From NCBI RefSeq assembly GCF_964213995.1, contig NC_135809.1:109244001-109308000 (forward strand): 64,000 nucleotides of DNA, given 5' to 3'. The notes beneath the pieces are model-generated. The model searched no databases. It was not told where the DNA came from and saw only the letters and a list, made by a program, of their open reading frames with translations. This document shows, in pieces, positions 1-64,000 of this stretch. How positions within the stretch are numbered: the stretch's first letter is position 1; every line of letters starts with the position of its first letter. The stretch comes from Mustelus asterias. Its lineage: Eukaryota. The translations under genes were made by a program, and so were the position numbers.

Positions 1-1344
1 GTTATTGTGGATTATACAGTAATTCCTTGCTTAATGGTGTAGGATGCTTCCTTGAAAAGTGCAAGAGAAAGAACTTCAAGTGAAGATTTTTCCCATTGCA
101 ACCAGTGTAAAAACTGCAGTCAGGTTCTATAGGACTATTCTTGTCAAAAAAAGTTATACCCTGTAAGCTGAAATACTGTACAGTGCATTCCTAAATTCCT
201 ACATTTGTAAATAAAATAATTTTCGAAATATAAAAGAAATAGGCTAACTTCTACTTGCCTCACGCAGACTGACTCCATCCCACAGGCCACTTCCCGCTCA
301 AGCTTCCCCCAGACTTACCTTTACTCCTACTTGCCACTTCACTCTCCTCAACCTTTGCTGTGAATGAGGACTCAGGAGAGGGTTGGTGAGATGGAAGGAG
401 GGGACAAGAGGGGCTCTGGATGGGAGAGTCAGGAAGGGAAGTGACAAGTGGTAGAGGGTTGGACAAGAAAATGGTGAGTGGGAGCGTCTGGATGAGTGGA
501 AGAGAGTCACCATGAGCAGGAGAGGCAGCTCCGGTTTTCACATGCCACTTCCACCAATACAGGTTCATGTGACTGGCAGAAGAGAGGGTTTGGGCTGCCC
601 AGGTGACCAGAGTGGGGGCATACTGGAATGTGGAGGAGGTGCTGGATGTCACCAGAAATACCACCTGGTGTGAATCGGTCAATGTCCAGCTCACAGCCAA
701 ATCCCTCCAGAGCCTTAAAAACATGGTGCTCAGCCCTGACTGCGCTTGTTGTGCTCTGGGATGTGAAGCACTCGTGTCCGAATTGACCTGTTTTTGGACA
801 GAATTTCTTAATTGGCCTGGCCCAAAACTGCCCTTGGGGCCATTGCCCCATTATTGGAACCATCTTTCAGAGGGGTTTACTGGATGGGTTGTCGCTGCAC
901 AACCTCCACTTGCACTTGCCAGCTGTCTGGACACGCTGTGGTGTTCCATCTTGTTGCTCAGAGGATGCAGAGCCACGACTGATGGCTCTCTACAAGGGAA
1001 TCCTCCATTTCGGCATCCGGGATTTATGTGGGGGATATTATAACCAGCAGCCCATACAATGGAAAGTAAAATCAGTCACATAGGCTGCCTGCATTATCTG
1101 TGGCTTTATGGCGTCTATGTTCCATGTTTATGTTGAGTGCTGAGGTTGCAGCCCATTTGTCATTATCTGAAAGGGCTGCTCTGCAATTTTTGATTGCACT
1201 CCAGTCCCATACTCCAAATCCTGGCCACGCAGGAAAGGAGGGGCAGTGGCATGCAGTTTAGAGGACCTTTTCATTGATTTGCTCTTCGATCTGACCAAGG
1301 TGGCCATAAATGGGGTCTCGGCATTGGGCAGTTGAGAGCACTGT

Positions 1345-2310
1345 TTATTCTGACTGGCTTGCCAGTTTGTTAAGATGTAACAAATGGTGTGCCCCAGGGA
1401 TCAGTGCTGGGACCTCAACCATTTACAATTTAAATAAGTTATTTGGATGAATGGGTAGTTGGCAGATTTGCTGGTGACACAAAAATGGGTAGGAAAGATA
1501 TGTTAAGTCAATGGGCAAACATCTGCTAAATGTGGTATAGCATTGGAAAATGTGAAATTGTCCATTTTGGCAGGAAGAATAAAAGAGAAGCATATTATCT
1601 AAATGATGAGGGATTGCAGAGCTCTGAGATGCAGAGGGCCCTGGGTGTCTCAATGCATCAATTACAAAAGGCTAGTATTCAGGTTCAGCAATTAATTTGG
1701 AAAGCTAATAGAAAGTTATGATTTATTACAGAGGGGAATTGAATACAAAAGTAGGGAGGTTATGCTTTATGTATACAAGGCACCACTGAGACCACACCTG
1801 GAGTAATGTGTACAGTCTTGAGTTCCTCATTTAAGGAAAATGTAAATGCATTGGAAGCAGTTGAGAGAATGTTTTCCAGGCTAATATCTGGAAGGGGAAG
1901 GTTGTCTTATGAGGAAGGGCTGGAGAGGCTAGGCCTATATCCACTGGTGTTTAGAAGAGTAAGAGTCAACTTGATTGAAATATACAAGATCCTGAGGGGC
2001 CTCGACATGGTCGAAGGGAGAAGATGTTTCCTTTTGTGGGAGAATCTAGAACCAGGGGTTGCCCATTTAAAATGGGAATGAGGTGAAATTTCTTCTTGGA
2101 AATTCTCTTCCAGAAAAGGTGGAGGAAGCAGAGTGTGTTTGAATATTTTTATGGCAAAGGTGGACAGATTCTTGGTAAGCAAGGGATGATAGGTTATCAA
2201 TGGTTGGCAGAATATAGATTTGAGGTTACTATCCGATCAGCCATGATCTTATTAAAAGGCGGAGCAGGCTCAAGTAACCGAATGGCCTACCCCTACCCCT
2301 TATTTGAATG
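1345..2310 (+). mobile_element. Old CR1 LINE 3' fragment
   Basis: GVPQGSVLG-like sequence, KCEIVHFG, LSYEEGLERLGL. Confidence 0.75.
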
Positions 2311-2951
2311 TACTCTTTTCCATGGTTTCGTTCATGCCCTGTAGTCCCTGGAGATGGTGCACAGATTGTCTGCCAGTAAGCTGGAGGCCTTGTGCGACTG
2401 TTGGTACTGGATGGGCTAAAGAGCATCATCACTCCCAAAATGCTATTTTAATTTGATAAGCTTCATCGGTTGTGTTGAAATAATGAGAGTAACCCCATTA
2501 GGGGTGGATCAGAAATGTATTTGTTTTGTTCCCTTTAATTTATTTTTTAAAAGAGTATAAAGACAGACGTCTGGGACACTGGCAGGAATTTATTAGATTG
2601 TATTCCGTAAATAAATCTAGTATTTAGTTAAAGATTGGCATCTGCTTTCCTATCTCACCATTGGGCTTCTGAATACATAAACACCCTTCTTCCACTCCTC
2701 CCCCCACCTAAACTTGAGGTGAGAGTGATTGCCCTTGACATCAAATCAGCCTTCAACAAACTAGCAAAATTGAAGCAAGTGGAATTCGGGGGCGGGGGGG
2801 GCCTGTGGGGGGGGGGGGACACTCCACTAGTTGGAGTAACACCAAGATCAAAAAGAATCTGTTTTGGTTATTGGAGGCCAATCATCTCAGCTTTAGGACA
2901 TTGTAACAGGAATTCCTCAGGGTGATGTTCTAGGCTCTACCATCTTCTACA

Positions 2952-3592
2952 TCAATGATTTGATTTGATTTATTATTGTCACATGTATTGGGATACAGTG
3001 AAAAGTTTTGTTTCTTGTGCGCTATACAGACAAAGCAGATGTTCGTAGAAAAAGAAACAAGAGAGTGCAGAATGTAGTGTTACAGTCATAGCTAGGGTGT
3101 AGAGAAAGATCAACTTAGTGAGAGGTAGGTCCATTCAAAAGTCTGACGACAGCAGGGAAGAAGATGTTCTTGAGTCGGTTGGTACGTGACCTCAGACTTT
3201 TGTATCTTTTTCCTGAAGGAAGAAGGTGGAAGAGAGAATGTCCGGGGTGCATGGGGTCCTTAATTATGCTGGCTGTTTTGCCAAGGCAGCAGGAAGTGTA
3301 GATAGAGTCAATGGATGGGAGGCTGGTTTGCGTGATGGATTGGGCTATATTCACAACCTTTTGTAGTTTCTTGCGGTCTTGGGCAAAGCAGGAGCCATAC
3401 CAAGCTGTGATACAACCAGAAAGAATGCTTTCTATGGTGCATCTGTAAAAGTTGGTGAGAGTTGTAGCTGACATGCCAAATTTCCTTAGTCTTCTGAGAA
3501 AGTACAGGCGTCGGTGGGCTTTCTTAACTATGGTGTCGGCATGGGAGGACCAGGACAGGTTGTTGGTGATCTGGACACCTAAAAACTCAAAG
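2952..3592 (-). mobile_element. Rex1/Babar-like LINE 3' fragment
   Basis: FLGVQITNNLSW...LYFLRRLRKFG...FYRCTIESILSGCITAWYG...FFPAVVRLLN; 3' end ...GTGACAATAATAAATCAAATCAAATCA. Confidence 0.8.
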
Positions 3593-3937
3593 CTCAATGG
3601 CCTACCAGCCACCATACGGTCTGATTTGGGGATGCTTGCTGATAATTGTGCTATGTTCAGTGCCATTTGCAACACCTCAGATTCTGCAGTAGTCCATATC
3701 CATGTGCAGCAAACATGGATGGCAGCTTGGGATGATATATGGCAAGTAACATTCAATGCAATGGCCATCTCCAACAAGACAGAGTCCCCTTAACATTCAA
3801 TGGTATTACCATCTCTGAATTGCCCCACTATTGGCATGCTGGGGATTGCCATTGACCAGAAACTGAACTGGTCATATAAATATTGTAACTTCAAGAGGAA
3901 GTCAGAGACTGGGAATTCTGTGGTTGGTAACTTTTGC

Positions 3938-4465
3938 ATAAGACATAGGAACAGATGTAGACCATTCAGTCCATTGACTCTGCTCCACCATTGAATGAGA
4001 TCATGACTGATCTGATGTAATAATCCTTAACTCCAAAACCCTCAATTCCCATATTGGTGAAATATCTGTCTATCTCAGTCTTCAATATACTTAATGATCC
4101 AGCCTCTGCAGCTCTCTGTGGTAAGTAAGTCCACAGGTTCACTACCCTCCAGAGAAAAAAATCCTCCTCATGGTTGTCTTAAATGGGTGACCCCTTATTC
4201 TGAGAGTTTGCCTTCTGGTCCAAGACTCTCTCACAAGGGGAAACAGCCTCTTAGCATCCTGTCAAGCCCCCTGAGAATCCCATATGTCTCAATAAGGTCA
4301 CCTCACTCTTCTAAATTCCAATGAGTACAGGCCCAAACTACTCAACCACTCCTCATAAGAAAATCTCTGTGTAGCCAGGACGAACCTAATGAGCCTTCTC
4401 TGGACTGCCTTCAATGCCAGCATATCTTTCCTTGGATAAGGAACCAAAAGCTATTCCAGTATTCC
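3938..4465 (-). mobile_element. Old CR1 LINE 3' end
   Basis: Reverse complement resembles the CR1 ORF2 C-terminus and 3'UTR. Confidence 0.6.
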
Positions 4466-5507
4466 TGTAGAGCTGTGTCATTGTGTATACTCAAGGCTGA
4501 GTTAGGGTTTTCATTGACAAGGGAATCAAGAGTTGTGAGGTCAGGCAGGCAAGTGGAGTTGAGGCATAGCTTTCCAAACTGGAGGGGTTACGAGTTGTGA
4601 TTCTGGGGTTGCAAGCTCTTCAGCAGCAATGTCTGTTGTGGAGCTTTTAACTGAATATCAATAGCTCTGAGGTCCCTTTAAATCCCCACTTTTTTGATGG
4701 TGGACATGACCTAAATGATTGATGCTTGAGGCCTGACCACTTCTCCAAAGAGCAACTGGAAAGGTAAATTTTTCAAGATATGTGAGAATGGAAAAGACTG
4801 CCGCCAACAACCCCCCCCCCCCCCCCCCCCCCATTCCATTTTCTTCAGCTCCCACTTAGGGGATCATTACAATTTTGAACCCTCAAAATGGGAAGCAGTT
4901 TGGGAATCTTTGAGTTAAGGCCACTATCAGATCAGCCATGATCTTACTGAATGGTGGAGGAGGCTCAGTGGGAGAATGGGCTAGTCCTGCCCCTATTTCT
5001 TATGGACCCACAGCCTGTCCTCCAAGTACAAGGTGCAAGTCAGGAGTGTGATGGAATACTCTTCACTTGCCTGGATGAGTAGGACTGCAAAACTCAAAAA
5101 GCTCAACACTATTCAGGACAAAGCAATCAGCAACCCGTCCACCGACTTTGTACACATACTCTCCTCCACCACATGCACACAGTAGCAGAAGTGCATACTA
5201 TTTGCAGCTTACAGTGCAGCAACTTGCCAAGCTTCCTTGGACAGCACCTTTCCAATGTATAACTGCTACTAACTAGAAGAACAAGGACAGCGGATACAGG
5301 GCAACACCACCATATCCCATTAAAGTATTTTTTAAAAATCACATTAGGGAATCGTAGATATGATTTGCATATAATTGCTTCATTGCAGTGTAACTGAAGT
5401 ATCTGAAGTGCTACTGTTCCACTTTCAATAGTACATTTTGAATCTCTTTTACTTCTCGCTTTGGCAATTGAATAATTTTACTAATATTTAATGCTCTGTT
5501 TATTTAG

Positions 5508-5846
5508 AAACTTTGGAAGTGACAATATTTGCAAACCCAAAGAGTGTCTTAGTGAATGAAGATATTTCCCTGGAATGTAAGTTTACTGGCTATGATGCAG
5601 CAGGCTTCAGCCTAGACAATGTAGGTGTCCAATGGATTGGGCCCAACGGTCAGGATATCTATGTCTTTAATGGAGGAATTGCTTCTCCAAAAAGAAATGG
5701 AGCAAAAATGTCAACAGCCGACTTACAGAAAGGAGATGCTTCACTTCATCTTCTGGACATACAGCTTACTGAAGAAGGGCAGTACACTTGTATTGTGTTT
5801 GTTACGCCTGAAAAGGTAGAAAAGAAATCGGGATTGGAAGTCTCAG
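5508..5846 (+). CDS. NCR3LG1: Gene A exon: IgV domain (D1), B7-H6-like
   Basis: tttag|AA ACT TTG...GTC TCA G|gtaag; LEC...VGVQW...GDASL...EEGQYTC has both Cys and the core Trp. Confidence 0.92.
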
Positions 5847-8800
5847 GTAAGACCCTTTATAATGCTATCTCTGGTGTTAGGGAAATGCTAAGCTAGAGCT
5901 GTAAAATAAGCAGGCTCCAATTGGATTCAGTGGTTCCTTGGATTGATACATTACCTTTTCACATGTGAAGCCTGAGGGCATGATCTTATTGTCTCGCCAC
6001 AATGATCAACCGCTGCAGTGAGCCAGTAAGATTGTGTGCAGGACGAAAAATCCAGTTTGTGCTGCCAATTTAAATATTAATAATCATTAACAAGTCCTGC
6101 ACAGCATTGTCCCAGCTCACCAACATTTAACCTCCTCACCGGTTGGTCCTCACGCCGGCAACAATCACAGCTGGTCGCCACCAGCAGAGACCAGGTGCCA
6201 TGGCCTCTCTGGGGGGAATCACGAGGCCATCGAAGTCCCCAAGTAGTTGGGGGCATGGCTGGGCACAGCCTGATGGGCACTCTGGCATTGCCCACCAGGT
6301 GCAGTGCCAAGGGGGTGGGGCCCGATTTGGGGTGGAGCCTGAGTGGGGGTGGGGCAAGGGGAGAGTTTTGTTGGGGGGGGGGGGGGCGGAGGCTCGTTCA
6401 GCACTTAGAGTTTCTTTTGTAATATGGCACCCTGGATCTTAATGCAGCCCACGCTGATGGAATAATGTTCTGCTCCATCTCTTAGTAGTGTGTGTGTGTG
6501 GAATTCATTTGAAGAGTCTTATTTTTGGGGTGGAATTGGCAATTTCATCTCTTAGATCAGCAAAATAAGCAGTGTGGGGAAACTGGAAACTTAGAATGGT
6601 GCAGTCGGGATACTTAAGGTTAAAGGTGAGGTTGAATGTTGGGGTCGACTAGAAGAACTTTATTTGGTAACAACACAAATTATAATATTTGTTTGTTGAC
6701 ATTGGATTAAAGCAATTGGAAAATCTTTTGATGCCCGATTGTAAATGAGCACAAAAATGCCCAAAAGATTTATCAAGCAGAGCGCTCTGACAACCTAAAC
6801 TGCTCAGAACAGTGAAGTAATACGCAGCACAAGAAATGCTCACACAGCTACAAAGGAACTGGAACCCAAGACAAACAATAAGAATACTGCTAGTATTGAA
6901 TAAACAAAGTGGGGGAAAATGGCAAGTTATGAACACAATTCCAAGAGTATTACTATAAAACATAATTTTTAACAGTTGCACAAGAAACTGATATTATTAT
7001 GGTAGATTGAGCTTGGCACAAAGGCACAGTGGTTTGCACTGTTGCCTCACAGTGCCAGGGACCCGGCCTCGGGGAAATTTCTGTGTGGAGTTTGCACGTC
7101 CTCCCTGAGACTGCGTGTATTTCCTCCGATTGTTCCAGTTTCCTCCCACAGTCCAAAGATGTGCACCTTAAGTTGATTGGCCATGCTCAGTTGCCCCTCA
7201 CTGTCAGGGAGGTTAGCAGGATAAATAGGTGGGGTACGGGGATAGGGCCTGGGTGCGATTGTTGTCGGGTCAGGCTCGATGGGCCGAATGACCTCTTACT
7301 GCACTGTAGGGATTCTGAGAGATACGACTGGAAATCTGAGGGATTGCTTTACCACCATTCTCTCCCTCTCTCTCTCTGCATTATTTCTATAGCCCTGAAG
7401 AATCTGAAGGCCAATTTCTGCAGCAATTCTTTAAAATTCTATTCATGAAGATATTGTCTACTTCCTGTTTGTCCAGGATTTAGAAAATTTCAATGTGGAA
7501 AACTGCAAGGATCAATGTTGGGGCCTTAGCTATTTACAATCTATGTTAATGGCTTAGACAAAGAGATGGTGAAAAATGTATGTAGGTTTGTTGATTTTTA
7601 AAGAGCTAGATTAGAATGCATGCTTTTTAAAAGGCATAAAACTTATGTTTACTTGTACAGCTAACACAAAAGCTCAGCATGCAGGTACAATAAACAGTTA
7701 GGAAAGCAAGTGGCATGTTGCCCTTTATTGCATGGAGATTGGAGTACGAGAATAAAGAGTCTTCTCACAGTTGTACTGTGTTTTTGGTTACTTTATTTAT
7801 TGGTGTCACAAGTAGGCTTACATTAACACGGCAATGAAGTTACTGTGAAAATCTCCTAGTCGCCACACTCCGGCGCCTGTTTGGGTACACTGAGGGAAAA
7901 TTTAGCCTGGCCACCGTACCGAACCACTGATCTCCCACTCACCTGACGAAGGAGCAGCGCTCCGAAAGCTAGTGGCGTTTGCTACCAAATAAACCTGTTG
8001 GACTTTAACCTGGTGTTGTTAGACTCCTTACTGTGTTCACCCCAGTCCAAGTCCGGCATCTCCACGTACCGAAACCAGCATGTCTTTCGGATTGTGGGAG
8101 GAAACCCGTGCAGACACGGGGAGAATGTGCAGAGTCCGCACAGTCACCCAAGCCAGGAATCAAACCTGGGTCCCTGATGCTGTGAGGCAGCAGTGTTAAC
8201 CACTGTGCCACCGTGTGGAATACCGTGAGCAGTTTTGGTCTCCGTACTTAAGGAAGGATATACTTCCATTGGAGGTGAAAAGGTTAATAATCGCACCAGT
8301 TTAAAAATCTCACAAGCTGCTGTGAGAAAATCCCGAGGTCTTTACAAAAGTCACAGTAAGTAGTCGAGACAATTCGCACCTCTTTAACCTGTGCTTAACC
8401 CTCTCTCCACTCACATTGTCTGCATCTGTAAAGACTTAATTACCTGTTCAGACTCGCATTCCAACCATTATCTTGTAACTGAGTTTGTGTCGATTATGCC
8501 CTGTTTGTGAATTGAACTCTTCACTCACCTGATGAAGGGGCAACGCTCCAAAAGCTCGTGCTACCAAATAAACCTGTTGGACTTTAACTTGGTGTTGTGA
8601 GACTACTTACTGCGCTTACCCCAGTCCAACGCCAGCAACTCCACTTTATAAAAGTCAACACAGATAAGCGCCAAGCCTTCATTAAATGGGACAGCTGGAG
8701 ATGTGAGGAGGGAATGATTTCTTCAGACAAACTGAAACATCAATGATAATTTGTAACGATGATGAATTAGATCAGTTAACATGATTAAGTCTTCACGCTG

Positions 8801-11800
8801 ATTGGATATTATTCTTAAGCAGGCATGCAATGATTGTGATTGCTTTTAATATCTGCATCTTATGTATGATGTAACCTTAATAAAGCTGTGAATGGATAGA
8901 GAGAACCCCATACCTTGATTGGTATATGTTAATTACTTGTAATCAAATTTGAAACTATAATTGCTTGTCCTGAATTCTGTGCTCTGGCTAGATACAGACC
9001 TTACAGGGTCCTCGCTATAGCTTAAAATTAAAACAGCTGTTTCAGAGAACTCCGTGACTTGATCTGGTTCTTGAAGGGATCAAAGTTGTGAACAATTTAA
9101 AGGCTGAACATCAAAGCCCACAACAGCAAGCGTTCACTTGATTGTTTCCTGTGATGAGAGGGTTGCCGATGATGTGAGACTGAATACATTAGGTCTATAT
9201 ACTCTGGAAATACAAGAACTCACAGGTGATATTGAAACATTCAAGATTATGAAGGGGCTTAGCAGCGTTTTTTCCCCTGGCTGGGGATTCTGGAACATGG
9301 GGGTACAGTCTTGGGGCAAGAGGGTGATCATTTAGGAGTGAGATGAGGAGAGATTTCTTCATTCAAAGGGTTGCGGATCTTTGGAAGTCTCGATCCCAAA
9401 GAGTTGTGATGCTCCATCATTGAATATGTTTAAGGCTGAGGTACACAGAATTTTGGTGTCTCAGGGAACTAAAGGATATGAGGAGTGGGTAGGACGGTTA
9501 AGTTGAAGTGGAGGATCAGCTATGATCATTTTAGATGGCAGAGAGGGCTTAACAGGCCATATGGTCTCCTCCTGCTCCTCTTATGTTTTATCTCAAAACG
9601 CATTGAGCTCCAAATAGTTCTAAACTATGGTTCCTAAATTTTAAATTGTTTAATTATTTCTTTGTGACCTGGGCCTTCCATATCTCTGTAATCTCCTGCA
9701 GGCTTTGCAAACCCCATCCAGAATGCACCTTTTTTTTTTGGCTGCAACCTCCCTCATTCCAGCATTCCTTCAGTAACCCAAGTCCTTTTATTTTGGTATT
9801 TCCTACCAAAGCATCTTATGTGTTGGTTCAGGCTCATTTGGTAGCACTTATATCTTTCAGTCAGAAGCTTGTTGTTTCGTGTCCCACTCCAGAACTTGAA
9901 TCAAACAATTAAAAGCTGATACTGCATTGTGCATCACTGAGGGAGTTCTGTACTGTCAGAGGTGTGGTGTCTCGATGAGATACTAAACGAAGGCCCTGTC
10001 GATCTCTCGGAGATAGTGTTGTCCCATCTTTTAAATCCACCTGAGAAGAATGGAAGAGTTACCTTTAGGAAAACCAATCTTCTGGTCATTATCACATTGT
10101 TTGTGGGAGACGGTTGTGTGCAAATTGGCTGCCATGATTCCGACATTACAACAGTTGCACTTCAAAAGTACTGAATTGATTGTAAAAATGATCTTTGGTT
10201 TTCGAGGTGATTTATAAACTGCATGTATTTTTTCTTCCACTTTCTTTTCCTCCTTTTGGAGGTTAGGTAAAGATGTTTTATCCCTCTTCTCCCGTTCCTC
10301 CCCATCCTTGTTGGTGATGGATAAATCTGGAATGTTCCCGTCCAAATTTGAGATTAATTTACTCTGGGTATAATTGTACACCATCTTGTAGAAACCTGTA
10401 TGAAAGGAAGACAAGTGTTGTTTTTGGTACATGGTTGTATGGAATAACTTAGATCTGCGTTTAGCCTATCTGATCTATTATATTTGTCTTTAATGCAGCT
10501 CGGCCAGCGGTCAGTTTATCCACAGAACAGATCAACATTTTGATTGGATCCGAGGGGACCTTGAGTTGTGATGTTACGGGATTTTATCCTAAGCAGCATG
10601 AACTCGTCTGGCAATATATCCCAAACACAGAATCTAAGAAACCAAAGGAACTGAAAGATAAAATCTGCACTGGTGCCACCACTCCCAGTAATAATGGAAC
10701 CTTCAGTGTTTCCAGCAGAATAAGAATTGTACCAACATTGTATGATGATGGAGATGTGTACAGATGTTTAGTGACTCACCGGTCAGCTCGTCCTGATGGC
10801 ATTTCACAAGAAAGTACACTCAAAGTGGAAGGTATGTTCCTTTCTTTTGCAAAAGATTTTTCAGTGCGTTTTTATTAAAGCTTACAAACATTTAAGCCTA
10901 TTTATTACCATTGAATTTCTACTTCAATTTGCATCTGACTTAAATCAGGAATTCATCCTTTATTATTCCACAATTTAAATGACGATTGTATGCAATAATT
11001 ATTCAAATTAACCAGACAAAATTGAGCAATGATATCTGTGTTTAAAAGTTGTTTAATTGTACCACATGCTAGAGTTATGTGCACATTGCTTTTAAAGTCA
11101 GTTTTATTAAACCGCTGTCAACATTAGTTGAACAGGCTTATCATCAAATAAGTGAAACCTGCTTATGCCCAGGTATAATGTTTGAATCAGTTTGAGAATG
11201 TCGGAAATTTAGAGAACAATGAATACCATGAGATCCCATTTAATGGTTGCATTCCTGAAAATTTTGACTATGTGAAACAACCTTGATTCCTATGGGAACT
11301 CAATGTTAAAGCTGGAGTTTTGTTTTTCTAGGCGCGATGTGTCTGAAGGAACCCATGTAAAAGCTTTACCATACATGTGCAGTGCTGTGCATTCCTAGCT
11401 GGAATAACCTGAAAAATAAAATAAATAATTGAACCTAACAGAAATATTGTATGAATTCAGATTAGATAACACTAAATCAACCAAACAAACCCTGAGTAAC
11501 ATAGCTTCTGTGTCTCACCCACAGAAACTCAGCTCAATTTTTTGCTTGCTTTCCTTTTGCACTGTCTCTGTCTCCTTTCCCATTCTGTCTGTCTCTTTCT
11601 CTTCCTAATCCCTGTCTCAATTACTATCCTGTCTAATCCCCATCCTGCTCTGACTGACTCCCAGTCCGAGGCTGCAGCTGAGCCCACTGCCTAGACTTCT
11701 TCCTGCTCATCTACAGAGGCACAGTCCAGCCCTGGGCCGTGGATTGTGTTGGATGGGGAAGGAGGTGGATTTAGCTGGGCATCTCCCTTGCTGTCTCCTT

Positions 11801-14800
11801 CTCCACACCTCTCTTTTCTCCCCCCCCCCCCACGCACACACCTGCACACTCAAAGTTTACTCACACATCACCACCTAATTAATGCTCAGAAACTTCCCAC
11901 ACTGAGCCAACATGCCACTGCTCTGAGTTCTGGCTGATTGTCCTGGCTGAGACTCTGTATTAGGCTCCCTGGCCTGCCCTCCTGCTCCCGGCTCCCTGGC
12001 CTTGCAGTAGCTTTCTGCTGAAGGTGGTGGCACGGCCGGTATCGGACCGTGGTAAGGGTGGGGACTGCCAAAGTGCAAATGATGTAAACATGAAAATGAT
12101 GACGCCAACTGGAAAAAGCAGGACCAAAATAACAAGGTTTCCCTAACAGACATTAGAGAACCAGGTGGGTTTTTTCCGACAATCGATTCATGGTCATTTT
12201 TAGATGTTTAATTCCTGTTGTTTTATTGAGTTTTTATATTCTACCACCTGCCATGGTGGGATTCGAACCCGGTTCCCCAGAGCTCTGGCTCTCTGGATTA
12301 CTAGTCCATCGCCTCCCTGAAGACTTTTGTTGCAGGACTTGCCACGCCACTGGCTAAGCTATTCCAGTATAATAAATTTTGGCATAGATGCCAAGATGAT
12401 AAGTTGCCCAGTTATGTCCTGTCCACAAAAAACAGGATAAATCCAAACCAGTCAATTACTGCTCCATCGGTCTACTCTCAAAAATCAGCAAAGTAATGGA
12501 AAGCATTGTGGACAGCGCTATGAAGCGGCACTTACTCCACAATAACCTGCTCTCTGATGCTCAGATTGGGTTTCACCATGGGCACTCGGCTCCCAAATGC
12601 ATTACAGCCTTGGTCATGAATAGCAGAACTGAAATTGAGAGGGAATGTGTGAGTGACAGTCCTTGACATCATGGCAACATTTGCCTAAGTGCGCCACCAA
12701 GGAGCTCTGGGAAACCTGAGGTCAATGGGAATCAAGGAGTGCGGGAAAGCTTTCTATGGGTCAGAGTCTAATCTGCAAACAGTGTTTCCCACTCGTGGCT
12801 AACAAAAATCAGATGTGACTGGAGGCTGCTTTGAGGGCAGCTGCCTCAGTGAATCCTGGATGAGCCTGTATGAAAGGTGCCACATTTGGGGGGCAATATT
12901 TCCAGATTGGGAAGAAAGGATCTTCGTCACTGTGCAAGTTCAGGCCGAAATTGACCATAGTTCCTTATTTGCCTGCTGCAGTCTTTGGTTAAAACTGTCT
13001 TTGAAAAATCTTTACTCTAATTTCCATTATTCTTATTTTCACCACTCCAATATGCATGCAAATGAACTGACCTATGAAATTACAGAGTAAATACTTCTCT
13101 GGGTCATCGGTATTTTCATTAGTGCAAAAGGAGTGTGGTTCACCGCATTTTTAGGCTATTTAGAGAGTTTGTTAACAGCACAGGTCTGTAATTTCAGATT
13201 CCTTAAAGACTTTTATATATTTAAATATCTTAAATTATGATTTTTTTTTAAATGGAGTAATCCGAGAACACATTTGGTGCAAGTGACAGTTTATTGTGGC
13301 AATTTTAGTCTAAATGCTTCTGTATTTTTTTTCAACTTTCAGAGCCTAAGGAATATTCAGCAGTACCAGCAGTTGTTACAAGTATAATTGTTACACTGCT
13401 GGTATGTGCAGCATCGGTTCTCGCTGCAATTTTATATTGGCGCAAATTTAGAGGAGGTAATGTATATACTAGTGAAACCTTTTTATTGTGCAGTAATTTT
13501 GTATTTGTGTGGACGTTGTTCTTGTCATTCTTTGGCCTTGTGTGTTTGTGTGTCCAGCACAGAGTTAGAAAAAGTAACCTGGAGTTAACATTTAGCTCTG
13601 GGCGATCTGGCTGCAAATTACACTCCAGTGTTTCTACGGAAATGAATTTTCATATTGTCAAATGTAAAGTGCCATCATTAACCAGTGCAATTTTGGTTTA
13701 AGAAATATTCTTTCATGTTCTTAAGCATAGTAATTTAGAATCACCACTAACAGGATGCTGCCATCAAGTCAAAAAGACATTTTGCCCATCACCGAAATGA
13801 ATACTGTGGTATATGAATTTCGGTGCCAGTGCAATGTTTGGTATATACAAAGACTGACAGATTGTATCAAACAGCTGTTCCCTTCCATTGTTCGCAACAG
13901 GAAAGGTGCAGACTTTATCCAACTATGATGTGCTTGCAAAACTCAAAAACAGTGTCAACATTAAATGTAATTCCACAATTGGACATTTGCTAAATAAGCC
14001 TCAATGTACTAAGGATTATGCTGACAAGCAATTTTGCGTGTACTGAAGGCGATATATTAATTCACAGGGCCCTGTTCTTTGCGAGCAGGTACACGCATTG
14101 GGACTGTTTCAACTAAAAAAAAGTGACAGCATTCTTCAGGATAATGCCTTGACCAGAGTCCCATTGCCTGGTTTAAATTGGCAGTCACCATTAACTGGTG
14201 CATTTTCCATGGTGATGTCTCTACCGATCAAGAGTCCGCTTACCAACCAATCAGCATCTCATCTGATTGTGGTTCACTTTACATTTGATATTCTTGCAAA
14301 TTATCCTGATGAGTGCAAGATGAAAGAACTTCAAAGAACAATACAGCAAAGGAACAGGCCCTTCAGCCCTCCAAGCCTGCGCCGCTCATGTGCCCACTAG
14401 ACCATTCTTTTGTATCCCTCTATTCCCAGTCTGTTCATGTGTCTATCTAGATAAGTCTTAAACGATCCCAGCGTGTCCGCCTCAATCACCTTGCTTGGCA
14501 GTGCATTCCAGGCCCCCACCACCCTCTGTGTAAAATATGTCCCCCTGACATCTGTGTTGAACCTTGTCCCCCTCACCTTGAACCCATGACCCCTTGTGTT
14601 CGTCACCTCCGACCTGGGAAAAAGCTTCCCACTGTTCACCCTATCTATGCCCTTCATAATTTTATAGAAATCATAGAAACCCTACAGTACAGAAAGAGGC
14701 CATTCAGCCCATCGAGTCTGCACCGACCACAATCCCACCCAGGCCCCACCCCCATATCCCTATATATTTACCTACTAATCCCTCTAACCTACACATCTCA

Positions 14801-17800
14801 GGACATGAAGGGCAATTTGTAGCATGACCAATCAACCTAACCCGCACATCTTTGGACTGTGGGAGGAAACCAGAGCACCCGGAGGAAATCCACGGAGACA
14901 CGAGGAGAATGTGCAAACTCCACACAGACAGTGACCCAAGCCAGGAATCGAACCCAGGTCCCTGGAGCTGTGAAGCAGCAGTGCTAGCCACTGTGCTACC
15001 GTGCCACCTCTATATATACCTCTATTAGGTCGCCCCTCGTCCTCCGTCTTTCCAGGGAGAACAACCCCAGTTTACCCAATCTCTCCTCATAGCTAAGACC
15101 CTCCGTACCAGGCAACATCCTGGTAAACCTCTCTCTACTCTCTCCAAAGCCTCCACGTCCTTCTGGTAGTGTGGCGACCAGAACTGGACGCAGTATTCCA
15201 AATGTGGCCTAACCATCGTTCTATACAGCTGCAACATCATATGCCAACTTTTATATTCTATGCCCCGTCCAATAAAGGCAAGCATGCCATATGCTGCCTT
15301 CACCACCCTCTCCACCTGTGCTGCCACCTTTTAAGGATCTGTGGACTTGTACACCCAGGTCCCTCTGTGTGTCTATACTCCTGATGGTTCTGCCATTTAT
15401 TATATAGCTCCCCTTTACATTAGATCTACCGAAATGCATCACTTTGCATTTATCTGGATTAAATTCCATCTGCCATTTCTCCGCCCAATGTTCCAGCCTA
15501 TGTATATCCTGCTGTATTCTCTGACAATGTTCATCACTATCCGCAACTCCAGCAATCTTCGTGTCGTCCGCAAACTTACTGATCACACCAGTTACATCTT
15601 CCTCCAAATCGTTTGTATATATCACAAACAGCAGAGGTCCCAGTACAGAGCCCTGCGGAACACCACTAGTCACAGACCTCCCACCGGAAAAAGACCCCTC
15701 CACTGCTACTCTTTGTCTTCAATGGCTAAGCCAGTTCTCCACCCATATAGCTAGCTCACCTTTTATCCCGTGAGATTTAACCTTTTGCACCAGCCTGCCA
15801 TGAGGAACCTTGTCAAACGCTTTACTAAAATCCATATAGACGACGTCCACAGCCCTTCCCTCGTCAATCATTTTTGTCACCTCCTCAAAAAACTCAACCA
15901 AATTTGTGAGGCATGACCTCCCTCGTACAAAACCATGCTGTCTATCGCTAATGAGATTATTCAGTTCTAAATGCGCATATATCCTATCTCTAAGAATCTT
16001 CTCCAACAACTTCCCTACCACGGACGTCAAGCTCACCGGCCTATAATTACCCGGGTTATCCTTGCTACCCTTCTTAAATAACGGGACCATATTTGCTATC
16101 CTCCAATCCTCTGGGACCTCACCTGTGTCCAGTGAAGAGACAAAGATTTCCGTTAGAGGCCCAGCAATTACATCTCTCGCCTCCCTGAGGAGTCTAGGAT
16201 AGATGTCATCTGGCCCTGGGGATTTGTCTGTCTTAATGTTTCCTAAAAAACCTAACACTTCCTCCCTTGTAATTGAGATTTTTCTAACGGGTCAACACAT
16301 CTCTCTAAGACACTACCAGTCAACATGCCCCTCTCCTTTGTGAATACTGATGCAAAGTATTTGTTTAGGATCTCACCTACTTCCTTTGGTTCTGAGCATA
16401 ATGCCCCTTCTTTGTCCCTGCGAGGTCCGATCCTTTCCCTAACAACCTCGTTCCTAACGTATGTATAAAATGCCTTAGGATTCTCCTTAATCCTGTCTGC
16501 CAAGGATATTTCGTGACCCCTTTTTGCCCTTCTAAGTCCCTGTTTGAGCTATTTTCTACTTTCTCTGTATTCCTCCAGTGCTCCATCTGTTTTTAGCTGC
16601 CTGGACCTCATGTATGCCTCTTTTTTTCTTTTTGATTAGACCCACAATTTCACTGGTTATCCACGGCTCTCGAATCCTACCTTTCCTATCCTTCCTCTTT
16701 ACAGGCATATGCCTGTCCTGCAGTCCTATCAACTGCTTCTTAAAAGACTCCCACATGCCAGATGTGGATTTACCCTTGAACAACCTCTCCCAATCAACAG
16801 CCACCAAATCCTGCCTAATCCAGCTGTAGTCAGCCTTCCCCCAATTCAGTACCTTACCCAGAGGACAACACTCATCTTTTTCCATTACTATCCTAAAGTT
16901 TACAGAATTGTGGTCACTATTTGCCACATGTTCCCCTACTGAAACTTTGATGACCTGATCAGGCTCATTGCCCAGTACTAGATCCAGTATAGCCCCCTCT
17001 CTAGTTGGACTGTCAACATATTGTTCCAAAGAACCTTCCTGTACCCATTTTATAAATTCTTCCCTGTCCAGGCCCCCAGCCCTAAGCGATTTCCAGTCTA
17101 TACAAGGGAAATTAAAGCCTCCCACTACAACAACCCTATATTTTCTGCACCTGACCAGAATCTCCTTACATATCCGTTCCTCAGCTTCCCGTGGGCTGTT
17201 GGGAGGCCTGAAGTATACCCCCAGCATAGTGACTGCACCCTTCCTGTTTCTGAGCTCCACCCACAGTGACTCGTTACTCGACCCTTCCATATTGTCCACC
17301 TTCTGTACTGCTGTAATATGCAAATGTCGATGAAAATGTACCTCTTTTTCAGCAATGTTGAAATTCAGTATTGCCAAATGACTAACTTAGAATCAGGAAA
17401 TGGTACAATAGAAGTGGATTGGCTTCATCGGGTCCATTCTGGGTCTCTGCAGGAGATAGTTCCACTCCCTGCTCTTGCCCCTCGAGCCAATTCAGTACAA
17501 TCATGACTGGTCTGATTGTGGCTTTAACTCTATTTTTCTGCCTGACCCCTGGGGAGCTGCACTGAAAAGCCTCCCTCTACTCCAAGAAACACCTGTTCAT
17601 CACTAATCTCTGATTCCTATCACTTAGCCAATTTCATATCCACTGTGCCACTATCCAGTTTATTCCATAGGTTTCAACTCTGCTGACAGGTCTATTAAGT
17701 GACATTTATATAAACGTTGATATATACTACAACATTCCCTTCATAAATTCTCTCCATTTTCGACACAAAATAAGTTAAACATAATTTGCCTTTAACAATT

Positions 17801-20800
17801 CCATGTTGGTTTTCTTAATTAATCCACGTTTATCCCAACAGATTTTGTCTTGGAACATCATTTCTAAAAGCTTCCTTATCACTCTGGTTGAATTGACTGG
17901 ACTGCAATTGCAGGATTTATCTTTCCACCTTTTATTGAAGAAGGACATAGTTTTTTATTTATTAGTGTCACAAGCAGGCTTACATTAACACTGCAATGAA
18001 GTTACTGTGAAAATCCCCTAGTCGCCACACTCCAGCGCCTCTTCGGGTAACACTGAGGGAGAATTTAGCTTGGGCGGAAACTGGAGACCAGGAGGAAACC
18101 CATGTAGACACGGGGAGAACGTACAGACTCCACGCAGACAGTGACCGAAGCTAGGAATCGAACCTGGGTCCCTGGCGCTGTGAGGCAGCAGTGCTAACCA
18201 CTGTGCCACCCAGCATTTGCAATTCCTCCGTTCTCTCGCACCACACTCTCATTTCTGGATATAATGATGAAACTTATAGCTGTCTGCTGCGAATTTCCCA
18301 AAACAATGTGCATTTTTAATGTGCCCTGCAAGTGGCAGCATTTTAAATATCTGAAAATTACTTATAAAAGATCCAGAACGGTTTGCTCATTTTATTGGTG
18401 TACAGTCAACCATTTCAAGAAAAATAGTATTCAAAACTTACAAAATTTGACTATTGGTGTTTTTGTGCCAAAAAAGGTTAATTTTAAAAGAAGGTTGGAA
18501 ATAGAAACATTAAAATGCTGGAAACTTTCAGCAGATCTGGCTGATTTGGAGGGATCACTGACCTGAGGCACTGACTGTCTCTCTTTCTCCACAGATGCTG
18601 CAGGACCTGTTGAGTTTTTAATTTATTTATTTAAGACCTTTCTTGAAGCCAAACGGGTCCAAGTACCAGGGCTTGGGTGTAGTGATTGACTTGACCTTGG
18701 GCCATGGCCAATTGTGTTGATGGGGCCAGCTTTAGCACATAACTTTCTAAACTAGCTCAAAAAGGTCACAGAAATTCAATTTGTGCTGATTGCAGTTTGC
18801 ACTGCTTTGGTCGTCTGTAATAAGTCCTCGGAGGCAAAAGTCCCTCCACCAAGATCCCTTTATTTATAAGTCTGACAACAGCATACAGAGTGCTTTCAGT
18901 TAGCAGTCTACACTCGGAGTCCCAGAGGAACTGACACTCCTGGTTAAATACAAAGCAAGAGGCTCCCTGATTAGCCCATCAGTTCTAACAGGCCAACCTC
19001 AATTGCCTGATTAAAGTCATTACATTGTCTTTGGCTGAAATGACTTGGGGAATAAAGCAGCACAACCAAATTGAAACCTCTGTCCTGTGTAGATACACAA
19101 AGTATAATGTCTTCTATATATACTTCTTCATTCAGCCTGTAGCCTAGCAAGAAAATAAACAAGTCAACAAATGAGTGTTTAAACTGTTAACTTTTATTTT
19201 GTTTTATTAGTTCCTCCTGAAATTACTGTGAGCAAACCTTCCATCATTCGCCACTTAGAAGAAGCTACCATCAGTTACCAAGTTCTGAGGTTCAGACCTC
19301 GGGAAATTACAATTTATTTACTCATGAAGAGGATGGGGCATCAAACAGGAAGAAAGATTTTTGAATGGCAAAGCTCGGAGAACAGAACCAGTTCAGCACC
19401 CAGAGATACAACCAATGAAGTGCAGCTTCTTATCAATGGCAATGAAAGAGACCCATCCTTTCCGTCATGGCAGCCAGTATTTTCTGATAACGGAGATGGA
19501 ACCTTCAAAGTACAGGGCGATATCAAAATGTATCCTGATGTATTCAAAGATAATGAGGCTGAATTAATTTTGCATGTTCACCATAAAACCTGTGCACAAC
19601 CTGCTGTGAAATCTATGACACTGGATGTTAGAGGAGGTAAATCATGAACATTATTATTAATGCTCTTTGAATCCAGTCTGGATTTATTTTGTTAACTTGT
19701 GTCTTTGAATATATGAAGTGACATGTGCTGAATAGTAATAAGGCAGATCTGCCATCTGTGGTCTCCAAATTATGGAGAAATCCACCTGTGAAATAGTATT
19801 TTCTCACTCTTATTAATGCTAAAAATTATTTTGGATTAAATAGTTGACTGTTTCCTGTTTTGTTTTTTGTTCCCAAAGTCCCACCAAAAGTTTCAAACAT
19901 TGTGGTGCCGCTTCACACTCATCATAATGAACTTGTGGCCTTGACTTGTTCAATCAATGGCTTTAAACCAAGACCATTAACGATAATATGGCAACAAATG
20001 AGGATGAATAGTGGGTTGAAAGAAATTGTTCGTTTGGATCAGAACAACAGAACAATAGTTGCTCCTGACCATGGGATGATGCGGAAGTGTGACCATCAAA
20101 TAAGTGAGGTTGAATATGAAGACAAATCATATGGCATCACCAGTATCCTAATTATTATGCCAGATATACTTCAAGACCAGGGCACAAAGTATATCTGTGA
20201 GGTACAACACGAATGCACTAAGAGTGTGGAGAGGAAAGAAATAACTCTAAACGTTACTGGTATGTAATATTTTCAACATTTTTAGTGACTGAAGTGTCCT
20301 GAGCATGATATTTCTCCAACTGAGGTTATTGTGTAACTTTTTATTTTACACTTAGTCCCATTCTGAATTTTCAGAGCACAATGGATTAAATTATCTGTGG
20401 AGATGCCGGCGTTGGACTGGGGTAAACACAGTAAGAAGTTTAACAACACCAGGTTAAAGTCCAACAGGTTTATTTGGTAGCAAAAGCCACACAAGCTTTC
20501 GAGGCTCTGAGCCCCTTCTTCAGGTGAGTGGGAATTCTGTTCACAAACAGAACTTATAAAGACACAGACTCAATTTACATGAATAATGGTTGGAATGCGA
20601 ATACTTACAACTAATCCAGTCTTTAAGAAACAAAACAATGGGAGTGGAGAGAGCATCAAGACAGGCTAAAAAGATGTGTATTGTCTCCAGACAAGACAGC
20701 CAGTGAAACTCTGCAGGTCCACGCAACTGTGGGAGTTACAAATAGTGTGACATAGTATGTCACACTATTTGTAACTCCCACAGTTGCGTGGACCTGCAGA

Positions 20801-23800
20801 GTTTCACTGGCTGTCTTGTCTGGAGACAATACACATCTTTTTAGCCTGTCTTGATGCTCTCTCCACTCCCATTGTTTTGTTTCTTAAAGACTGGATTAGT
20901 TGTAAGTATTCGCATTCCAACCATTATTCATGTAAATTGAGTCTGTGTCTTTATAAGTTCTGTTTGTGAACAGAATTCCCACTCACCTGAAGAAGGGGCT
21001 CAGAGCCTCGAAAGCTTGTGTGGCTTTTGCTACCAAATAAACCTGTTGGACTTTAACCTGGTGTTGTTAAACTTCTTACTGTATTAAATTATCTGGCCAT
21101 TGGCTACAGATAGGGTAGAATCTAGACTCCATTATCTATAACCCGTCTCTGTTAAAACCTACAGTTTGTTTTTTCCTGTTTCTTATTCAGCCCCTCCAAA
21201 ACTGGACATAATAACAAGTACAGAAAAAACAATTGCAGGAGAACCCATGACTTTATACTGTCGAATACATTCTTTCTACCCCAAGATCATCAGCGTTACT
21301 TGGCTCAAAAGTGGTGAAATAATGACAGAAGAATCTGAAGAAAGTGAGCCAACTCTGGGAAGTGATGGACTCTATTGCTTGACAAGTAGTGTGAAGAGTC
21401 TACCTACCAGGGCTGATGTTGAGAAGACGTACACGTGCCAAGTAGAACATGAAAGCCTAATAAAGCCATCGGAAGTTAACTGGGTGCTCGATCGACTGGG
21501 TAAGCAACCATTACCACAAACCAAAATAACTATGCTTACTGGATGAAAATCAAATGAGAAAATGACCCATGATTATACTTTTGTCGCACTTTCTTTATCA
21601 TGAATCGAGCCAAAAAGAAATCGCACATTAAGTAACAAATTATATGACAAAAAGCTAAATTTTGCTTTAGACAGTAGATCTCGCATTGATTTTCACCCCC
21701 TGCACATAGCTACACAGTTCCATAAAACATTGTCCTTTATTAGTGCAGGGAGTCCTATCTGACAACGGCTTTCACCTTCATGTTTCATGAATATCAGCGC
21801 CAACGCATATTTCTATGAACCCTCTTTCCCCCTCCAGTCATGACAGTCTAGCTTTCCGGACCCCAGAGTTCTTTTTCAACTGGCCAAATTATAACACTTT
21901 GCAGTTTAGCCACTTCTGGGAACACATTTCAGTTTTTAAGCATCTCCAAGCTCTTTACGCAGCTTTCCAGGTTTTGTGTATTCGTAGCCAGTTTGCACAG
22001 TACCTCAGAAGAGTTCCCATCTCCTTTTTTTTCTGCCAAACAACAGGCAAAACTGATCTTCTCTGCACAAGAAATCACTTGTGTTAATCCTTTCTGTGTT
22101 TGTATTTTTTCTGTTTGTCTGCATCCATGCACTAATGACCTTCACCCTCCAACTCATCTGCGTGTAGCGCTCCTTTGAACCTAGCTGCCAGCCACACTTC
22201 TTAACTTTCTTTTTATTTGTACTGCTTCCAGGTCACGTGGACCTGTATTTCTTATTATCGAAGGAAATTTCAATGAATTCTTTTACAATTGATGCAGACA
22301 GACATTTAAAACTCTTCAAAACATTTACAGATTCCACATACTTTTCAAGGAATTACATTTTTTTTTGTGTTCTGCTTCTGTCAAAGATTTTTTTTGAAAA
22401 ATAGTAGAGCATCTGACGGGTATTAGTTTAAAGGGCTCTTGCTCATTTAGGGATTTATATTGTTTGTGTGGCAGGTTTCCGTGAGCTGATAGCCTGGGGA
22501 AAATCTGGTGCAGGAAATGCAGTTATATATCTCCTTTAGCTTTTAACAAATTTAAGGTTTTTCACTTGTTCACGGGACGTGGGTCTCATTGAACAAGGTC
22601 AACAAAAACCCAGCTTCTTTAACGGCTGCAGTTTGTGCAAGGTAGGTACTCCCACAGAGCTGTTGGCAGAAATTCCAGTAATCAAAAGGCAATATATTTC
22701 CGAGTCAGGATGGGAGTGTCATTTGGAGAGGAAATTGTGTGATGTATTCACCTCTACTTTTCTACTACCAGGTTTGTTATTGAATGAGCCTTGGTAAGTA
22801 GCTGCAGCGCCTCCTACAGGAAGTACACATTACTGTCACTGTGTGCTGGTGGTGGAGGGAGCGAATATTTAAGGAGGTAGATAGGGTATCAAATAAACAG
22901 ACTGTTTTGTTGTGGACTCATTGAATTTTGTTGGAGCTGCACTTATCCAGACAGGTGGAGATTATTCCATTATTAGCCTGTCTTGTGCCCTGTAGTTGGT
23001 GCAAAGTCTTTAGGGAGACAGAGTAGTGAACTTCTCGTGGCTAACCCACGAAATTTCTAGTCAGTGGTGACCCGAAGATGTTGATCATGGGGGAGGTTTG
23101 GTAATTATAATGCCCTTGAATATCAGTGGAGGTGGTGTCAAAGGTTGGTGGTTAGACTCTCTTCGTTGGAAATGATTATTGCCTGGCATATGTGAGGTCT
23201 GAATGTAACTTTGTTTATCAACCCATGTCTAAATGCTGTTCATGTCCTGCTGCATGTGAGCATTGAATGGGGTCTGGCATTATAGTAGTTATCATGTCCT
23301 AGTTCAGGACATATCCAGGAATAGTGATAGAGGATTCTGACACATTCATTGAGAGGTATTATTCTGAGTATAACTAGTTCAGCCTATTATTTGAAAGTCT
23401 ATTCAGCAGCTCATTCAATTTGGCACTAGTTCCCAGATGTTAGTCAGAAGGGTTTGCAGTCTTGGCTGGGATGGGTGCATCAGGTGGTGAAATCAACAGT
23501 GCGGTGTTTGATGGAGATATAAATTCGTTCCAGCAAATATGTCCGAGAGAAAGAACACAAAAGAAACAAAATAATAGTTTTATATAAAATTACATTTAAA
23601 CATGTTACTTTCCTAAAATTTGCAAAAAATATAAAGTACCAAATAGAACTCTGCACATTTAGTTCACCCCTGTCTCTGCTCATCTGCTGAAATCCTCATT
23701 CATGCCTTTGTTAACTCGAGCCTTGACTATTACATCGCACGCCTCACAGGTATCACACATTCTACCCTCTGTAAAATTGAGTCATACAGAACTCTGCTGC

Positions 23801-26800
23801 AAGTACTTCAGGATGTTTCATGTTAAAAACACTATATTTGTGGAAGTTATTAATGTTCCATGCTGGAGGTAATGATGGGGAGTAATCAACACATTGTTAA
23901 TTGAGCTTTTAAATTAAAGATAATGCCATGTCTTACTTAGGATAAACTCTGTGATTTTTTGTGGTGAGTTCAGGGCAACCCAAACGATTTATGACACGTT
24001 TAGTTCAGTATCTACTGTACAAAAACAGCGATGTTATTCCTTTCAATGCATTTAAATGGTGAACACAGTAAGAAGTTTAACAACACCAGACCGCAAACTT
24101 TAAATGGTGAGCCAGAGACCTAACTGCTATTTTCACAAATGTGATGGCAACTCAGACAGCAACTCTTATCTAAGTCGGTAAACACTAGATTGTTAATGAA
24201 TTTCTTTTGAAGTGTAATCTTTGGTTTTCTGGACAAACAGGGCAATTTGTGCAAAGCAGTGTCCCACAAACAGCGATGTGACGGACAACCAGTTCATCTG
24301 TTTTTTTTTTTTTGCTGAGTGTGTTTGAATGTGAAATGTTGGTCAGAATTCCTTGCTCTAGGGAATAGGTTCAGTGAGATCTTTTATGTTTGCCGGAAGA
24401 GGTGGATCCAGCGACTTTTTATTTCTGCATTGTAATGACCTAACTTCCTGTGAATTATTCCCTCAAGCTCTGGAATGGCACTTACCAACTAGACCACCTT
24501 CAAAGGCGAGAGTAGCACTGGTGAACCAAGCTGAGTGGTGTTGGAAAGCGTTGTTTGCAGCCCCATGTTAGCTCGTAGGGAGAAGGCATCATCTGATTTC
24601 AGCCTGAGCAATTGAAAAGTAAAGCACGAAGAATGGCTTCCTCTGTGCTGTAGCCATTCGGCCTGCCATATCCATGCCAAAATCTGCTAGAGCAACCTGC
24701 TGTTGTCATTCCCCTACCGTTTCCCTGAGCCCTCCAATGTTTTGATCTTCAGATAATTATCCAGTTCACTTTTGAAAGCCACAACTGAATCTGCCTCCAC
24801 CATGCTCTCCGGCGGCTCGTGATATTAAACATCTTTATCAAATTCCTTCTCAATCTTCCCTGCTCTGAGCAGAATGATTGCAGCTTTTCTAGTCTCTCCA
24901 CACCCCTCAATCCTTTGTTATAGTAAATCTCTGCTGCAGCCTTAAACATCCTTTCCAATGCAGCGTGCCAGGAATTGAAGACCGCACTCCAACTGGGGCT
25001 TAACTCGTGATTTAAAATGATAAGATTGCAAGTTCAATCCCCGAGTTAACCATTGGTGGAGCGCTATAATCTGCCTTGGCCCCGATGAACTAGATGAATT
25101 ATCACGAATTACTGATGCTGGGTTGGAAAGATTGAGAGTGTTTTATCTGGTGAATGAAAGATTAGGGTTGAATAGCCTGTGAGCATTCATTGTTCAATCT
25201 CAGAAATGTCCAGCAGATGCCGGAGCAACTGTGGTCTGGGACATTGTGAGGGAGTAAAACCCAAAGCAGAGAAAAATAATATTTTGTTCAAGACATCAAT
25301 GTTTGAAAGTTTATCAAGGTGCACTAGACTTTTGTTTTAAATTGTGGTATTCATTCAGTTATGCAACCCCATTAACACTCTGTTTATTTTACATATGTCA
25401 GTGTCCGTGCCAAAGGTAACAGAAGTTACAGCAGATCCTGTCCACCCAGAAGTGGGAAAATCTGTAACACTTTCCTGCAAAGCATTCAACTTCTTCCCAG
25501 AAGACAATAAAATATTCTGGTTCAAAGGGTTTGAAAAAACTGAAGATGGAGTTCAAACAGATGACGTTCAGTTGGATAGAGCAACTGGTTTATACTCTCG
25601 ATGGTCCAAAAGGACATTTATTCCAACTCATTTGGACCACGGAAAAGAGTTCAAAATGCAAATTCTTCACTCTGAAACTTCAAACAAACCTATCTCATCC
25701 AGCCATTTTCTGAAAATAATGGGTAAGCCAGATCCCAGAAACCTCATAGTACCAATTATCGAATATTGAAAAAAGTATTTGGAAATGGACAGATATGTTC
25801 CAAATTCATGAAAGTGACATGTTTTAATAGAGGCTGTTTAGACAAAGAAAACAGCCATTACAATCACTTTAGAGACATTGAAAGAGAAATCTGAACACAT
25901 TCTAACCAATAGAAATATGCCACAAAATTTCAGTTTCTAAAAAAAAGTAAGAACTAGCTTTATTGTATCGAGAACAAATTAAAGCGAGTACGATTAACTA
26001 CATACATATATTATGCACTCTGGTTTACTACTTAGTTCCCCCAAAGAATTCCCTTATAAAACACATCAATCTTAAAGTTAGTTACTTCTGTATGGACCTC
26101 CATAAATGTGCCACAGTCTTGGGAGAATTCTCCTCTGCTTCAACTATTCTCAGAGGGAAAAATACTTAAACCTGATAGGGGTGAAACTGTGATCAGGCTA
26201 GGGACAAGGCTAGCCCGTTGCACTAGGGGTGTGCTGACGCCTGCGATCATGGTTCGCCTAAGCCAGGGTAGAGTAAAGGATCAGCATAGCCAATGGGGTT
26301 AAACCGAGACTCTACCTGATGCAATTTTTCAAAGCCATCTTGGCCAAGATGGAGTGTTAGATCAAGCCCGGGAGGGGGGTGCAATGTCTCATCCTGTCAG
26401 CTTGGATCTTGTTTGATCGAGCCCAAGATAGGATCATTCATTCATGGGAAATGGGCATTGCTGGCTGGCCAGCATTTATTGCCCATCTCTAATTGCATGG
26501 GGGCAGTTGAGAGTCAACCACATTGCTGTGGGTCTGGAGTCACATGTAAGCCAGACCGAGTAAGTTTGGCAGATTTCCTTCCCTAAAGGACATTAGTGAA
26601 CCAGATAGATTTTTCCAACAATTGACAATGGTTTCATGGTCATCAGTAGATTCTTAATTCCAGATTTTATTTTATTTTTTTAATTCAAATTCCACCATCT
26701 GCCTTGGTGGGATTCGAACCTGAGTCTCCAGAACATTAGCTGAGTTTCTGGATTAATAGTCTAGCGATAATACCACTAGGCCATCACTTCCCCCGATGCA

Positions 26801-29800
26801 AAGTCTTGTCTTGTCAACTTGGATCTTGTTTGTCCTTCATCTGGGGACCATGGTTTGGACTTAATTTGAATTGGCTTTTTTGATTAGAAATGAAGAAAGG
26901 TAGCCAAAAAAACTTTATTTACCATCTCTGGACAGTGGATGCCCCAGTCCCTTGCTCTAGTTACTTTCAAATACTTCTAAGCTAATCTGTTTTGGATGCT
27001 TTATTTGCTGAAAGACTATAGGGACCATTGGGGAGTCGGTTAGCTCAGTTGGCTGGCTGGTTAGTTCATCATGCAGAGTGATGCCAACAACACGGGTTCA
27101 CTTTCCAGACCAGTTGAGGTTATTCATCAAGGCCTGCCTTCTCAACCTTGCCCCTTGCCTGAGGTGTGGTAATCCTCAGGTTAAATCACCAGTCAGCTCT
27201 CCGGCTGAAAGGGAAGAGCAGCCTATAGTCATTTGGGTCTATGGTGATTTTATCTTTATGGGAACACTGTAAATTCTCTCACTAGTTTCAAAGTAAGCAG
27301 TCTGCCAACTTCTGACAAAATTCAAACTGTGATTAATCCTCATCTGCCTTGCATATGGTGAATAGTGACTTTCCTTTACTCTGCTTATAGTGCAGGTCTA
27401 TTTAACTGCCATTCACTTTGGCTTTCTCCTTTCTGTGAGCTGCAAGCCACATGATGTCCAAATTGCAGCTAACTCTTGGGAACAGCCAGATAAACCTGAA
27501 TGCTCCACCTGCTGTTTGATGTTAATAGCTTGAAAGACAATATCATAAAAGGGCCTCAAAACTTTAGCATAATAGACTCTAAGCTTGTTTTAATTGCATT
27601 TGCACCATTTTCTATAGTTAAGACATTCATTCCCAAAATCAAAAAGCCATACTCTAAAACATATAAAATGTGGACTAGATATTTGCAACATAGTATTAAA
27701 CTGATGGCATAGCAAAAATTGTTGAGGATCAAACTTGGATTGATACGTATTACATTGATATAACTAGAATGCCTCCTGAATCAATTCTCTAATGCAACAC
27801 GCTTGCAACAAATAAAGCTGAGCTATACATGCAGCTGTAAGACCTTTCAACCTGAATTCTCCCTCACACACACACCCTGCTGGCAGGTCTTTAGATGGGA
27901 GAGCATGCATGCAATTTTACGGTGGGGCAGACCAGGCCTCTGACGATGCTTGCCCCTGAATAATTCCTTAAATAGCCACTTAAGGACCCTTTCCCACCGA
28001 GCTTCACTTATTGGGCTTCAGACAGGGGGCATCCTCCACTCAGGGCTATGCTTCCATTGATTCCCAGGATCTCAGGAGCCAACCATGGCTGCCTCTAACA
28101 GGATGCTGGCATTGCCTTTATTTTGTAGATAATTTTAAGTATGAAGGGATGAGCTACCTGCTTCGGAGTGCCTTCAGAAACTGTGCCATGTCACTTACAT
28201 TCCTGCTTTGCTTGTGGGCTTTGCTTTCAGCAGTAGAATTAGTACTAAATTGTGCTATTCCAACATAATTGCAATTATCAAATCAGTAGCATGAATGTTC
28301 TGTAAGTAAGATTTTTTTTTAAGTTGTCATAGTCTTTGAAAAAAGCCTAAGTTGCACAATGGTAAATCTGATGACTGCTCCTGTATAAAAGTCTATGGCT
28401 TGTATAAAAGTTGAACATGTGGGGGGAAAAAAGCCATCTTTTGAATCTCCTTTTTGATACTTCAACCTGATGACTATTTGGTATAGTAGTCAACTGTAGT
28501 TTCATGCTATTTTTACAGGAATTCCATCTGTTGAAGAAATCAAATTTGACCCACCAGAAGCCACATATGGTTCCGATCTTGTTTTGATCTGCAGCATCTC
28601 TAACTTTTACCCACAAACTATTGAAACAGTTTGGCGAAATAAAGGAGGCCAGATAATCAAAGGGATCACAATTAAAGGACCTGTGAAGGACGAAAGCGGA
28701 TGTTATCGGTTGACTTCCCAATTGCAAGTAAAACCAACTGCACAAGATTATGATGAAGTATTTTCCTTCCATGTGAATCACGTGAAATTAAAAGCTCCAA
28801 TTGTAAAACAGACATATCTAACACTTCCAGGTAGGTTTTGTCCTGATCCTTCTATCTACAAGTTTGAAAAGTTCCACTTCATATTTAAATATTTGTGATT
28901 TAAGTGAATGCATTCACTAGGCCACGCACAAATAAGTGGGATGGCACGGTGGGGTGGCATGGTAGCACAGTGGTTAGCACCGCTGCTTCACAGCGCCAGG
29001 GACCCGGGTTCAATTCCCGGCTTGGGTCACTGTCTGTGTGGAGTCTGCATGTTCTCCCCCGTGCCTGCGTGGGTTTCATCCAGGTGCTCCGGTTTCCTCC
29101 CACATTCTGAAAGGCATGCTGATTAGGTGCATTGACCCGAATAGGCACCGGATTGGGGCGAATAGGGGAATTTCACAGTAACTTCATTGCAGTGTTAATG
29201 TAAGCCTTACTTGTGACTAATAAATAAACTTTATTTTAACTTTACTTTAATCTGGCAGAATCCGACTAGATATGGGGTTGGGGGGTAAGAACACACATTT
29301 ATTATGAGCCATTTCATATTAAATAACTGTGAAGCAAATTCGAATTCGATAAATTGGAGAAAGAAGACTTCAATTTAAGTTACTTAAAGGAAGGATATTT
29401 GATTTAAGGCAGTTATATTCACTGTAAAATATTACATTCCAATTAAATGCATCTTGGAAGTTCTGAACCTTTTTCTTGCCTGAGGACATCAGTTCTTCAG
29501 CTTGTTTAAAATATCAAACTTTCAGAACAAATCTGTTGAATAGGATTTGGACTTTTTTCTTTTGTGTGATACAATTTCCTTCCTGAGTATTAATTCAATG
29601 ACCTTTGTTGTCTGGGATGTCCCTTTGACACCTATGAGTGCCTGTTACAACATGCTGCTGTAAAATGGTACACCAAAGTACATAGAACATAGAACAGTAC
29701 AGCACAGAACAGGCCCTTCGGCCCACGATGTTGTGCCGACCTTCATCTGAAACCAAGATCAAGCTATCCCACTCCCTACCATCCTGGTGTGCTCCATGTG

Positions 29801-32800
29801 CCTATCCAATAACCGCTTAAATGTTCCTAAAGTGTCTGACTCCACTATCACTGCAGGCAGTCCATTCCACACCCCAACCACTCTCTGCGTGAAGAACCTA
29901 CCTCTGATATCCTTCCTATATCTCCCACCATGAACCCTATAGTTATGCCCCCTTGTAATAGCTCCATCCACCCGAGGAAATAGTCTTTGAACGTTCACTC
30001 GATCTATCCCCTTCATCATTTTATAAACCTCTATTAAGTCTCCCCTCAATCTCCTCCGCTCCAGAGAGAACAGCCCCAGCTCCCTCAACCTTTCCTCATA
30101 AGACCGACACTCCAAACCAGGCAGCATCCTGGTAAATCTCCTCTGCACTCTTTCCAGCGCTTCCACATCCTTCTTATAGTGAGGTGACCAGAACTGCACG
30201 CAATATTCCAAATGCGGTCTCACCAAGGTCCTGTACAGTTGCAGCATAACCCCACGGCTCTTAAACTCCAACCCCCTGTTAATAAAAGCTAACACACTAT
30301 ATGTCTTCTTCACAGCTCTATCCACTTGAGTGGCAACCTTTAGAGATCTGTGGATATGGACCCCAAGATCTCTCTGTTCCTCCACAGTCTTCAGAACCCT
30401 ACCTTTGACCCTGTAATCCACATTTAAATTTGCCCTACCAAAATGAATCACCTCACATTTATCAGGGTTAAACTCCATTTGCCATTTTTCAGCCCAGCTT
30501 TGCATCCTATCTATGTCTCTTTGCAGCCTACAACAGCCCTCCACCTCATCCACTACTCCACCAATCTTGGTGTCATCAGCAAATTTACTGATCCACCCTT
30601 CAGCCCCCTCCTCTAAGTCATTAATAAAAATCACAAAGAGCAGAGGACCAAGCACCGATCCCTGCGGCACTCCGCTAGCAACCTGCCTCCAGTCCGAAAA
30701 TTTTCCATCCACCACCACCCTCTGTCTTCGATCAGATAGCCAGTTACCTATCCAATCGGCCAACTTTCCCTCTATCCCACACCTCCTTACTTTCATCATA
30801 AGCCGACCATGGGGGACCTTATCAAACGCCTTACTAAAATCCATGTATATGACATCAACCGCCCTACCTTCATCAACACACCTAGTTACCTCCTCAAAAA
30901 ATTCTATCAAATTTGTGAGGCACGATTTGCCCTTCACAAATCCGTGCTGACTATCCCGGATTAATCCGCATCTTTCTAAATGGTCGTAAATCCCATCCCT
31001 AAGGACCTTTTCCATCAATTTACCAACCACCGAAGTCAGACTAACCGGTCTATAATTACCAGGGTCATTTCTATTCCCTTTCTTAAACAGAGGAACAACA
31101 TTTGCCACTCTCCAGTCCTCTGGCACCATCCCCGTGGACAGTGAGGACCCAAAGATCAAAGCCAAAGGCTCTGCAATCTCATCCCTCGCCTCCCAAAGAA
31201 TCCTAGGATACATTTCATCAGGCCCAGGGGACTTATCGACCTTCAGTTTATTCAAAACTGCCAATACATCCTCCCTCCGAACATCTATTTCCTCCAGCCT
31301 ATTAGCCTGTAACACCTTCTCTTCCTGAAAAACATGGCCCCTCTCCTTGGTGAACACTGAAGAAAAGTATTCATTCATCACCTCGCCTATCTCTACTGAT
31401 TCCATACACAAGTTCCCACCACTGTCCTTGACCGGTCCTAACCTCACCCTGGTCATTCTTTTATTCCTCACATAAGAGTAAAAAGCCTTGGGGTTTTCCT
31501 TGATCCGACCCGCCAAGGACTTCTCATGTTCCCTCCTAGCTCTCCTCGGCCCCTTTTTCAGCTCATTCCTTGCTAACTTGTAACCCTCAATCGACCCATC
31601 TGAACCTTGTTTCCTCATCCCTACATAAGCTTCCCTCTTCCTTTTCACAAGACATTCCACCTCTTTTGTGAACCACGGTTCCCTCACTCGGCCATTTCCT
31701 CCCTGCCTGACAGGGACATACCTATCAAGGACACCCAGTATTTGTTCCTTGAAAAAGTTCCACTTTTCATCAGTGCCTTTCCCTGACAGTATCTGTTCCC
31801 ATCTTATGCCCCCTAATTCTTGCCTAATCGCATCATAATTACCTCTCCCCCAATTGTAAGCCTTGCCCTGCCGTCCGGCCCTATCCCTCTCCATTGCAAT
31901 AACAAAAGACACCGAATTGTGGTCACTATCTCCAAAGTTCTCTCCCACAACCAAATCTAACACTTGGCCCGGTTCATTTCCCAGTACCAAATCCAATGTG
32001 GCCTCATCTCTTGTCGGCCTATCCACATATTGTGTCAGGAAACCCTCCTGCACACACTGCACAAAAACTGCCCCATCCGAACTATTTGACCTACAAAGGC
32101 TCCAATCAATATTTGGAAAGTTAAAGTCCCCCATGACAACTACTCTGTGACCCCCACACGTATCCATAATCTGCTTAGCAATTTCTTCCTCCACATCTCT
32201 ATTACTATTTGGGGGCCTATAGTAAACTCCTAACAACGTGACCGCTCCTTTCCTGTTTCTAACTGCAGCCCATATTACCTCAGTGTGCATATCCCCCTCA
32301 AAGTGCTTTTCCGCAGCCGTTAAACTATCCTTGATTAACAATGCTACTCCTCCACCTCTTTTACCAGCTTCCCTACACTTAGTGAAACGTCTATACCCCG
32401 GAACGTCCAACAACCATTCCTGTCCTTGTTCTACCCACGTCTCCGTAATGGCCACAACATCGTAGTCCCAAGTAGCAATCCACGCCCCAAGTTCATCCAC
32501 CTTGTTCCGGATGCTCCTTGCATTGAAGTAGACACACTTCAACCCACCTTCCTGTCTACCGGTACCCACCCTTGACCTTGATACCTTCCCCAATACCTCA
32601 CCACCCTCAACACTGACTTCCGGACTCCAACTCCTTTTCCCACTCCCCTGACAAATTAGTTTAAATCCCCCTGAAGAGCCGTAGCAAATTTCCCTCCCAG
32701 GATATTGGTGCCCCTCTGGTTCAGGTGCACCCCGTCCTGTTTGTAGAGGTCCCACCTTCCCCAGAACGTGTTCCAATTATCCACGTATCTGAAACCCTCC

Positions 32801-35800
32801 CTCCTGCACCATCCCTGCAACCACATGTTTAAGTGCACTCTCTCCCTGTTCCTCAACTCGCTATCACGTGGCACCGGCAACGTACCAGAGATGACCACAT
32901 GTTTTGTCTTTGCTCTCAGCTTCCAGCCCAGCTCCCGAAATTCCTGTTTTAAATCCCCGTCCCTTCTCCTACCTATGTCGTTGGTACCAATGTGTACCAC
33001 GACTTGTGACTGTTTCCCCTCCCCCTTAAGAATCCGGAAAACACGGTCCGAGACGTCACGGACCCTGGCATCCGGTAGGCAACAAACCATCCTCGAGTCT
33101 CTTTTGCTGCCACAGAACCTCCTATCTATCCCTCTAACTAACGAGTCCCCAATAACTATTGCCCTCCCGCTCTCCTCCTTACCCTCCTTACCCTCCAAAG
33201 TACTCCACCAGATCAGTGCTATTTTCAAAAGAACCTTTTCTGTACCTATGTAAGTTGTACATTCACAGAAGATATTACAATAATTCTGATGGTAACCTTT
33301 GAGCAAGTTCATGTGATCTTAACTTTAATAAATTTGTGTATAATTCAAACTAGAAGAAAAGATTAATTCATTTGCTTCAAGAGCTAAACATTCATGCCCA
33401 TTTTTGTTTGTTTTTCAGCTCATTCTCCTGCCTTGTCTTCTATTAAAGTTGATCCAACACACCCTGAAGCTGGTCAGCTTGTAACATTCAGTATCTCACT
33501 GGCAAGCTATGCTCCTGAAGCTGTCCAAATGAAGTGGTTTAAAAATGGGAAATCTTGTTCAGGACTAGTTAACACTCGCCCTGTGATTGCTGATGATGGT
33601 CTCTTTTCATCAGTCGCAAGCATACAATTTATGGCGAATGAGAATGATCATGAGAGTTTGATCAGATGCGAAGTGCTTCACATAGCAACAAACGAAATTC
33701 AAGATAAAAATTTCAAATTACTCCTTAAAGGTGAGTGTTGTTTCATGGGATCGAATTCATAGAACATAGAACAGTACAGCACAGAACAGGCCCTTCGGCC
33801 CACGATGTTGTGCCGAGCTTTATCTGAAACCAAGATCAAGCTATCCCACTCCCTCTCATCCTGGTGTGCTCCATGTGCCTATCCAATAACCGCTTAAATG
33901 TTCCTAAAGTGTCTGACTCCACTATCACTGCAGGTAGTCCATTCCACACCCCAACTACTCTCTGCGTAAAGAACCTACCTCTGATATCCTTCCTGTATCT
34001 CCCACCACGAACCCTACAGTTATGCCCCCTTGTAATAGCTCCATCCACCCGAGGAAATAGTCTTGAACGTTCACTCTATCTATCCCCTTCATCATTTTAT
34101 AAACCTCTATATTAAGTCTCCCCTCAGCCTCCTCCGCTCCAGAGAGAACAGCCCTAGCTCCCTCAACCTTTCCTCATAAGACCTACCCTCCAAACCAGGC
34201 AACATCCTGGTAAATCTCCTCTGCACTCTTTCCAGCGCTTCCACATCCTTCTTATAGTGAGGTGACCAGAACTGCACACAATATTCCAAATGTGGTCTCA
34301 CCAAGGTCCTGTACAGTTGCAGCATAACCCCACGGCACTTAAACTCCAACCCCCTGTTAATAAAAGCTAACACACTATAGGCCTTCTTCACAGCTCTATC
34401 CACTTGAGTGGCAACCTTTAGAGATCTGTGGATATGGACCCCAAGATCTCTCTGTTCCTCCACAGTCTTCAGAACCCTACCTTTGACCCTGTAATCCACA
34501 TTTAAATTAGTCCTACCAAAATGAATCACCTCACATTTATCAGGGTTAAACTCCATTTGCCATTTTTCAGCCCAGCTTTGCATCCTATCTATGTCTCTTT
34601 GCAGCCTACAACAGCCCTCCACCTCATCCACTACTCCACCAATCTTGGTGTCATCAGCAAATTTACTGATCCACCCTTCAGCCCCCTCCTCTAAGTCATT
34701 AATAAAAATCACAAAGAGCAGAGGACCAAGCACTGATCCCTGCGGCACTCCGCTAGCAACCTGCCTCCAATCCGAAAATTTTCCATCGACCACCACTCTC
34801 TGTCTTCGATCAGACAGCCAGTTACCTATCCAATCGGCCAACTTTCCCTCTATCCCACACCTCCTCAGTTTCATCATAAGCCGACCATGGGGGACCTTAT
34901 CAAACGCCTTACTAAAATCCATGATTATGACATCAACTGCCCTACCTTCATCAACACACTTAGTTACCTCCTCAAAAAATTCTATCAAATTTGTGATGCA
35001 CGACTTGCCCTTCACGAATCCGTGCTGACTATCCCAGATTAATCCGCATCTTTCTAAATGGTCGTAAATCCCATCTCTAAGGACCTTTTCCATCAATTTA
35101 CCAACCACCGAAGTAAGACTAACCGGTCTATAATTACCAGGGTCATTTCTATTCCCTTTCTTAAACAGAGGAACAACATTCGCCATTCTCCAGTCCTCTG
35201 GCACCATCCCCGTGGACAGCGAGGACCCAAAGATCAAAGCCAAAGGCTCTGCAATCTCATCCCTTGCCTCCCAAAGAATCCTAGGATACATTTCATCAGG
35301 CCCAGGGTACTTATCGACCTTCAGTTTATTCAAAACTGCCAGGACATCCTCCCTCCGAACATCTATTTCCTCCAGCCTATTAGCCTGTAACACCTTCTCT
35401 TCCTGAAAAACATGGCCCCTCTCCTTGGTGAACACTGAAGAAAAGTATTCATTCATCACCTCGCCTATCTCTACTGACTCCATACACAAGTTCCCACTAC
35501 TGTCCTTGACCGGCCCTAACCTCACCCTGGTCATTCTTTTATTCCTCACATAAGAGTAAAAAGCCTTGGGGTTTTCCTTGATCCGACCCGCCAAGGACTT
35601 CTCATGTCCCCTCCTAGCTCTCCTCAGCCCCTTTTTCAGCTCATTCCTTGCTAACTTGTAACCCTCAATCGAGCCATCTGAACCTTGTTTCCTCATCCCT
35701 ACATAAGCTTCCCTCTTCCTTTTCACAAGACATTCCACCTCTTTCGTGAACCATGGTTCCCTCACTCGGCCATTTCCTCCCTGCCTGACAGGGACATACC

Positions 35801-38800
35801 TATCAAGGACTTCCAGTATTTGTTCCTTGAAAAAGTTCCACTTTTCATTAGTTCCTTTCCCTGCCAGTTTCTGTTCCCAACTTATGCCCCCTAATTCTTG
35901 CCTAATCGCATCATAATTACCTCCCCCCCCCAATTGTAAATCTTGCCCTGCCGTACGGCCCTATCCCACTCCATTGCAATAACAAAAGACACCGAATTGT
36001 GGTCACTATCTCCAAAGTGCTCTCCCACAACCAAATCTAACACTTGGCCCGGTTCATTTCCCAGTACCAAATCCAATGTGGCCTCATCTCTTGTCGGCCT
36101 ATCCACATATTGTGTCAGGAAACCCTCCTGCACACACTGCACAAAAACTGCCCCATCCGAACTATTTGACCTACAAAGGCTCCAATCAATATTTGGAAAG
36201 TTAAAGTCCCCCTGTGACCCCCACACATATCCATAATCTGCTTAGCAATTTCTTCCTCCACATCTCGATTACTATTTGGGGGCCTATAGTAAACTCCTAA
36301 CAACGTGACCGCTCCTTTCCTATTTCTAACCTCAGCCCATATTACCTCAGTGTGCAGATCCCCCTCGAAGTGCCTTTCCGCAGCCGTTAAACTATCCTTG
36401 ATTAACAATGCCACTCCTCCACCTCTTTTACCAGCTTCCCTACACTTAGTGAAACGTCTATACCCCGGAACGTCCAACAACCATTCCTGTCCTTGTTCTA
36501 CCCACGTCTCCGTAATGGCCACAACATCGTAGTCCCAAGTACCAAACCACGCCCCAAGTTCATCTACCTTGTTCCGGATGCTCCTTGCATTGAAGTGGAC
36601 ACACTTCAACCCACCTTCCTGTCTACCGGTACCCACCCTTGACCCTGATACCTTCCCCAATACCTCACCACTCTCACTGACTTCTAGACTACAACTCCTT
36701 TTCCCACTCCCCTGACTTATTAGTTTAAACCCCCCTGAAGAGCCGTAACAAATTTCCCTCCTAGGATATTGGTGCCCCTCTGGTTCAGGTGCACCCCGTC
36801 CTGTTTGTACAGGTCCCACCTTCCCCAGAATGTGTTCCAATTATCCACGTATCTGAAACCCTCCCTCCTACACCATCCCTGCAACCACATGTTTAACTGC
36901 ACTCTCTCCCTGTTCCTCAACTCGCTATCACGTGGCACCGGCAACGTACCAGAGATGACCACATGTTTTGTCTTGGCTCTCAGCTTCCAGCCCAGGTCCA
37001 GAAATTCCTGCTTTAAATCCCCATCCCTTCTCTTACCTATGTCATTGGTACCAATGTGTACCACGACTTGTGACTGTTTCCCCTCCCCCTTCAGAATCCG
37101 GAAAACACGGTCTGAGACGTCACGGACCTTGGCATCCGGTAGGCAACATACCATCCGTGAGTCTCTTTTGCTGCCACAGAACCTTCTATCTATCCCTCTA
37201 ACTAACGAGTCCCCAATAACTATTGCCCTCCCGCTCTGCCCCTTACCCTCCTGAGCCACAGAGACGGACACAGTGCTGGAGATCCTCTCACTGCGGCTCA
37301 CCACTGGTATGTCATCCCCCTCAACCGTATCCAAAGCGGAATACTTGTTGCTAAGGGGAACGACCACAGGGGATCCCTGCACTGACTGCTTCCTCCCAGC
37401 CCCTCTCACCGTCACCCATCTGTTTTCATCTGAATTCGGAATAAAGCATTTCATTACAATTGCTATAATTGCAATATTGATGGTTTTGTTGAACTCGGAG
37501 GTACTCATTTGCATGTTTATTTGACATTGAAACTTCATATTGGATAAACATTTTTTTTACGACTGGGAATAGTTAATTTTTGGTAAATTCAGTTTCTTTC
37601 AATACTATTGAATGAGTTACTTAATACTCTTAACATTGGTCAAATGAAATAAACATTTCCATGTATTTAACCAAGTTTCTCTGTTAAGGTATTGGCAGTG
37701 AAGATGCAGTTTATGAAATCCAAGGAAATGATGAAGGTAAAGTATTCACTTTGAGAAGTTCCTGTTTTGTGCATGTTTGTTGTAATCCATAATGGATCAG
37801 TGTAGCATTTCAGGTTACTATACAGAATAAACCAGATATTCCTTTTTAGATCTGCTTTCGGTTGTGGTAGAAGTATAAGGCAGTTAATGACATGATGACA
37901 TTCTGCATCCTATTTTCCATCATTACTGCCTGATTTACAGAGTTGTAAAGATGCTCATTGAGGGTTGCTGAGCAAAAGACAAAAAAAACACATTTAAAGA
38001 ACCAAACACAAATATGATTAAAGCTTTGCAAAATCCTTATTTCTTCAGTAATTTAGTATTTTTGTTTGCCGTTCCTAATGATTCATTCTCTGCCATTTGC
38101 CTTCAGACAAGACAGGACATACATTTCTAATTCGTATGCTCCCTGGAAGGGAAGGGAAGGGAAGGGAAATCAGGCTGGTGAGATTGCGCTGGAAGCTCTT
38201 GACATCTACCCATTAGTAGCCCACACTTGAGGATTTATTGGAGCAGCAGCCTAGGCATGTGGATAAAATAGAGCTCAGCGATTTCCTAGCTGCAGAGCAT
38301 ATTTCTGCCACATTAAGATAAAACTGCCACATCTGGTCATTGCACAAACTTTTCCCCGAGTGCATCAACTAATAGTTTTTCTTCATCCTATCTAATCAAA
38401 TCCAATTTCAACACATCTTTAGTGCAACCATATTTTTAATCAAAATGTGAATAGTGTGTGTGCACATAGCTCGTGATTTTCTTAGGTGCCTTCTAATTGA
38501 CAAGATGATATGAGTTGACTGGATCTTGTGCCATTTCCTCAAGGCAGGAGAGGTGGACCTACTGTTGGCTGCTGAGAGCCTGCACTCTTTCCTTCCTTAT
38601 GCTGGCAACTGGGGCTATCTTTGCGCATAAAAATGATTACAGTGAGATAAACAAAGAGCCATGAGACATTCCTCCTCAGTCTGACACACAGTCTACGGTG
38701 ACAGCTGGAAAAACTTTGAACGAACTGCTGACTATTCTCGTGGCCTCCGATGGGTTGTCCCCTATTCAAACGTTCGAAGGTGGATTACAGTGCACAGAGT

Positions 38801-41130
38801 GGACTCCAGTTTGTCCATCAATTTCTGACTGTTCTTGGTTCTGTATATAATTAAAAACAGAAACCTTAAATCATAATGTCATTGTTTGAGAATGGGCAAT
38901 GCATCTTGATCCTTCAGTCAGCAGCTTGTTTTACTGCATCTCATCAGTATTACATTATTCATGTACCAACCCTTTGGGCGTGTGTGCACACATATCTCTG
39001 TCCTGGTCGTTGGGAGGGGAGAGAATGAGTGCTAGTTCTCACTCTACAAGACTGGATGCACTGAGCACAGCCTCACTGCATTCAGACACACTTAGAAAAA
39101 GAAGAGAAATAAAGCTTAGAATAGAAATTCAGGAATGGAGCTTATGTTAATTTTAATTGAAATAGTAATCAGGATCTTATGCTGTGTTTCACTGAAGATT
39201 AATGAAAGGTTCCACAGGACAAACCCTATGTGGCAAATACCTTTTCTGATTTCCTGTCTGTATCACCCAAAGTGCTTGCCTCAATCCACATGGCTCTCTC
39301 CACATTGAAGTGTTATGTTTCAGTTTTGGGGACTACCAAAAGTTGCCATCTTCTGATTTTAAGACTTCTTCCTTGCAGAAATCATGCAAAAAGTGCAAAC
39401 GATCTGTTGTCCTTATGCACAGTAAACCTGATATATCAGAATGCAGACAATAGTGGATACAAGGGCAACCTTTGCATCATTCAGACACCGGCCCCTGCCT
39501 GAGCTTGGCATTCCCCAACTTAGCTTTGCTTCACCTGGGCAGGCAGCCCTCGACACATTCGCCACCACCGGTGATCGCTGCTCCTGCACTGTTTCTCTCC
39601 CTCATTTGCTTCTGATCACTTATCAGCAACAAATGTGGGAATAGAATGGCCTGTGATTGGAAGATCAGCCCTTTGCAAAATCTTGAATTTCATTTGCCTG
39701 CATTTGAACTGACCGGCCTGTGTGCCAGCTTTTGAGCAGTAGCTTTGGGGACCACATAAAAGGCCTGCAGCCCATGGACCTTCAGTTGATGAAGCCTGGT
39801 AGCAGACAGTCAATAATGCACTGGCTTCTTGAATCTTGGTAAGAAGTCTCACAACACCAGGTTAAAGTCCAACAGGTTTATTTGGTAGCAAATACCATAA
39901 GCTTTCGGAGCACAGCTCCTTCGTCAGATGGAGTGGTTATCTGTTCTCAAACAGTGCAAACGAAGGACGAAGGAGCTGTGCTCCGAAAGCTTATGGTATT
40001 TGCTACCAAATAAACCTGTTGGACTTTAACCTGGTGTTGTGAGACTTCTTACTGTGCTAACCCCAGTCCAACGCCGACATCTCCACTTCTTGAATCTTAC
40101 CAGATCTGCTACAGTGTTCAAGCTTTTTGTAATATGGAGTGACTTGATGCTTAATAGTTGATGTCATGCTAACTGTCCCACTTATCTCCTGTGGCTCTCC
40201 CTTTGCCAGTTGCCAGGATGTGATATGTTTCATAATTGTTTCAACTTTAGTAAATATCTCTGAACTGGAAACATGCCCATTCTGATTGATAGTCCACAAA
40301 TATTTGCCCAGAAATGAATAAATTGTATCAATTTGGCTTTTCTGTGTAACTAGTATATAAATTACTAGTATATAAACTATTAAAAACCTTTTAGTATTTG
40401 TGTATAGCACTTTAATCTCGCAAAGTTCCCGGTGTGAAGAATAGAATTCCTCCTTGTATCTCACTCTTGGATATTTTTGTTTCTTTTATGGCTCCATCTC
40501 CATTATTCCTTTAACTCCACATACACTCAATTGAGACAGAAGGATGGCTAGACTGTCTCTGGCTGTTGTCCTGCTTATTTCTTTTCAAGGCTTGTGATTC
40601 CTGCAGGGACTTGGTGACAAATACCTCACTTCTTGCAGAATATTAGAAGCAGTTGAGACTAAAATGAAAAGGCCCCTAGTGTAGGAGTGCAGAGCTCTAC
40701 TGCTAGAATTTTCCTTGTATTAATAGAATTAAATCTATATCTATGTCACATTTTTAAGAGTTTTATTGTTATTAATTTTATTCCAACAGAGAATTTCCAG
40801 GAGGTGTCACAGATCACTTGCCGGACTGAATGTCCTAAAGCTGGCCAGCCTGTGACGGTTTCCTGCACAATTACAGGATCCGCCGTAGAAGACACCCACC
40901 TCACTTGGTACAGAGAGGTTTACCCTTTTGAAGATATGAGCTGCATTACCAATACACCGTTTAAAACTGGTGTAGGTTTCACCACTGCACTAACTTATGT
41001 ACCAAAGCAAGAGGATGGCAATTGTAAACTCCAAATTGAAGTGATCACTGAGATGGACCCAATTTGCAGAGAGTTCCAGCTGAAATTAAGTGGAGTTGGT
41101 ATTTCAGGAACAGGAAGCAGCTCATTGTGA
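5508..41130 (+). CDS. NCR3LG1: Gene A: B7-H6/NCR3LG1-like type I membrane protein, V-C1-TM followed by 7 Ig domains; join(5508-5846,10499-10831,13343-13456,19211-19636,19879-20259,21191-21499,25402-25722,28519-28830,33419-33730,37689-37736,40790-41130); about 1078 aa plus a leader exon not found in the window
   Basis: Every exon has an AG acceptor and all but the last have a GT donor. All junctions are phase 1 and the internal exon lengths (339,333,114,426,381,309,321,312,312,48) are all multiples of 3, giving one open frame to TGA 41128-41130. V-domain motif GDASLHLLDIQLTEEGQYTCIVFVTP resembles the B7-H6 V domain as I recall it. Confidence 0.8.
7015..7318 (+). mobile_element. HE1-like tRNA-derived SINE, CR1-type tail
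   Basis: GGCACAGTGGTT..CACTG head, TGTGTGGAGTTTGCAC core, GGGCCGAATG...GTAGGGATTCT tail. Confidence 0.8.
7791..8215 (-). mobile_element. HE1-like SINE, alternative tail, with nested Penelope fragment
   Basis: Same head and core; tail ...ACTTGTGACACCAATAAAT. Confidence 0.8.
7940..7974 (+). ncRNA. Minimal type I hammerhead ribozyme motif in a Penelope-like fragment (about 7927-8064)
   Basis: CAC-CTGACGA-A-GGAGC(AGC)GCTCC-GAAAGCT-A-GTG. Confidence 0.7.
8354..8643 (+). mobile_element. Penelope-like terminal-repeat fragment with degenerate hammerhead (8526-8560)
   Basis: CAC-CTGATGA...AAAAGCT-C-GTG and the family tail; near-TSD CTTTA(C/T)AAAAGTCA at 8340 and 8644. Confidence 0.7.
10499..10831 (+). 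CDS. NCR3LG1: Gene A exon: IgC1 domain (D2), extracellular
   Basis: tgcag|CT CGG CCA...GAA G|gtatg; LSCDVTGFYP...W...NNGTFSVSS...YRCLVTH is a canonical C1-set pattern with an NGT sequon. Confidence 0.92.
13343..13456 (+). CDS. Gene A exon: transmembrane segment (not in the ORF track)
   Basis: polypyrimidine tract then tttcag|AG CCT AAG...; translates (E)PKEYSAVPAVVTSIIVTLLVCAASVLAAILYWRKFRG, a hydrophobic helix followed by RKFR; ends GGA G|gtaatg; 114 bp, phase 1-1. Confidence 0.85.
13743..14325 (+). mobile_element. Penelope-like element remnant (GIY-YIG endonuclease region)
   Basis: Translates ...KDILPITEMNTVVYEFRCQCNVWYIQRLTDCIKQ, later HLLNK; CTGATGAG...GAAA near 14305-14325. Confidence 0.6.
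14325..17310 (-). mobile_element. CR1-clade LINE ORF2 remnant (different subfamily) with a nested SINE
   Basis: Frameshifted endonuclease/RT pieces 16556-17377, 15719-16258, 15251-15703, 15025-15327, 14397-14657. Confidence 0.92.
14664..15005 (-). mobile_element. HE1-like SINE, CR1-type tail, nested in a CR1
   Basis: Full head, core and tail; interrupts CR1 ORF2. Confidence 0.85.
17953..18211 (-). mobile_element. HE1-like SINE, alternative tail
   Basis: Head, core and ...GTGACACTAATAAAT tail. Confidence 0.8.
18816..19024 (-). repeat. Probable solo LTR (209 bp)
   Basis: TGTAAT...ATTACA inverted termini; flanks TCGTC/TTGTC (5-bp TSD with one CpG-type change); AATAAA on the - strand. Confidence 0.6.
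19211..19636 (+). CDS. Gene A exon: post-TM Ig C1-like domain D3 (no canonical Cys or Trp)
   Basis: tattag|TT CCT CCT...GGA G|gtaaat; VPPEITVS...ISYQVLRFRP...NGDGTFKV...LILHVHH. Confidence 0.85.
19879..20259 (+). CDS. Gene A exon: post-TM Ig C1-like domain D4 (both Cys present)
   Basis: cccaaag|TC CCA CCA...ACT G|gtatg; LTCSINGFKP...IIW...YICEVQH. Confidence 0.88.
20398..21082. mobile_element. Penelope-like insertion forming a perfect palindrome (arms 20428-20754 and 20756-21082)
   Basis: 327-bp arms around a 1-nt centre (identical mirror ORFs in the track); 13-bp TSD ATTAAATTATCTG at 20385-20397 and 21083-21095. Confidence 0.9.
20984..21020 (+). ncRNA. Minimal hammerhead ribozyme motif (mirror copy on the - strand at 20490-20526)
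   Basis: CAC-CTGAAGA-A-GGGGCT(CAG)AGCCTC-GAAAGCT-T-GTG. Confidence 0.7.
21191..21499 (+). CDS. Gene A exon: post-TM Ig C1 domain D5 (both Cys present)
   Basis: ttcag|CC CCT CCA...CTG G|gtaag; LYCRIHSFYP...VTWLK...DGLY...YTCQVEHESL. Confidence 0.9.
25402..25722 (+). CDS. Gene A exon: post-TM Ig C1-like domain D6 (F-strand Cys replaced by Met)
   Basis: tgtcag|TG TCC GTG...ATG G|gtaag; LSCKAFNFFP...IFW...EFKMQILH. Confidence 0.88.
26435..26793 (-). mobile_element. Second SINE-like family, copy 1 (partial copy at about 12150-12318)
   Basis: Closely similar to 61758-62102; - strand begins with a tRNA-like GATGGCCTAGTGGT...GGTTCGAATCC. Confidence 0.65.
28519..28830 (+). CDS. Gene A exon: post-TM Ig C1-like domain D7 (F-strand Cys replaced by Phe)
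   Basis: ttacag|GA ATT CCA...CCA G|gtagg; LICSISNFYP...TVW...VFSFHVNH. Confidence 0.88.
28952..29230 (+). mobile_element. HE1-like SINE, alternative tail
   Basis: A/B-box head TGGTTAGCAC...GGGTTCAATTCC; tail ACTTGTGACTAATAAATAAAC. Confidence 0.85.
29682..33194 (-). mobile_element. Young CR1-clade LINE, 5'-truncated, with intact ORF2
   Basis: ORF 29759-32776 has APE endonuclease and RT (SKFADDTK); partial ORF1 with SGNH esterase motif (VIGDSLVR); (TTCTATG)n tail; 9-bp TSD CCAAAGTAC at 29673-29681 and 33195-33203. Confidence 0.95.
29759..32776 (-). CDS. CR1 ORF2 endonuclease/reverse transcriptase (uninterrupted frame; true start uncertain)
   Basis: FNARSI, AITETW, MGDFN, SDHN, PGPD, DFSKAFD, GVPQGS, FADD motifs in one 1005-aa frame. 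Confidence 0.9.
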   Translation of the reverse strand: MEHVLGKVGPLQTGRGAPEPEGHQYPGREICYGSSGGFKLICQGSGKRSWSPEVSVEGGEVLGKVSRSRVGTGRQEGGLKCVYFNARSIRNKVDELGAWIATWDYDVVAITETWVEQGQEWLLDVPGYRRFTKCREAGKRGGGVALLIKDSLTAAEKHFEGDMHTEVIWAAVRNRKGAVTLLGVYYRPPNSNRDVEEEIAKQIMDTCGGHRVVVMGDFNFPNIDWSLCRSNSSDGAVFVQCVQEGFLTQYVDRPTRDEATLDLVLGNEPGQVLDLVVGENFGDSDHNSVSFVIAMERDRAGRQGKAYNWGRGNYDAIRQELGGIRWEQILSGKGTDEKWNFFKEQILGVLDRYVPVRQGGNGRVREPWFTKEVECLVKRKREAYVGMRKQGSDGSIEGYKLARNELKKGPRRARREHEKSLAGRIKENPKAFYSYVRNKRMTRVRLGPVKDSGGNLCMESVEIGEVMNEYFSSVFTKERGHVFQEEKVLQANRLEEIDVRREDVLAVLNKLKVDKSPGPDEMYPRILWEARDEIAEPLALIFGSSLSTGMVPEDWRVANVVPLFKKGNRNDPGNYRPVSLTSVVGKLMEKVLRDGIYDHLERCGLIRDSQHGFVKGKSCLTNLIEFFEEVTRCVDEGRAVDVIYMDFSKAFDKVPHGRLMMKVRRCGIEGKLADWIGNWLSDRRQRVVVDGKFSDWRQVASGVPQGSVLGPLLFVIFINDLEEGAEGWISKFADDTKIGGVVDEVEGCCRLQRDIDRMQSWAEKWQMEFNPDKCEVIHFGRANLNVDYRVKGRVLKTVEEQRDLGVHIHRSLKVATQVDRAVKKTYSVLAFINRGLEFKSRGVMLQLYRTLVRPHLEYCVQFWSPHYKKDVEALERVQRRFTRMLPGLECRSYEERLRELGLFSLERRRLRGDLIEVYKMMKGIDRVNVQRLFPRVDGAITRGHNYRVHGGRYRKDIRGRFFTQRVVGVWNGLPAVIVESDTLGTFKRLLDRHMEHTRMVGSGIA
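33419..33730 (+). CDS. Gene A exon: post-TM Ig C1-like domain D8 (B-strand Cys replaced by Ile)
   Basis: ttttcag|CT CAT TCT...AAA G|gtgag; VTFSISLASYAP...MKWFK...DGLF...IRCEVLH. Confidence 0.88.
33759..37431 (-). mobile_element. Second young CR1 LINE, near-identical to 29682-33194, frameshifted
   Basis: ORF2 split into 36115-36840, 35891-36226 and 34107-35933; ORF1 esterase part; same tail; GAATTC at both ends. Confidence 0.95.
37689..37736 (+). CDS. Gene A putative micro-exon: acidic Tyr-containing linker (G)IGSEDAVYEIQGNDE
   Basis: tttctctgttaag|GT ATT...GAA G|gtaaagt; 48 bp, phase 1-1, open frame, lying in non-repetitive intron sequence. Confidence 0.6.
39838..40085. mobile_element. Penelope-like insertion with 87-bp inverted arms (39839-39925 and 39966-40052)
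   Basis: Same family as the 20.4-kb element; 13-bp TSD CTTCTTGAATCTT at 39825-39837 and 40086-40098. Confidence 0.85.
39895..39931 (-). ncRNA. Minimal hammerhead ribozyme motif
   Basis: Reverse complement reads CCAT-CTGACGA-A-GGAGC(TGT)GCTCC-GAAAGCT-T-ATGG; stem I differs from other copies but still pairs. Confidence 0.7.
40790..41130 (+). CDS. Gene A terminal coding exon: Ig-like domain D9 plus C-terminal GVGISGTGSSSL*
   Basis: ccaacag|AG AAT TTC; VTVSCTITG...LTWYR...CKLQIEV (F-strand Cys replaced by Ile); no donor at the domain end; stop TGA 41128-41130. Confidence 0.82.
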
Positions 41131-42981
41131 TTTTGATGTGAAAGATGGAAGCAACCCCATTGTTTTTATCTTGCATTACCTATTCCATTGGTGAATGAAA
41201 TTTCATCATTTATGGCCTAACTTTTTCTATTCACATTTATCCTGTGTCTTTGTAAGATATGATAATCAACAATACAGACAGCTTAATGATTAATGGAACC
41301 AAAAGAGAAAATGCTGGAAAATCTCAACAGGTCTGGCAGCACCTGTAAGGAGAGAAAAGAGCTGATTTTTCGAGTCCAGATGATCCTTTGTCAAAGCTAA
41401 AAGGCGTAGAAAGAGGGAGATATTTATACTGTGGGGTGAGGGAATGAGTCACGGCCATAAAAACAAGGGGAAAGGCTGCTAATGGCAGTCCATAGAGGGA
41501 ATAGGAAGTGTGAATGGCCGAATGGCAAAGAAGCTGAAATCAGAGGGTAAACTGTGACAGATGGAGGTGGGGGGGAGATGGGTGGGAGAGAGGTAATATT
41601 GAGAAAAAGGGGGATAAAATGGGGAAATAAAATAAAGACAATGAAGAAATAAAAGGTAAAGAACAATTAAAAATTAAATGATTAATGGATTTTCCCCATG
41701 TTTCTAATTGGCTATTTATATAGAAATTGAAAGAATGAGCATTGAGGACAGGCCTTCAAATGCACTGTTTGTGAAAACAGAATAACTGCATAAAATAGAG
41801 GGACAAGGGATATAAGTGAGGGAAGAGAGGAGATAATGAATTAACTGCTAAAATGATCTCTACACATTATTGTGCTGGCTGCATAGGGTGAGAATGAGAG
41901 GACACAGTGTCATCTCCTGTTGTCACTCTTCAAGATCATAACTGGCCCCATTCCTGTAATGTTCCACATGTTCTCTTTGTGTGGGGTAAAGGTATGCAGG
42001 TGGCCTCCAGTGTCTATAGTCACCATCTTCTGCCTAACCTGTGTGGAACCTTTTCCTGCAGGATAAAGTGTGACGACCAGAATGTGCTTGTTGTGACTGA
42101 ATAGTTATGGTGTTACATGAGTAAGTGAGGGGTGCGTGTGTGGAGAAAGATGGAGTGGTGTTGTGATTGTAGGAAGTGAAGGAAATCAGTGGAGGATAGT
42201 GCCTGTGTGCTTGCAGGAACGGACCATTGAGATGAGAGGTAAAATTCTTGGGAACATTGAGGACGCTCTTCAGGATTGCAGCCATTTCCTGTGAACTAAG
42301 TTAGCATTGACCTCCTTGGTCACCTCTTCCCACTGACTATAAAAGGATTATCTGGAGAGTTTTCTGTTGTCTGTTTCAGCTTAATTGTTTGGAACATGAG
42401 GGCAAAATTCTTTGTATTTTCTTTCTTTGATTTATAGTGATTGAGTAACTTGCTTCATTTATAAACTGGCAACATGTATGAAAGTCCAAGGGGTTTTGTT
42501 TTCATCCCATGGCCATGAATTAGAGAAGTAAATACGTTTTGTGTATCATACAAAGTCTGTTGGACAGATGCTTTTTATCTTTTTTTAAAGGAAGAACCAG
42601 ACTGATAAATTTAGCAGACTCCGAGGTGCTGACGTTTTCTACAAATGCCATAATTGAAAATCCAACTCCCTGTCATTGCAACATGTACATCTGACACTGT
42701 AGGGTTACAAAATTCCTTCCCCACCCCTAATATTTTATACTTTTCATTATCACTTAAAACAAATAAGCTAAATATATCTGCTTTAGAACAATAAGATTGT
42801 TGTATCTAATGTAAATTGGAGTCGGTTTGTTCAATTTGAAGGTTATTGTTTTGCTGTTTCTTCTGTGTATATTTATAAAGCAGAAGAATATTAATATCTG
42901 TTTCAAATTTGGAAGGTATTTATACTTTGACAAAATATTTTATTAACTATAAGTTTTGAAACAAATGGGTGCAGGAATAAC

Positions 42982-44604
42982 AATATTGTGGCCATAGACC
43001 TTAAGATCTGGGATAAAGCAAACAATATATTCATTTTACACTTTGACTAAATCTGGTCGCTACATCTACAATCAACCGTTGTATGTAGTTAAGAAAAGAG
43101 AGTAATCCTGGATCAGATCATGGAAAAATGGATAGGGACAGAAATGGAGCCACCGGCAAAGTTCCTTACAGACACTGGCAGGGAATTTGCTAACGAGTTT
43201 AGGGATATGTGTGAAAATATGAATATCCTAGTCGTGAATACAGCTGCGGAAAGCCCATTTAGTAATGGAGTGTGTGAGAGGAACTATGCAGCAATAGATG
43301 ACATGCTGTGGGAAATTTTGGCAGATAGACCAAATTGCAAGTTAAATTTAGCCTTGGCATAGGCGATACATGCAAAGAACTCATTGCAGATGGTCGGGGG
43401 CTATAGTCCATATCAGTTAGTATTTGGTAGAAATCCTAAAATTCTGTCCATTTTGAATGACCAGCCTCCAGCTTGGGAAGGGATTACAATTAGCTCTGAA
43501 GAGCATTTTTAGAAGCAGAAGTCTCTGAAAGAATTTGCAGAGCATCAAGGCACAATGTATGGCCATCAAACACTGTTTTTCAGCAAGGGGACATAGTATA
43601 CTATAAGAGAGACAATTTCAATGAATGGAAAGGCCCAGGGAAGGTTATAGGCATAGATGGCAAAAGAATTGTTGTGCTTCATGGTAATCAGATTATTAGG
43701 ATACATTCATCAAGAATAATGGGTACAGATTACAAACTTGCAAATTTAGAAAGAGTAGACAAACATGATGAGGAACCAGGGTCATCTGAAACTCGTGTCA
43801 GAGAATTATGAAGACCAGTTAGCTGAAACAGACAGGGTATCTGTAGAGGAACACAATACTTTCAATGAAATAGAACAGGCCATTTGTTTCAAAAGGATAA
43901 CTGCCAAACGTTGGTACAAAAGTGACATACTTGCCTGAAGGGTTCAGTCAATGGAAGGATGCAACTGTGATTAGTAGAGCAAGGCAGGCCACTGGAAAGT
44001 ATAAACATTGGTTGAATGTACAGAATACAGGGGAGGATGTCAGGACCATGGATTGGGAACACACAGTTCAAAAATGGAGGGCACAGAAACGTAGTGTCAG
44101 TTCAGACAGGAAGTCCGATAGTGAATGTGTTCACAGGCAGAGATCGAAAACTATAGAAAGAACATCCCACAACAGGAGGGAAAGATCAAGCAGTGGTAGT
44201 ACAGAACGAGATATCAGGCGGGACAGGGGGCGTAGCTTGACAAGGTATCGGAATATGAGTAAGACTACGAATGTTGCTAGGAGTAGAAGCCCAAATGCTT
44301 GAGATCTTGCTGGCTTCCCAATAAATTAGATGAAAAAGTTATAAAAGATGCCAGACAGCAAGAACTGCATCGTTGGGGTAAATTTGGGGTATACACGGAG
44401 GTACCAGATAGGGACAAAGAGCTCTATTTCACAGATGGATTTGCACAGAAAAGGTGTTTCCTGATGGAACTTAAGGCAAAGGGCAGGCTTGTGGCAAGGC
44501 GATTTGAAGAAAAATTAAAAGACCAGGATTTAAGGGTGGATTCACCAACAGCAGGAATGTTTATTTTAAAGATCTTCTTGGCTGTGTTAGCTACAGAGGC
44601 ATGG
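42982..44604 (+). mobile_element. Ty1/copia-type LTR retrotransposon remnant (integrase then RT start), interrupted by the ERV
   Basis: IN motifs VAIDLK, FLTDTGREF, SPFSNGVCER; then copia RT start ELHRWGKFGVY...KAKGRLVARRFEE...VDSPT; IN-before-RT order is diagnostic of copia. Confidence 0.8.
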
Positions 44605-45052
44605 TGTTGGAGTAAACTCCGAAATTAAAAGATACAAGATGTTACCTGGCACAAAATGGACTCTGTGAAAAGACATTAAGATGTGCTGACTTAGGCACAG
44701 ACATTGCACAACGAGTTAAATTCTGTTAGTGTCTAATTACTACAGGAAATAAATCAGACCTTGAAGCCCAGATGATCACCTTAGCTTGAGATAAAGCAGA
44801 ACCAAAACAATGAGTTTTAGTAACGAGATCAGTCTTTGATGGGAGGGCATTGATGTATAACGATGTGATAACTGCAAATGTCCTTACTTGTCCACTATTT
44901 GAAAATGTATAAAAGAAGCTCAGCTGCCATTTTAAAGTTGAGAAGGTGACTGCGTGCACTGCGGAGAGCCCAGCGCTTCTCCCAAAGCTTTGTCCGATAA
45001 ACTGCATGTTGAATCTTTAAATCTGACTCCGAGTGGTGATTTTCCCACAACA
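44605..45052 (+). repeat. ERV 5' LTR (448 bp)
   Basis: TGTTG...CAACA termini, TATAAAA near 44907, first ~290 bp repeated at 52477. Confidence 0.88.
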
Positions 45053-45055
45053 AAT

Positions 45056-45074
45056 TGGTGTAGTCAACAAGGAT
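45056..45074 (+). promoter_or_regulatory. ERV primer-binding site, tRNA-Ser-like (TGGTGTAGTCAACAAGGAT)
   Basis: 3 nt after the LTR end; resembles TGGCGTAGTCGGCAGGAT, the complement of a tRNA-Ser 3' end. Confidence 0.65.
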
Positions 45075-45422
45075 CTCACTGCTGGTGAGTTGATCAGTTG
45101 GCCTCGATCGGCGAACTGGAGTAAAGATTATTGAACCTGTGGGAGTCGGACTGAGCCAAGAATGCAGTTAAAAACGGGTGAAAATTAGGGGAATTTTTGG
45201 GACTATCGGATAGAAACAGGAATTGATTGCTTGTGCTGATCGACTAAGGACAAGGAAGTGCCTGTCTCAAACGCGCAGCCTTAGACCGGTTGTTAAGAGG
45301 GGAAATCCCCCACGTCAAGGTCAGGACCCTGAAGTGGGCGCAGAGGCACCAAGGCACTTAGGATCGTGAAGCACAAGTGATAAAGGTCATTTAGCATCAA
45401 ACTCTGTAATGGCGAACAAATG

Positions 45423-45488
45423 GCTTGTGTGGCTTTTGCTACCAAATAAACCTGTTGGACTTTAACCTGGTGTTGTTAAACTTCTTAC
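45423..45488 (+). mobile_element. 66-bp Penelope-like micro-insertion in the ERV leader
   Basis: Identical to 21014-21079; 14-bp TSD ATGGCGAACAAATG. Confidence 0.85.
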
Positions 45489-45661
45489 ATGGCGAACAAA
45501 TGCAGAGTTTGCCATCTGTTTGCATAACAGTTTGTGTACTTGTCTGTCACGTTGTAAAGCGGTGCGATAAGGAACTGATCACCCTGACCTAGAGCCGGAC
45601 TCTGGTGGAGGAAACACGTTGCCGAGGAGGTAATCGTGGCTAGGGCATAGAAGTCTGCAAG

Positions 45662-47008
45662 ATGGCAGGTAAAGAAACTAAGTGGGGACCTGCAGGTTCC
45701 CTTATTGATAAATATATGAGAGACAGACACTCGTTGATTAAGAAGATGCAAAGGGATGGCTGGGATATTTCTCAGACCTTAGAACAACAGAGAAAGTGGG
45801 CAGATGGGGAAAAGAGAGACAAAACAAAAAAGGCAGGGGTATTATTAGTACATCAATTAGCTGGACTCATTGAACAAGTAGTCGCCTCCACTAAAAAGTG
45901 AAATGAAGATAAGGATAAAATTTAAAAATTAGAATCCAGAGTAAGGGAAGTGGAGAAAAGGAATCGAGTATTAGAGGAGAAACAATGGGGAGGGGAAACT
46001 GTTCCTCTGTCCCCTTATGAGTCCACACAACAGGGACCAACCGCCCCTCCAGAGGAAGGGGAAGCGCTAGAACAGAACTTGGCGCCAGTAACCTGAGGGG
46101 GAACGGATGCGCAGCCAACAGCAAATTACAAACCATTCACCCCAGGCGAAAGACAACAGATAATGGCCTCCCTGGGTAACCTACAACCTAGAAACGCAAA
46201 TATGAAATTTTGGGAAGAATTAGATACAGCTTGGGTAGGACACCAACTGCACTTAAGGGATATACATCAAATAGTTAGGGCCGCATGTCCAGCAGATAAA
46301 TGGAGGCAGGTAGCCGGAGGGCCCGCCATTCCCCCAGCACAAGACTACAGTGGGGGATGTTGGACACACGCAGTAGCCCTAATAGCAGAAATAGATTCCC
46401 AACAGGCACTCTTCACCCTGTTTAAAACAGAAGTCCAGAGAGTTTTAGGAAATGCCCCTACCAATTGGAGTAAAATCGCAACGACCAAGCAACAAGAGGG
46501 GGAAGGGGCCTCTGAATATGGGGAACGGTTGTTCCAAATATACCAGGAATGCTCAGGGCAAGGAAACCCAGGCCGTGGGGATCGAGCCTTCATCCAGGCT
46601 TTCAAGGATGGGCTCTCCAGTGCTCACCAAACCATCTTAAAAATGGGAGTGATCATGTCCCAGGATTATGATGAACTGATGGAATGGGCTAGCGGTGTAC
46701 TTGGAGGCAGGGAGGAGAAATCTCAGACGAAGATAAAACAGGAAAGAGTAGCCACCTACGGTAGTGGGAGCGGAACTAAGCCCAAACTGACCTGTCACAA
46801 TTGTGGCTGCCAAGGGCACTTTGCAAAGGAGGGCCGGGTCCCAAGGAAAGGAAATAAATTTGGAAACAGTGGGAGTCATTGTAATTATTGTAATAAAAAT
46901 GGACACATGGAAGCAATATGGTCGGACAAACATGGGAGACCCCCGCCCCGATCCATGTCCACAGCAGAATTGGAGGAACTAAGGAACCTCTGAGATCAGC
47001 AAGAATGA
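45662..47008 (+). pseudogene. gag: ERV gag (disrupted)
   Basis: ATG at 45662; capsid-like ORF 46163-46993; two degenerate CCHC knuckles CHNCGCQGHFAKEG and CNYCNKNGHMEAIW. Confidence 0.82.
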
Positions 47009-48239
47009 CGCCCTGCAGCCCCCATTCATAAGGGTAAGAAGGAGGGAAGGATCTATGTGTCTGCACTAGTAGGGGGCAGGCAATGTGAGATGCTGGTGGA
47101 CACAGGAGCATCCATATCTGTCACCGACCTTCCCTTACCCACTACAAGTAGGATGATTTATCTAACAGGGATAGGAGGGAACAAAACACCCGCCTACCTG
47201 AGCGAGACCACGTTAGTCGAAATAAATAATTTGTATATACCTATGAGATTCTATGTATGTAAAAATAATGAGGGTACAATAATGGGAAATGATTTAATGA
47301 AGAAGTAAGATGTTGATTGACTGTGGGGAGAATTAATCTGGCCAAAACGGGACGGCCGGAAAACCGGAGTAGGAAAACTCACGAGTCACCTCGAGACTAA
47401 AGGTGACCACAGCCACCACCAGAGATTGGTGACTAGAAACAAAGGGGTTTGGAGCCATCTGTGCCTCCATCCCTGGAGTATGGGCCGAAATGAAATTAGA
47501 CACTGGCCTAACCAAAACTGACCCGATTAAAGGTGCCTAGACCGGAGCATAAGCCACACTGACAGTACCCGATAAAACCGGAAGCAAAGGCAGCTGTAGT
47601 AGAAATAGTTAAAGGGTTAGTGGAGAAAGGAATCCCGAGGGAAACTACGAGTACCACTAACTCCCCAACCTGGCCAGTGAGCAAACCCGACGGAAGTTAC
47701 AGACTCACCATAGACTACACTGCCCTCAATAAAGTCACGTCCAAATTGCACCTCATTGTAGCAAGCCCCTCGACAATCCTGAATGGATTGTCACCGGAGC
47801 ATAAAATCTTTACCGTATTAGATATAGCCAACGGATTCTGGTCCCTACCCTTGGATCCCGAATCCCAAGACAAATTCGTATTTACAGTGGGAGATAAACA
47901 GTACACTTGGCCTCGCCTACCGCAGGGATTCCACAATAGCCCCGCCATCTTCCATCGAGTAATGAATGACATCCTGAAAAGGGTAGAACTACCAGAGGAT
48001 AGCACGATTCTACAATACGTGGATGATATATTAATAGCCTCAGAATCTAAGTCAGGACATCAGGGAGCACTATACCTAGTGTTAAATGAACTGAAAACCG
48101 CAGGGTTAAAGGTGAGCCCCAAAAAGGCACAAATCGGGAAAGCACAAGTCCTGTACCTGGGACACTTAATATCACAAGGGCTTAAAGAAATGCCAACAGA
48201 CCGAAAGAAGGCGGTACAACAAATGTCACCGTAAGAGGA

Positions 48240-48303
48240 TTGTGTGGCTTTTGCTACCAAATAAACCTGTTGGACTTTAACCTGGTGTTGTTAAACTTCT
48301 TAC
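48240..48303 (+). mobile_element. 64-bp Penelope-like micro-insertion disrupting ERV pol
   Basis: Same sequence as 45425-45488; TSD (AC)CGTAAGAGGA. Confidence 0.85.
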
Positions 48304-48950
48304 CGTAAGAGGAGTCAGGGAGGTGCTGGGACTGTTTAATTATAGCCGAAGTTTTATCCCGGAATTCGCAAAATTGGCAGAGCCTATACCGAGACTAGTT
48401 AAAGGGGGAAAGCCAGCTTTAAACTCCATAGAATGGGGACCTGAGCAAGAAGAGGCCTATAATAAGTTAAAGGCAGAACTGAGATCAGCCCCCGGACTGG
48501 GACTACCAGATTCCAATAAAAGATTTCCACATACACTGGTGGAAATGCTAAATACAGGAAAGTTAAGGTCCGTCTCGAACATGAGAAGGGCTAAATGGGA
48601 AGCCGTCCTCCTACCTCCCAGCAAATTAGTTATAATAGTAAGAGACACAGGAGATAGCCCAGCAGAAGGAATTTTGGGTACAGGAGAACCACGTAACTGT
48701 GGAGACGTAGATATGTATATAGAAGGTAGAGTAAAGGATGTACCTTTAGCAACAGCTGAAGAGATCCTTTTTGTAGATGGCTCATGTAAATACATGGAAG
48801 GATCACCCCAGACAGGGTGGGCAGTAGTAAATGACAGATTGGAAACGGTAAAGTCAGAAAGAATTGACGGAGGTCTATCTGCGCAGGTGGCGGAACTAGT
48901 GGCACTCACAAAGGCACTAGAATTGTCCGAAGGAAAGACGGTAAATATAT

Positions 48951-49285
48951 ATAGAATCCTACAGTGCAGAAAGAGGCCATTCGGCCCATCGAGACTGCAC
49001 CAACCACAATCCCACCTAGGCCCAATCCACATATCCCTACATATTTACCCACTAACCCCTCTAACCTATGCATTCCGGGACACTAAGGGGCAATTTAGAA
49101 TGGTCAATCAACCTAGCCCGCACATCTTTGGACTGTGGGAGGAAACCGGAGCACCCGGAGGAAACCCACACAGACACAGGGAGAATGTGCACACTCCACA
49201 CAGACAGCGACCCAAGCCGGGATTCAAACCCAGGTCCCTGGAGCTGTGAAGCAGCAGTGCTAACCACTGTGCTACCGTGCCGCCC
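48951..49285 (-). mobile_element. HE1-like SINE inserted in ERV RNase H
   Basis: Splits the motif VNIY|TDGRYAFG. Confidence 0.88.
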
Positions 49286-50887
49286 ACATACCGATGGTAG
49301 GTATGCATTCGGGGTAATACACGATTATATGATGGCATGGGGTAGAAGGGGGTTTGTAACCACGGGAGGAACTCCTATTAAACACCAACAAAGAATCGAG
49401 GCATTACTAAAGGCCAGTGAGAAACCCCGAGAAGCGGCAGTAATAAAAATCAAAGCACATCAGAAGGAACCAGAAAGGGATAACCCCAATTGGCTAAAAT
49501 ACAAAGGGAACCAAGCCGCAGATAGAGCAGCGCAACTAGCGTTAGAACAGGAGGCAGTTGGCAAGCTACCAATAGCAGTAACGGGCCAGACAGGAGACTA
49601 AATAGATACTCGGGACTTACACGAGGATACCTCAAAAGAGGAAAAGGGTAAGTGGGAAGCACAAGGAACGAGCAGAGGGACTGATAACGTTTGGAGATGA
49701 AATGACAAGGTAATGGCACCGGAGTGCATACAAAACACCCTCTTGGAACTACACCACGGACTCTCACATGCGGGAAGAGAGGCCATGGCAACTAGTATAG
49801 GAAAAGAATGGTGGTGGAAAGGAATGGGGAGGGACATAGCCCGACATTTTCACCGATGCGTGACATGCGCACAATACAATCCTGGTCGACCCATAAAAAT
49901 TAAGATGGGACACCAGCCCTGACCAAAGGGGCCCTGGGAACATCTGCAAATAGATTTCACAGGGCCACTACCACAATCCCACAGCAAAACCTATTGTTTA
50001 GTTGTCATAGACCAGTTTACCAGGTGGATGGTAATGTTCCCTACCAGGAATTGTACTGCTACCACAGTGGCTAGAATATTGGCGGAGGAGGTAATCCCTA
50101 GATGGGGAATACCCATACAAATTGATTCGGATCAAGGGACGCACCTCACCGGTAAGGTGGTAAAACAGTATGCCAATTGACGGGGATAAAACAAAAATTC
50201 CACATCCCTTACCACCGCAGAGTTCTGGAATGGTGGAACGCGTAAACAGAACCCTTAAGAATGCCCTGGCCAAGGCCATAAAAACGTGGACAGAAGTATT
50301 ACCTACTATATTAATGAGGTTAAGAGCCACCACAAACCAGACAACCGGATTAACCCCTTATGAACTAATGACAGGAAGGGCGATGCAATTACCAGCAAGC
50401 ATCATAACAGGTGGGACCGATGTAGGCCCACTAAAAGACAAAATTAAACGATATGTTTTGGAACTAAGCGCCCAACTAAAAGGGATACATAAATTAGTAA
50501 GGGATAATCAGGAAGAAAGAGACGCACAGAGAGAGCTTGAAATGCTCCCTGACGTCCCAACAGCAGGAAGTCGAGTCTTGGTAAAAACATTACCTGAAAA
50601 ACCGGGGTTTGCACCAAAATGGAATGGGCCATATGAGGTCATAATTAGTGGAGATACCTGTGCCTGTCTGGACATAAGGGGGAAAGGTGTATGGAAACAT
50701 TGGACCCAGCTGAAATTATACAAAGAAACGAATGAGTGATATTAACAAGTAAGCCATAAAGTGACCAGAGTGCCTTCCTAAAACAGGTGAGGACAAGCAA
50801 GATTAACTGACGCGTTCGGGTTGGCAATACAGCCTTTGGGAAGTTGTTAATATAGAGTAATAAGATTAATATTTGCCTGCTGCGAAC

Positions 50888-52366
50888 ATGTCTAAGATCG
50901 CGTATATAATTGCATCACTATATGTTGTCACGATTGTAAGATTGACAGGGCTAGAAGATAACTTATTCTACAAGGCTCATGTACATTTACACGGTAATTG
51001 AACCGTGTGTTACCCGCTAGCCCAATCTGTAGAGGCCCTATTTGTGGCCACCCCTGGGTGGACCCCTCATGACTTATATACGGCAGATACCTCGGATGCA
51101 CCCTGTAAAGGACAAACAGGCAAATATAAAAGGGGTATACATGGAAGATGTGTGGAACTAATAAACTCCACAGATCCTGTGTGCAGGGGGTTCCAGGGAG
51201 TGGGAGGAAGAGTATGCTCAGATGATGCAAGCTACCCGCTTTGCTTCTCGGGGCAGGGATGGGGGTGTGCATATGCCTTGGTCCCCAAGAATGTTTCCTG
51301 TGTACAGACGCAGTGTGCCTGTCTGCACTGTCGGGTAAACAGAGGCCAGTTTACTTGTACCTGTAATGAGCAAAGATGCCTGAACGTGACCGCGGGAAGG
51401 CAACTCATTTGTGGTCAGTGTAATGGGACTCCTGTCAGCTCAGCCGCATGGACATACCCGTTTGATACTTACCAATTGGTAGGATCGGGCAGAAAGTCAA
51501 GTGAACCGAGCAATTGGCGGTATATACAGTTCGTACAGACCAATAACCAGGATATTAAATGTTACCGAGCCAAGAAGGGATTTGTGTTTCTCCCCAACGG
51601 CACCTTCACGACGGCAACACCAACCCTTCCGGTCCTCTTTGCAGTAGGAACAGCAGGACCCCTCACTGTCCCATGCTCTCAAAAAGGGCATACCCGGAGA
51701 AAGATAGTGACCCGGGCCATCAGCAAGGAATTCTGTGCCGATTGGGAGGTCCCGGTCGCACTGGGATCGTCACTCGGCTACGGGTTCATTGGGGCCCTGT
51801 CTCTGGGGGGAGCAGCAGGAGTAATTAGTGCCAAAAATAGAAACCATCTTATCTGTGGATTAACCATTCTGGGAAACAGCACATCAAAGGCACTGGAGGC
51901 CGTCAACCAAGAACTGGCTGAATTAAGATTATACGCGCAGCAGATCCGCTATGCCGTAGATTATCAGTTAGCCCAACAGGGGGGAGTATGCACAATAATA
52001 GGAGACAAATGTATAACGCATGTTACGGATGAATCTTACAACATCACCCAAGCCATTAATGATATAAGAAAGCAGCTTGATGACTTTAGACAAGGCCCCA
52101 AGAAGGGGAATAGCTGGCTCGAATGGTTATTGGGGGGATCCTGGGGGTCTTATTTCATGCATGGACTAATTATTCTCATTGTAATAATAATTGTCTGTTG
52201 CCTGATTGTCGGATGTCTTAATGTCTGCTGTAAAGTAATGATGACTCGGATTGTGCCAGGGGCTAGTGTGGCCACCGAAGAAGAACACCTGATGGGAACA
52301 CCCGAAGACACCGAGGAAGATGACGACAATGAAGGAAAGGGCGAGAAGGTGGAAGTCTACCTGTGA
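50888..52366 (+). pseudogene. env: ERV env, gamma-type, open except for one in-frame TGA at 50999-51001
   Basis: Signal peptide MSKIAYIIASLYVVTIV in frame with ORF 51005-52366; fusion peptide GFIGALSLGGAAG, heptad repeat, ISD-like QIRYAVDYQLAQQGGVC-X6-C, TM LIILIVIIIV. Confidence 0.88.
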
Positions 52367-52476
52367 ACGCGTGATCTGTTGGTTACGGGTCAGGCAGATC
52401 AATTGCCGGAACCCACGATGCTGCTATTGTTGGTCCATCGGATTATTAGAGCATAATCCTGACCAAAAGGGGGAAT

Positions 52477-52765
52477 TGTTGGAGTAAATTCAAAATTAAA
52501 AGATACAAGATGGTTACCTGGCACAAAATGGATTCTGTGAAAAGGCACTAAGATGTGCTGACTTAGGCACAGACATTGCACAACGAGTTAAATCCTGTTA
52601 GTGTCTAATTACTACAGGAAATAAATCAGACCTTGAGGCCCAGATGATCACCTTAGCTTGAGATAAAGCAAAACCAAAACAATGAGTTTTGGTAATGAGA
52701 TCAGTCGTTGATGGGGGGGGCATAAATGTATAACGATGTGATAACTGCTAATGTCCGTACATGTC
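52477..52765 (+). repeat. ERV 3' LTR, 3'-truncated; preceded by PPT AAAAGGGGGAA (52465-52475)
   Basis: Matches 44605-~44893 with roughly 20 differences by eye, then similarity stops abruptly. Confidence 0.88.
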
Positions 52766-52874
52766 TTTGAGAAATGTATTTGAAAAAGGGAAGGGGAAAT
52801 AGAGTGTTTTGTGTTTTTCAATATTTCAAAACAATATTCATCAAAATATGTTTTTTCTCCAAGGAAGGGAAGAC

Positions 52875-53085
52875 TGTTCGGAATGGGTTAACAGACCTTC
52901 CAATTAAGTCCTAATTTGATGTTAATTATTCAGTAGAGATCACTGATATATAAAGGGGCCACAGGTGGAACTGTTGGTTGGTGGAGAATTGTGTGTGGAG
53001 TTGGATCAAAGAAATAAAGGTATTTTTTTATGAAGAAGCGGAACTCGTGTCTCCTTTACTGAACAGCAACCGAGGGGCTCAAACA
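52875..53085 (+). repeat. Probable 3' LTR of the copia-type host element
   Basis: PPT AAGGAAGGGAAG just upstream, TGTT...AACA termini, internal TATATAAA and AATAAA. Confidence 0.55.
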
Positions 53086-53509
53086 GTGCAGACGGAAGTG
53101 AGTGGAATGTGGCAACCCTCCACATGGCCAGTGGTCAACAAATATTTCATGGGCCCCTGGGCCACAGGTTCCCCACTACTGTTTTAATGCTGTATATTCT
53201 ATCTATGTATGGAAATGCATATTACTATTTAGTTCATTTTTTAACCTGATGCAGGGTTTCTTGGTTCAGTTTCTTTTGTAGCCTTAAAATTGCACTTGTA
53301 AGATTGATCATGAGGGTTTTAATTGAGATGGTGCTATTGTAATAAATTTTAAACAATTGGGATTTTTATTAAGTGCAATTGTGAGATTTAACTATCAAGA
53401 ATTTCCCTGTACATTACTGTTTTATTTTTATAACGATGATATTTGCGTCTCTTTTAGTATCAACACAGTTTTGTATTTGATCACCAAATGAAGTTATTCT
53501 ATTGTAAGA

Positions 53510-54320
53510 AAGTAAGAACTAGGAGCAGGAGGAGGCCATTTGGCCCTTCGGGCCTGCTCCGCCCTTCAATAAGATCATGGCTGATCTTTTCGTGGACTTA
53601 GCTCCATTTACCCACCCGCTCACCATAACCTTTAATTCCTTTACTGTTCAAAAATCTATCTTTGCCTTAAAAACATTCAACGAGGTAGCCTCAAATGCTT
53701 CACTGGGTAAGGAATCCTACAGAGTTACAATGCTTTGGGTGAAGAAGTTCCTCCTCAACTCAATCCTAAATCTGCTCCCCCTTATTTTCACCTGCCAGTG
53801 GAAACAATTTATATGTTTCTAGAAGATCCCCCCCCCACCTTTATTCTTCTAAATTCCAATGAGTATAGTCCCAGTCTACTCAGTCTCTCCTCATAAGCTA
53901 ACGCTCTCAACTCCGGAATCAACCATTGTGTATCTCTTCTGCACCCCCTCCAGTGCCAGTATATCCTTTCTCAAGTAAGAAGACTAAAACTGTACACAGT
54001 ACTCCAGGTGTGGCGTCATCAGCACCTTATACAGCTGCAACATAACGCATTGTTTTTAAACTCCATCCCTCGAGCAATGAAGGACAAAATTCCATTGATC
54101 CCTGAGGCACGACACTAGTCACTGATCGCAAAGCAGAAAAACACCCATTTATACCCACTCTTTGCTTTTTGTTAGTTAGCCAATACTCTATCCATACTAA
54201 TACATTACCCGTAAGACCGTGCACCTTTATCTTATGCAACAGCCTTTTGTGTAGCACCTTGTCAAATGCCTTCTGGAAATCCAGATACACCACATCCACT
54301 GGTTTCCCGTTGTCCACCGC
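53510..54320 (-). mobile_element. CR1 LINE fragment
   Basis: VDVVYLDFQKAFDKV...VPQGS in ORF 54027-54317, plus a CR1-type 3' end. Confidence 0.75.
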
Positions 54321-54840
54321 AACTGATTACATTATATGTGCTTTTTCATACGTTTTCACACTGCCTGCTTCATACTTGCCTAAATCAGCCTACTGACTTT
54401 AAATAATACAACTGGCAGCTAAATGCTTCTTATCATAACTAAACAACAGTTGCTGCCTGCATACTCTTTTGCCCAAATTTGGGATCCTAGTGTTACATCA
54501 GCCAGTTGAGCTGTGCAACATAAGAAGTTCCCCCACGGCATCCCCTACACTCCCAGCTCTGGGACCCCAGTACCTAGCTGCATTGCGGTCAGGGTACTTG
54601 GGCTCAGGTGCAGTGCTGCAGTACCTCTCCTGGCCACTACAGCACTGTGCTTGGAGGAGCTGGAGAGGTTTTAGCCAATCTGATTGGCCAACAGATCTTC
54701 AAGGCGGGACTTCCTTCTAAGGGTGGATGCAAGTCATGATTGCTGTCAATCAATGCCCTATTGGCACGAATGTTGTAAATGTTATCTGAAGCCTGAATGT
54801 TAATCAGTCTTTGCTGTATATTCAGACAAACTGCTTTCAG

Positions 54841-55144
54841 AGACCTGGGTTCGATTCCCGGCTTGGGTCACTGTCTGTGTGGAGTTTGCACATTCTCCTC
54901 GTGTCTGCGTGGTTTTCCTCCAGGTGCTCCGGTTTCCTCCCACAGTCCAAAGATGTGCGGGTTAGGTTGATTGGCCATGCTAAAAAAAATTGCCCCTTAG
55001 TGTCCTGGGATGCGTAGATTAGAGGGATTAGTGGGTAAAATATGTAGGGATATGGGGGTAGGGCCTGGGTGGGATTGTGGTCGGTGCAGACTCGATGGGC
55101 CGAATGGCCTCTTTCTGTACTGTAGGGTTTCTATGATTCTATGA
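54841..55144 (+). mobile_element. HE1-like SINE, 5'-truncated, CR1-type tail
   Basis: Core plus TTCTATGATTCTATG tail. Confidence 0.85.
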
Positions 55145-57917
55145 GTATCTGAGGAAATGTGAATGGTGCTCAGCACTGTGCAATCAGCAGCAAATGTCCA
55201 CATTTCTGAACTAATGATGGCGGGACCACTTGAAGGTGGTTGGGCATAGGACACTATCCTGGAGAACTCTTGGATCAATGCCCTGGGTTTGCCTCCTACA
55301 ACTCAAAATCTTCCTTTGTGCTAGGTACTACTCCAATCAGTGGGGAGTTTAGCCTTGATTCCCATTAAACTCCCCCAGGGCTCCTTAATGCCACACTCAA
55401 TCAAATGCTGCCTTGATGTCATGGGCAGTCATTCTCACCTCACCTTTTGAGCTTGGCTACTTTGTCCGTGTTTGTACCAAGGCTGTAAAGAGGCCAGGAG
55501 CTTTGTGGACCTGGTGGAACCCAAAATGAGCATTATTGAGCAGGTTATTTCTCTTTCCGATTTTAGTGCCCTCAGAATGTCCAGATTACAGACCACTATA
55601 AATACTGACATTATTCAGCATGTCCATCATTTCCAGTTGGTGTTAATTATAAGCAGCACTTTTTGGTCAGATGGCCAAACACTGCTCCATCAGTATACAC
55701 TCAATTATCAATAAAGTTCGAAAAGGTGTAATTGGCAATGCTATCAAGTAGCACTGATTTGGCAATAACCAGTTCATGGATATAGCAAGAGCTATGGGTC
55801 TGGCAACATCCTGGGTTTAGTACAGAAGATTTGTTGTCCAGAACCAGCCGTGCTTGAAGCCAAGCTGTTCCAGTGGAGCTACAACAATGGCATCTATTAG
55901 CCAATGTGGAAAATTGTCTGGTATCTCCTGTCCACAAAAAGCAGGACAAATCCAACCCAGCCAATTGCCTTCAGCCTAGTCTCAGGCATGGTCAAAATAA
56001 TAGAAGGTGCCATTGACAGTGCAAAATAGTGGCACCTGTTTGGCAATAGCCTGTTCATCAATTATGGATTCCACTCAAGATGTATTTGGCTCCAGAACCC
56101 ATTACAGCCGTGACCCAAACAGGGACAGGAGAGTTAAGTTCCAGAGCTGAGGTGAGAGTGATCAATTGTGACATCAAGACAGTATCTGACAGAGCATGAC
56201 ATCAAGGCACCCTAGCAAAATTGAAGTAAATTGAATCAGGGGAAAGTTATCAGAGACATACCTCATACAAAAGAAGGTGAGGTTGTTGTTGGAAGCCAAC
56301 CATTTTGGTCTCAGGTCTTGCTGAAGGAGTTCCTCAGGGAAGGGTCTTAGGTTCAAACATCTTCAGCTGCTTCATCCATGACTTTCCCTATATCATAAGG
56401 TCTCAGGAAGTTTGCTGATGATTGCAATGTTCAGTACCATTCAATAATCTGTAGATATGGCAGCAGTATCTCATTGGACCAATGAGCGGCACAGGCTTGG
56501 AGGGCCGAAGGGCCTGTTTCCTGTGCTGTACTGTTCTTTGTTCTTTGTTCAGTCTGTGCCCATATGTAACAAGATCTGGACAACTTTCAAGCTTGGGCTG
56601 ATAAGTGGCAGGTAACATCTCCAAGTGTCAGGCAATGACCACTTCCCACAAGAGGGAATCCAACCATCTTCATTTGCCTGGTTGAATGCAGCTCCAACAC
56701 ACAAGAAGCTTGACATCATCAGACTACTTAATTGATATCTCCACCACAACATTTCCTCCCTGCACCACCAATGCACAGTGACTGCAGTGTGTAATATCTA
56801 AAAGATAGACTGCAGCATCTCACCAAGCTTCCTTTGACAGCTTCTTCCAAACCTGCACCCTCAAACACCAAGACGTTCGAGGGCAGCAGATGCATGGGAA
56901 CACCACTACCTGCAAGTTCCCCTTCAAGCCACACAGCATCCTGACTTGAAACTATATTGCTGGTCCTTCACTGACAATAGGTCAAAATGCCAGAAATCCC
57001 TGCTCTTTGGATAAAAGCAAAATACTGTGGATTATGGAGCTCTGATGAAGAGTCATCCAGACTTGACTCTATTGGCTCTATTCTCTCTTCACAGATGCTG
57101 TCGAACCTGCTGAGATTTTTTAGCATTTTCTGTTTTTGGTCCCTCCTCAGTAGTGCTGTTGATGTACCTACACCACGTGGGCTGCCACAGTTCAAGAAGA
57201 TGGCTCAGCACCACCTTTTCAAGAGTAATTGGAAGACCAATGCTCATCTTGCCAGCAATGTTTAGATCCTGAGGATGGATAAAAACCAAAGAACTCAGTG
57301 GGTAAGGTGGAATTCATTTGGGTTGGACAGCCATAAAAGGATTCACCAGAAGAGCAAATAGGTGGATCAGCAAGCACTTTGGACAGGTAAGTGAACAGGT
57401 GAACCAAGAAACACCGGGGCAGTGAGGCATGCTGAGAAACACTTAGTTTGGTGAATGTGTGACAAAAATGTGAGGCACATAGCTGGGTTTGTGAGCTAGG
57501 AAGCATGCTGGCAAAGCAGGTGAACATGCTGGTGGGCAAATAGCAGAAATGGAATACACTGCGACTAGGACAGTGGAGAAGTATTCTGGACAAGTGAATG
57601 AGTAGGCAAATTAGAAACATTCAGGTTGGCAAATGAATAGTCTTGCAAAGAAAAAACTTTTCAGGTGAGGGACTTTCACAGTTTAGTCTTCCTGCTTCAA
57701 CATGAGTAGAATCATTTCCAACTTTTTTTGCCTCATTCGTGATATTGTCATCATGTTAATAGCATTTGACTTTCCAATTGTATTTGATGACAGCTTGTGG
57801 TCACATCTTTAAATATCAGTTACTTTGGGACAACTAATTTCAGCTGACAAAACTGTGGATGAAAAATGACTTTATGGGAATGATTCAAAGTTCATTGGGT
57901 ATGATGCCAGGAAGGGC

Positions 57918-58199
57918 ATAGAATCCCTACAATGCATAAGGAGGCCATTTGACCCATCAAGCCAGCTGGGACAACAATCCCACCCAGGTCCTATCCCTGT
58001 AACCCCACATATTTATCCTGCTAATCTCCCTGACCACTAAGGATCAATTTAGCATAGCCAATCAATCTAACCTGCACATCTTTGGAGTGTGGGAAGAAAG
58101 CGGAGTACCCGGAGGAAACCTGCACAGTGATCCAAGCTGGGAATAGAACCCAGGTCTCTTGCACTGTGAGGCAGTAGTGCTACCCACTGTGCCACATGC
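57918..58199 (-). mobile_element. HE1-like SINE (diverged)
   Basis: Similar to the other copies. Confidence 0.75.
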
Positions 58200-58959
58200 C
58201 AAACTCCAGTACGATGATGGGAGGAACTAAAATGTAAGAAGGAGCTTGTTGCAATTGAATATAGACTGAAACCATTTTGGGGAAGAATCTGCTATTTAGA
58301 TAAACAAAAATTCAACAAATCTAAACCCAATAATTGAAGTTCCATCCTAGCACTCCAGAATGAGCTTACTGTCTCTCACATGGCCAAGCTTCTCTGAATC
58401 AGAGACCGTCATAACATTATAGGTAATGGGTGGTGTCCTGTACGCAGTCAAGATTCAAACTATTTTCTAAAAGAACATAGCATGACTTGGCTTTAACACC
58501 CTTGTTCTCTTAACAGGATGGGCAGGGCTTGGGTGCGGTGCTGTTTCGGAGAATCGGTGCTTACTCGTTGGGCCGAATGGCACAGTTGGGATTCTCTGGT
58601 TCCATGAGCCAAGTGGCTGGCCTCTTTCTGTGCTTTCTATGATTCTAGTGTTGCCTCTGCTGTCAGGTGTAACCATTGCACTGTCAGGAGTAAATCACCT
58701 TGTAAGGAGTATGATATGAGCGCAAGTACAGATGGTCTGAAACGATGCGGGACAAAATGAGCTTGAAGGACTTCTTTTAGGTTGGAGTTGTCATTTTGTT
58801 TTAGTGGGTTTAAATTAAGTTGTTTTACCCCGGGGGGAGTTTTAGACAACTGTACATTTCCTTATTGCAACAGTGTATCTGAATATGTTTGATGTGTTTT
58901 GGGGGGGATTGATGTGGAGGGATTCACATTGAACAAGTAGTCAGTCTCCAGGCTGCCGA

Positions 58960-59067
58960 CAGAGGGTGCGCTCAGCTTCAGGCGGCCGGCATCCGGCGAA
59001 AGTGAAACCCGGGCGGAGGAGAGACTTCCTGCTTCTGGGATCGAGAGAGAGAGACGGAGTCGGGGCT
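58960..59067 (+). promoter_or_regulatory. CpG-rich proximal promoter/5'UTR of gene B with ISRE (GAAAGTGAAAC 58998-59008), GC box (GGGCGG 59011-59016) and ETS core (ACTTCCTG 59024-59031)
   Basis: Motifs cluster within about 70 bp upstream of the ATG, in a CpG-rich patch outside any recognisable repeat. Confidence 0.7.
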
Positions 59068-59134
59068 ATGGGCCGGACAGGGAACCTGTGGCCACCCTTG
59101 GTGGCAGTGCTGGTGACTCTGGCACCGCTTTCAG
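59068..59134 (+). CDS. Gene B leader (signal peptide) exon MGRTGNLWPPLVAVLVTLAPLS
   Basis: Good Kozak context ggggctATGG, hydrophobic core, phase-1 donor TCA G|gtaaag that fits the V exon at 63280. Confidence 0.8.
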
Positions 59135-59858
59135 GTAAAGGACCAGACGGGCTCTCATTCCGCCGATTCCAAACTGGGGTTGTATTTTGACTGTGGATTT
59201 TCTGGGGGTTTGGAGTGACATTGGAACAGACTGTAACTGGTGTTGCCTTTTGGATTGTAAGTTAGCGCAATTTAAAAAAAACGTACATTAATTATTCCTG
59301 ACTTCCACTTTTATTTTGTTACTTGCGTTGAAATTGTATGGATTTTAACTATATTGTGTTACTGCGCCCAAATGTTGACTGCCTAGGGGTCAGTTTGGCA
59401 GTTGGGTAGTGTCTGAAAGTCCTATCTGGTCTCCCTGGGTGAGCAATGGGTGATGATGTGGTGTCCCAGTGGTTGGACCAGGTGGCATTGGCTAACTCAA
59501 CACAGCCTGTGTCAGGGCCACGGCCACAAAGATGGAAGGCAACCAAGTTAATGAATTGCTTTCTTTCCCTCCTTTTAATTTTCTCGTTAATTTTTTTCAC
59601 CAAACTATTTAGCCCGGCGAGGCTCAGCATTTGTACTGCTTGTGAAAGTCTCGAGTTTCACCAGGCAAAGCTGCACAGATACAGTTCCACTTCCAATCAA
59701 GTAAAACTTGCACCAGGCACGGGCCTGTTTTGCTGTTTACTTTTTGGAACATAGGAATGGAAATACACCATTCAGCCTTGATCCTATTTTGGGATTCAGT
59801 CAGCTCTTGGCTTATTTGGATTTTAACTCCATATTGCTGCCTTGGTTAACTCACAAAA

Positions 59859-60147
59859 GGCAGCACAATGGTTAGCATTGCTACCTCCCAACACCTGGGC
59901 CCCAGGTTCGATTCCCGACTTGGGTCACTGTCTGTGCAGAGTCTGCATGTCCTCCCCATGTCTGTGTGGGCTTCCTCTGGGTGCTCCGGTTTCCTCCCAC
60001 AGTCCGAAAGACGTGCTGGTTAGGTTCATTGGCCATACTAAATTCTCCCTCCGTGAACCCGAACAGGTGCCGGAGTGTGGCGATTACGGGATTTTCACAG
60101 TAACTTCATTGCCGTGTTAAGTCTACTTGTGACACTAATAAATAAAC
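59859..60147 (+). mobile_element. HE1-like SINE, alternative tail
   Basis: Head, core and ...GTGACACTAATAAATAAAC tail. Confidence 0.8.
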
Positions 60148-61757
60148 TTCAACTTTAAATCTTTTTTTTAAAAAAAGCTCTTATTCTGGGTTTGCCAACT
60201 AGAAAAGTAGAATTATCTACCCTAGTGAAACTGCCATTTTTAACACCTTTTTAATTTCAAGGGAGTACAAATCAGGTTAGTACAAACAATTCACTTTACT
60301 TAAACCTTTGTCTTTGTATCATTCTGATGATCTGATTGAACCCCTTACAAAGTCAATTTACTTTCCCTGAGATTCAGCACTCAAAACTGACCACAGTACT
60401 CCATATTGGTTTTGACCAAGGCTTTACAAATGAAGCATCATGCTAAAGTAATCAGAAAACTTTCCCTCAGTAACACATTGACAATCAAAATACTTTGTAG
60501 TTTGGCTGGTTTAATGCATGGTACTAGGGGTAATTGAGGAAGTAAAACTCTGCAGCTCTGCTCCTTAATCTAGAATTTAGGCCTTTAAAATTCCTTTACA
60601 CAATCTCAAACCTGTGGTCGGAGTGGCTTGTGTTTAGAGGCATGTCTGCTCGGTATCTAGCCATATGATGGCTTGGGACATGGATTTGGCGAAAGTATCC
60701 TATGATTTATAATTTATCTTTGCATGTACATTCAGTCCATTTTTGGAGGGATTGAAGCAAACAGTTGCTGAGATGAGGATTAGATGCAAATAATTAAGCT
60801 GTAAAATAAACACAGAACAGTTGTTTTCACTTGCCTTTGCGTAAAACAAAATAATAAATGCACTATTTTTCCTCACATCATTATATCATTTTACTTGGCT
60901 TAAGCAAAATCAAATACTTCACTACAAAGTAACATCCCGCATCCTTTGCTGGACGAGATGCATGATTTTTGTTTTGATTTTTGTCTCTCCATGAAGGGAA
61001 AGCCTGCCAGTTCCCTTGTCATGTGATCTGGACTTGACAATGCCAAGTGCAATTTTTGCCAGATGTTTATTGAATTCTGTTCATTTCTTATTGTCTACTG
61101 TCTGTTGGGAAAGCAACCACCTTTCGCATTTAAGCACCTCTTTATGTATTTTAGCAAATATCTGTCACCAAGAATTCGGCTCAAAATAGTCATTAAATAT
61201 ATTAAAACATGATATCTTGTGCACCATTACCTCTGGAGTTACTCCATCTATCCTGGGCACAATCTTTTCCTCATCTATATGTTGCCTAAGCAATGCCATT
61301 TAAGGACATGTTTTTGTCTACATGTACACCAATGACAACCAGCTGTACACCACCACCACTTCTCTGAACTCTTGCACTGTCGCTGTCAGCATGCTTGTCT
61401 CACATCTAGTCAGGGATAGGTTGCAGTTTGTTCAAATTGGACATCAGTAAAACCATGCGGAGGTACATTTATCTCAATTGAATCTTCTTTACACCTTCTG
61501 TTTTGGGTTGAATCAGACTGTTCATAATTGCAGTATCCTATTTTATTCTCAGCTGAACTTCGGACCCACATCTTTTCATTCCAAAGACTGCCTACTTCTA
61601 TACCTGTAATATTCCCCATCTCTAACTGAGTGTCATTTGTTATCAAAAGCCTCAACCATGCTTTTGTCAATTTCCATACTCAACTATTCTAAAAACACTC
61701 CTTATCTGCTCACAGCTCATTGAAAGCTCTGTTGCCCATAATCCAACTTTTAAAAAA

Positions 61758-62102
61758 ATTCATTCGTGGGACATGGGCATCGCTGGCTGGCCAGCATTTA
61801 TTGCCCATCCTTGGTTGCCCCTGGAGGGCAGTTGAGAGTTGAACCACACTGCTGTGGCTCTGGAGTCACATGTAGGCCAGACCAGGTGAGAATGGCAGAT
61901 TTCCTTCCCTAAAGGGCATTAGTGAACCAGATGGATTTTTCCGACAATCAACAATGGCTTCATGGTTATCAGTAGATTTTAATTCCAGATATTTTTTTAT
62001 TTGAATTCAAATTCCACCATCTGCCATGGTCCCAGGTCCTCAGAACATTAGTTGAGTTTCCTGATTAATATTTAGCAGTAATACCACTCGGCCATCGCGT
62101 CC
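61758..62102 (-). mobile_element. Second SINE-like family, copy 2
   Basis: Closely similar to 26435-26793. Confidence 0.65.
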
Positions 62103-62525
62103 TCTACCACCAAATCCAGATAACTAATTATCCTTATGCTCACTGACCTACTTTGGTCCTTGGCTCCCCAAAACCCTTAATTTGCAATTCCTGTTCATCA
62201 GATCCTTCATAGTGTCACCCCTCCTCAACTCTCTAACCTAAAACCTTTAGACAATTCTGTGTCCCTCCAATTTTGCCCTTGTGCACCCGCCACTCTTTTT
62301 GCCCTACTGTTGGCAACTGAATCTTCAGTTCTTTAAGCCCTTGCTTCTAGAATGTGCTTCCTGCGCCTGAACTCCTTGCGCTTTCTCGCCTTTTAAATAG
62401 CTTGTGAAAACCTACTGCTTTTGTTCACCCTATCAAATATCTCCTCTTTGTCTTGGATTAAATTTTGATATTGCTACTGTGAAGCACTTGGAATGCTGTA
62501 CTGCTTTGAAGGTGTTATATAATTT

Positions 62526-62832
62526 TGGTTAGCACTGTTGCCTCACAGCACTAGGGACCAGGTTCGATAACAGCCTTGGGTGACTGTCTGTGTGGAGTTT
62601 GCACATTCTCCCCTTGTCTGCATGGGTTTCCTTCAGGTGCTTCGATTTCCTGTGCAGGTTAGGTGGATTGGCTATGCTAAATTGGCCCTTACTGTCTAAA
62701 GATGGTAGGTTAGGTAGATTAGTGGGGTAAATGCATGGGATTACAGGGATAGGACTTGGGTACGGTATCCTGTCAGAGTGTCAGTGCAGACTCAATGGGC
62801 TGAATGGCCTCCTTCTGTACTGTAGGAATTAT
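62526..62832 (+). mobile_element. HE1-like SINE (diverged), CR1-type tail
   Basis: Similar to the other copies. Confidence 0.75.
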
Positions 62833-63279
62833 GGGATAAATGCTAGATGGTGTTAGGATGGCTGAAGTGACAGGAAGTGCTTTGCTCGTGAGTGTTATGT
62901 GCAAGACTAAATATTAAAGATCCATAGCATCTTTATCAAGATCTTCATTTAAAAAATGGGTTAAAGGGATGTGGGGAGGTGAATTTGAGACCAGGAAGAG
63001 ATCAGCCATGATCTGATTGAATGGTGGGACAGGTTCGAAGGGCTGAATTGCCTACTCCTACCCCTAATTCCTATGTTCTTAAGTAAATATTAGGAAATCT
63101 CCCAATGGAGTTGTTTAGTCAGTTAAGGATACACTTCTTTAGAATGATATGTGTGTTTATGAAAGGAATAACTTCAGCGTCACTGATTTACAACAACTGA
63201 ACAAGTGATCATTTTGATTTTGTTTTGCCCTACTGTTATGAATTTTATATATTGATAACTTTGGTCTTAATTATTGCAG

Positions 63280-63642
63280 AGCAAGGGGACTTGATTGTGT
63301 CAATGAATTCGAGAAGTGAGAAAGCTATCGTAAATAAAGATGTTCTTCTCGAATGCCGAGTGTCTGGTTACACGAGAGAAATTGACCTTAAAAATGTGGG
63401 AGTCCAGTGGTTCTACCAAAGATTAGGTGCTCCGGATATGCAAAAAAGAGAGGTATATCAATTCACCAGTGGAAAACATACGCCGTATAGAAAAGGAGCA
63501 ATAATATTTGATGATGAGCTGAAGAAGGGAATTGCTTCCCTTTTTCTTCCAAGCGTGCAGTTTGCTGAAGAAGGAGATTACACTTGTGTTGTTTTTATAA
63601 CCCCAGATACCGGAAGTGGAAAATCATCAATGACTGTTTCAG
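63280..63642 (+). CDS. NCR3LG1: Gene B exon: IgV domain of a second B7-H6/NCR3LG1-like paralog (continues beyond the window)
   Basis: ttgcag|AG CAA GGG...TCA G|gtagg; LECRVSGY...NVGVQW...GIASL...EEGDYTCVVFITP, clearly paralogous to D1 of gene A. Confidence 0.9.
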
Positions 63643-64000
63643 GTAGGAGTCACTAACAATGATTTCTTTCTTTGTTCGTGTAATCTGTTGAATTGCGACT
63701 GCATTAAAGTTAATACCGGTCAGCCAAGAATAGTCAATAACATTCCACACACACTGGTGTGATATCCAAAATCCAGCAGCTCTGGGATTGAGACTATGGG
63801 ATTTCAGGCTTTCCTGGACAAGTAGTCAAACTGTGCATGCTGGGGGTACCCACAAGCGGCTCGGCAAAGACTTTTAAATGCGAGCGACTGTGACTCTCAA
63901 GCAGGTGTTGGCAGACTAGGGGTAGCCTGGAAATGGGTATAGTAACCAAGAAGGTAGCGGTCAGAAATGGGGACAGCCAGTGGCCAACGGCAGCCTGTGT

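What the first reader, a model, noticed from the sequence alone, without database searches (positions are those of the whole stretch)
5508..41130. Inside-out Ig receptor: B7-H6-like ectodomain with seven tandem Ig domains on the cytoplasmic side
Seen: a 114-bp phase 1-1 exon at 13343-13456, absent from the ORF track, encodes a TM helix followed by RKFR. It lies between the V-C1 exons and seven further Ig-domain exons, and no second TM or signal exon is visible downstream. Established: V-C1-TM is the B7-family layout; the positive-inside rule places the sequence after RKFR in the cytosol; C1-set domains are normally extracellular (Ig, TCR, MHC, tapasin, SIRP). Inference: a ~1100-aa type I protein with a ~820-aa cytoplasmic chain of C1-derived domains, perhaps a scaffold, cytoskeletal tether or reverse-signalling arm on an NK-cell (NKp30) ligand. 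I cannot tell whether this layout has already been reported for B7-H6-like genes of cold-blooded vertebrates.
Basis: partly seen in the sequence, partly recalled or inferred. Interest (0 to 1): 0.93.

Follow-up and report, generated by a model that had tools for sequence, protein, structure and literature searches.

The report
B7-like receptor with cytoplasmic Ig chain
A shark gene, conserved from sharks to frogs, encodes a B7-type immune surface protein whose membrane anchor sits in the middle, so seven antibody-like domains are predicted to hang inside the cell, where such domains are not known to work.

Summary
The window holds phase 1-1 exons for V, C1, a 114-bp transmembrane (TM) exon (13343-13456) and seven further C1-derived Ig domains.

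All 11 exon translations are exact, consecutive substrings of a public RefSeq model, 'uncharacterized protein LOC144498906 [Mustelus asterias]' (1170 aa). That model joins the TM exon directly to D3 and ends at the stop codon at 41128-41130.

The layout is an old family. 69 of 150 representatives found with D4 have a strong internal TM followed by at least 300 aa of Ig domains; 68 of the 69 have no second hydrophobic segment. Members run from chimaera, sharks and rays to coelacanth, lungfish, bichir, amphibians and a teleost.

Indirect evidence fits a cytosolic chain:
- Glycosylation sequons are enriched 1.8-fold before the TM and only 1.16-fold after it.
- The canonical disulfide pair is kept in 72 of 85 pre-TM C1-like domains but only 185 of 406 post-TM domains.

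Against: the TM exon is skipped in annotated isoforms of two species, which would give a secreted nine-domain protein, and D4 and D5 keep their cysteine pairs.

Topology is untested. Six literature searches found no description.

The parts
5508..5846 (+). V-set Ig exon (B7-like), phase 1-1
   Evidence: Pfam V-set 8.7e-07. Splice sites. Best solved relatives are CD276 at 1.4e-12 and B7-H6 at 2.4e-07. Equals P0190 residues 94-205.
10499..10831 (+). C1-set Ig exon, membrane-proximal ectodomain
   Evidence: Pfam C1-set 3.7e-10. B7-H6 at 7.9e-11 among solved structures. One NGT sequon and the canonical Cys-Trp-Cys. Equals P0190 residues 207-316.
13343..13456 (+). Transmembrane exon, 114 bp, phase 1-1 (cassette-capable); acidic flank before it, RKFRG after it
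   Evidence: Sequence and splice sites. KD19 2.55. Aligns to the TM of Cetorhinus P0151. Equals P0190 residues 318-354. The homologous exon is skipped in Hemitrygon isoform X6 and Bombina isoform X2.
19211..19636 (+). D3: divergent C1-derived Ig domain, no canonical cysteines, begins about 5 residues after the TM
   Evidence: No Pfam or PDB sequence hit. hhalign to D4 gives 99.6%, E 7e-24. Equals P0190 residues 356-496.
19879..20259 (+). D4: C1-set domain with a long insert, canonical Cys pair kept, two sequons (NRT, NVT)
   Evidence: Pfam C1-set 8.9e-08. Used as the query that found the family. Equals P0190 residues 498-623.
21191..21499 (+). D5: classical C1-set domain, canonical Cys pair kept
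   Evidence: Pfam C1-set 1e-18. PDB hits to IgA, MHC I alpha3/beta2m and SIRP, down to 2.8e-22. Equals P0190 residues 625-726.
25402..25722 (+). D6: C1-set domain, F-strand Cys replaced (Met)
   Evidence: Pfam C1-set 5.4e-07. Cys columns. Equals P0190 residues 728-833.
28519..28830 (+). D7: C1-set domain, F-strand Cys replaced (Phe)
   Evidence: Pfam C1-set 7.5e-12. Cys columns. Equals P0190 residues 835-937.
33419..33730 (+). D8: C1-set domain, B-strand Cys lost
   Evidence: Pfam C1-set 2.3e-07. Cys columns. Equals P0190 residues 939-1041.
37689..37736 (+).
   Evidence: Found by a splice-site and acidity scan. Equals P0190 residues 1043-1057. Compare the YENI-containing acidic linkers of Cetorhinus, Carcharodon and S. 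torazame.
40790..41130 (+). D9: last Ig domain and terminal coding exon, stop TGA at 41128-41130
   Evidence: Weak Pfam V-set 0.0041. hhalign to D6 gives 99.0%. Sequence of the tail. Equals P0190 residues 1059-1170, the protein's end.

Best explanation
This is the Mustelus asterias member of an old, unnamed family of B7-H6-like genes.

Shown:
- One transcription unit encodes leader, V, C1, a TM exon, seven C1-derived Ig domains and an acidic linker.
- There is no second hydrophobic segment.
- The layout is conserved across non-amniote jawed vertebrates.

Inferred (mechanism):
- The signal peptide puts V-C1 outside the cell.
- The 23-25-residue hydrophobic segment, with an acidic flank before it and a basic flank after it, stops transfer.
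- The remaining 816 residues fold in the cytosol as a rod of seven beta-sandwich domains, tethered about 5 residues from the inner leaflet.
- Four of the seven domains (D3, D6, D7, D8) have lost the canonical disulfide, and glycosylation sequons are no longer enriched, as expected for a reducing, glycan-free compartment.
- The TM exon is symmetrical (phase 1-1), so skipping it yields a fully secreted nine-domain form. Splicing can thus switch the product between a membrane form and a soluble form.

Speculative: the cytosolic rod acts as a scaffold or an inside-out sensing arm, by analogy with the cytosolic B30.2 domain of butyrophilins.

My confidence in the gene model is about 0.93. My confidence that the chain is cytosolic in the main product is about 0.6.
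For: Gene model:
- All 11 exon peptides are exact, consecutive substrings of RefSeq protein P0190, which is 1170 aa long with the TM at 318-354.
- Orthologues with the same order include Cetorhinus, Carcharodon, S. torazame, Callorhinchus, Narcine, Hemitrygon, Amblyraja, Latimeria, Erpetoichthys, Protopterus and many amphibians.
- The Callorhinchus entry V9K7L7 (P0154) differs from the genome model at 8 residues and carries both the TM and the chain, so it is an independent sequence.

Family size: 69 of 150 representatives have an internal TM plus at least 300 aa after it.

Topology signals:
- 68 of 69 have no second hydrophobic segment.
- K+R averages 3.3 in the 10 residues after the TM against 1.5 before it (more after than before in 54 of 69).
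- D+E averages 0.7 after against 1.9 before.

Sequons:
- Ectodomain: 209 observed against 114 expected (z 9.5).
- Post-TM: 329 against 284 (z 3.1).
- The ectodomain is denser in 62 of 69 proteins (Wilcoxon 3.7e-11).
- In the 27 closest members the post-TM ratio is 1.07 (z 0.8).
- Ten classical Ig chains used as controls give 1.38.

Disulfides: both canonical Cys are present in 72 of 85 pre-TM C1-like domains against 185 of 406 post-TM domains. The losses are domain-specific and shared from shark to frog.

Selection: post-TM domains are as conserved as V and C1 (29-39% against 38-40% mean identity among 20 orthologues).
Against:
- TM-less isoforms are annotated in Hemitrygon (X6) and Bombina (NCR3LG1 X2). 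They differ from the TM forms by exactly 38 and 34 residues, so a secreted form in which D3-D9 are extracellular probably exists.
- The D4 and D5 cysteine pairs are nearly invariant in 20 orthologues.
- An NxT sequon in D4 is kept in 7 of 7 elasmobranch orthologues.
- The post-TM sequon count is still slightly above chance in the wide set (z 3.1).
- No recognised cytosolic domain follows the chain in the 6 long members scanned.
- C1-set domains are otherwise known only outside the cell (general knowledge).
- The RefSeq and other models are predictions. I could not see their RNA support.
Confidence: 0.6

Rival explanations
1. The Ig chain works outside the cell. The functionally relevant long product is the TM-skipped, secreted nine-domain protein. 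The TM-containing mRNA is a minor or regulatory variant that mainly serves to display V-C1 on the membrane.
For: - Annotated isoform pairs differ only by the TM exon in 2 species. The older S. torazame model also lacks it.
- The TM exon is phase 1-1, so skipping keeps the frame.
- The D4 and D5 Cys pairs are nearly invariant.
- The D4 NxT sequon is kept in 7 of 7 elasmobranchs.
- C1-set domains are otherwise extracellular (general knowledge).
Against: - The TM exon and its basic flank are conserved in 69 of 150 representatives across more than 400 million years.
- Most annotated isoforms contain it, for example 6 of 7 in Hemitrygon. The newer S. torazame model also has it.
- Post-TM sequon density is half that of the ectodomain and near chance.
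- 221 of 406 post-TM domains lack a canonical Cys.
Confidence: 0.27
2. The hydrophobic segment does not act as a simple stop-transfer anchor. It might be cleaved, or the chain might reach the lumen by some other route. Either way, D3-D9 end up outside the cell even in the TM-containing form.
For: D4, D5 and D9 keep cysteines typical of oxidised Ig domains. The linkers on both sides of the TM are very short.
Against: The segment has KD19 of 2.55 and a classical acidic-outside, basic-inside charge pattern, which is conserved. No second hydrophobic segment that could re-insert the chain exists in 68 of 69 members. No known mechanism translocates 800 residues after a stop-transfer signal (general knowledge).
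Confidence: 0.06
3. Annotation artefact: two neighbouring genes (V-C1-TM with a short tail, and a separate D3-D9 gene) are wrongly fused by gene predictors and by the first reader.
For: All models seen are predictions. A 5.7-kb intron with a LINE insertion separates the TM exon from D3.
Against: - No leader or start exon precedes D3, either here or in any orthologue. The hydropathy scan of 10800-19300 found no convincing leader exon.
- The same join is made in more than 20 species by different pipelines.
- TM-less isoforms join C1 to D3.
- The independent Callorhinchus sequence V9K7L7 spans both parts.
Confidence: 0.03

Closest known systems
B7-H6 / NCR3LG1 (human; PDB 3PV6, 4ZSO, 6YJP)
   Same: IgV plus C1-type IgC ectodomain followed by one TM. 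The C1 exon matches B7-H6 at 7.9e-11 and the V exon at 2.4e-07. NCBI names three frog family members NCR3LG1.
   Different: The human tail is not made of Ig domains (recalled, not tested here). Here 816 residues of seven C1-derived domains follow the TM. The V exon is nearer to CD276/B7-H3 (1.4e-12). NKp30 binding and orthology were not tested.
Butyrophilins (B7-related V-C-TM-B30.2 proteins such as BTN3A1; recalled)
   Same: B7-type ectodomain, one TM, and a folded beta-sandwich module in the cytosol that can drive inside-out signalling. This is the nearest functional analogy.
   Different: The butyrophilin cytosolic module is a single B30.2/PRYSPRY domain, not a chain of Ig C1-derived domains. 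No B30.2 was found in the 6 long members scanned.
UrIg2 of elasmobranchs (PMC12227049; passages read)
   Same: Non-rearranging shark gene with a V domain and a long run (9-11) of C1-type domains, plus a TM.
   Different: - In UrIg2 the TM is at the C-terminal end, so all its domains are extracellular.
- In the crystallised UrIg2 V-C1-C2-C3 fragment each domain has the canonical disulfide.
- UrIg2 domains C2-C9 are near-identical repeats. Here the domains are 20-30% identical and the TM comes after domain 2.
Cytosolic Ig rods (titin, obscurin, filamin; recalled)
   Same: Chains of Ig-fold domains that work in the reducing cytosol, mostly without disulfides.
   Different: Those are I-set or filamin-type domains, are not membrane-anchored by a TM, and have no ectodomain. 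Here the domains are C1-set by Pfam.

Membership tests
B7 family / B7-H6 (NCR3LG1) | N-terminal IgV domain followed by a membrane-proximal IgC (C1-type) domain | tested here: met
   Pfam V-set 8.7e-07 and C1-set 3.7e-10.
B7 family / B7-H6 (NCR3LG1) | Nearest solved relatives are B7 members | tested here: met
   V exon: CD276 at 1.4e-12, B7-H6 at 2.4e-07. C1 exon: B7-H6 at 7.9e-11, second best of 5663 matches.
B7 family / B7-H6 (NCR3LG1) | Single type I TM after the C domain | tested here: met
   KD19 of 2.55, acidic flank before and RKFRG after. The family-wide charge pattern agrees. This rests on sequence only.
B7 family / B7-H6 (NCR3LG1) | Orthology to NCR3LG1 (phylogeny, linkage to NKp30 genes) | not tested
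   There are only NCBI's automatic names for three frog members. No tree or synteny analysis was made.
B7 family / B7-H6 (NCR3LG1) | Binds NKp30 | not testable with these tools
   Needs a binding assay.
B7 family / B7-H6 (NCR3LG1) | Cytoplasmic tail without Ig domains (as in the human protein; recalled) | tested here: not met
   816 residues with seven Ig domains follow the TM.
Ig C1-set domain (Pfam PF07654) | Reaches Pfam's gathering score | tested here: met
   C1 and D4-D8 score 30.3-67.9 bits against a cut-off of 21. D3 and D9 do not reach it, but they are homologous to D4 and D6 by hhalign (99.6% and 99.0%).
Ig C1-set domain (Pfam PF07654) | Canonical B-F disulfide with the Trp pin | tested here: not met
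   Kept in C1, D4 and D5. Lost in D3 (both Cys), D6 and D7 (F-strand Cys) and D8 (B-strand Cys). Family-wide, 185 of 406 post-TM domains keep both.
Ig C1-set domain (Pfam PF07654) | Extracellular or lumenal location | not testable with these tools
   Sequence rules predict the opposite for D3-D9. This needs a topology assay.
UrIg / UrIg2 | TM (if any) at the C-terminal end, after all C domains | tested here: not met
   The TM lies between domains 2 and 3. The protein ends 10 residues after D9 with no hydrophobic segment.
UrIg / UrIg2 | Near-identical repeated C2/C3 units (shark UrIg2) | tested here: not met
   Domains are 20-30% identical to each other.

The most novel reading that the evidence does not exclude
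C1-set Ig domains, the hallmark of antibodies, T-cell receptors and MHC molecules, also have an ancient life in the cytosol. A whole family of B7-like receptors, from chimaera to frogs and at least one teleost, carries a membrane-tethered intracellular rod of C1-derived domains. This rod would sense or scaffold something inside the cell and report it through a B7-H6-like ectodomain to NK-type receptors. Skipping one 114-bp exon would send the same chain out of the cell as a soluble protein, so one set of domains would serve in two compartments.
Probability: 0.45. Interest if true: 0.92.

Novelty: new variant of a known kind. Interest (0 to 1): 0.8.

Why it matters
If the chain is cytosolic, this would be the first case known to me of C1-set Ig domains working inside the cell. 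It would also be a new way of building a B7-type receptor: an Ig rod where butyrophilins carry B30.2.

It would bear on how B7-H6/NKp30 recognition began. It would also bear on whether stress ligands for NK-type cells were originally coupled to an intracellular sensor.

The family is large in amphibians (many Xenopus paralogues), so it can be studied in a laboratory animal.

The proteins already sit in public databases as 'uncharacterized'. The claim can therefore be tested at once with tagged constructs and junction counts.

If instead the secreted form is the working one, the gene is still unusual, because it places its membrane anchor on a cassette exon in the middle of an Ig chain.

Tried and rejected
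1. Read evidence. The look-up of sequencing runs listed 12 runs, none on record as RNA.

2. The search for homologous proteins with D3 alone gave 1 candidate and no hit. The length limit excludes the full proteins, so this says nothing.

3. Second TM, leader or tail exons. Hydropathy scans gave nothing convincing.

4. A recognised cytosolic domain after the chain, which would have settled the topology. A Pfam scan of 6 long members found only Ig families at meaningful scores.

5. Tyrosine motif in the acidic linker. YENI occurs in Cetorhinus, Carcharodon and S. torazame, but the window has YEIQ, and chimaera, the three rays, coelacanth, bichir and the frog Rhinophrynus have no such motif in the linker (Amblyraja has Tyr only in repeated EDYGKKEN units). 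I dropped it as evidence.

6. 'The post-TM domains are more conserved than the ectodomain.' This holds for window against Cetorhinus but not for 20 orthologues (29-39% against 38-40%). I rejected it and claim only equal conservation.

8. Literature. There were six counted searches; one more was rejected for bad terms. Passages were read in PMC12227049, PMC10751288, PMC12619710, PMC3964593 and PMC12863176. Nothing describes Ig domains after the TM of a B7-like protein.
- Flajnik et al. 2012 (Immunogenetics; Xenopus and shark B7H6) and Ohta & Flajnik 2015 are not held. They, and the closed supplements of the UrIg2 paper, may bear on priority.
- From recall, the abstract of the 2012 paper reports a large Xenopus B7H6 cluster but no cytoplasmic Ig domains.

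9. Taxa. Names were seen for 30 of the 150 representatives and for 31 proteins. No amniote was among them. The other 120 were not named, so absence from amniotes is not shown.

Full report
WHAT IS THERE. The window has no N and a GC content near 0.43. Between 5508 and 41130 on the + strand lie eleven coding exons. All are in phase 1-1 with good AG/GT sites:
- V: 5508-5846
- C1: 10499-10831
- TM exon: 13343-13456
- D3: 19211-19636
- D4: 19879-20259
- D5: 21191-21499
- D6: 25402-25722
- D7: 28519-28830
- D8: 33419-33730
- Acidic linker micro-exon: 37689-37736
- D9: 40790-41130, ending in a TGA stop

The TM exon reads PKEYSAVPAVVTSIIVTLLVCAASVLAAILYWRKFRG, with a hydropathy mean of 2.55 over 19 residues. 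Pfam calls V a V-set domain and calls C1 and D4-D8 C1-set domains. D3 has no hit and D9 only a weak one. Profile-profile comparison on orthologue alignments shows that D3 (99.6% to D4) and D9 (99.0% to D6) are homologous to the other domains. The introns hold LINE-type reverse-transcriptase ORFs on the minus strand.

IT IS ONE ANNOTATED GENE. A profile search returned P0190, 'uncharacterized protein LOC144498906 [Mustelus asterias]', 1170 aa. All eleven exon translations are exact substrings of it. They are consecutive, each is separated by one residue, and that residue equals the translated junction codon. So the window comes from the starry smooth-hound, and the public model joins the TM exon directly to D3. 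Residues 1-92, which include the leader, are not in the window. I compared exon by exon and left out the step of joining the window's exons.

IT IS A FAMILY. A full HMMER scan with D4 gave 169 hits at E up to 0.001, of which 150 were listed.
- 69 of the 150 have a strong hydrophobic segment at residues 150-360 followed by at least 300 residues.
- The remaining 81 are fragments, partial models, TM-less models or classical Ig chains with a C-terminal TM.
- 68 of the 69 have no second hydrophobic segment.
- K+R averages 3.3 in the ten residues after the TM and 1.5 before it. D+E averages 0.7 after and 1.9 before.
- Names were seen for 61 proteins. They cover sharks, rays, the chimaera Callorhinchus, Latimeria, Protopterus, Erpetoichthys, many frogs, a caecilian, a newt and the teleost Electrophorus (si:ch211-180a12.2).
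- All are 'uncharacterized', 'Ig-like domain-containing', in one case 'hemicentin-1-like', or, in three frogs, 'natural cytotoxicity triggering receptor 3 ligand 1'.
- The Callorhinchus entry V9K7L7 differs at 8 of 1079 residues from the genome model and carries both the TM and the chain. From recall it is cDNA-derived.

IS THE CHAIN INSIDE THE CELL? This is shown only by sequence logic: signal peptide, one stop-transfer segment, and a conserved positive-inside pattern.

Two indirect tests agree.
- N-glycosylation sequons: 209 observed against 114 expected in the V-C1 part (z 9.5), and 329 against 284 after the TM (z 3.1). The ectodomain is denser in 62 of 69 proteins (Wilcoxon 3.7e-11). In the 27 closest members the post-TM ratio is 1.07. 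Ten classical Ig chains give 1.38.
- Canonical cysteine pair: kept in 72 of 85 pre-TM C1-like domains but in 185 of 406 post-TM domains. The losses are domain-specific: D3 lacks both, D6 and D7 lack the F-strand Cys, and D8 lacks the B-strand Cys. The same losses appear from shark to lungfish and frog.
- In the electric-eel protein I count by eye 8 sequons in the roughly 330 residues before the TM and 1 in the roughly 540 after it (sequence printed).
- The representatives are less than 50% identical to one another, but they are still related, so these are not independent trials.

EVIDENCE AGAINST.
- The TM exon is a symmetrical cassette. Annotated isoform pairs in Hemitrygon (X1 and X6) and Bombina (NCR3LG1 X1 and X2) differ by exactly that exon. 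Skipping it gives a signal peptide followed by nine Ig domains, which is a secreted protein.
- The D4 and D5 cysteine pairs are nearly invariant.
- One D4 sequon is kept in 7 of 7 elasmobranch orthologues.
- The post-TM domains are only as conserved as V and C1, not more so.
- No cytosolic signature domain is attached in the 6 long members scanned.

COMPARISON WITH WHAT IS KNOWN.
- The ectodomain is B7-like. V is nearest to CD276 (1.4e-12) and then B7-H6. C1 matches B7-H6 at 7.9e-11.
- It fails one feature of human B7-H6, a tail without Ig domains (recalled). Its NKp30 binding is untested.
- Shark UrIg2 also has many C1 domains, but its TM is at the end and the four domains of its crystallised V-C1-C2-C3 fragment each keep the disulfide (passages of PMC12227049).
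- Butyrophilins are the nearest functional analogy (recalled).
- Six literature searches found no description of this layout. Two key B7H6 papers are not held, and supplements are closed.

VERDICT.
- The one-gene model is very likely (about 0.93).
- A cytosolic Ig chain is the best reading (about 0.6).
- The main rival, at about 0.27, is that the secreted form is the one in which the chain works.
- I rate it a new variant of a known kind, of high interest, and directly testable.

Noticed in passing
window 43120-52366 (+): A retrovirus-like element with gag-, protease/RT-, integrase- and env-like ORFs. The env-like ORF (51005-52366) has its own TM anchor. The element lies between this gene's end and the next paralogue.
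   Followed up: no
window 63280-63642 (+), possible leader near 59070-59140: A second B7-like V exon, 41% identical to the V exon of this gene. It probably starts a tandem paralogue that runs off the window. Whether it also has a mid-protein TM and an Ig chain is unknown.
   Followed up: partly
window 15025-17377, 29759-33312, 34107-37538 (-): Three LINE-type reverse-transcriptase/endonuclease ORF sets sit on the minus strand inside the introns of the gene. The two downstream copies are near-identical to each other.
   Followed up: no
P0170 (Amblyraja radiata), P0034/P0187 (Anomaloglossus): The family is plastic in structure. The skate protein has V-C1 duplicated before the TM. One frog model has a signal peptide, then almost directly the TM, then the Ig chain; its longer sister model has the usual V-C1.
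   Followed up: partly
window 37689-37736; P0151, P0188, P0189: The acidic linker before D9 carries a tyrosine in an acidic context: YENI in three sharks and YEIQ here. It might be a phosphorylation or sorting motif. It is not conserved outside sharks.
   Followed up: partly
If real, it would be another case of C1 domains joined to cytosolic modules. It is unchecked.
   Followed up: no

Follow-up and report, generated by a model that had tools for sequence, protein, structure and literature searches.

Seven C1-like domains behind the transmembrane segment of a shark B7H6-family gene are probably cytosolic and mostly lack the canonical cysteine pair

Gene A of Mustelus asterias, a member of the B7H6 family, encodes a V-set and a C1-set domain, a single transmembrane (TM) segment and, behind it, seven C1-like immunoglobulin (Ig) domains. 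These seven domains are likely to lie in the cytosol, where the canonical disulfide would likely remain unformed and its cysteines could be exchanged for hydrophobic residues while the predicted fold is kept. We regard this reading as well supported though short of certain. In five of the seven domains at least one canonical cysteine is gone, and the same contrast between domains before and after the TM segment is found across the family.

Exon layout and cysteine pattern of gene A

The window analysed here is the whole 64,000-nucleotide stretch NC_135809.1 109,244,001-109,308,000, in which gene A lies on the plus strand; its leader exon is located ~740 bases upstream of the window start. The exons and two short motifs are given below in window positions, with the residues at the core positions (B-strand Cys/C-strand Trp/F-strand Cys) and their codons.

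5508..5846, plus strand: exon D1, V-set domain, Cys and Trp complete; core C/W/C (5576, 5633, 5789)
10499..10831, plus strand: exon D2, C1-set domain, Cys pair and Trp present; core C/W/C (codons 10567, 10609, 10765)
13343..13456, plus strand: TM exon, 114 bases, equal phase at its two ends, hydropathy 2.55
19211..19636, plus strand: exon D3, C1-like, without either Cys and without the Trp; core Y/Y/L (19276 TAC, 19315 TAT, 19570 TTG)
19417..19434, plus strand: acidic dileucine-type motif EVQLLI, residues 424-429, in the D3 loop
19879..20259, plus strand: exon D4, C1-set, Cys pair retained; core C/W/C (codons 19947, 19989, 20196)
21191..21499, plus strand: exon D5, C1-set, Cys pair retained; core C/W/C (codons 21259, 21301, 21436)
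25402..25722, plus strand: exon D6, C1-set, F-strand Cys replaced by Met; core C/W/M (25656 ATG)
28519..28830, plus strand: exon D7, C1-set, F-strand Cys replaced by Phe; core C/W/F (28767 TTC)
33419..33730, plus strand: exon D8, C1-set, B-strand Cys replaced by Ile; core I/W/C (33493 ATC)
37689..37736, plus strand: acidic linker exon, 48 bases, Y1050 in EDAVYEI, predicted disordered
40790..41130, plus strand: last exon D9, C1-like, F-strand Cys replaced by Ile, carries the stop codon; core C/W/I (41035 ATT)

All 11 gene A exons found in the window have an open frame and are preceded by AG, and each of the 10 internal ones is directly followed by GT, all in one phase. The sequence-only reading had placed the cysteine loss of gene A exclusively after the TM segment, with D4 and D5 as the sole post-TM domains to keep both cysteines and with frames that stay open; read codon by codon from D1 to D9, the exons agree with it on each point. 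The C-strand Trp is present in six of the seven post-TM domains. The column that holds Ile on the F strand of D9 is Cys in chimaera and toads.

The product encoded by the window corresponds to database protein P0001 (1170 residues), with 100% identity over D3. Its model starts 56 codons upstream of M57, the Met used by relatives (residues 1-56, G000:C9:109242988-109243263), and the shorter start at M57 is more likely the better candidate. The introns flanking D8 hold a near-identical LINE pair on the minus strand (window 29759-32776 and 34107-37556); the first contains a 1005-codon open frame, presumably with endonuclease- and reverse-transcriptase-like motifs.

Cysteine loss across the family

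Relatives were gathered by likeness to P0001, giving 181 proteins, or 170 once 11 isoforms and duplicates had been removed. Cysteines were counted in complete domains of the 129 proteins with exactly one predicted TM segment, leaving out 37 without a predicted segment and 4 with several. The pair is intact in 171 of 178 pre-TM C1 domains versus 264 of 515 post-TM domains. When the domains were clustered at 35% identity, leaving out the Cys columns, the pair was found in 39/40 pre-TM clusters versus 45/102 post-TM clusters. Among the 106 proteins with both kinds of domain, 86 lose more after the segment, 18 tie and 2 show the reverse. At the pre-TM loss rate (7/178), five or more losses in seven domains have p ~2e-6. 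The domains are, however, not fully independent, and such p-values overstate independence, because P0001 served as the reference for choosing the set and the profile derives from the B7H6 family itself.

Four long extracellular arrays (P0178, P0168, P0078, P0156) resemble gene A in having C1 domains in tandem (7-13 of them), each the size of one exon unit. They precede a C-terminal TM segment, whereas the gene A array follows its own, and they keep the pair in 40/40 domains; array length therefore does not explain the loss. We take these arrays to include IgW- and IgD-like heavy chains, among them P0178 and P0168, by their TM motif. P0078 and P0156, both from sharks, have 7-10 C1 domains outside the cell, followed by a C-terminal TM segment unlike that of antibodies and by a short tail; they are either unnamed or labelled titin-like.

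The claim that all replacements are hydrophobic or aromatic extends well beyond gene A, since hydrophobic residues account for 319 of 329 post-TM replacements. Five of the seven pre-TM exceptions are Cys to Ser; the main ones are P0112, P0166, P0167 and P0179 (frog where named), in which the B-strand Cys of a pre-TM C1 domain has become Ser. There are also post-TM arrays with nearly all pairs intact, P0080 (10/11) and P0166 (9/9).

Domain by domain, in the rows of a 48-row alignment that cover each domain, the pair is retained in D1 (45/45), D2 (46/46), D4 (43/44) and D5 (47/47), and in D3 (1/43), D6 (0/45), D7 (11/38), D8 (2/34) and D9 (11/35). Orthologs that retained the cysteines would have spoken against the sequence-only reading; instead, orthologs share the losses. 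Its description of these losses as independent needs qualification: they are separate per domain, but those on the D3 F strand, the D6 F strand and the D8 B strand are inherited events. Because these three are common to nearly all relatives, they are old, and appear from the alignment to have been lost early and then passed on, so that most losses are ancient and not peculiar to this shark. The residues on the F strands of D7 and D9 differ between lineages. On the B strand of D3, Cys is found in 24/43 relatives, including chimaera, lungfish and toads, while several shark and ray lines have Tyr, Phe or Trp.

The cysteine left without a partner is itself retained, in D6 (B strand, 44/45), D7 (B strand, 36/38), D8 (F strand, 34/34) and D9 (B strand, 32/35). 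A conserved Cys in this array thus need not mean a disulfide, which softens, though it does not remove, the objection raised by the strictly kept pairs of D4 and D5.

Predicted fold of the post-TM domains

The AlphaFold model of the gene A chain comprises nine Ig sandwiches with a mean pLDDT of 82 (~90 within domains); confidence is low only in the leader, next to the TM segment, in the loop of D3 (residues 412-433), in the linker between D8 and D9, and in the tail. The fold had been expected to survive the cysteine loss, and in these predictions all seven post-TM domains retain the Ig sandwich. Alignment to Pfam models agreed in part, with C1-set scores above cut-off for D2 and D4-D8 (6/8 constant-type domains, 5/7 post-TM domains), but no family for D3 and only a sub-threshold V-set match for D9. 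Both D3 and D9 align to the other domains and are predicted Ig sandwiches.

Modelled alone, D3 reached a pLDDT of 85 and a pTM of 0.76, with MHC class II and beta-2-microglobulin chains as the best Foldseek rows. A wide structure search placed the B7-H6 C domain in the top row (Z 12.3, rmsd 1.7 Å, 97 residues superposed), level with Ig domains of both C and V type. The D3 sequence alone found no match among solved structures at E up to 1, and an Atlas search returned only general C1-set clusters. A profile comparison paired D2 with D2 columns and is uninformative for D3. In a domain tree from a quick search (115 rows, 104 columns) the domains group by position across species and D6-D9 fall together with weak support; with 56 of 112 forks open, the tree neither orders the losses nor shows a single origin of the array.

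Membrane topology

Gene A has one internal hydrophobic segment, with none at the C terminus and no further one in D9, and basic residues lie on the C-terminal side of the segment in the TM exon. The hydropathy of the segment is 2.2-3.3 across full-length relatives, and in the 114 relatives with post-TM domains the net charge after the segment, compared with that before it, is more positive in 89, equal in 16 and less so in 9. Under established topology rules, a signal peptide would be followed by stop-transfer at the single TM segment with its basic residues behind, and in the absence of a second signal everything after the segment would stay in the cytosol. In IGSF1, by comparison, Ig domains flank an internal TM segment, the lumen is re-entered via a second hydrophobic signal, and there is a C-terminal anchor; gene A has neither that signal nor that anchor. 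Judged by these features, the post-TM array of gene A, which is real and ancient, is probably cytosolic.

Glycosylation sequons occur after the segment at chance level, in 325 of 2119 Asn (0.153), with an S+T frequency of 0.158 and a reverse-motif frequency of 0.168. Before the segment there are 0.30 sequons per Asn at an S+T frequency of 0.195, a modest excess because the reverse-motif control already reaches 0.25. D4 and D5 show no clear excess (0.14 and 0.18 per Asn). Gene A carries three sequons in D3 and D4, at N412, N553 and N621, and that at N553 in D4 is retained in 12/32 relatives; single sequons are uninformative, because even the pre-TM sequon at N271 is retained in only 5/47.

The D3 loop spans ~35 residues, is predicted disordered and changes fast. 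Signals for AP adaptors follow the pattern [DE]xxxL[LIM] in an exposed cytosolic loop, and acidic dileucine motifs are read by cytosolic adaptor complexes. A motif of this type is present in 29/47 D3 loops, with carriers ranging from chimaera to toads, while shuffled sequences mostly give 0.03-0.1 per loop; 18/47 loops are without it, and the carriers share it by descent. A tyrosine in the D8-D9 linker is found in 8/9 sharks with a full linker, mostly as Y-x-N-hydrophobic, and is missing from rays and chimaera.

The cysteine loss had been put forward as support for this topology in its own right. Its direction holds family-wide, but loss alone is no proof of the cytosolic side, because extracellular CD4 domains can lose the B-strand Cys (available text of PMC4354306), seven pre-TM domains are exceptions and the D4 and D5 pairs are kept. 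The same three facts, the last as strict as in D1 and D2, together with the three sequons in D3 and D4, would suit an array that the main product exposes to the lumen or the cell exterior, either because the segment fails to stop transfer or because the topology is inverted, with disulfides lost as in some extracellular Ig domains. Such a placement is hard to reconcile with a segment of this hydropathy, followed by basic residues and by no second signal or anchor; nor would an inverted chain need the D1 and D2 pairs that are intact in every relative, and the long arrays that do lie outside the cell keep every pair. We therefore consider it improbable. A reducing cytosol as the cause of the loss fits the direction and the family-wide contrast; the pairs kept in D4 (43/44) and D5 (47/47) count against it.

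A further possibility is that the topology is two-way: the form with the TM segment would be cytosolic as proposed, and regular skipping of the TM exon would yield a soluble, secreted B7H6 in which the array enters the secretory path and which would account for the retention of the D4 and D5 pairs. This would add to the main reading, not replace it. With 114 bases and equal phases, the exon can be skipped in frame, and database isoforms lacking exactly the TM segment exist for horn shark (P0199), caecilian (P0204), Bombina (P0049, the named NCR3LG1 isoform X2) and Rana (P0090); the nearby paralog C, described below, has an interrupted TM exon and may be the source of some contigs. These isoforms are, however, automatic gene models, the Bombina and Rana entries were selected because their representatives were TM-less, and no TM-less entry occurs among 8 chimaera and 3 coelacanth entries. 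The horn shark post-TM domains are without any canonical Cys, and D4 and D5 do not stand out in sequons. Since the partnerless cysteines are as conserved as those of D4 and D5, a disulfide is not needed to explain the latter. Regular skipping thus seems rather unlikely to us, if worth keeping in view.

Splicing and selection

Contigs from runs without an RNA label on record were compared with window 18300-26300. Those of three runs have D4-D5 and D5-D6 spliced at GT..AG, and the D3-D4 joint is present in one contig. Spliced contigs of run X11 show no differences from the window, while run X4 matched repeats only. No contig displays the joint between the TM exon and D3 in the stretch compared, as would be expected if D3-D9 formed a separate transcript and the join were an annotation artefact. 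Yet neither a leader exon nor any further Ig exon turned up between the two, their phases agree, and one X11 contig (record 9) is identical to D3 from its first base and continues into 151 upstream bases that do not fit the intron. The order of TM exon and D3 is moreover constant from chimaera to frogs and in the GenBank protein named B7H6, and recurs in six gene copies of the cluster. We infer that the joint belongs to the gene A transcript, because the phases match, no other exon lies between and the exon order is conserved; a separate transcript is very improbable.

Decay, or nearly neutral drift, of the post-TM exons had been argued against beforehand, with a dN/dS near 1 named as the result that would speak for it. 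That comparison was not cleanly passed. Against paralog C, dN/dS is 0.7-1.2 in the post-TM exons, and against run X1 gene A shows 4 silent and 13 replacement changes (17 of 19 differences listed), as neutrality gives; both shallow comparisons lie near 1 and hold too few changes to separate fast adaptive change from weak constraint. The comparison with paralog C, itself damaged, also gives 1.83 for D1 and 0.67 for D2 from few changes, and against paralog B the values are 0.12-0.46, with silent sites saturated. The argument against decay nonetheless stands, because frames are open in all lineages compared, from chimaera to toads, spliced contigs exist, and protein identity to chimaera is 40-54% over D3-D9. 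D4-D9 (45-54%) are conserved as well as D1 (48%) and D2 (38%), or better. We give decay hardly any weight.

Identity of the locus and its paralogs

By its best PDB match, its neighbour genes and a nurse shark entry named B7H6, gene A belongs to the shark B7H6/NCR3LG1 locus. Human B7-H6 is the top match of the V-C1 part among PDB sequences (E 2.6e-24), and the predicted V-C1 model superposes on it at 2.5 Å. Like B7H6/NCR3LG1, it is a type I protein that crosses the membrane once and has each domain encoded by its own exon. A Gag-like cytoplasmic domain like that of the human form is lacking, the post-TM part matching C1-set models; such a tail is a trait of the human protein and does not define the family under the names that shark and frog proteins bear. 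NCR3LG1 is the name given to two frog entries with the gene A layout. On the chromosome, nucleobindin exons (C9:108.85 Mb) and an RPS13-type exon (C9:108.61 Mb) are located left of the B7H6 cluster, which begins at 109.00 Mb; in the human B7H6 region, which we take to be 11p15.1, NUCB2 and RPS13 are presumably adjacent. The nearest match to a Kir channel on C9 is 11 Mb distant. Proteins with the V-C1-TM-(C1)n layout occur among sharks and rays, in chimaera, lungfish and coelacanth, and among amphibians (caecilian, newt and frogs); a layout with post-TM domains is also present in reedfish and, in altered form, in a teleost.

At least six copies with V, C1, TM-like and D3 exons lie in the 664 kb examined, together with one further V exon and extra D3 exons. 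One of them, gene B, begins within the window:

59068..59134, plus strand: gene B (paralog) leader exon
63280..63642, plus strand: gene B V exon, both Cys present (63354, 63585)

Its V domain has both cysteines, as had been noted, and the gene runs past the window end as C1-TM-D3-D4-D5-D6. Between genes A and B, a retrovirus-like element on the plus strand (window 46097-52366) is broken by stops and a SINE; we take its frames to be gag-, pol- and env-like from the open reading frame list and motifs.

Paralog C (G000:C9:109339734-109396613, minus strand, L012-L017) lies inverted and was copied recently from gene A. Repeats of ~0.95 kb interrupt its TM exon, its D5 splice donor is AT, D6-D8 were not found and two leader-like exons are present. 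A second D3 type among the contigs of X1 and X11 may stem from it. The divergent paralog D (G000:C9:109415728-109438030, L019-L022) has both canonical cysteines in D3 and D8 and neither in D7; it is near P0054-type proteins and may mirror an older state. Copies at G000:C9:108999960-109174967 (L064-L068, L029-L042) have a tail in which D3-like exons are repeated, each with Trp in place of the B-strand Cys and none with a canonical Cys; the horn shark protein P0056 has seven repeats of this kind.

Discussion

The closest system is human B7-H6 (NCR3LG1), the NKp30 ligand, which shares with gene A the V and C1 ectodomain and type I layout, is its best match in sequence and fold, and agrees in chromosomal neighbours. 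The human gene is presumably single, as opposed to at least six copies in the shark cluster. The tails differ: according to the available text of PMC2715080, the human one is Gag-like and carries tyrosine motifs, whereas that of gene A consists of seven C1-like domains. Nurse shark B7H6 (QTT61906.1, P0008, 1092 aa) has the nine-domain layout in common with gene A and the same cysteine pattern (D3 Y/V/L, D6 M, D7 F, D8 V, D9 V); with 57% identity over the post-TM part it is an ortholog or close paralog and no different in kind.

The analogy with titin made in the sequence-only reading fits loosely. Titin and other cytosolic I-set arrays are tandem cytosolic Ig domains with a mixed cysteine pattern, CysB occurring in 43% and CysF in 42% of titin domains (available text of PMC5766482). 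They are, however, I-set arrays without a membrane anchor, whereas gene A has C1-type domains on a type I immune ligand. In the available text of PMC2715080, PMC4354306, PMC5766482, PMC12051499, PMC11599192, PMC10751288, PMC12227049 and PMC12272517, we found no mention of B7H6 having Ig domains on its cytoplasmic side, and the elephant shark genome supplement (PMC3964593) holds no B7H6 passage. Gene A is thus best described as belonging to a known gene family with what appears to be an unusual inner architecture, part of which may already be in print, because the family is known and the full-length nurse shark sequence was deposited by specialists.

We propose that a disulfide likely absent in the cytosol would leave the canonical cysteines replaceable by other hydrophobic residues, and that the remaining ones would persist because they are buried in the core, as the cysteines without a partner in D6, D7, D8 and D9 suggest. 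Least certain are the functional parts of the proposal. The outer V-C1 pair may bind NKp30-type receptors, for which it is a candidate. The inner array may form a folded scaffold whose D3 loop provides an acidic dileucine signal for sorting and whose D8-D9 linker provides a tyrosine site, and these signals might set the amount of ligand that reaches or stays on the cell surface.

In a more speculative extension, which taken as a whole we hold to be doubtful, C1-set domains, a type otherwise known outside the cell, would have formed a cytosolic array in the ancestral jawed-vertebrate B7H6, with a sorting signal in the first of them; skipping of the TM exon would flip the array into a soluble decoy, so that the domains fold both with and without disulfides, and humans would have swapped the array for a Gag-like tail.

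Antibodies, T-cell receptors and MHC molecules are assembled from C1-set domains, which are normally found outside the cell and held together there by a disulfide; we know of no other cytosolic C1-set array. If the cytosolic placement is true, this conserved array would show that the C1 fold can work without its disulfide and would offer a source of natural disulfide-free constant domains for study. It would also give a new picture of the oldest NK receptor-ligand pair, in which a large folded tail, later replaced, may have served the ligand for signalling or sorting.
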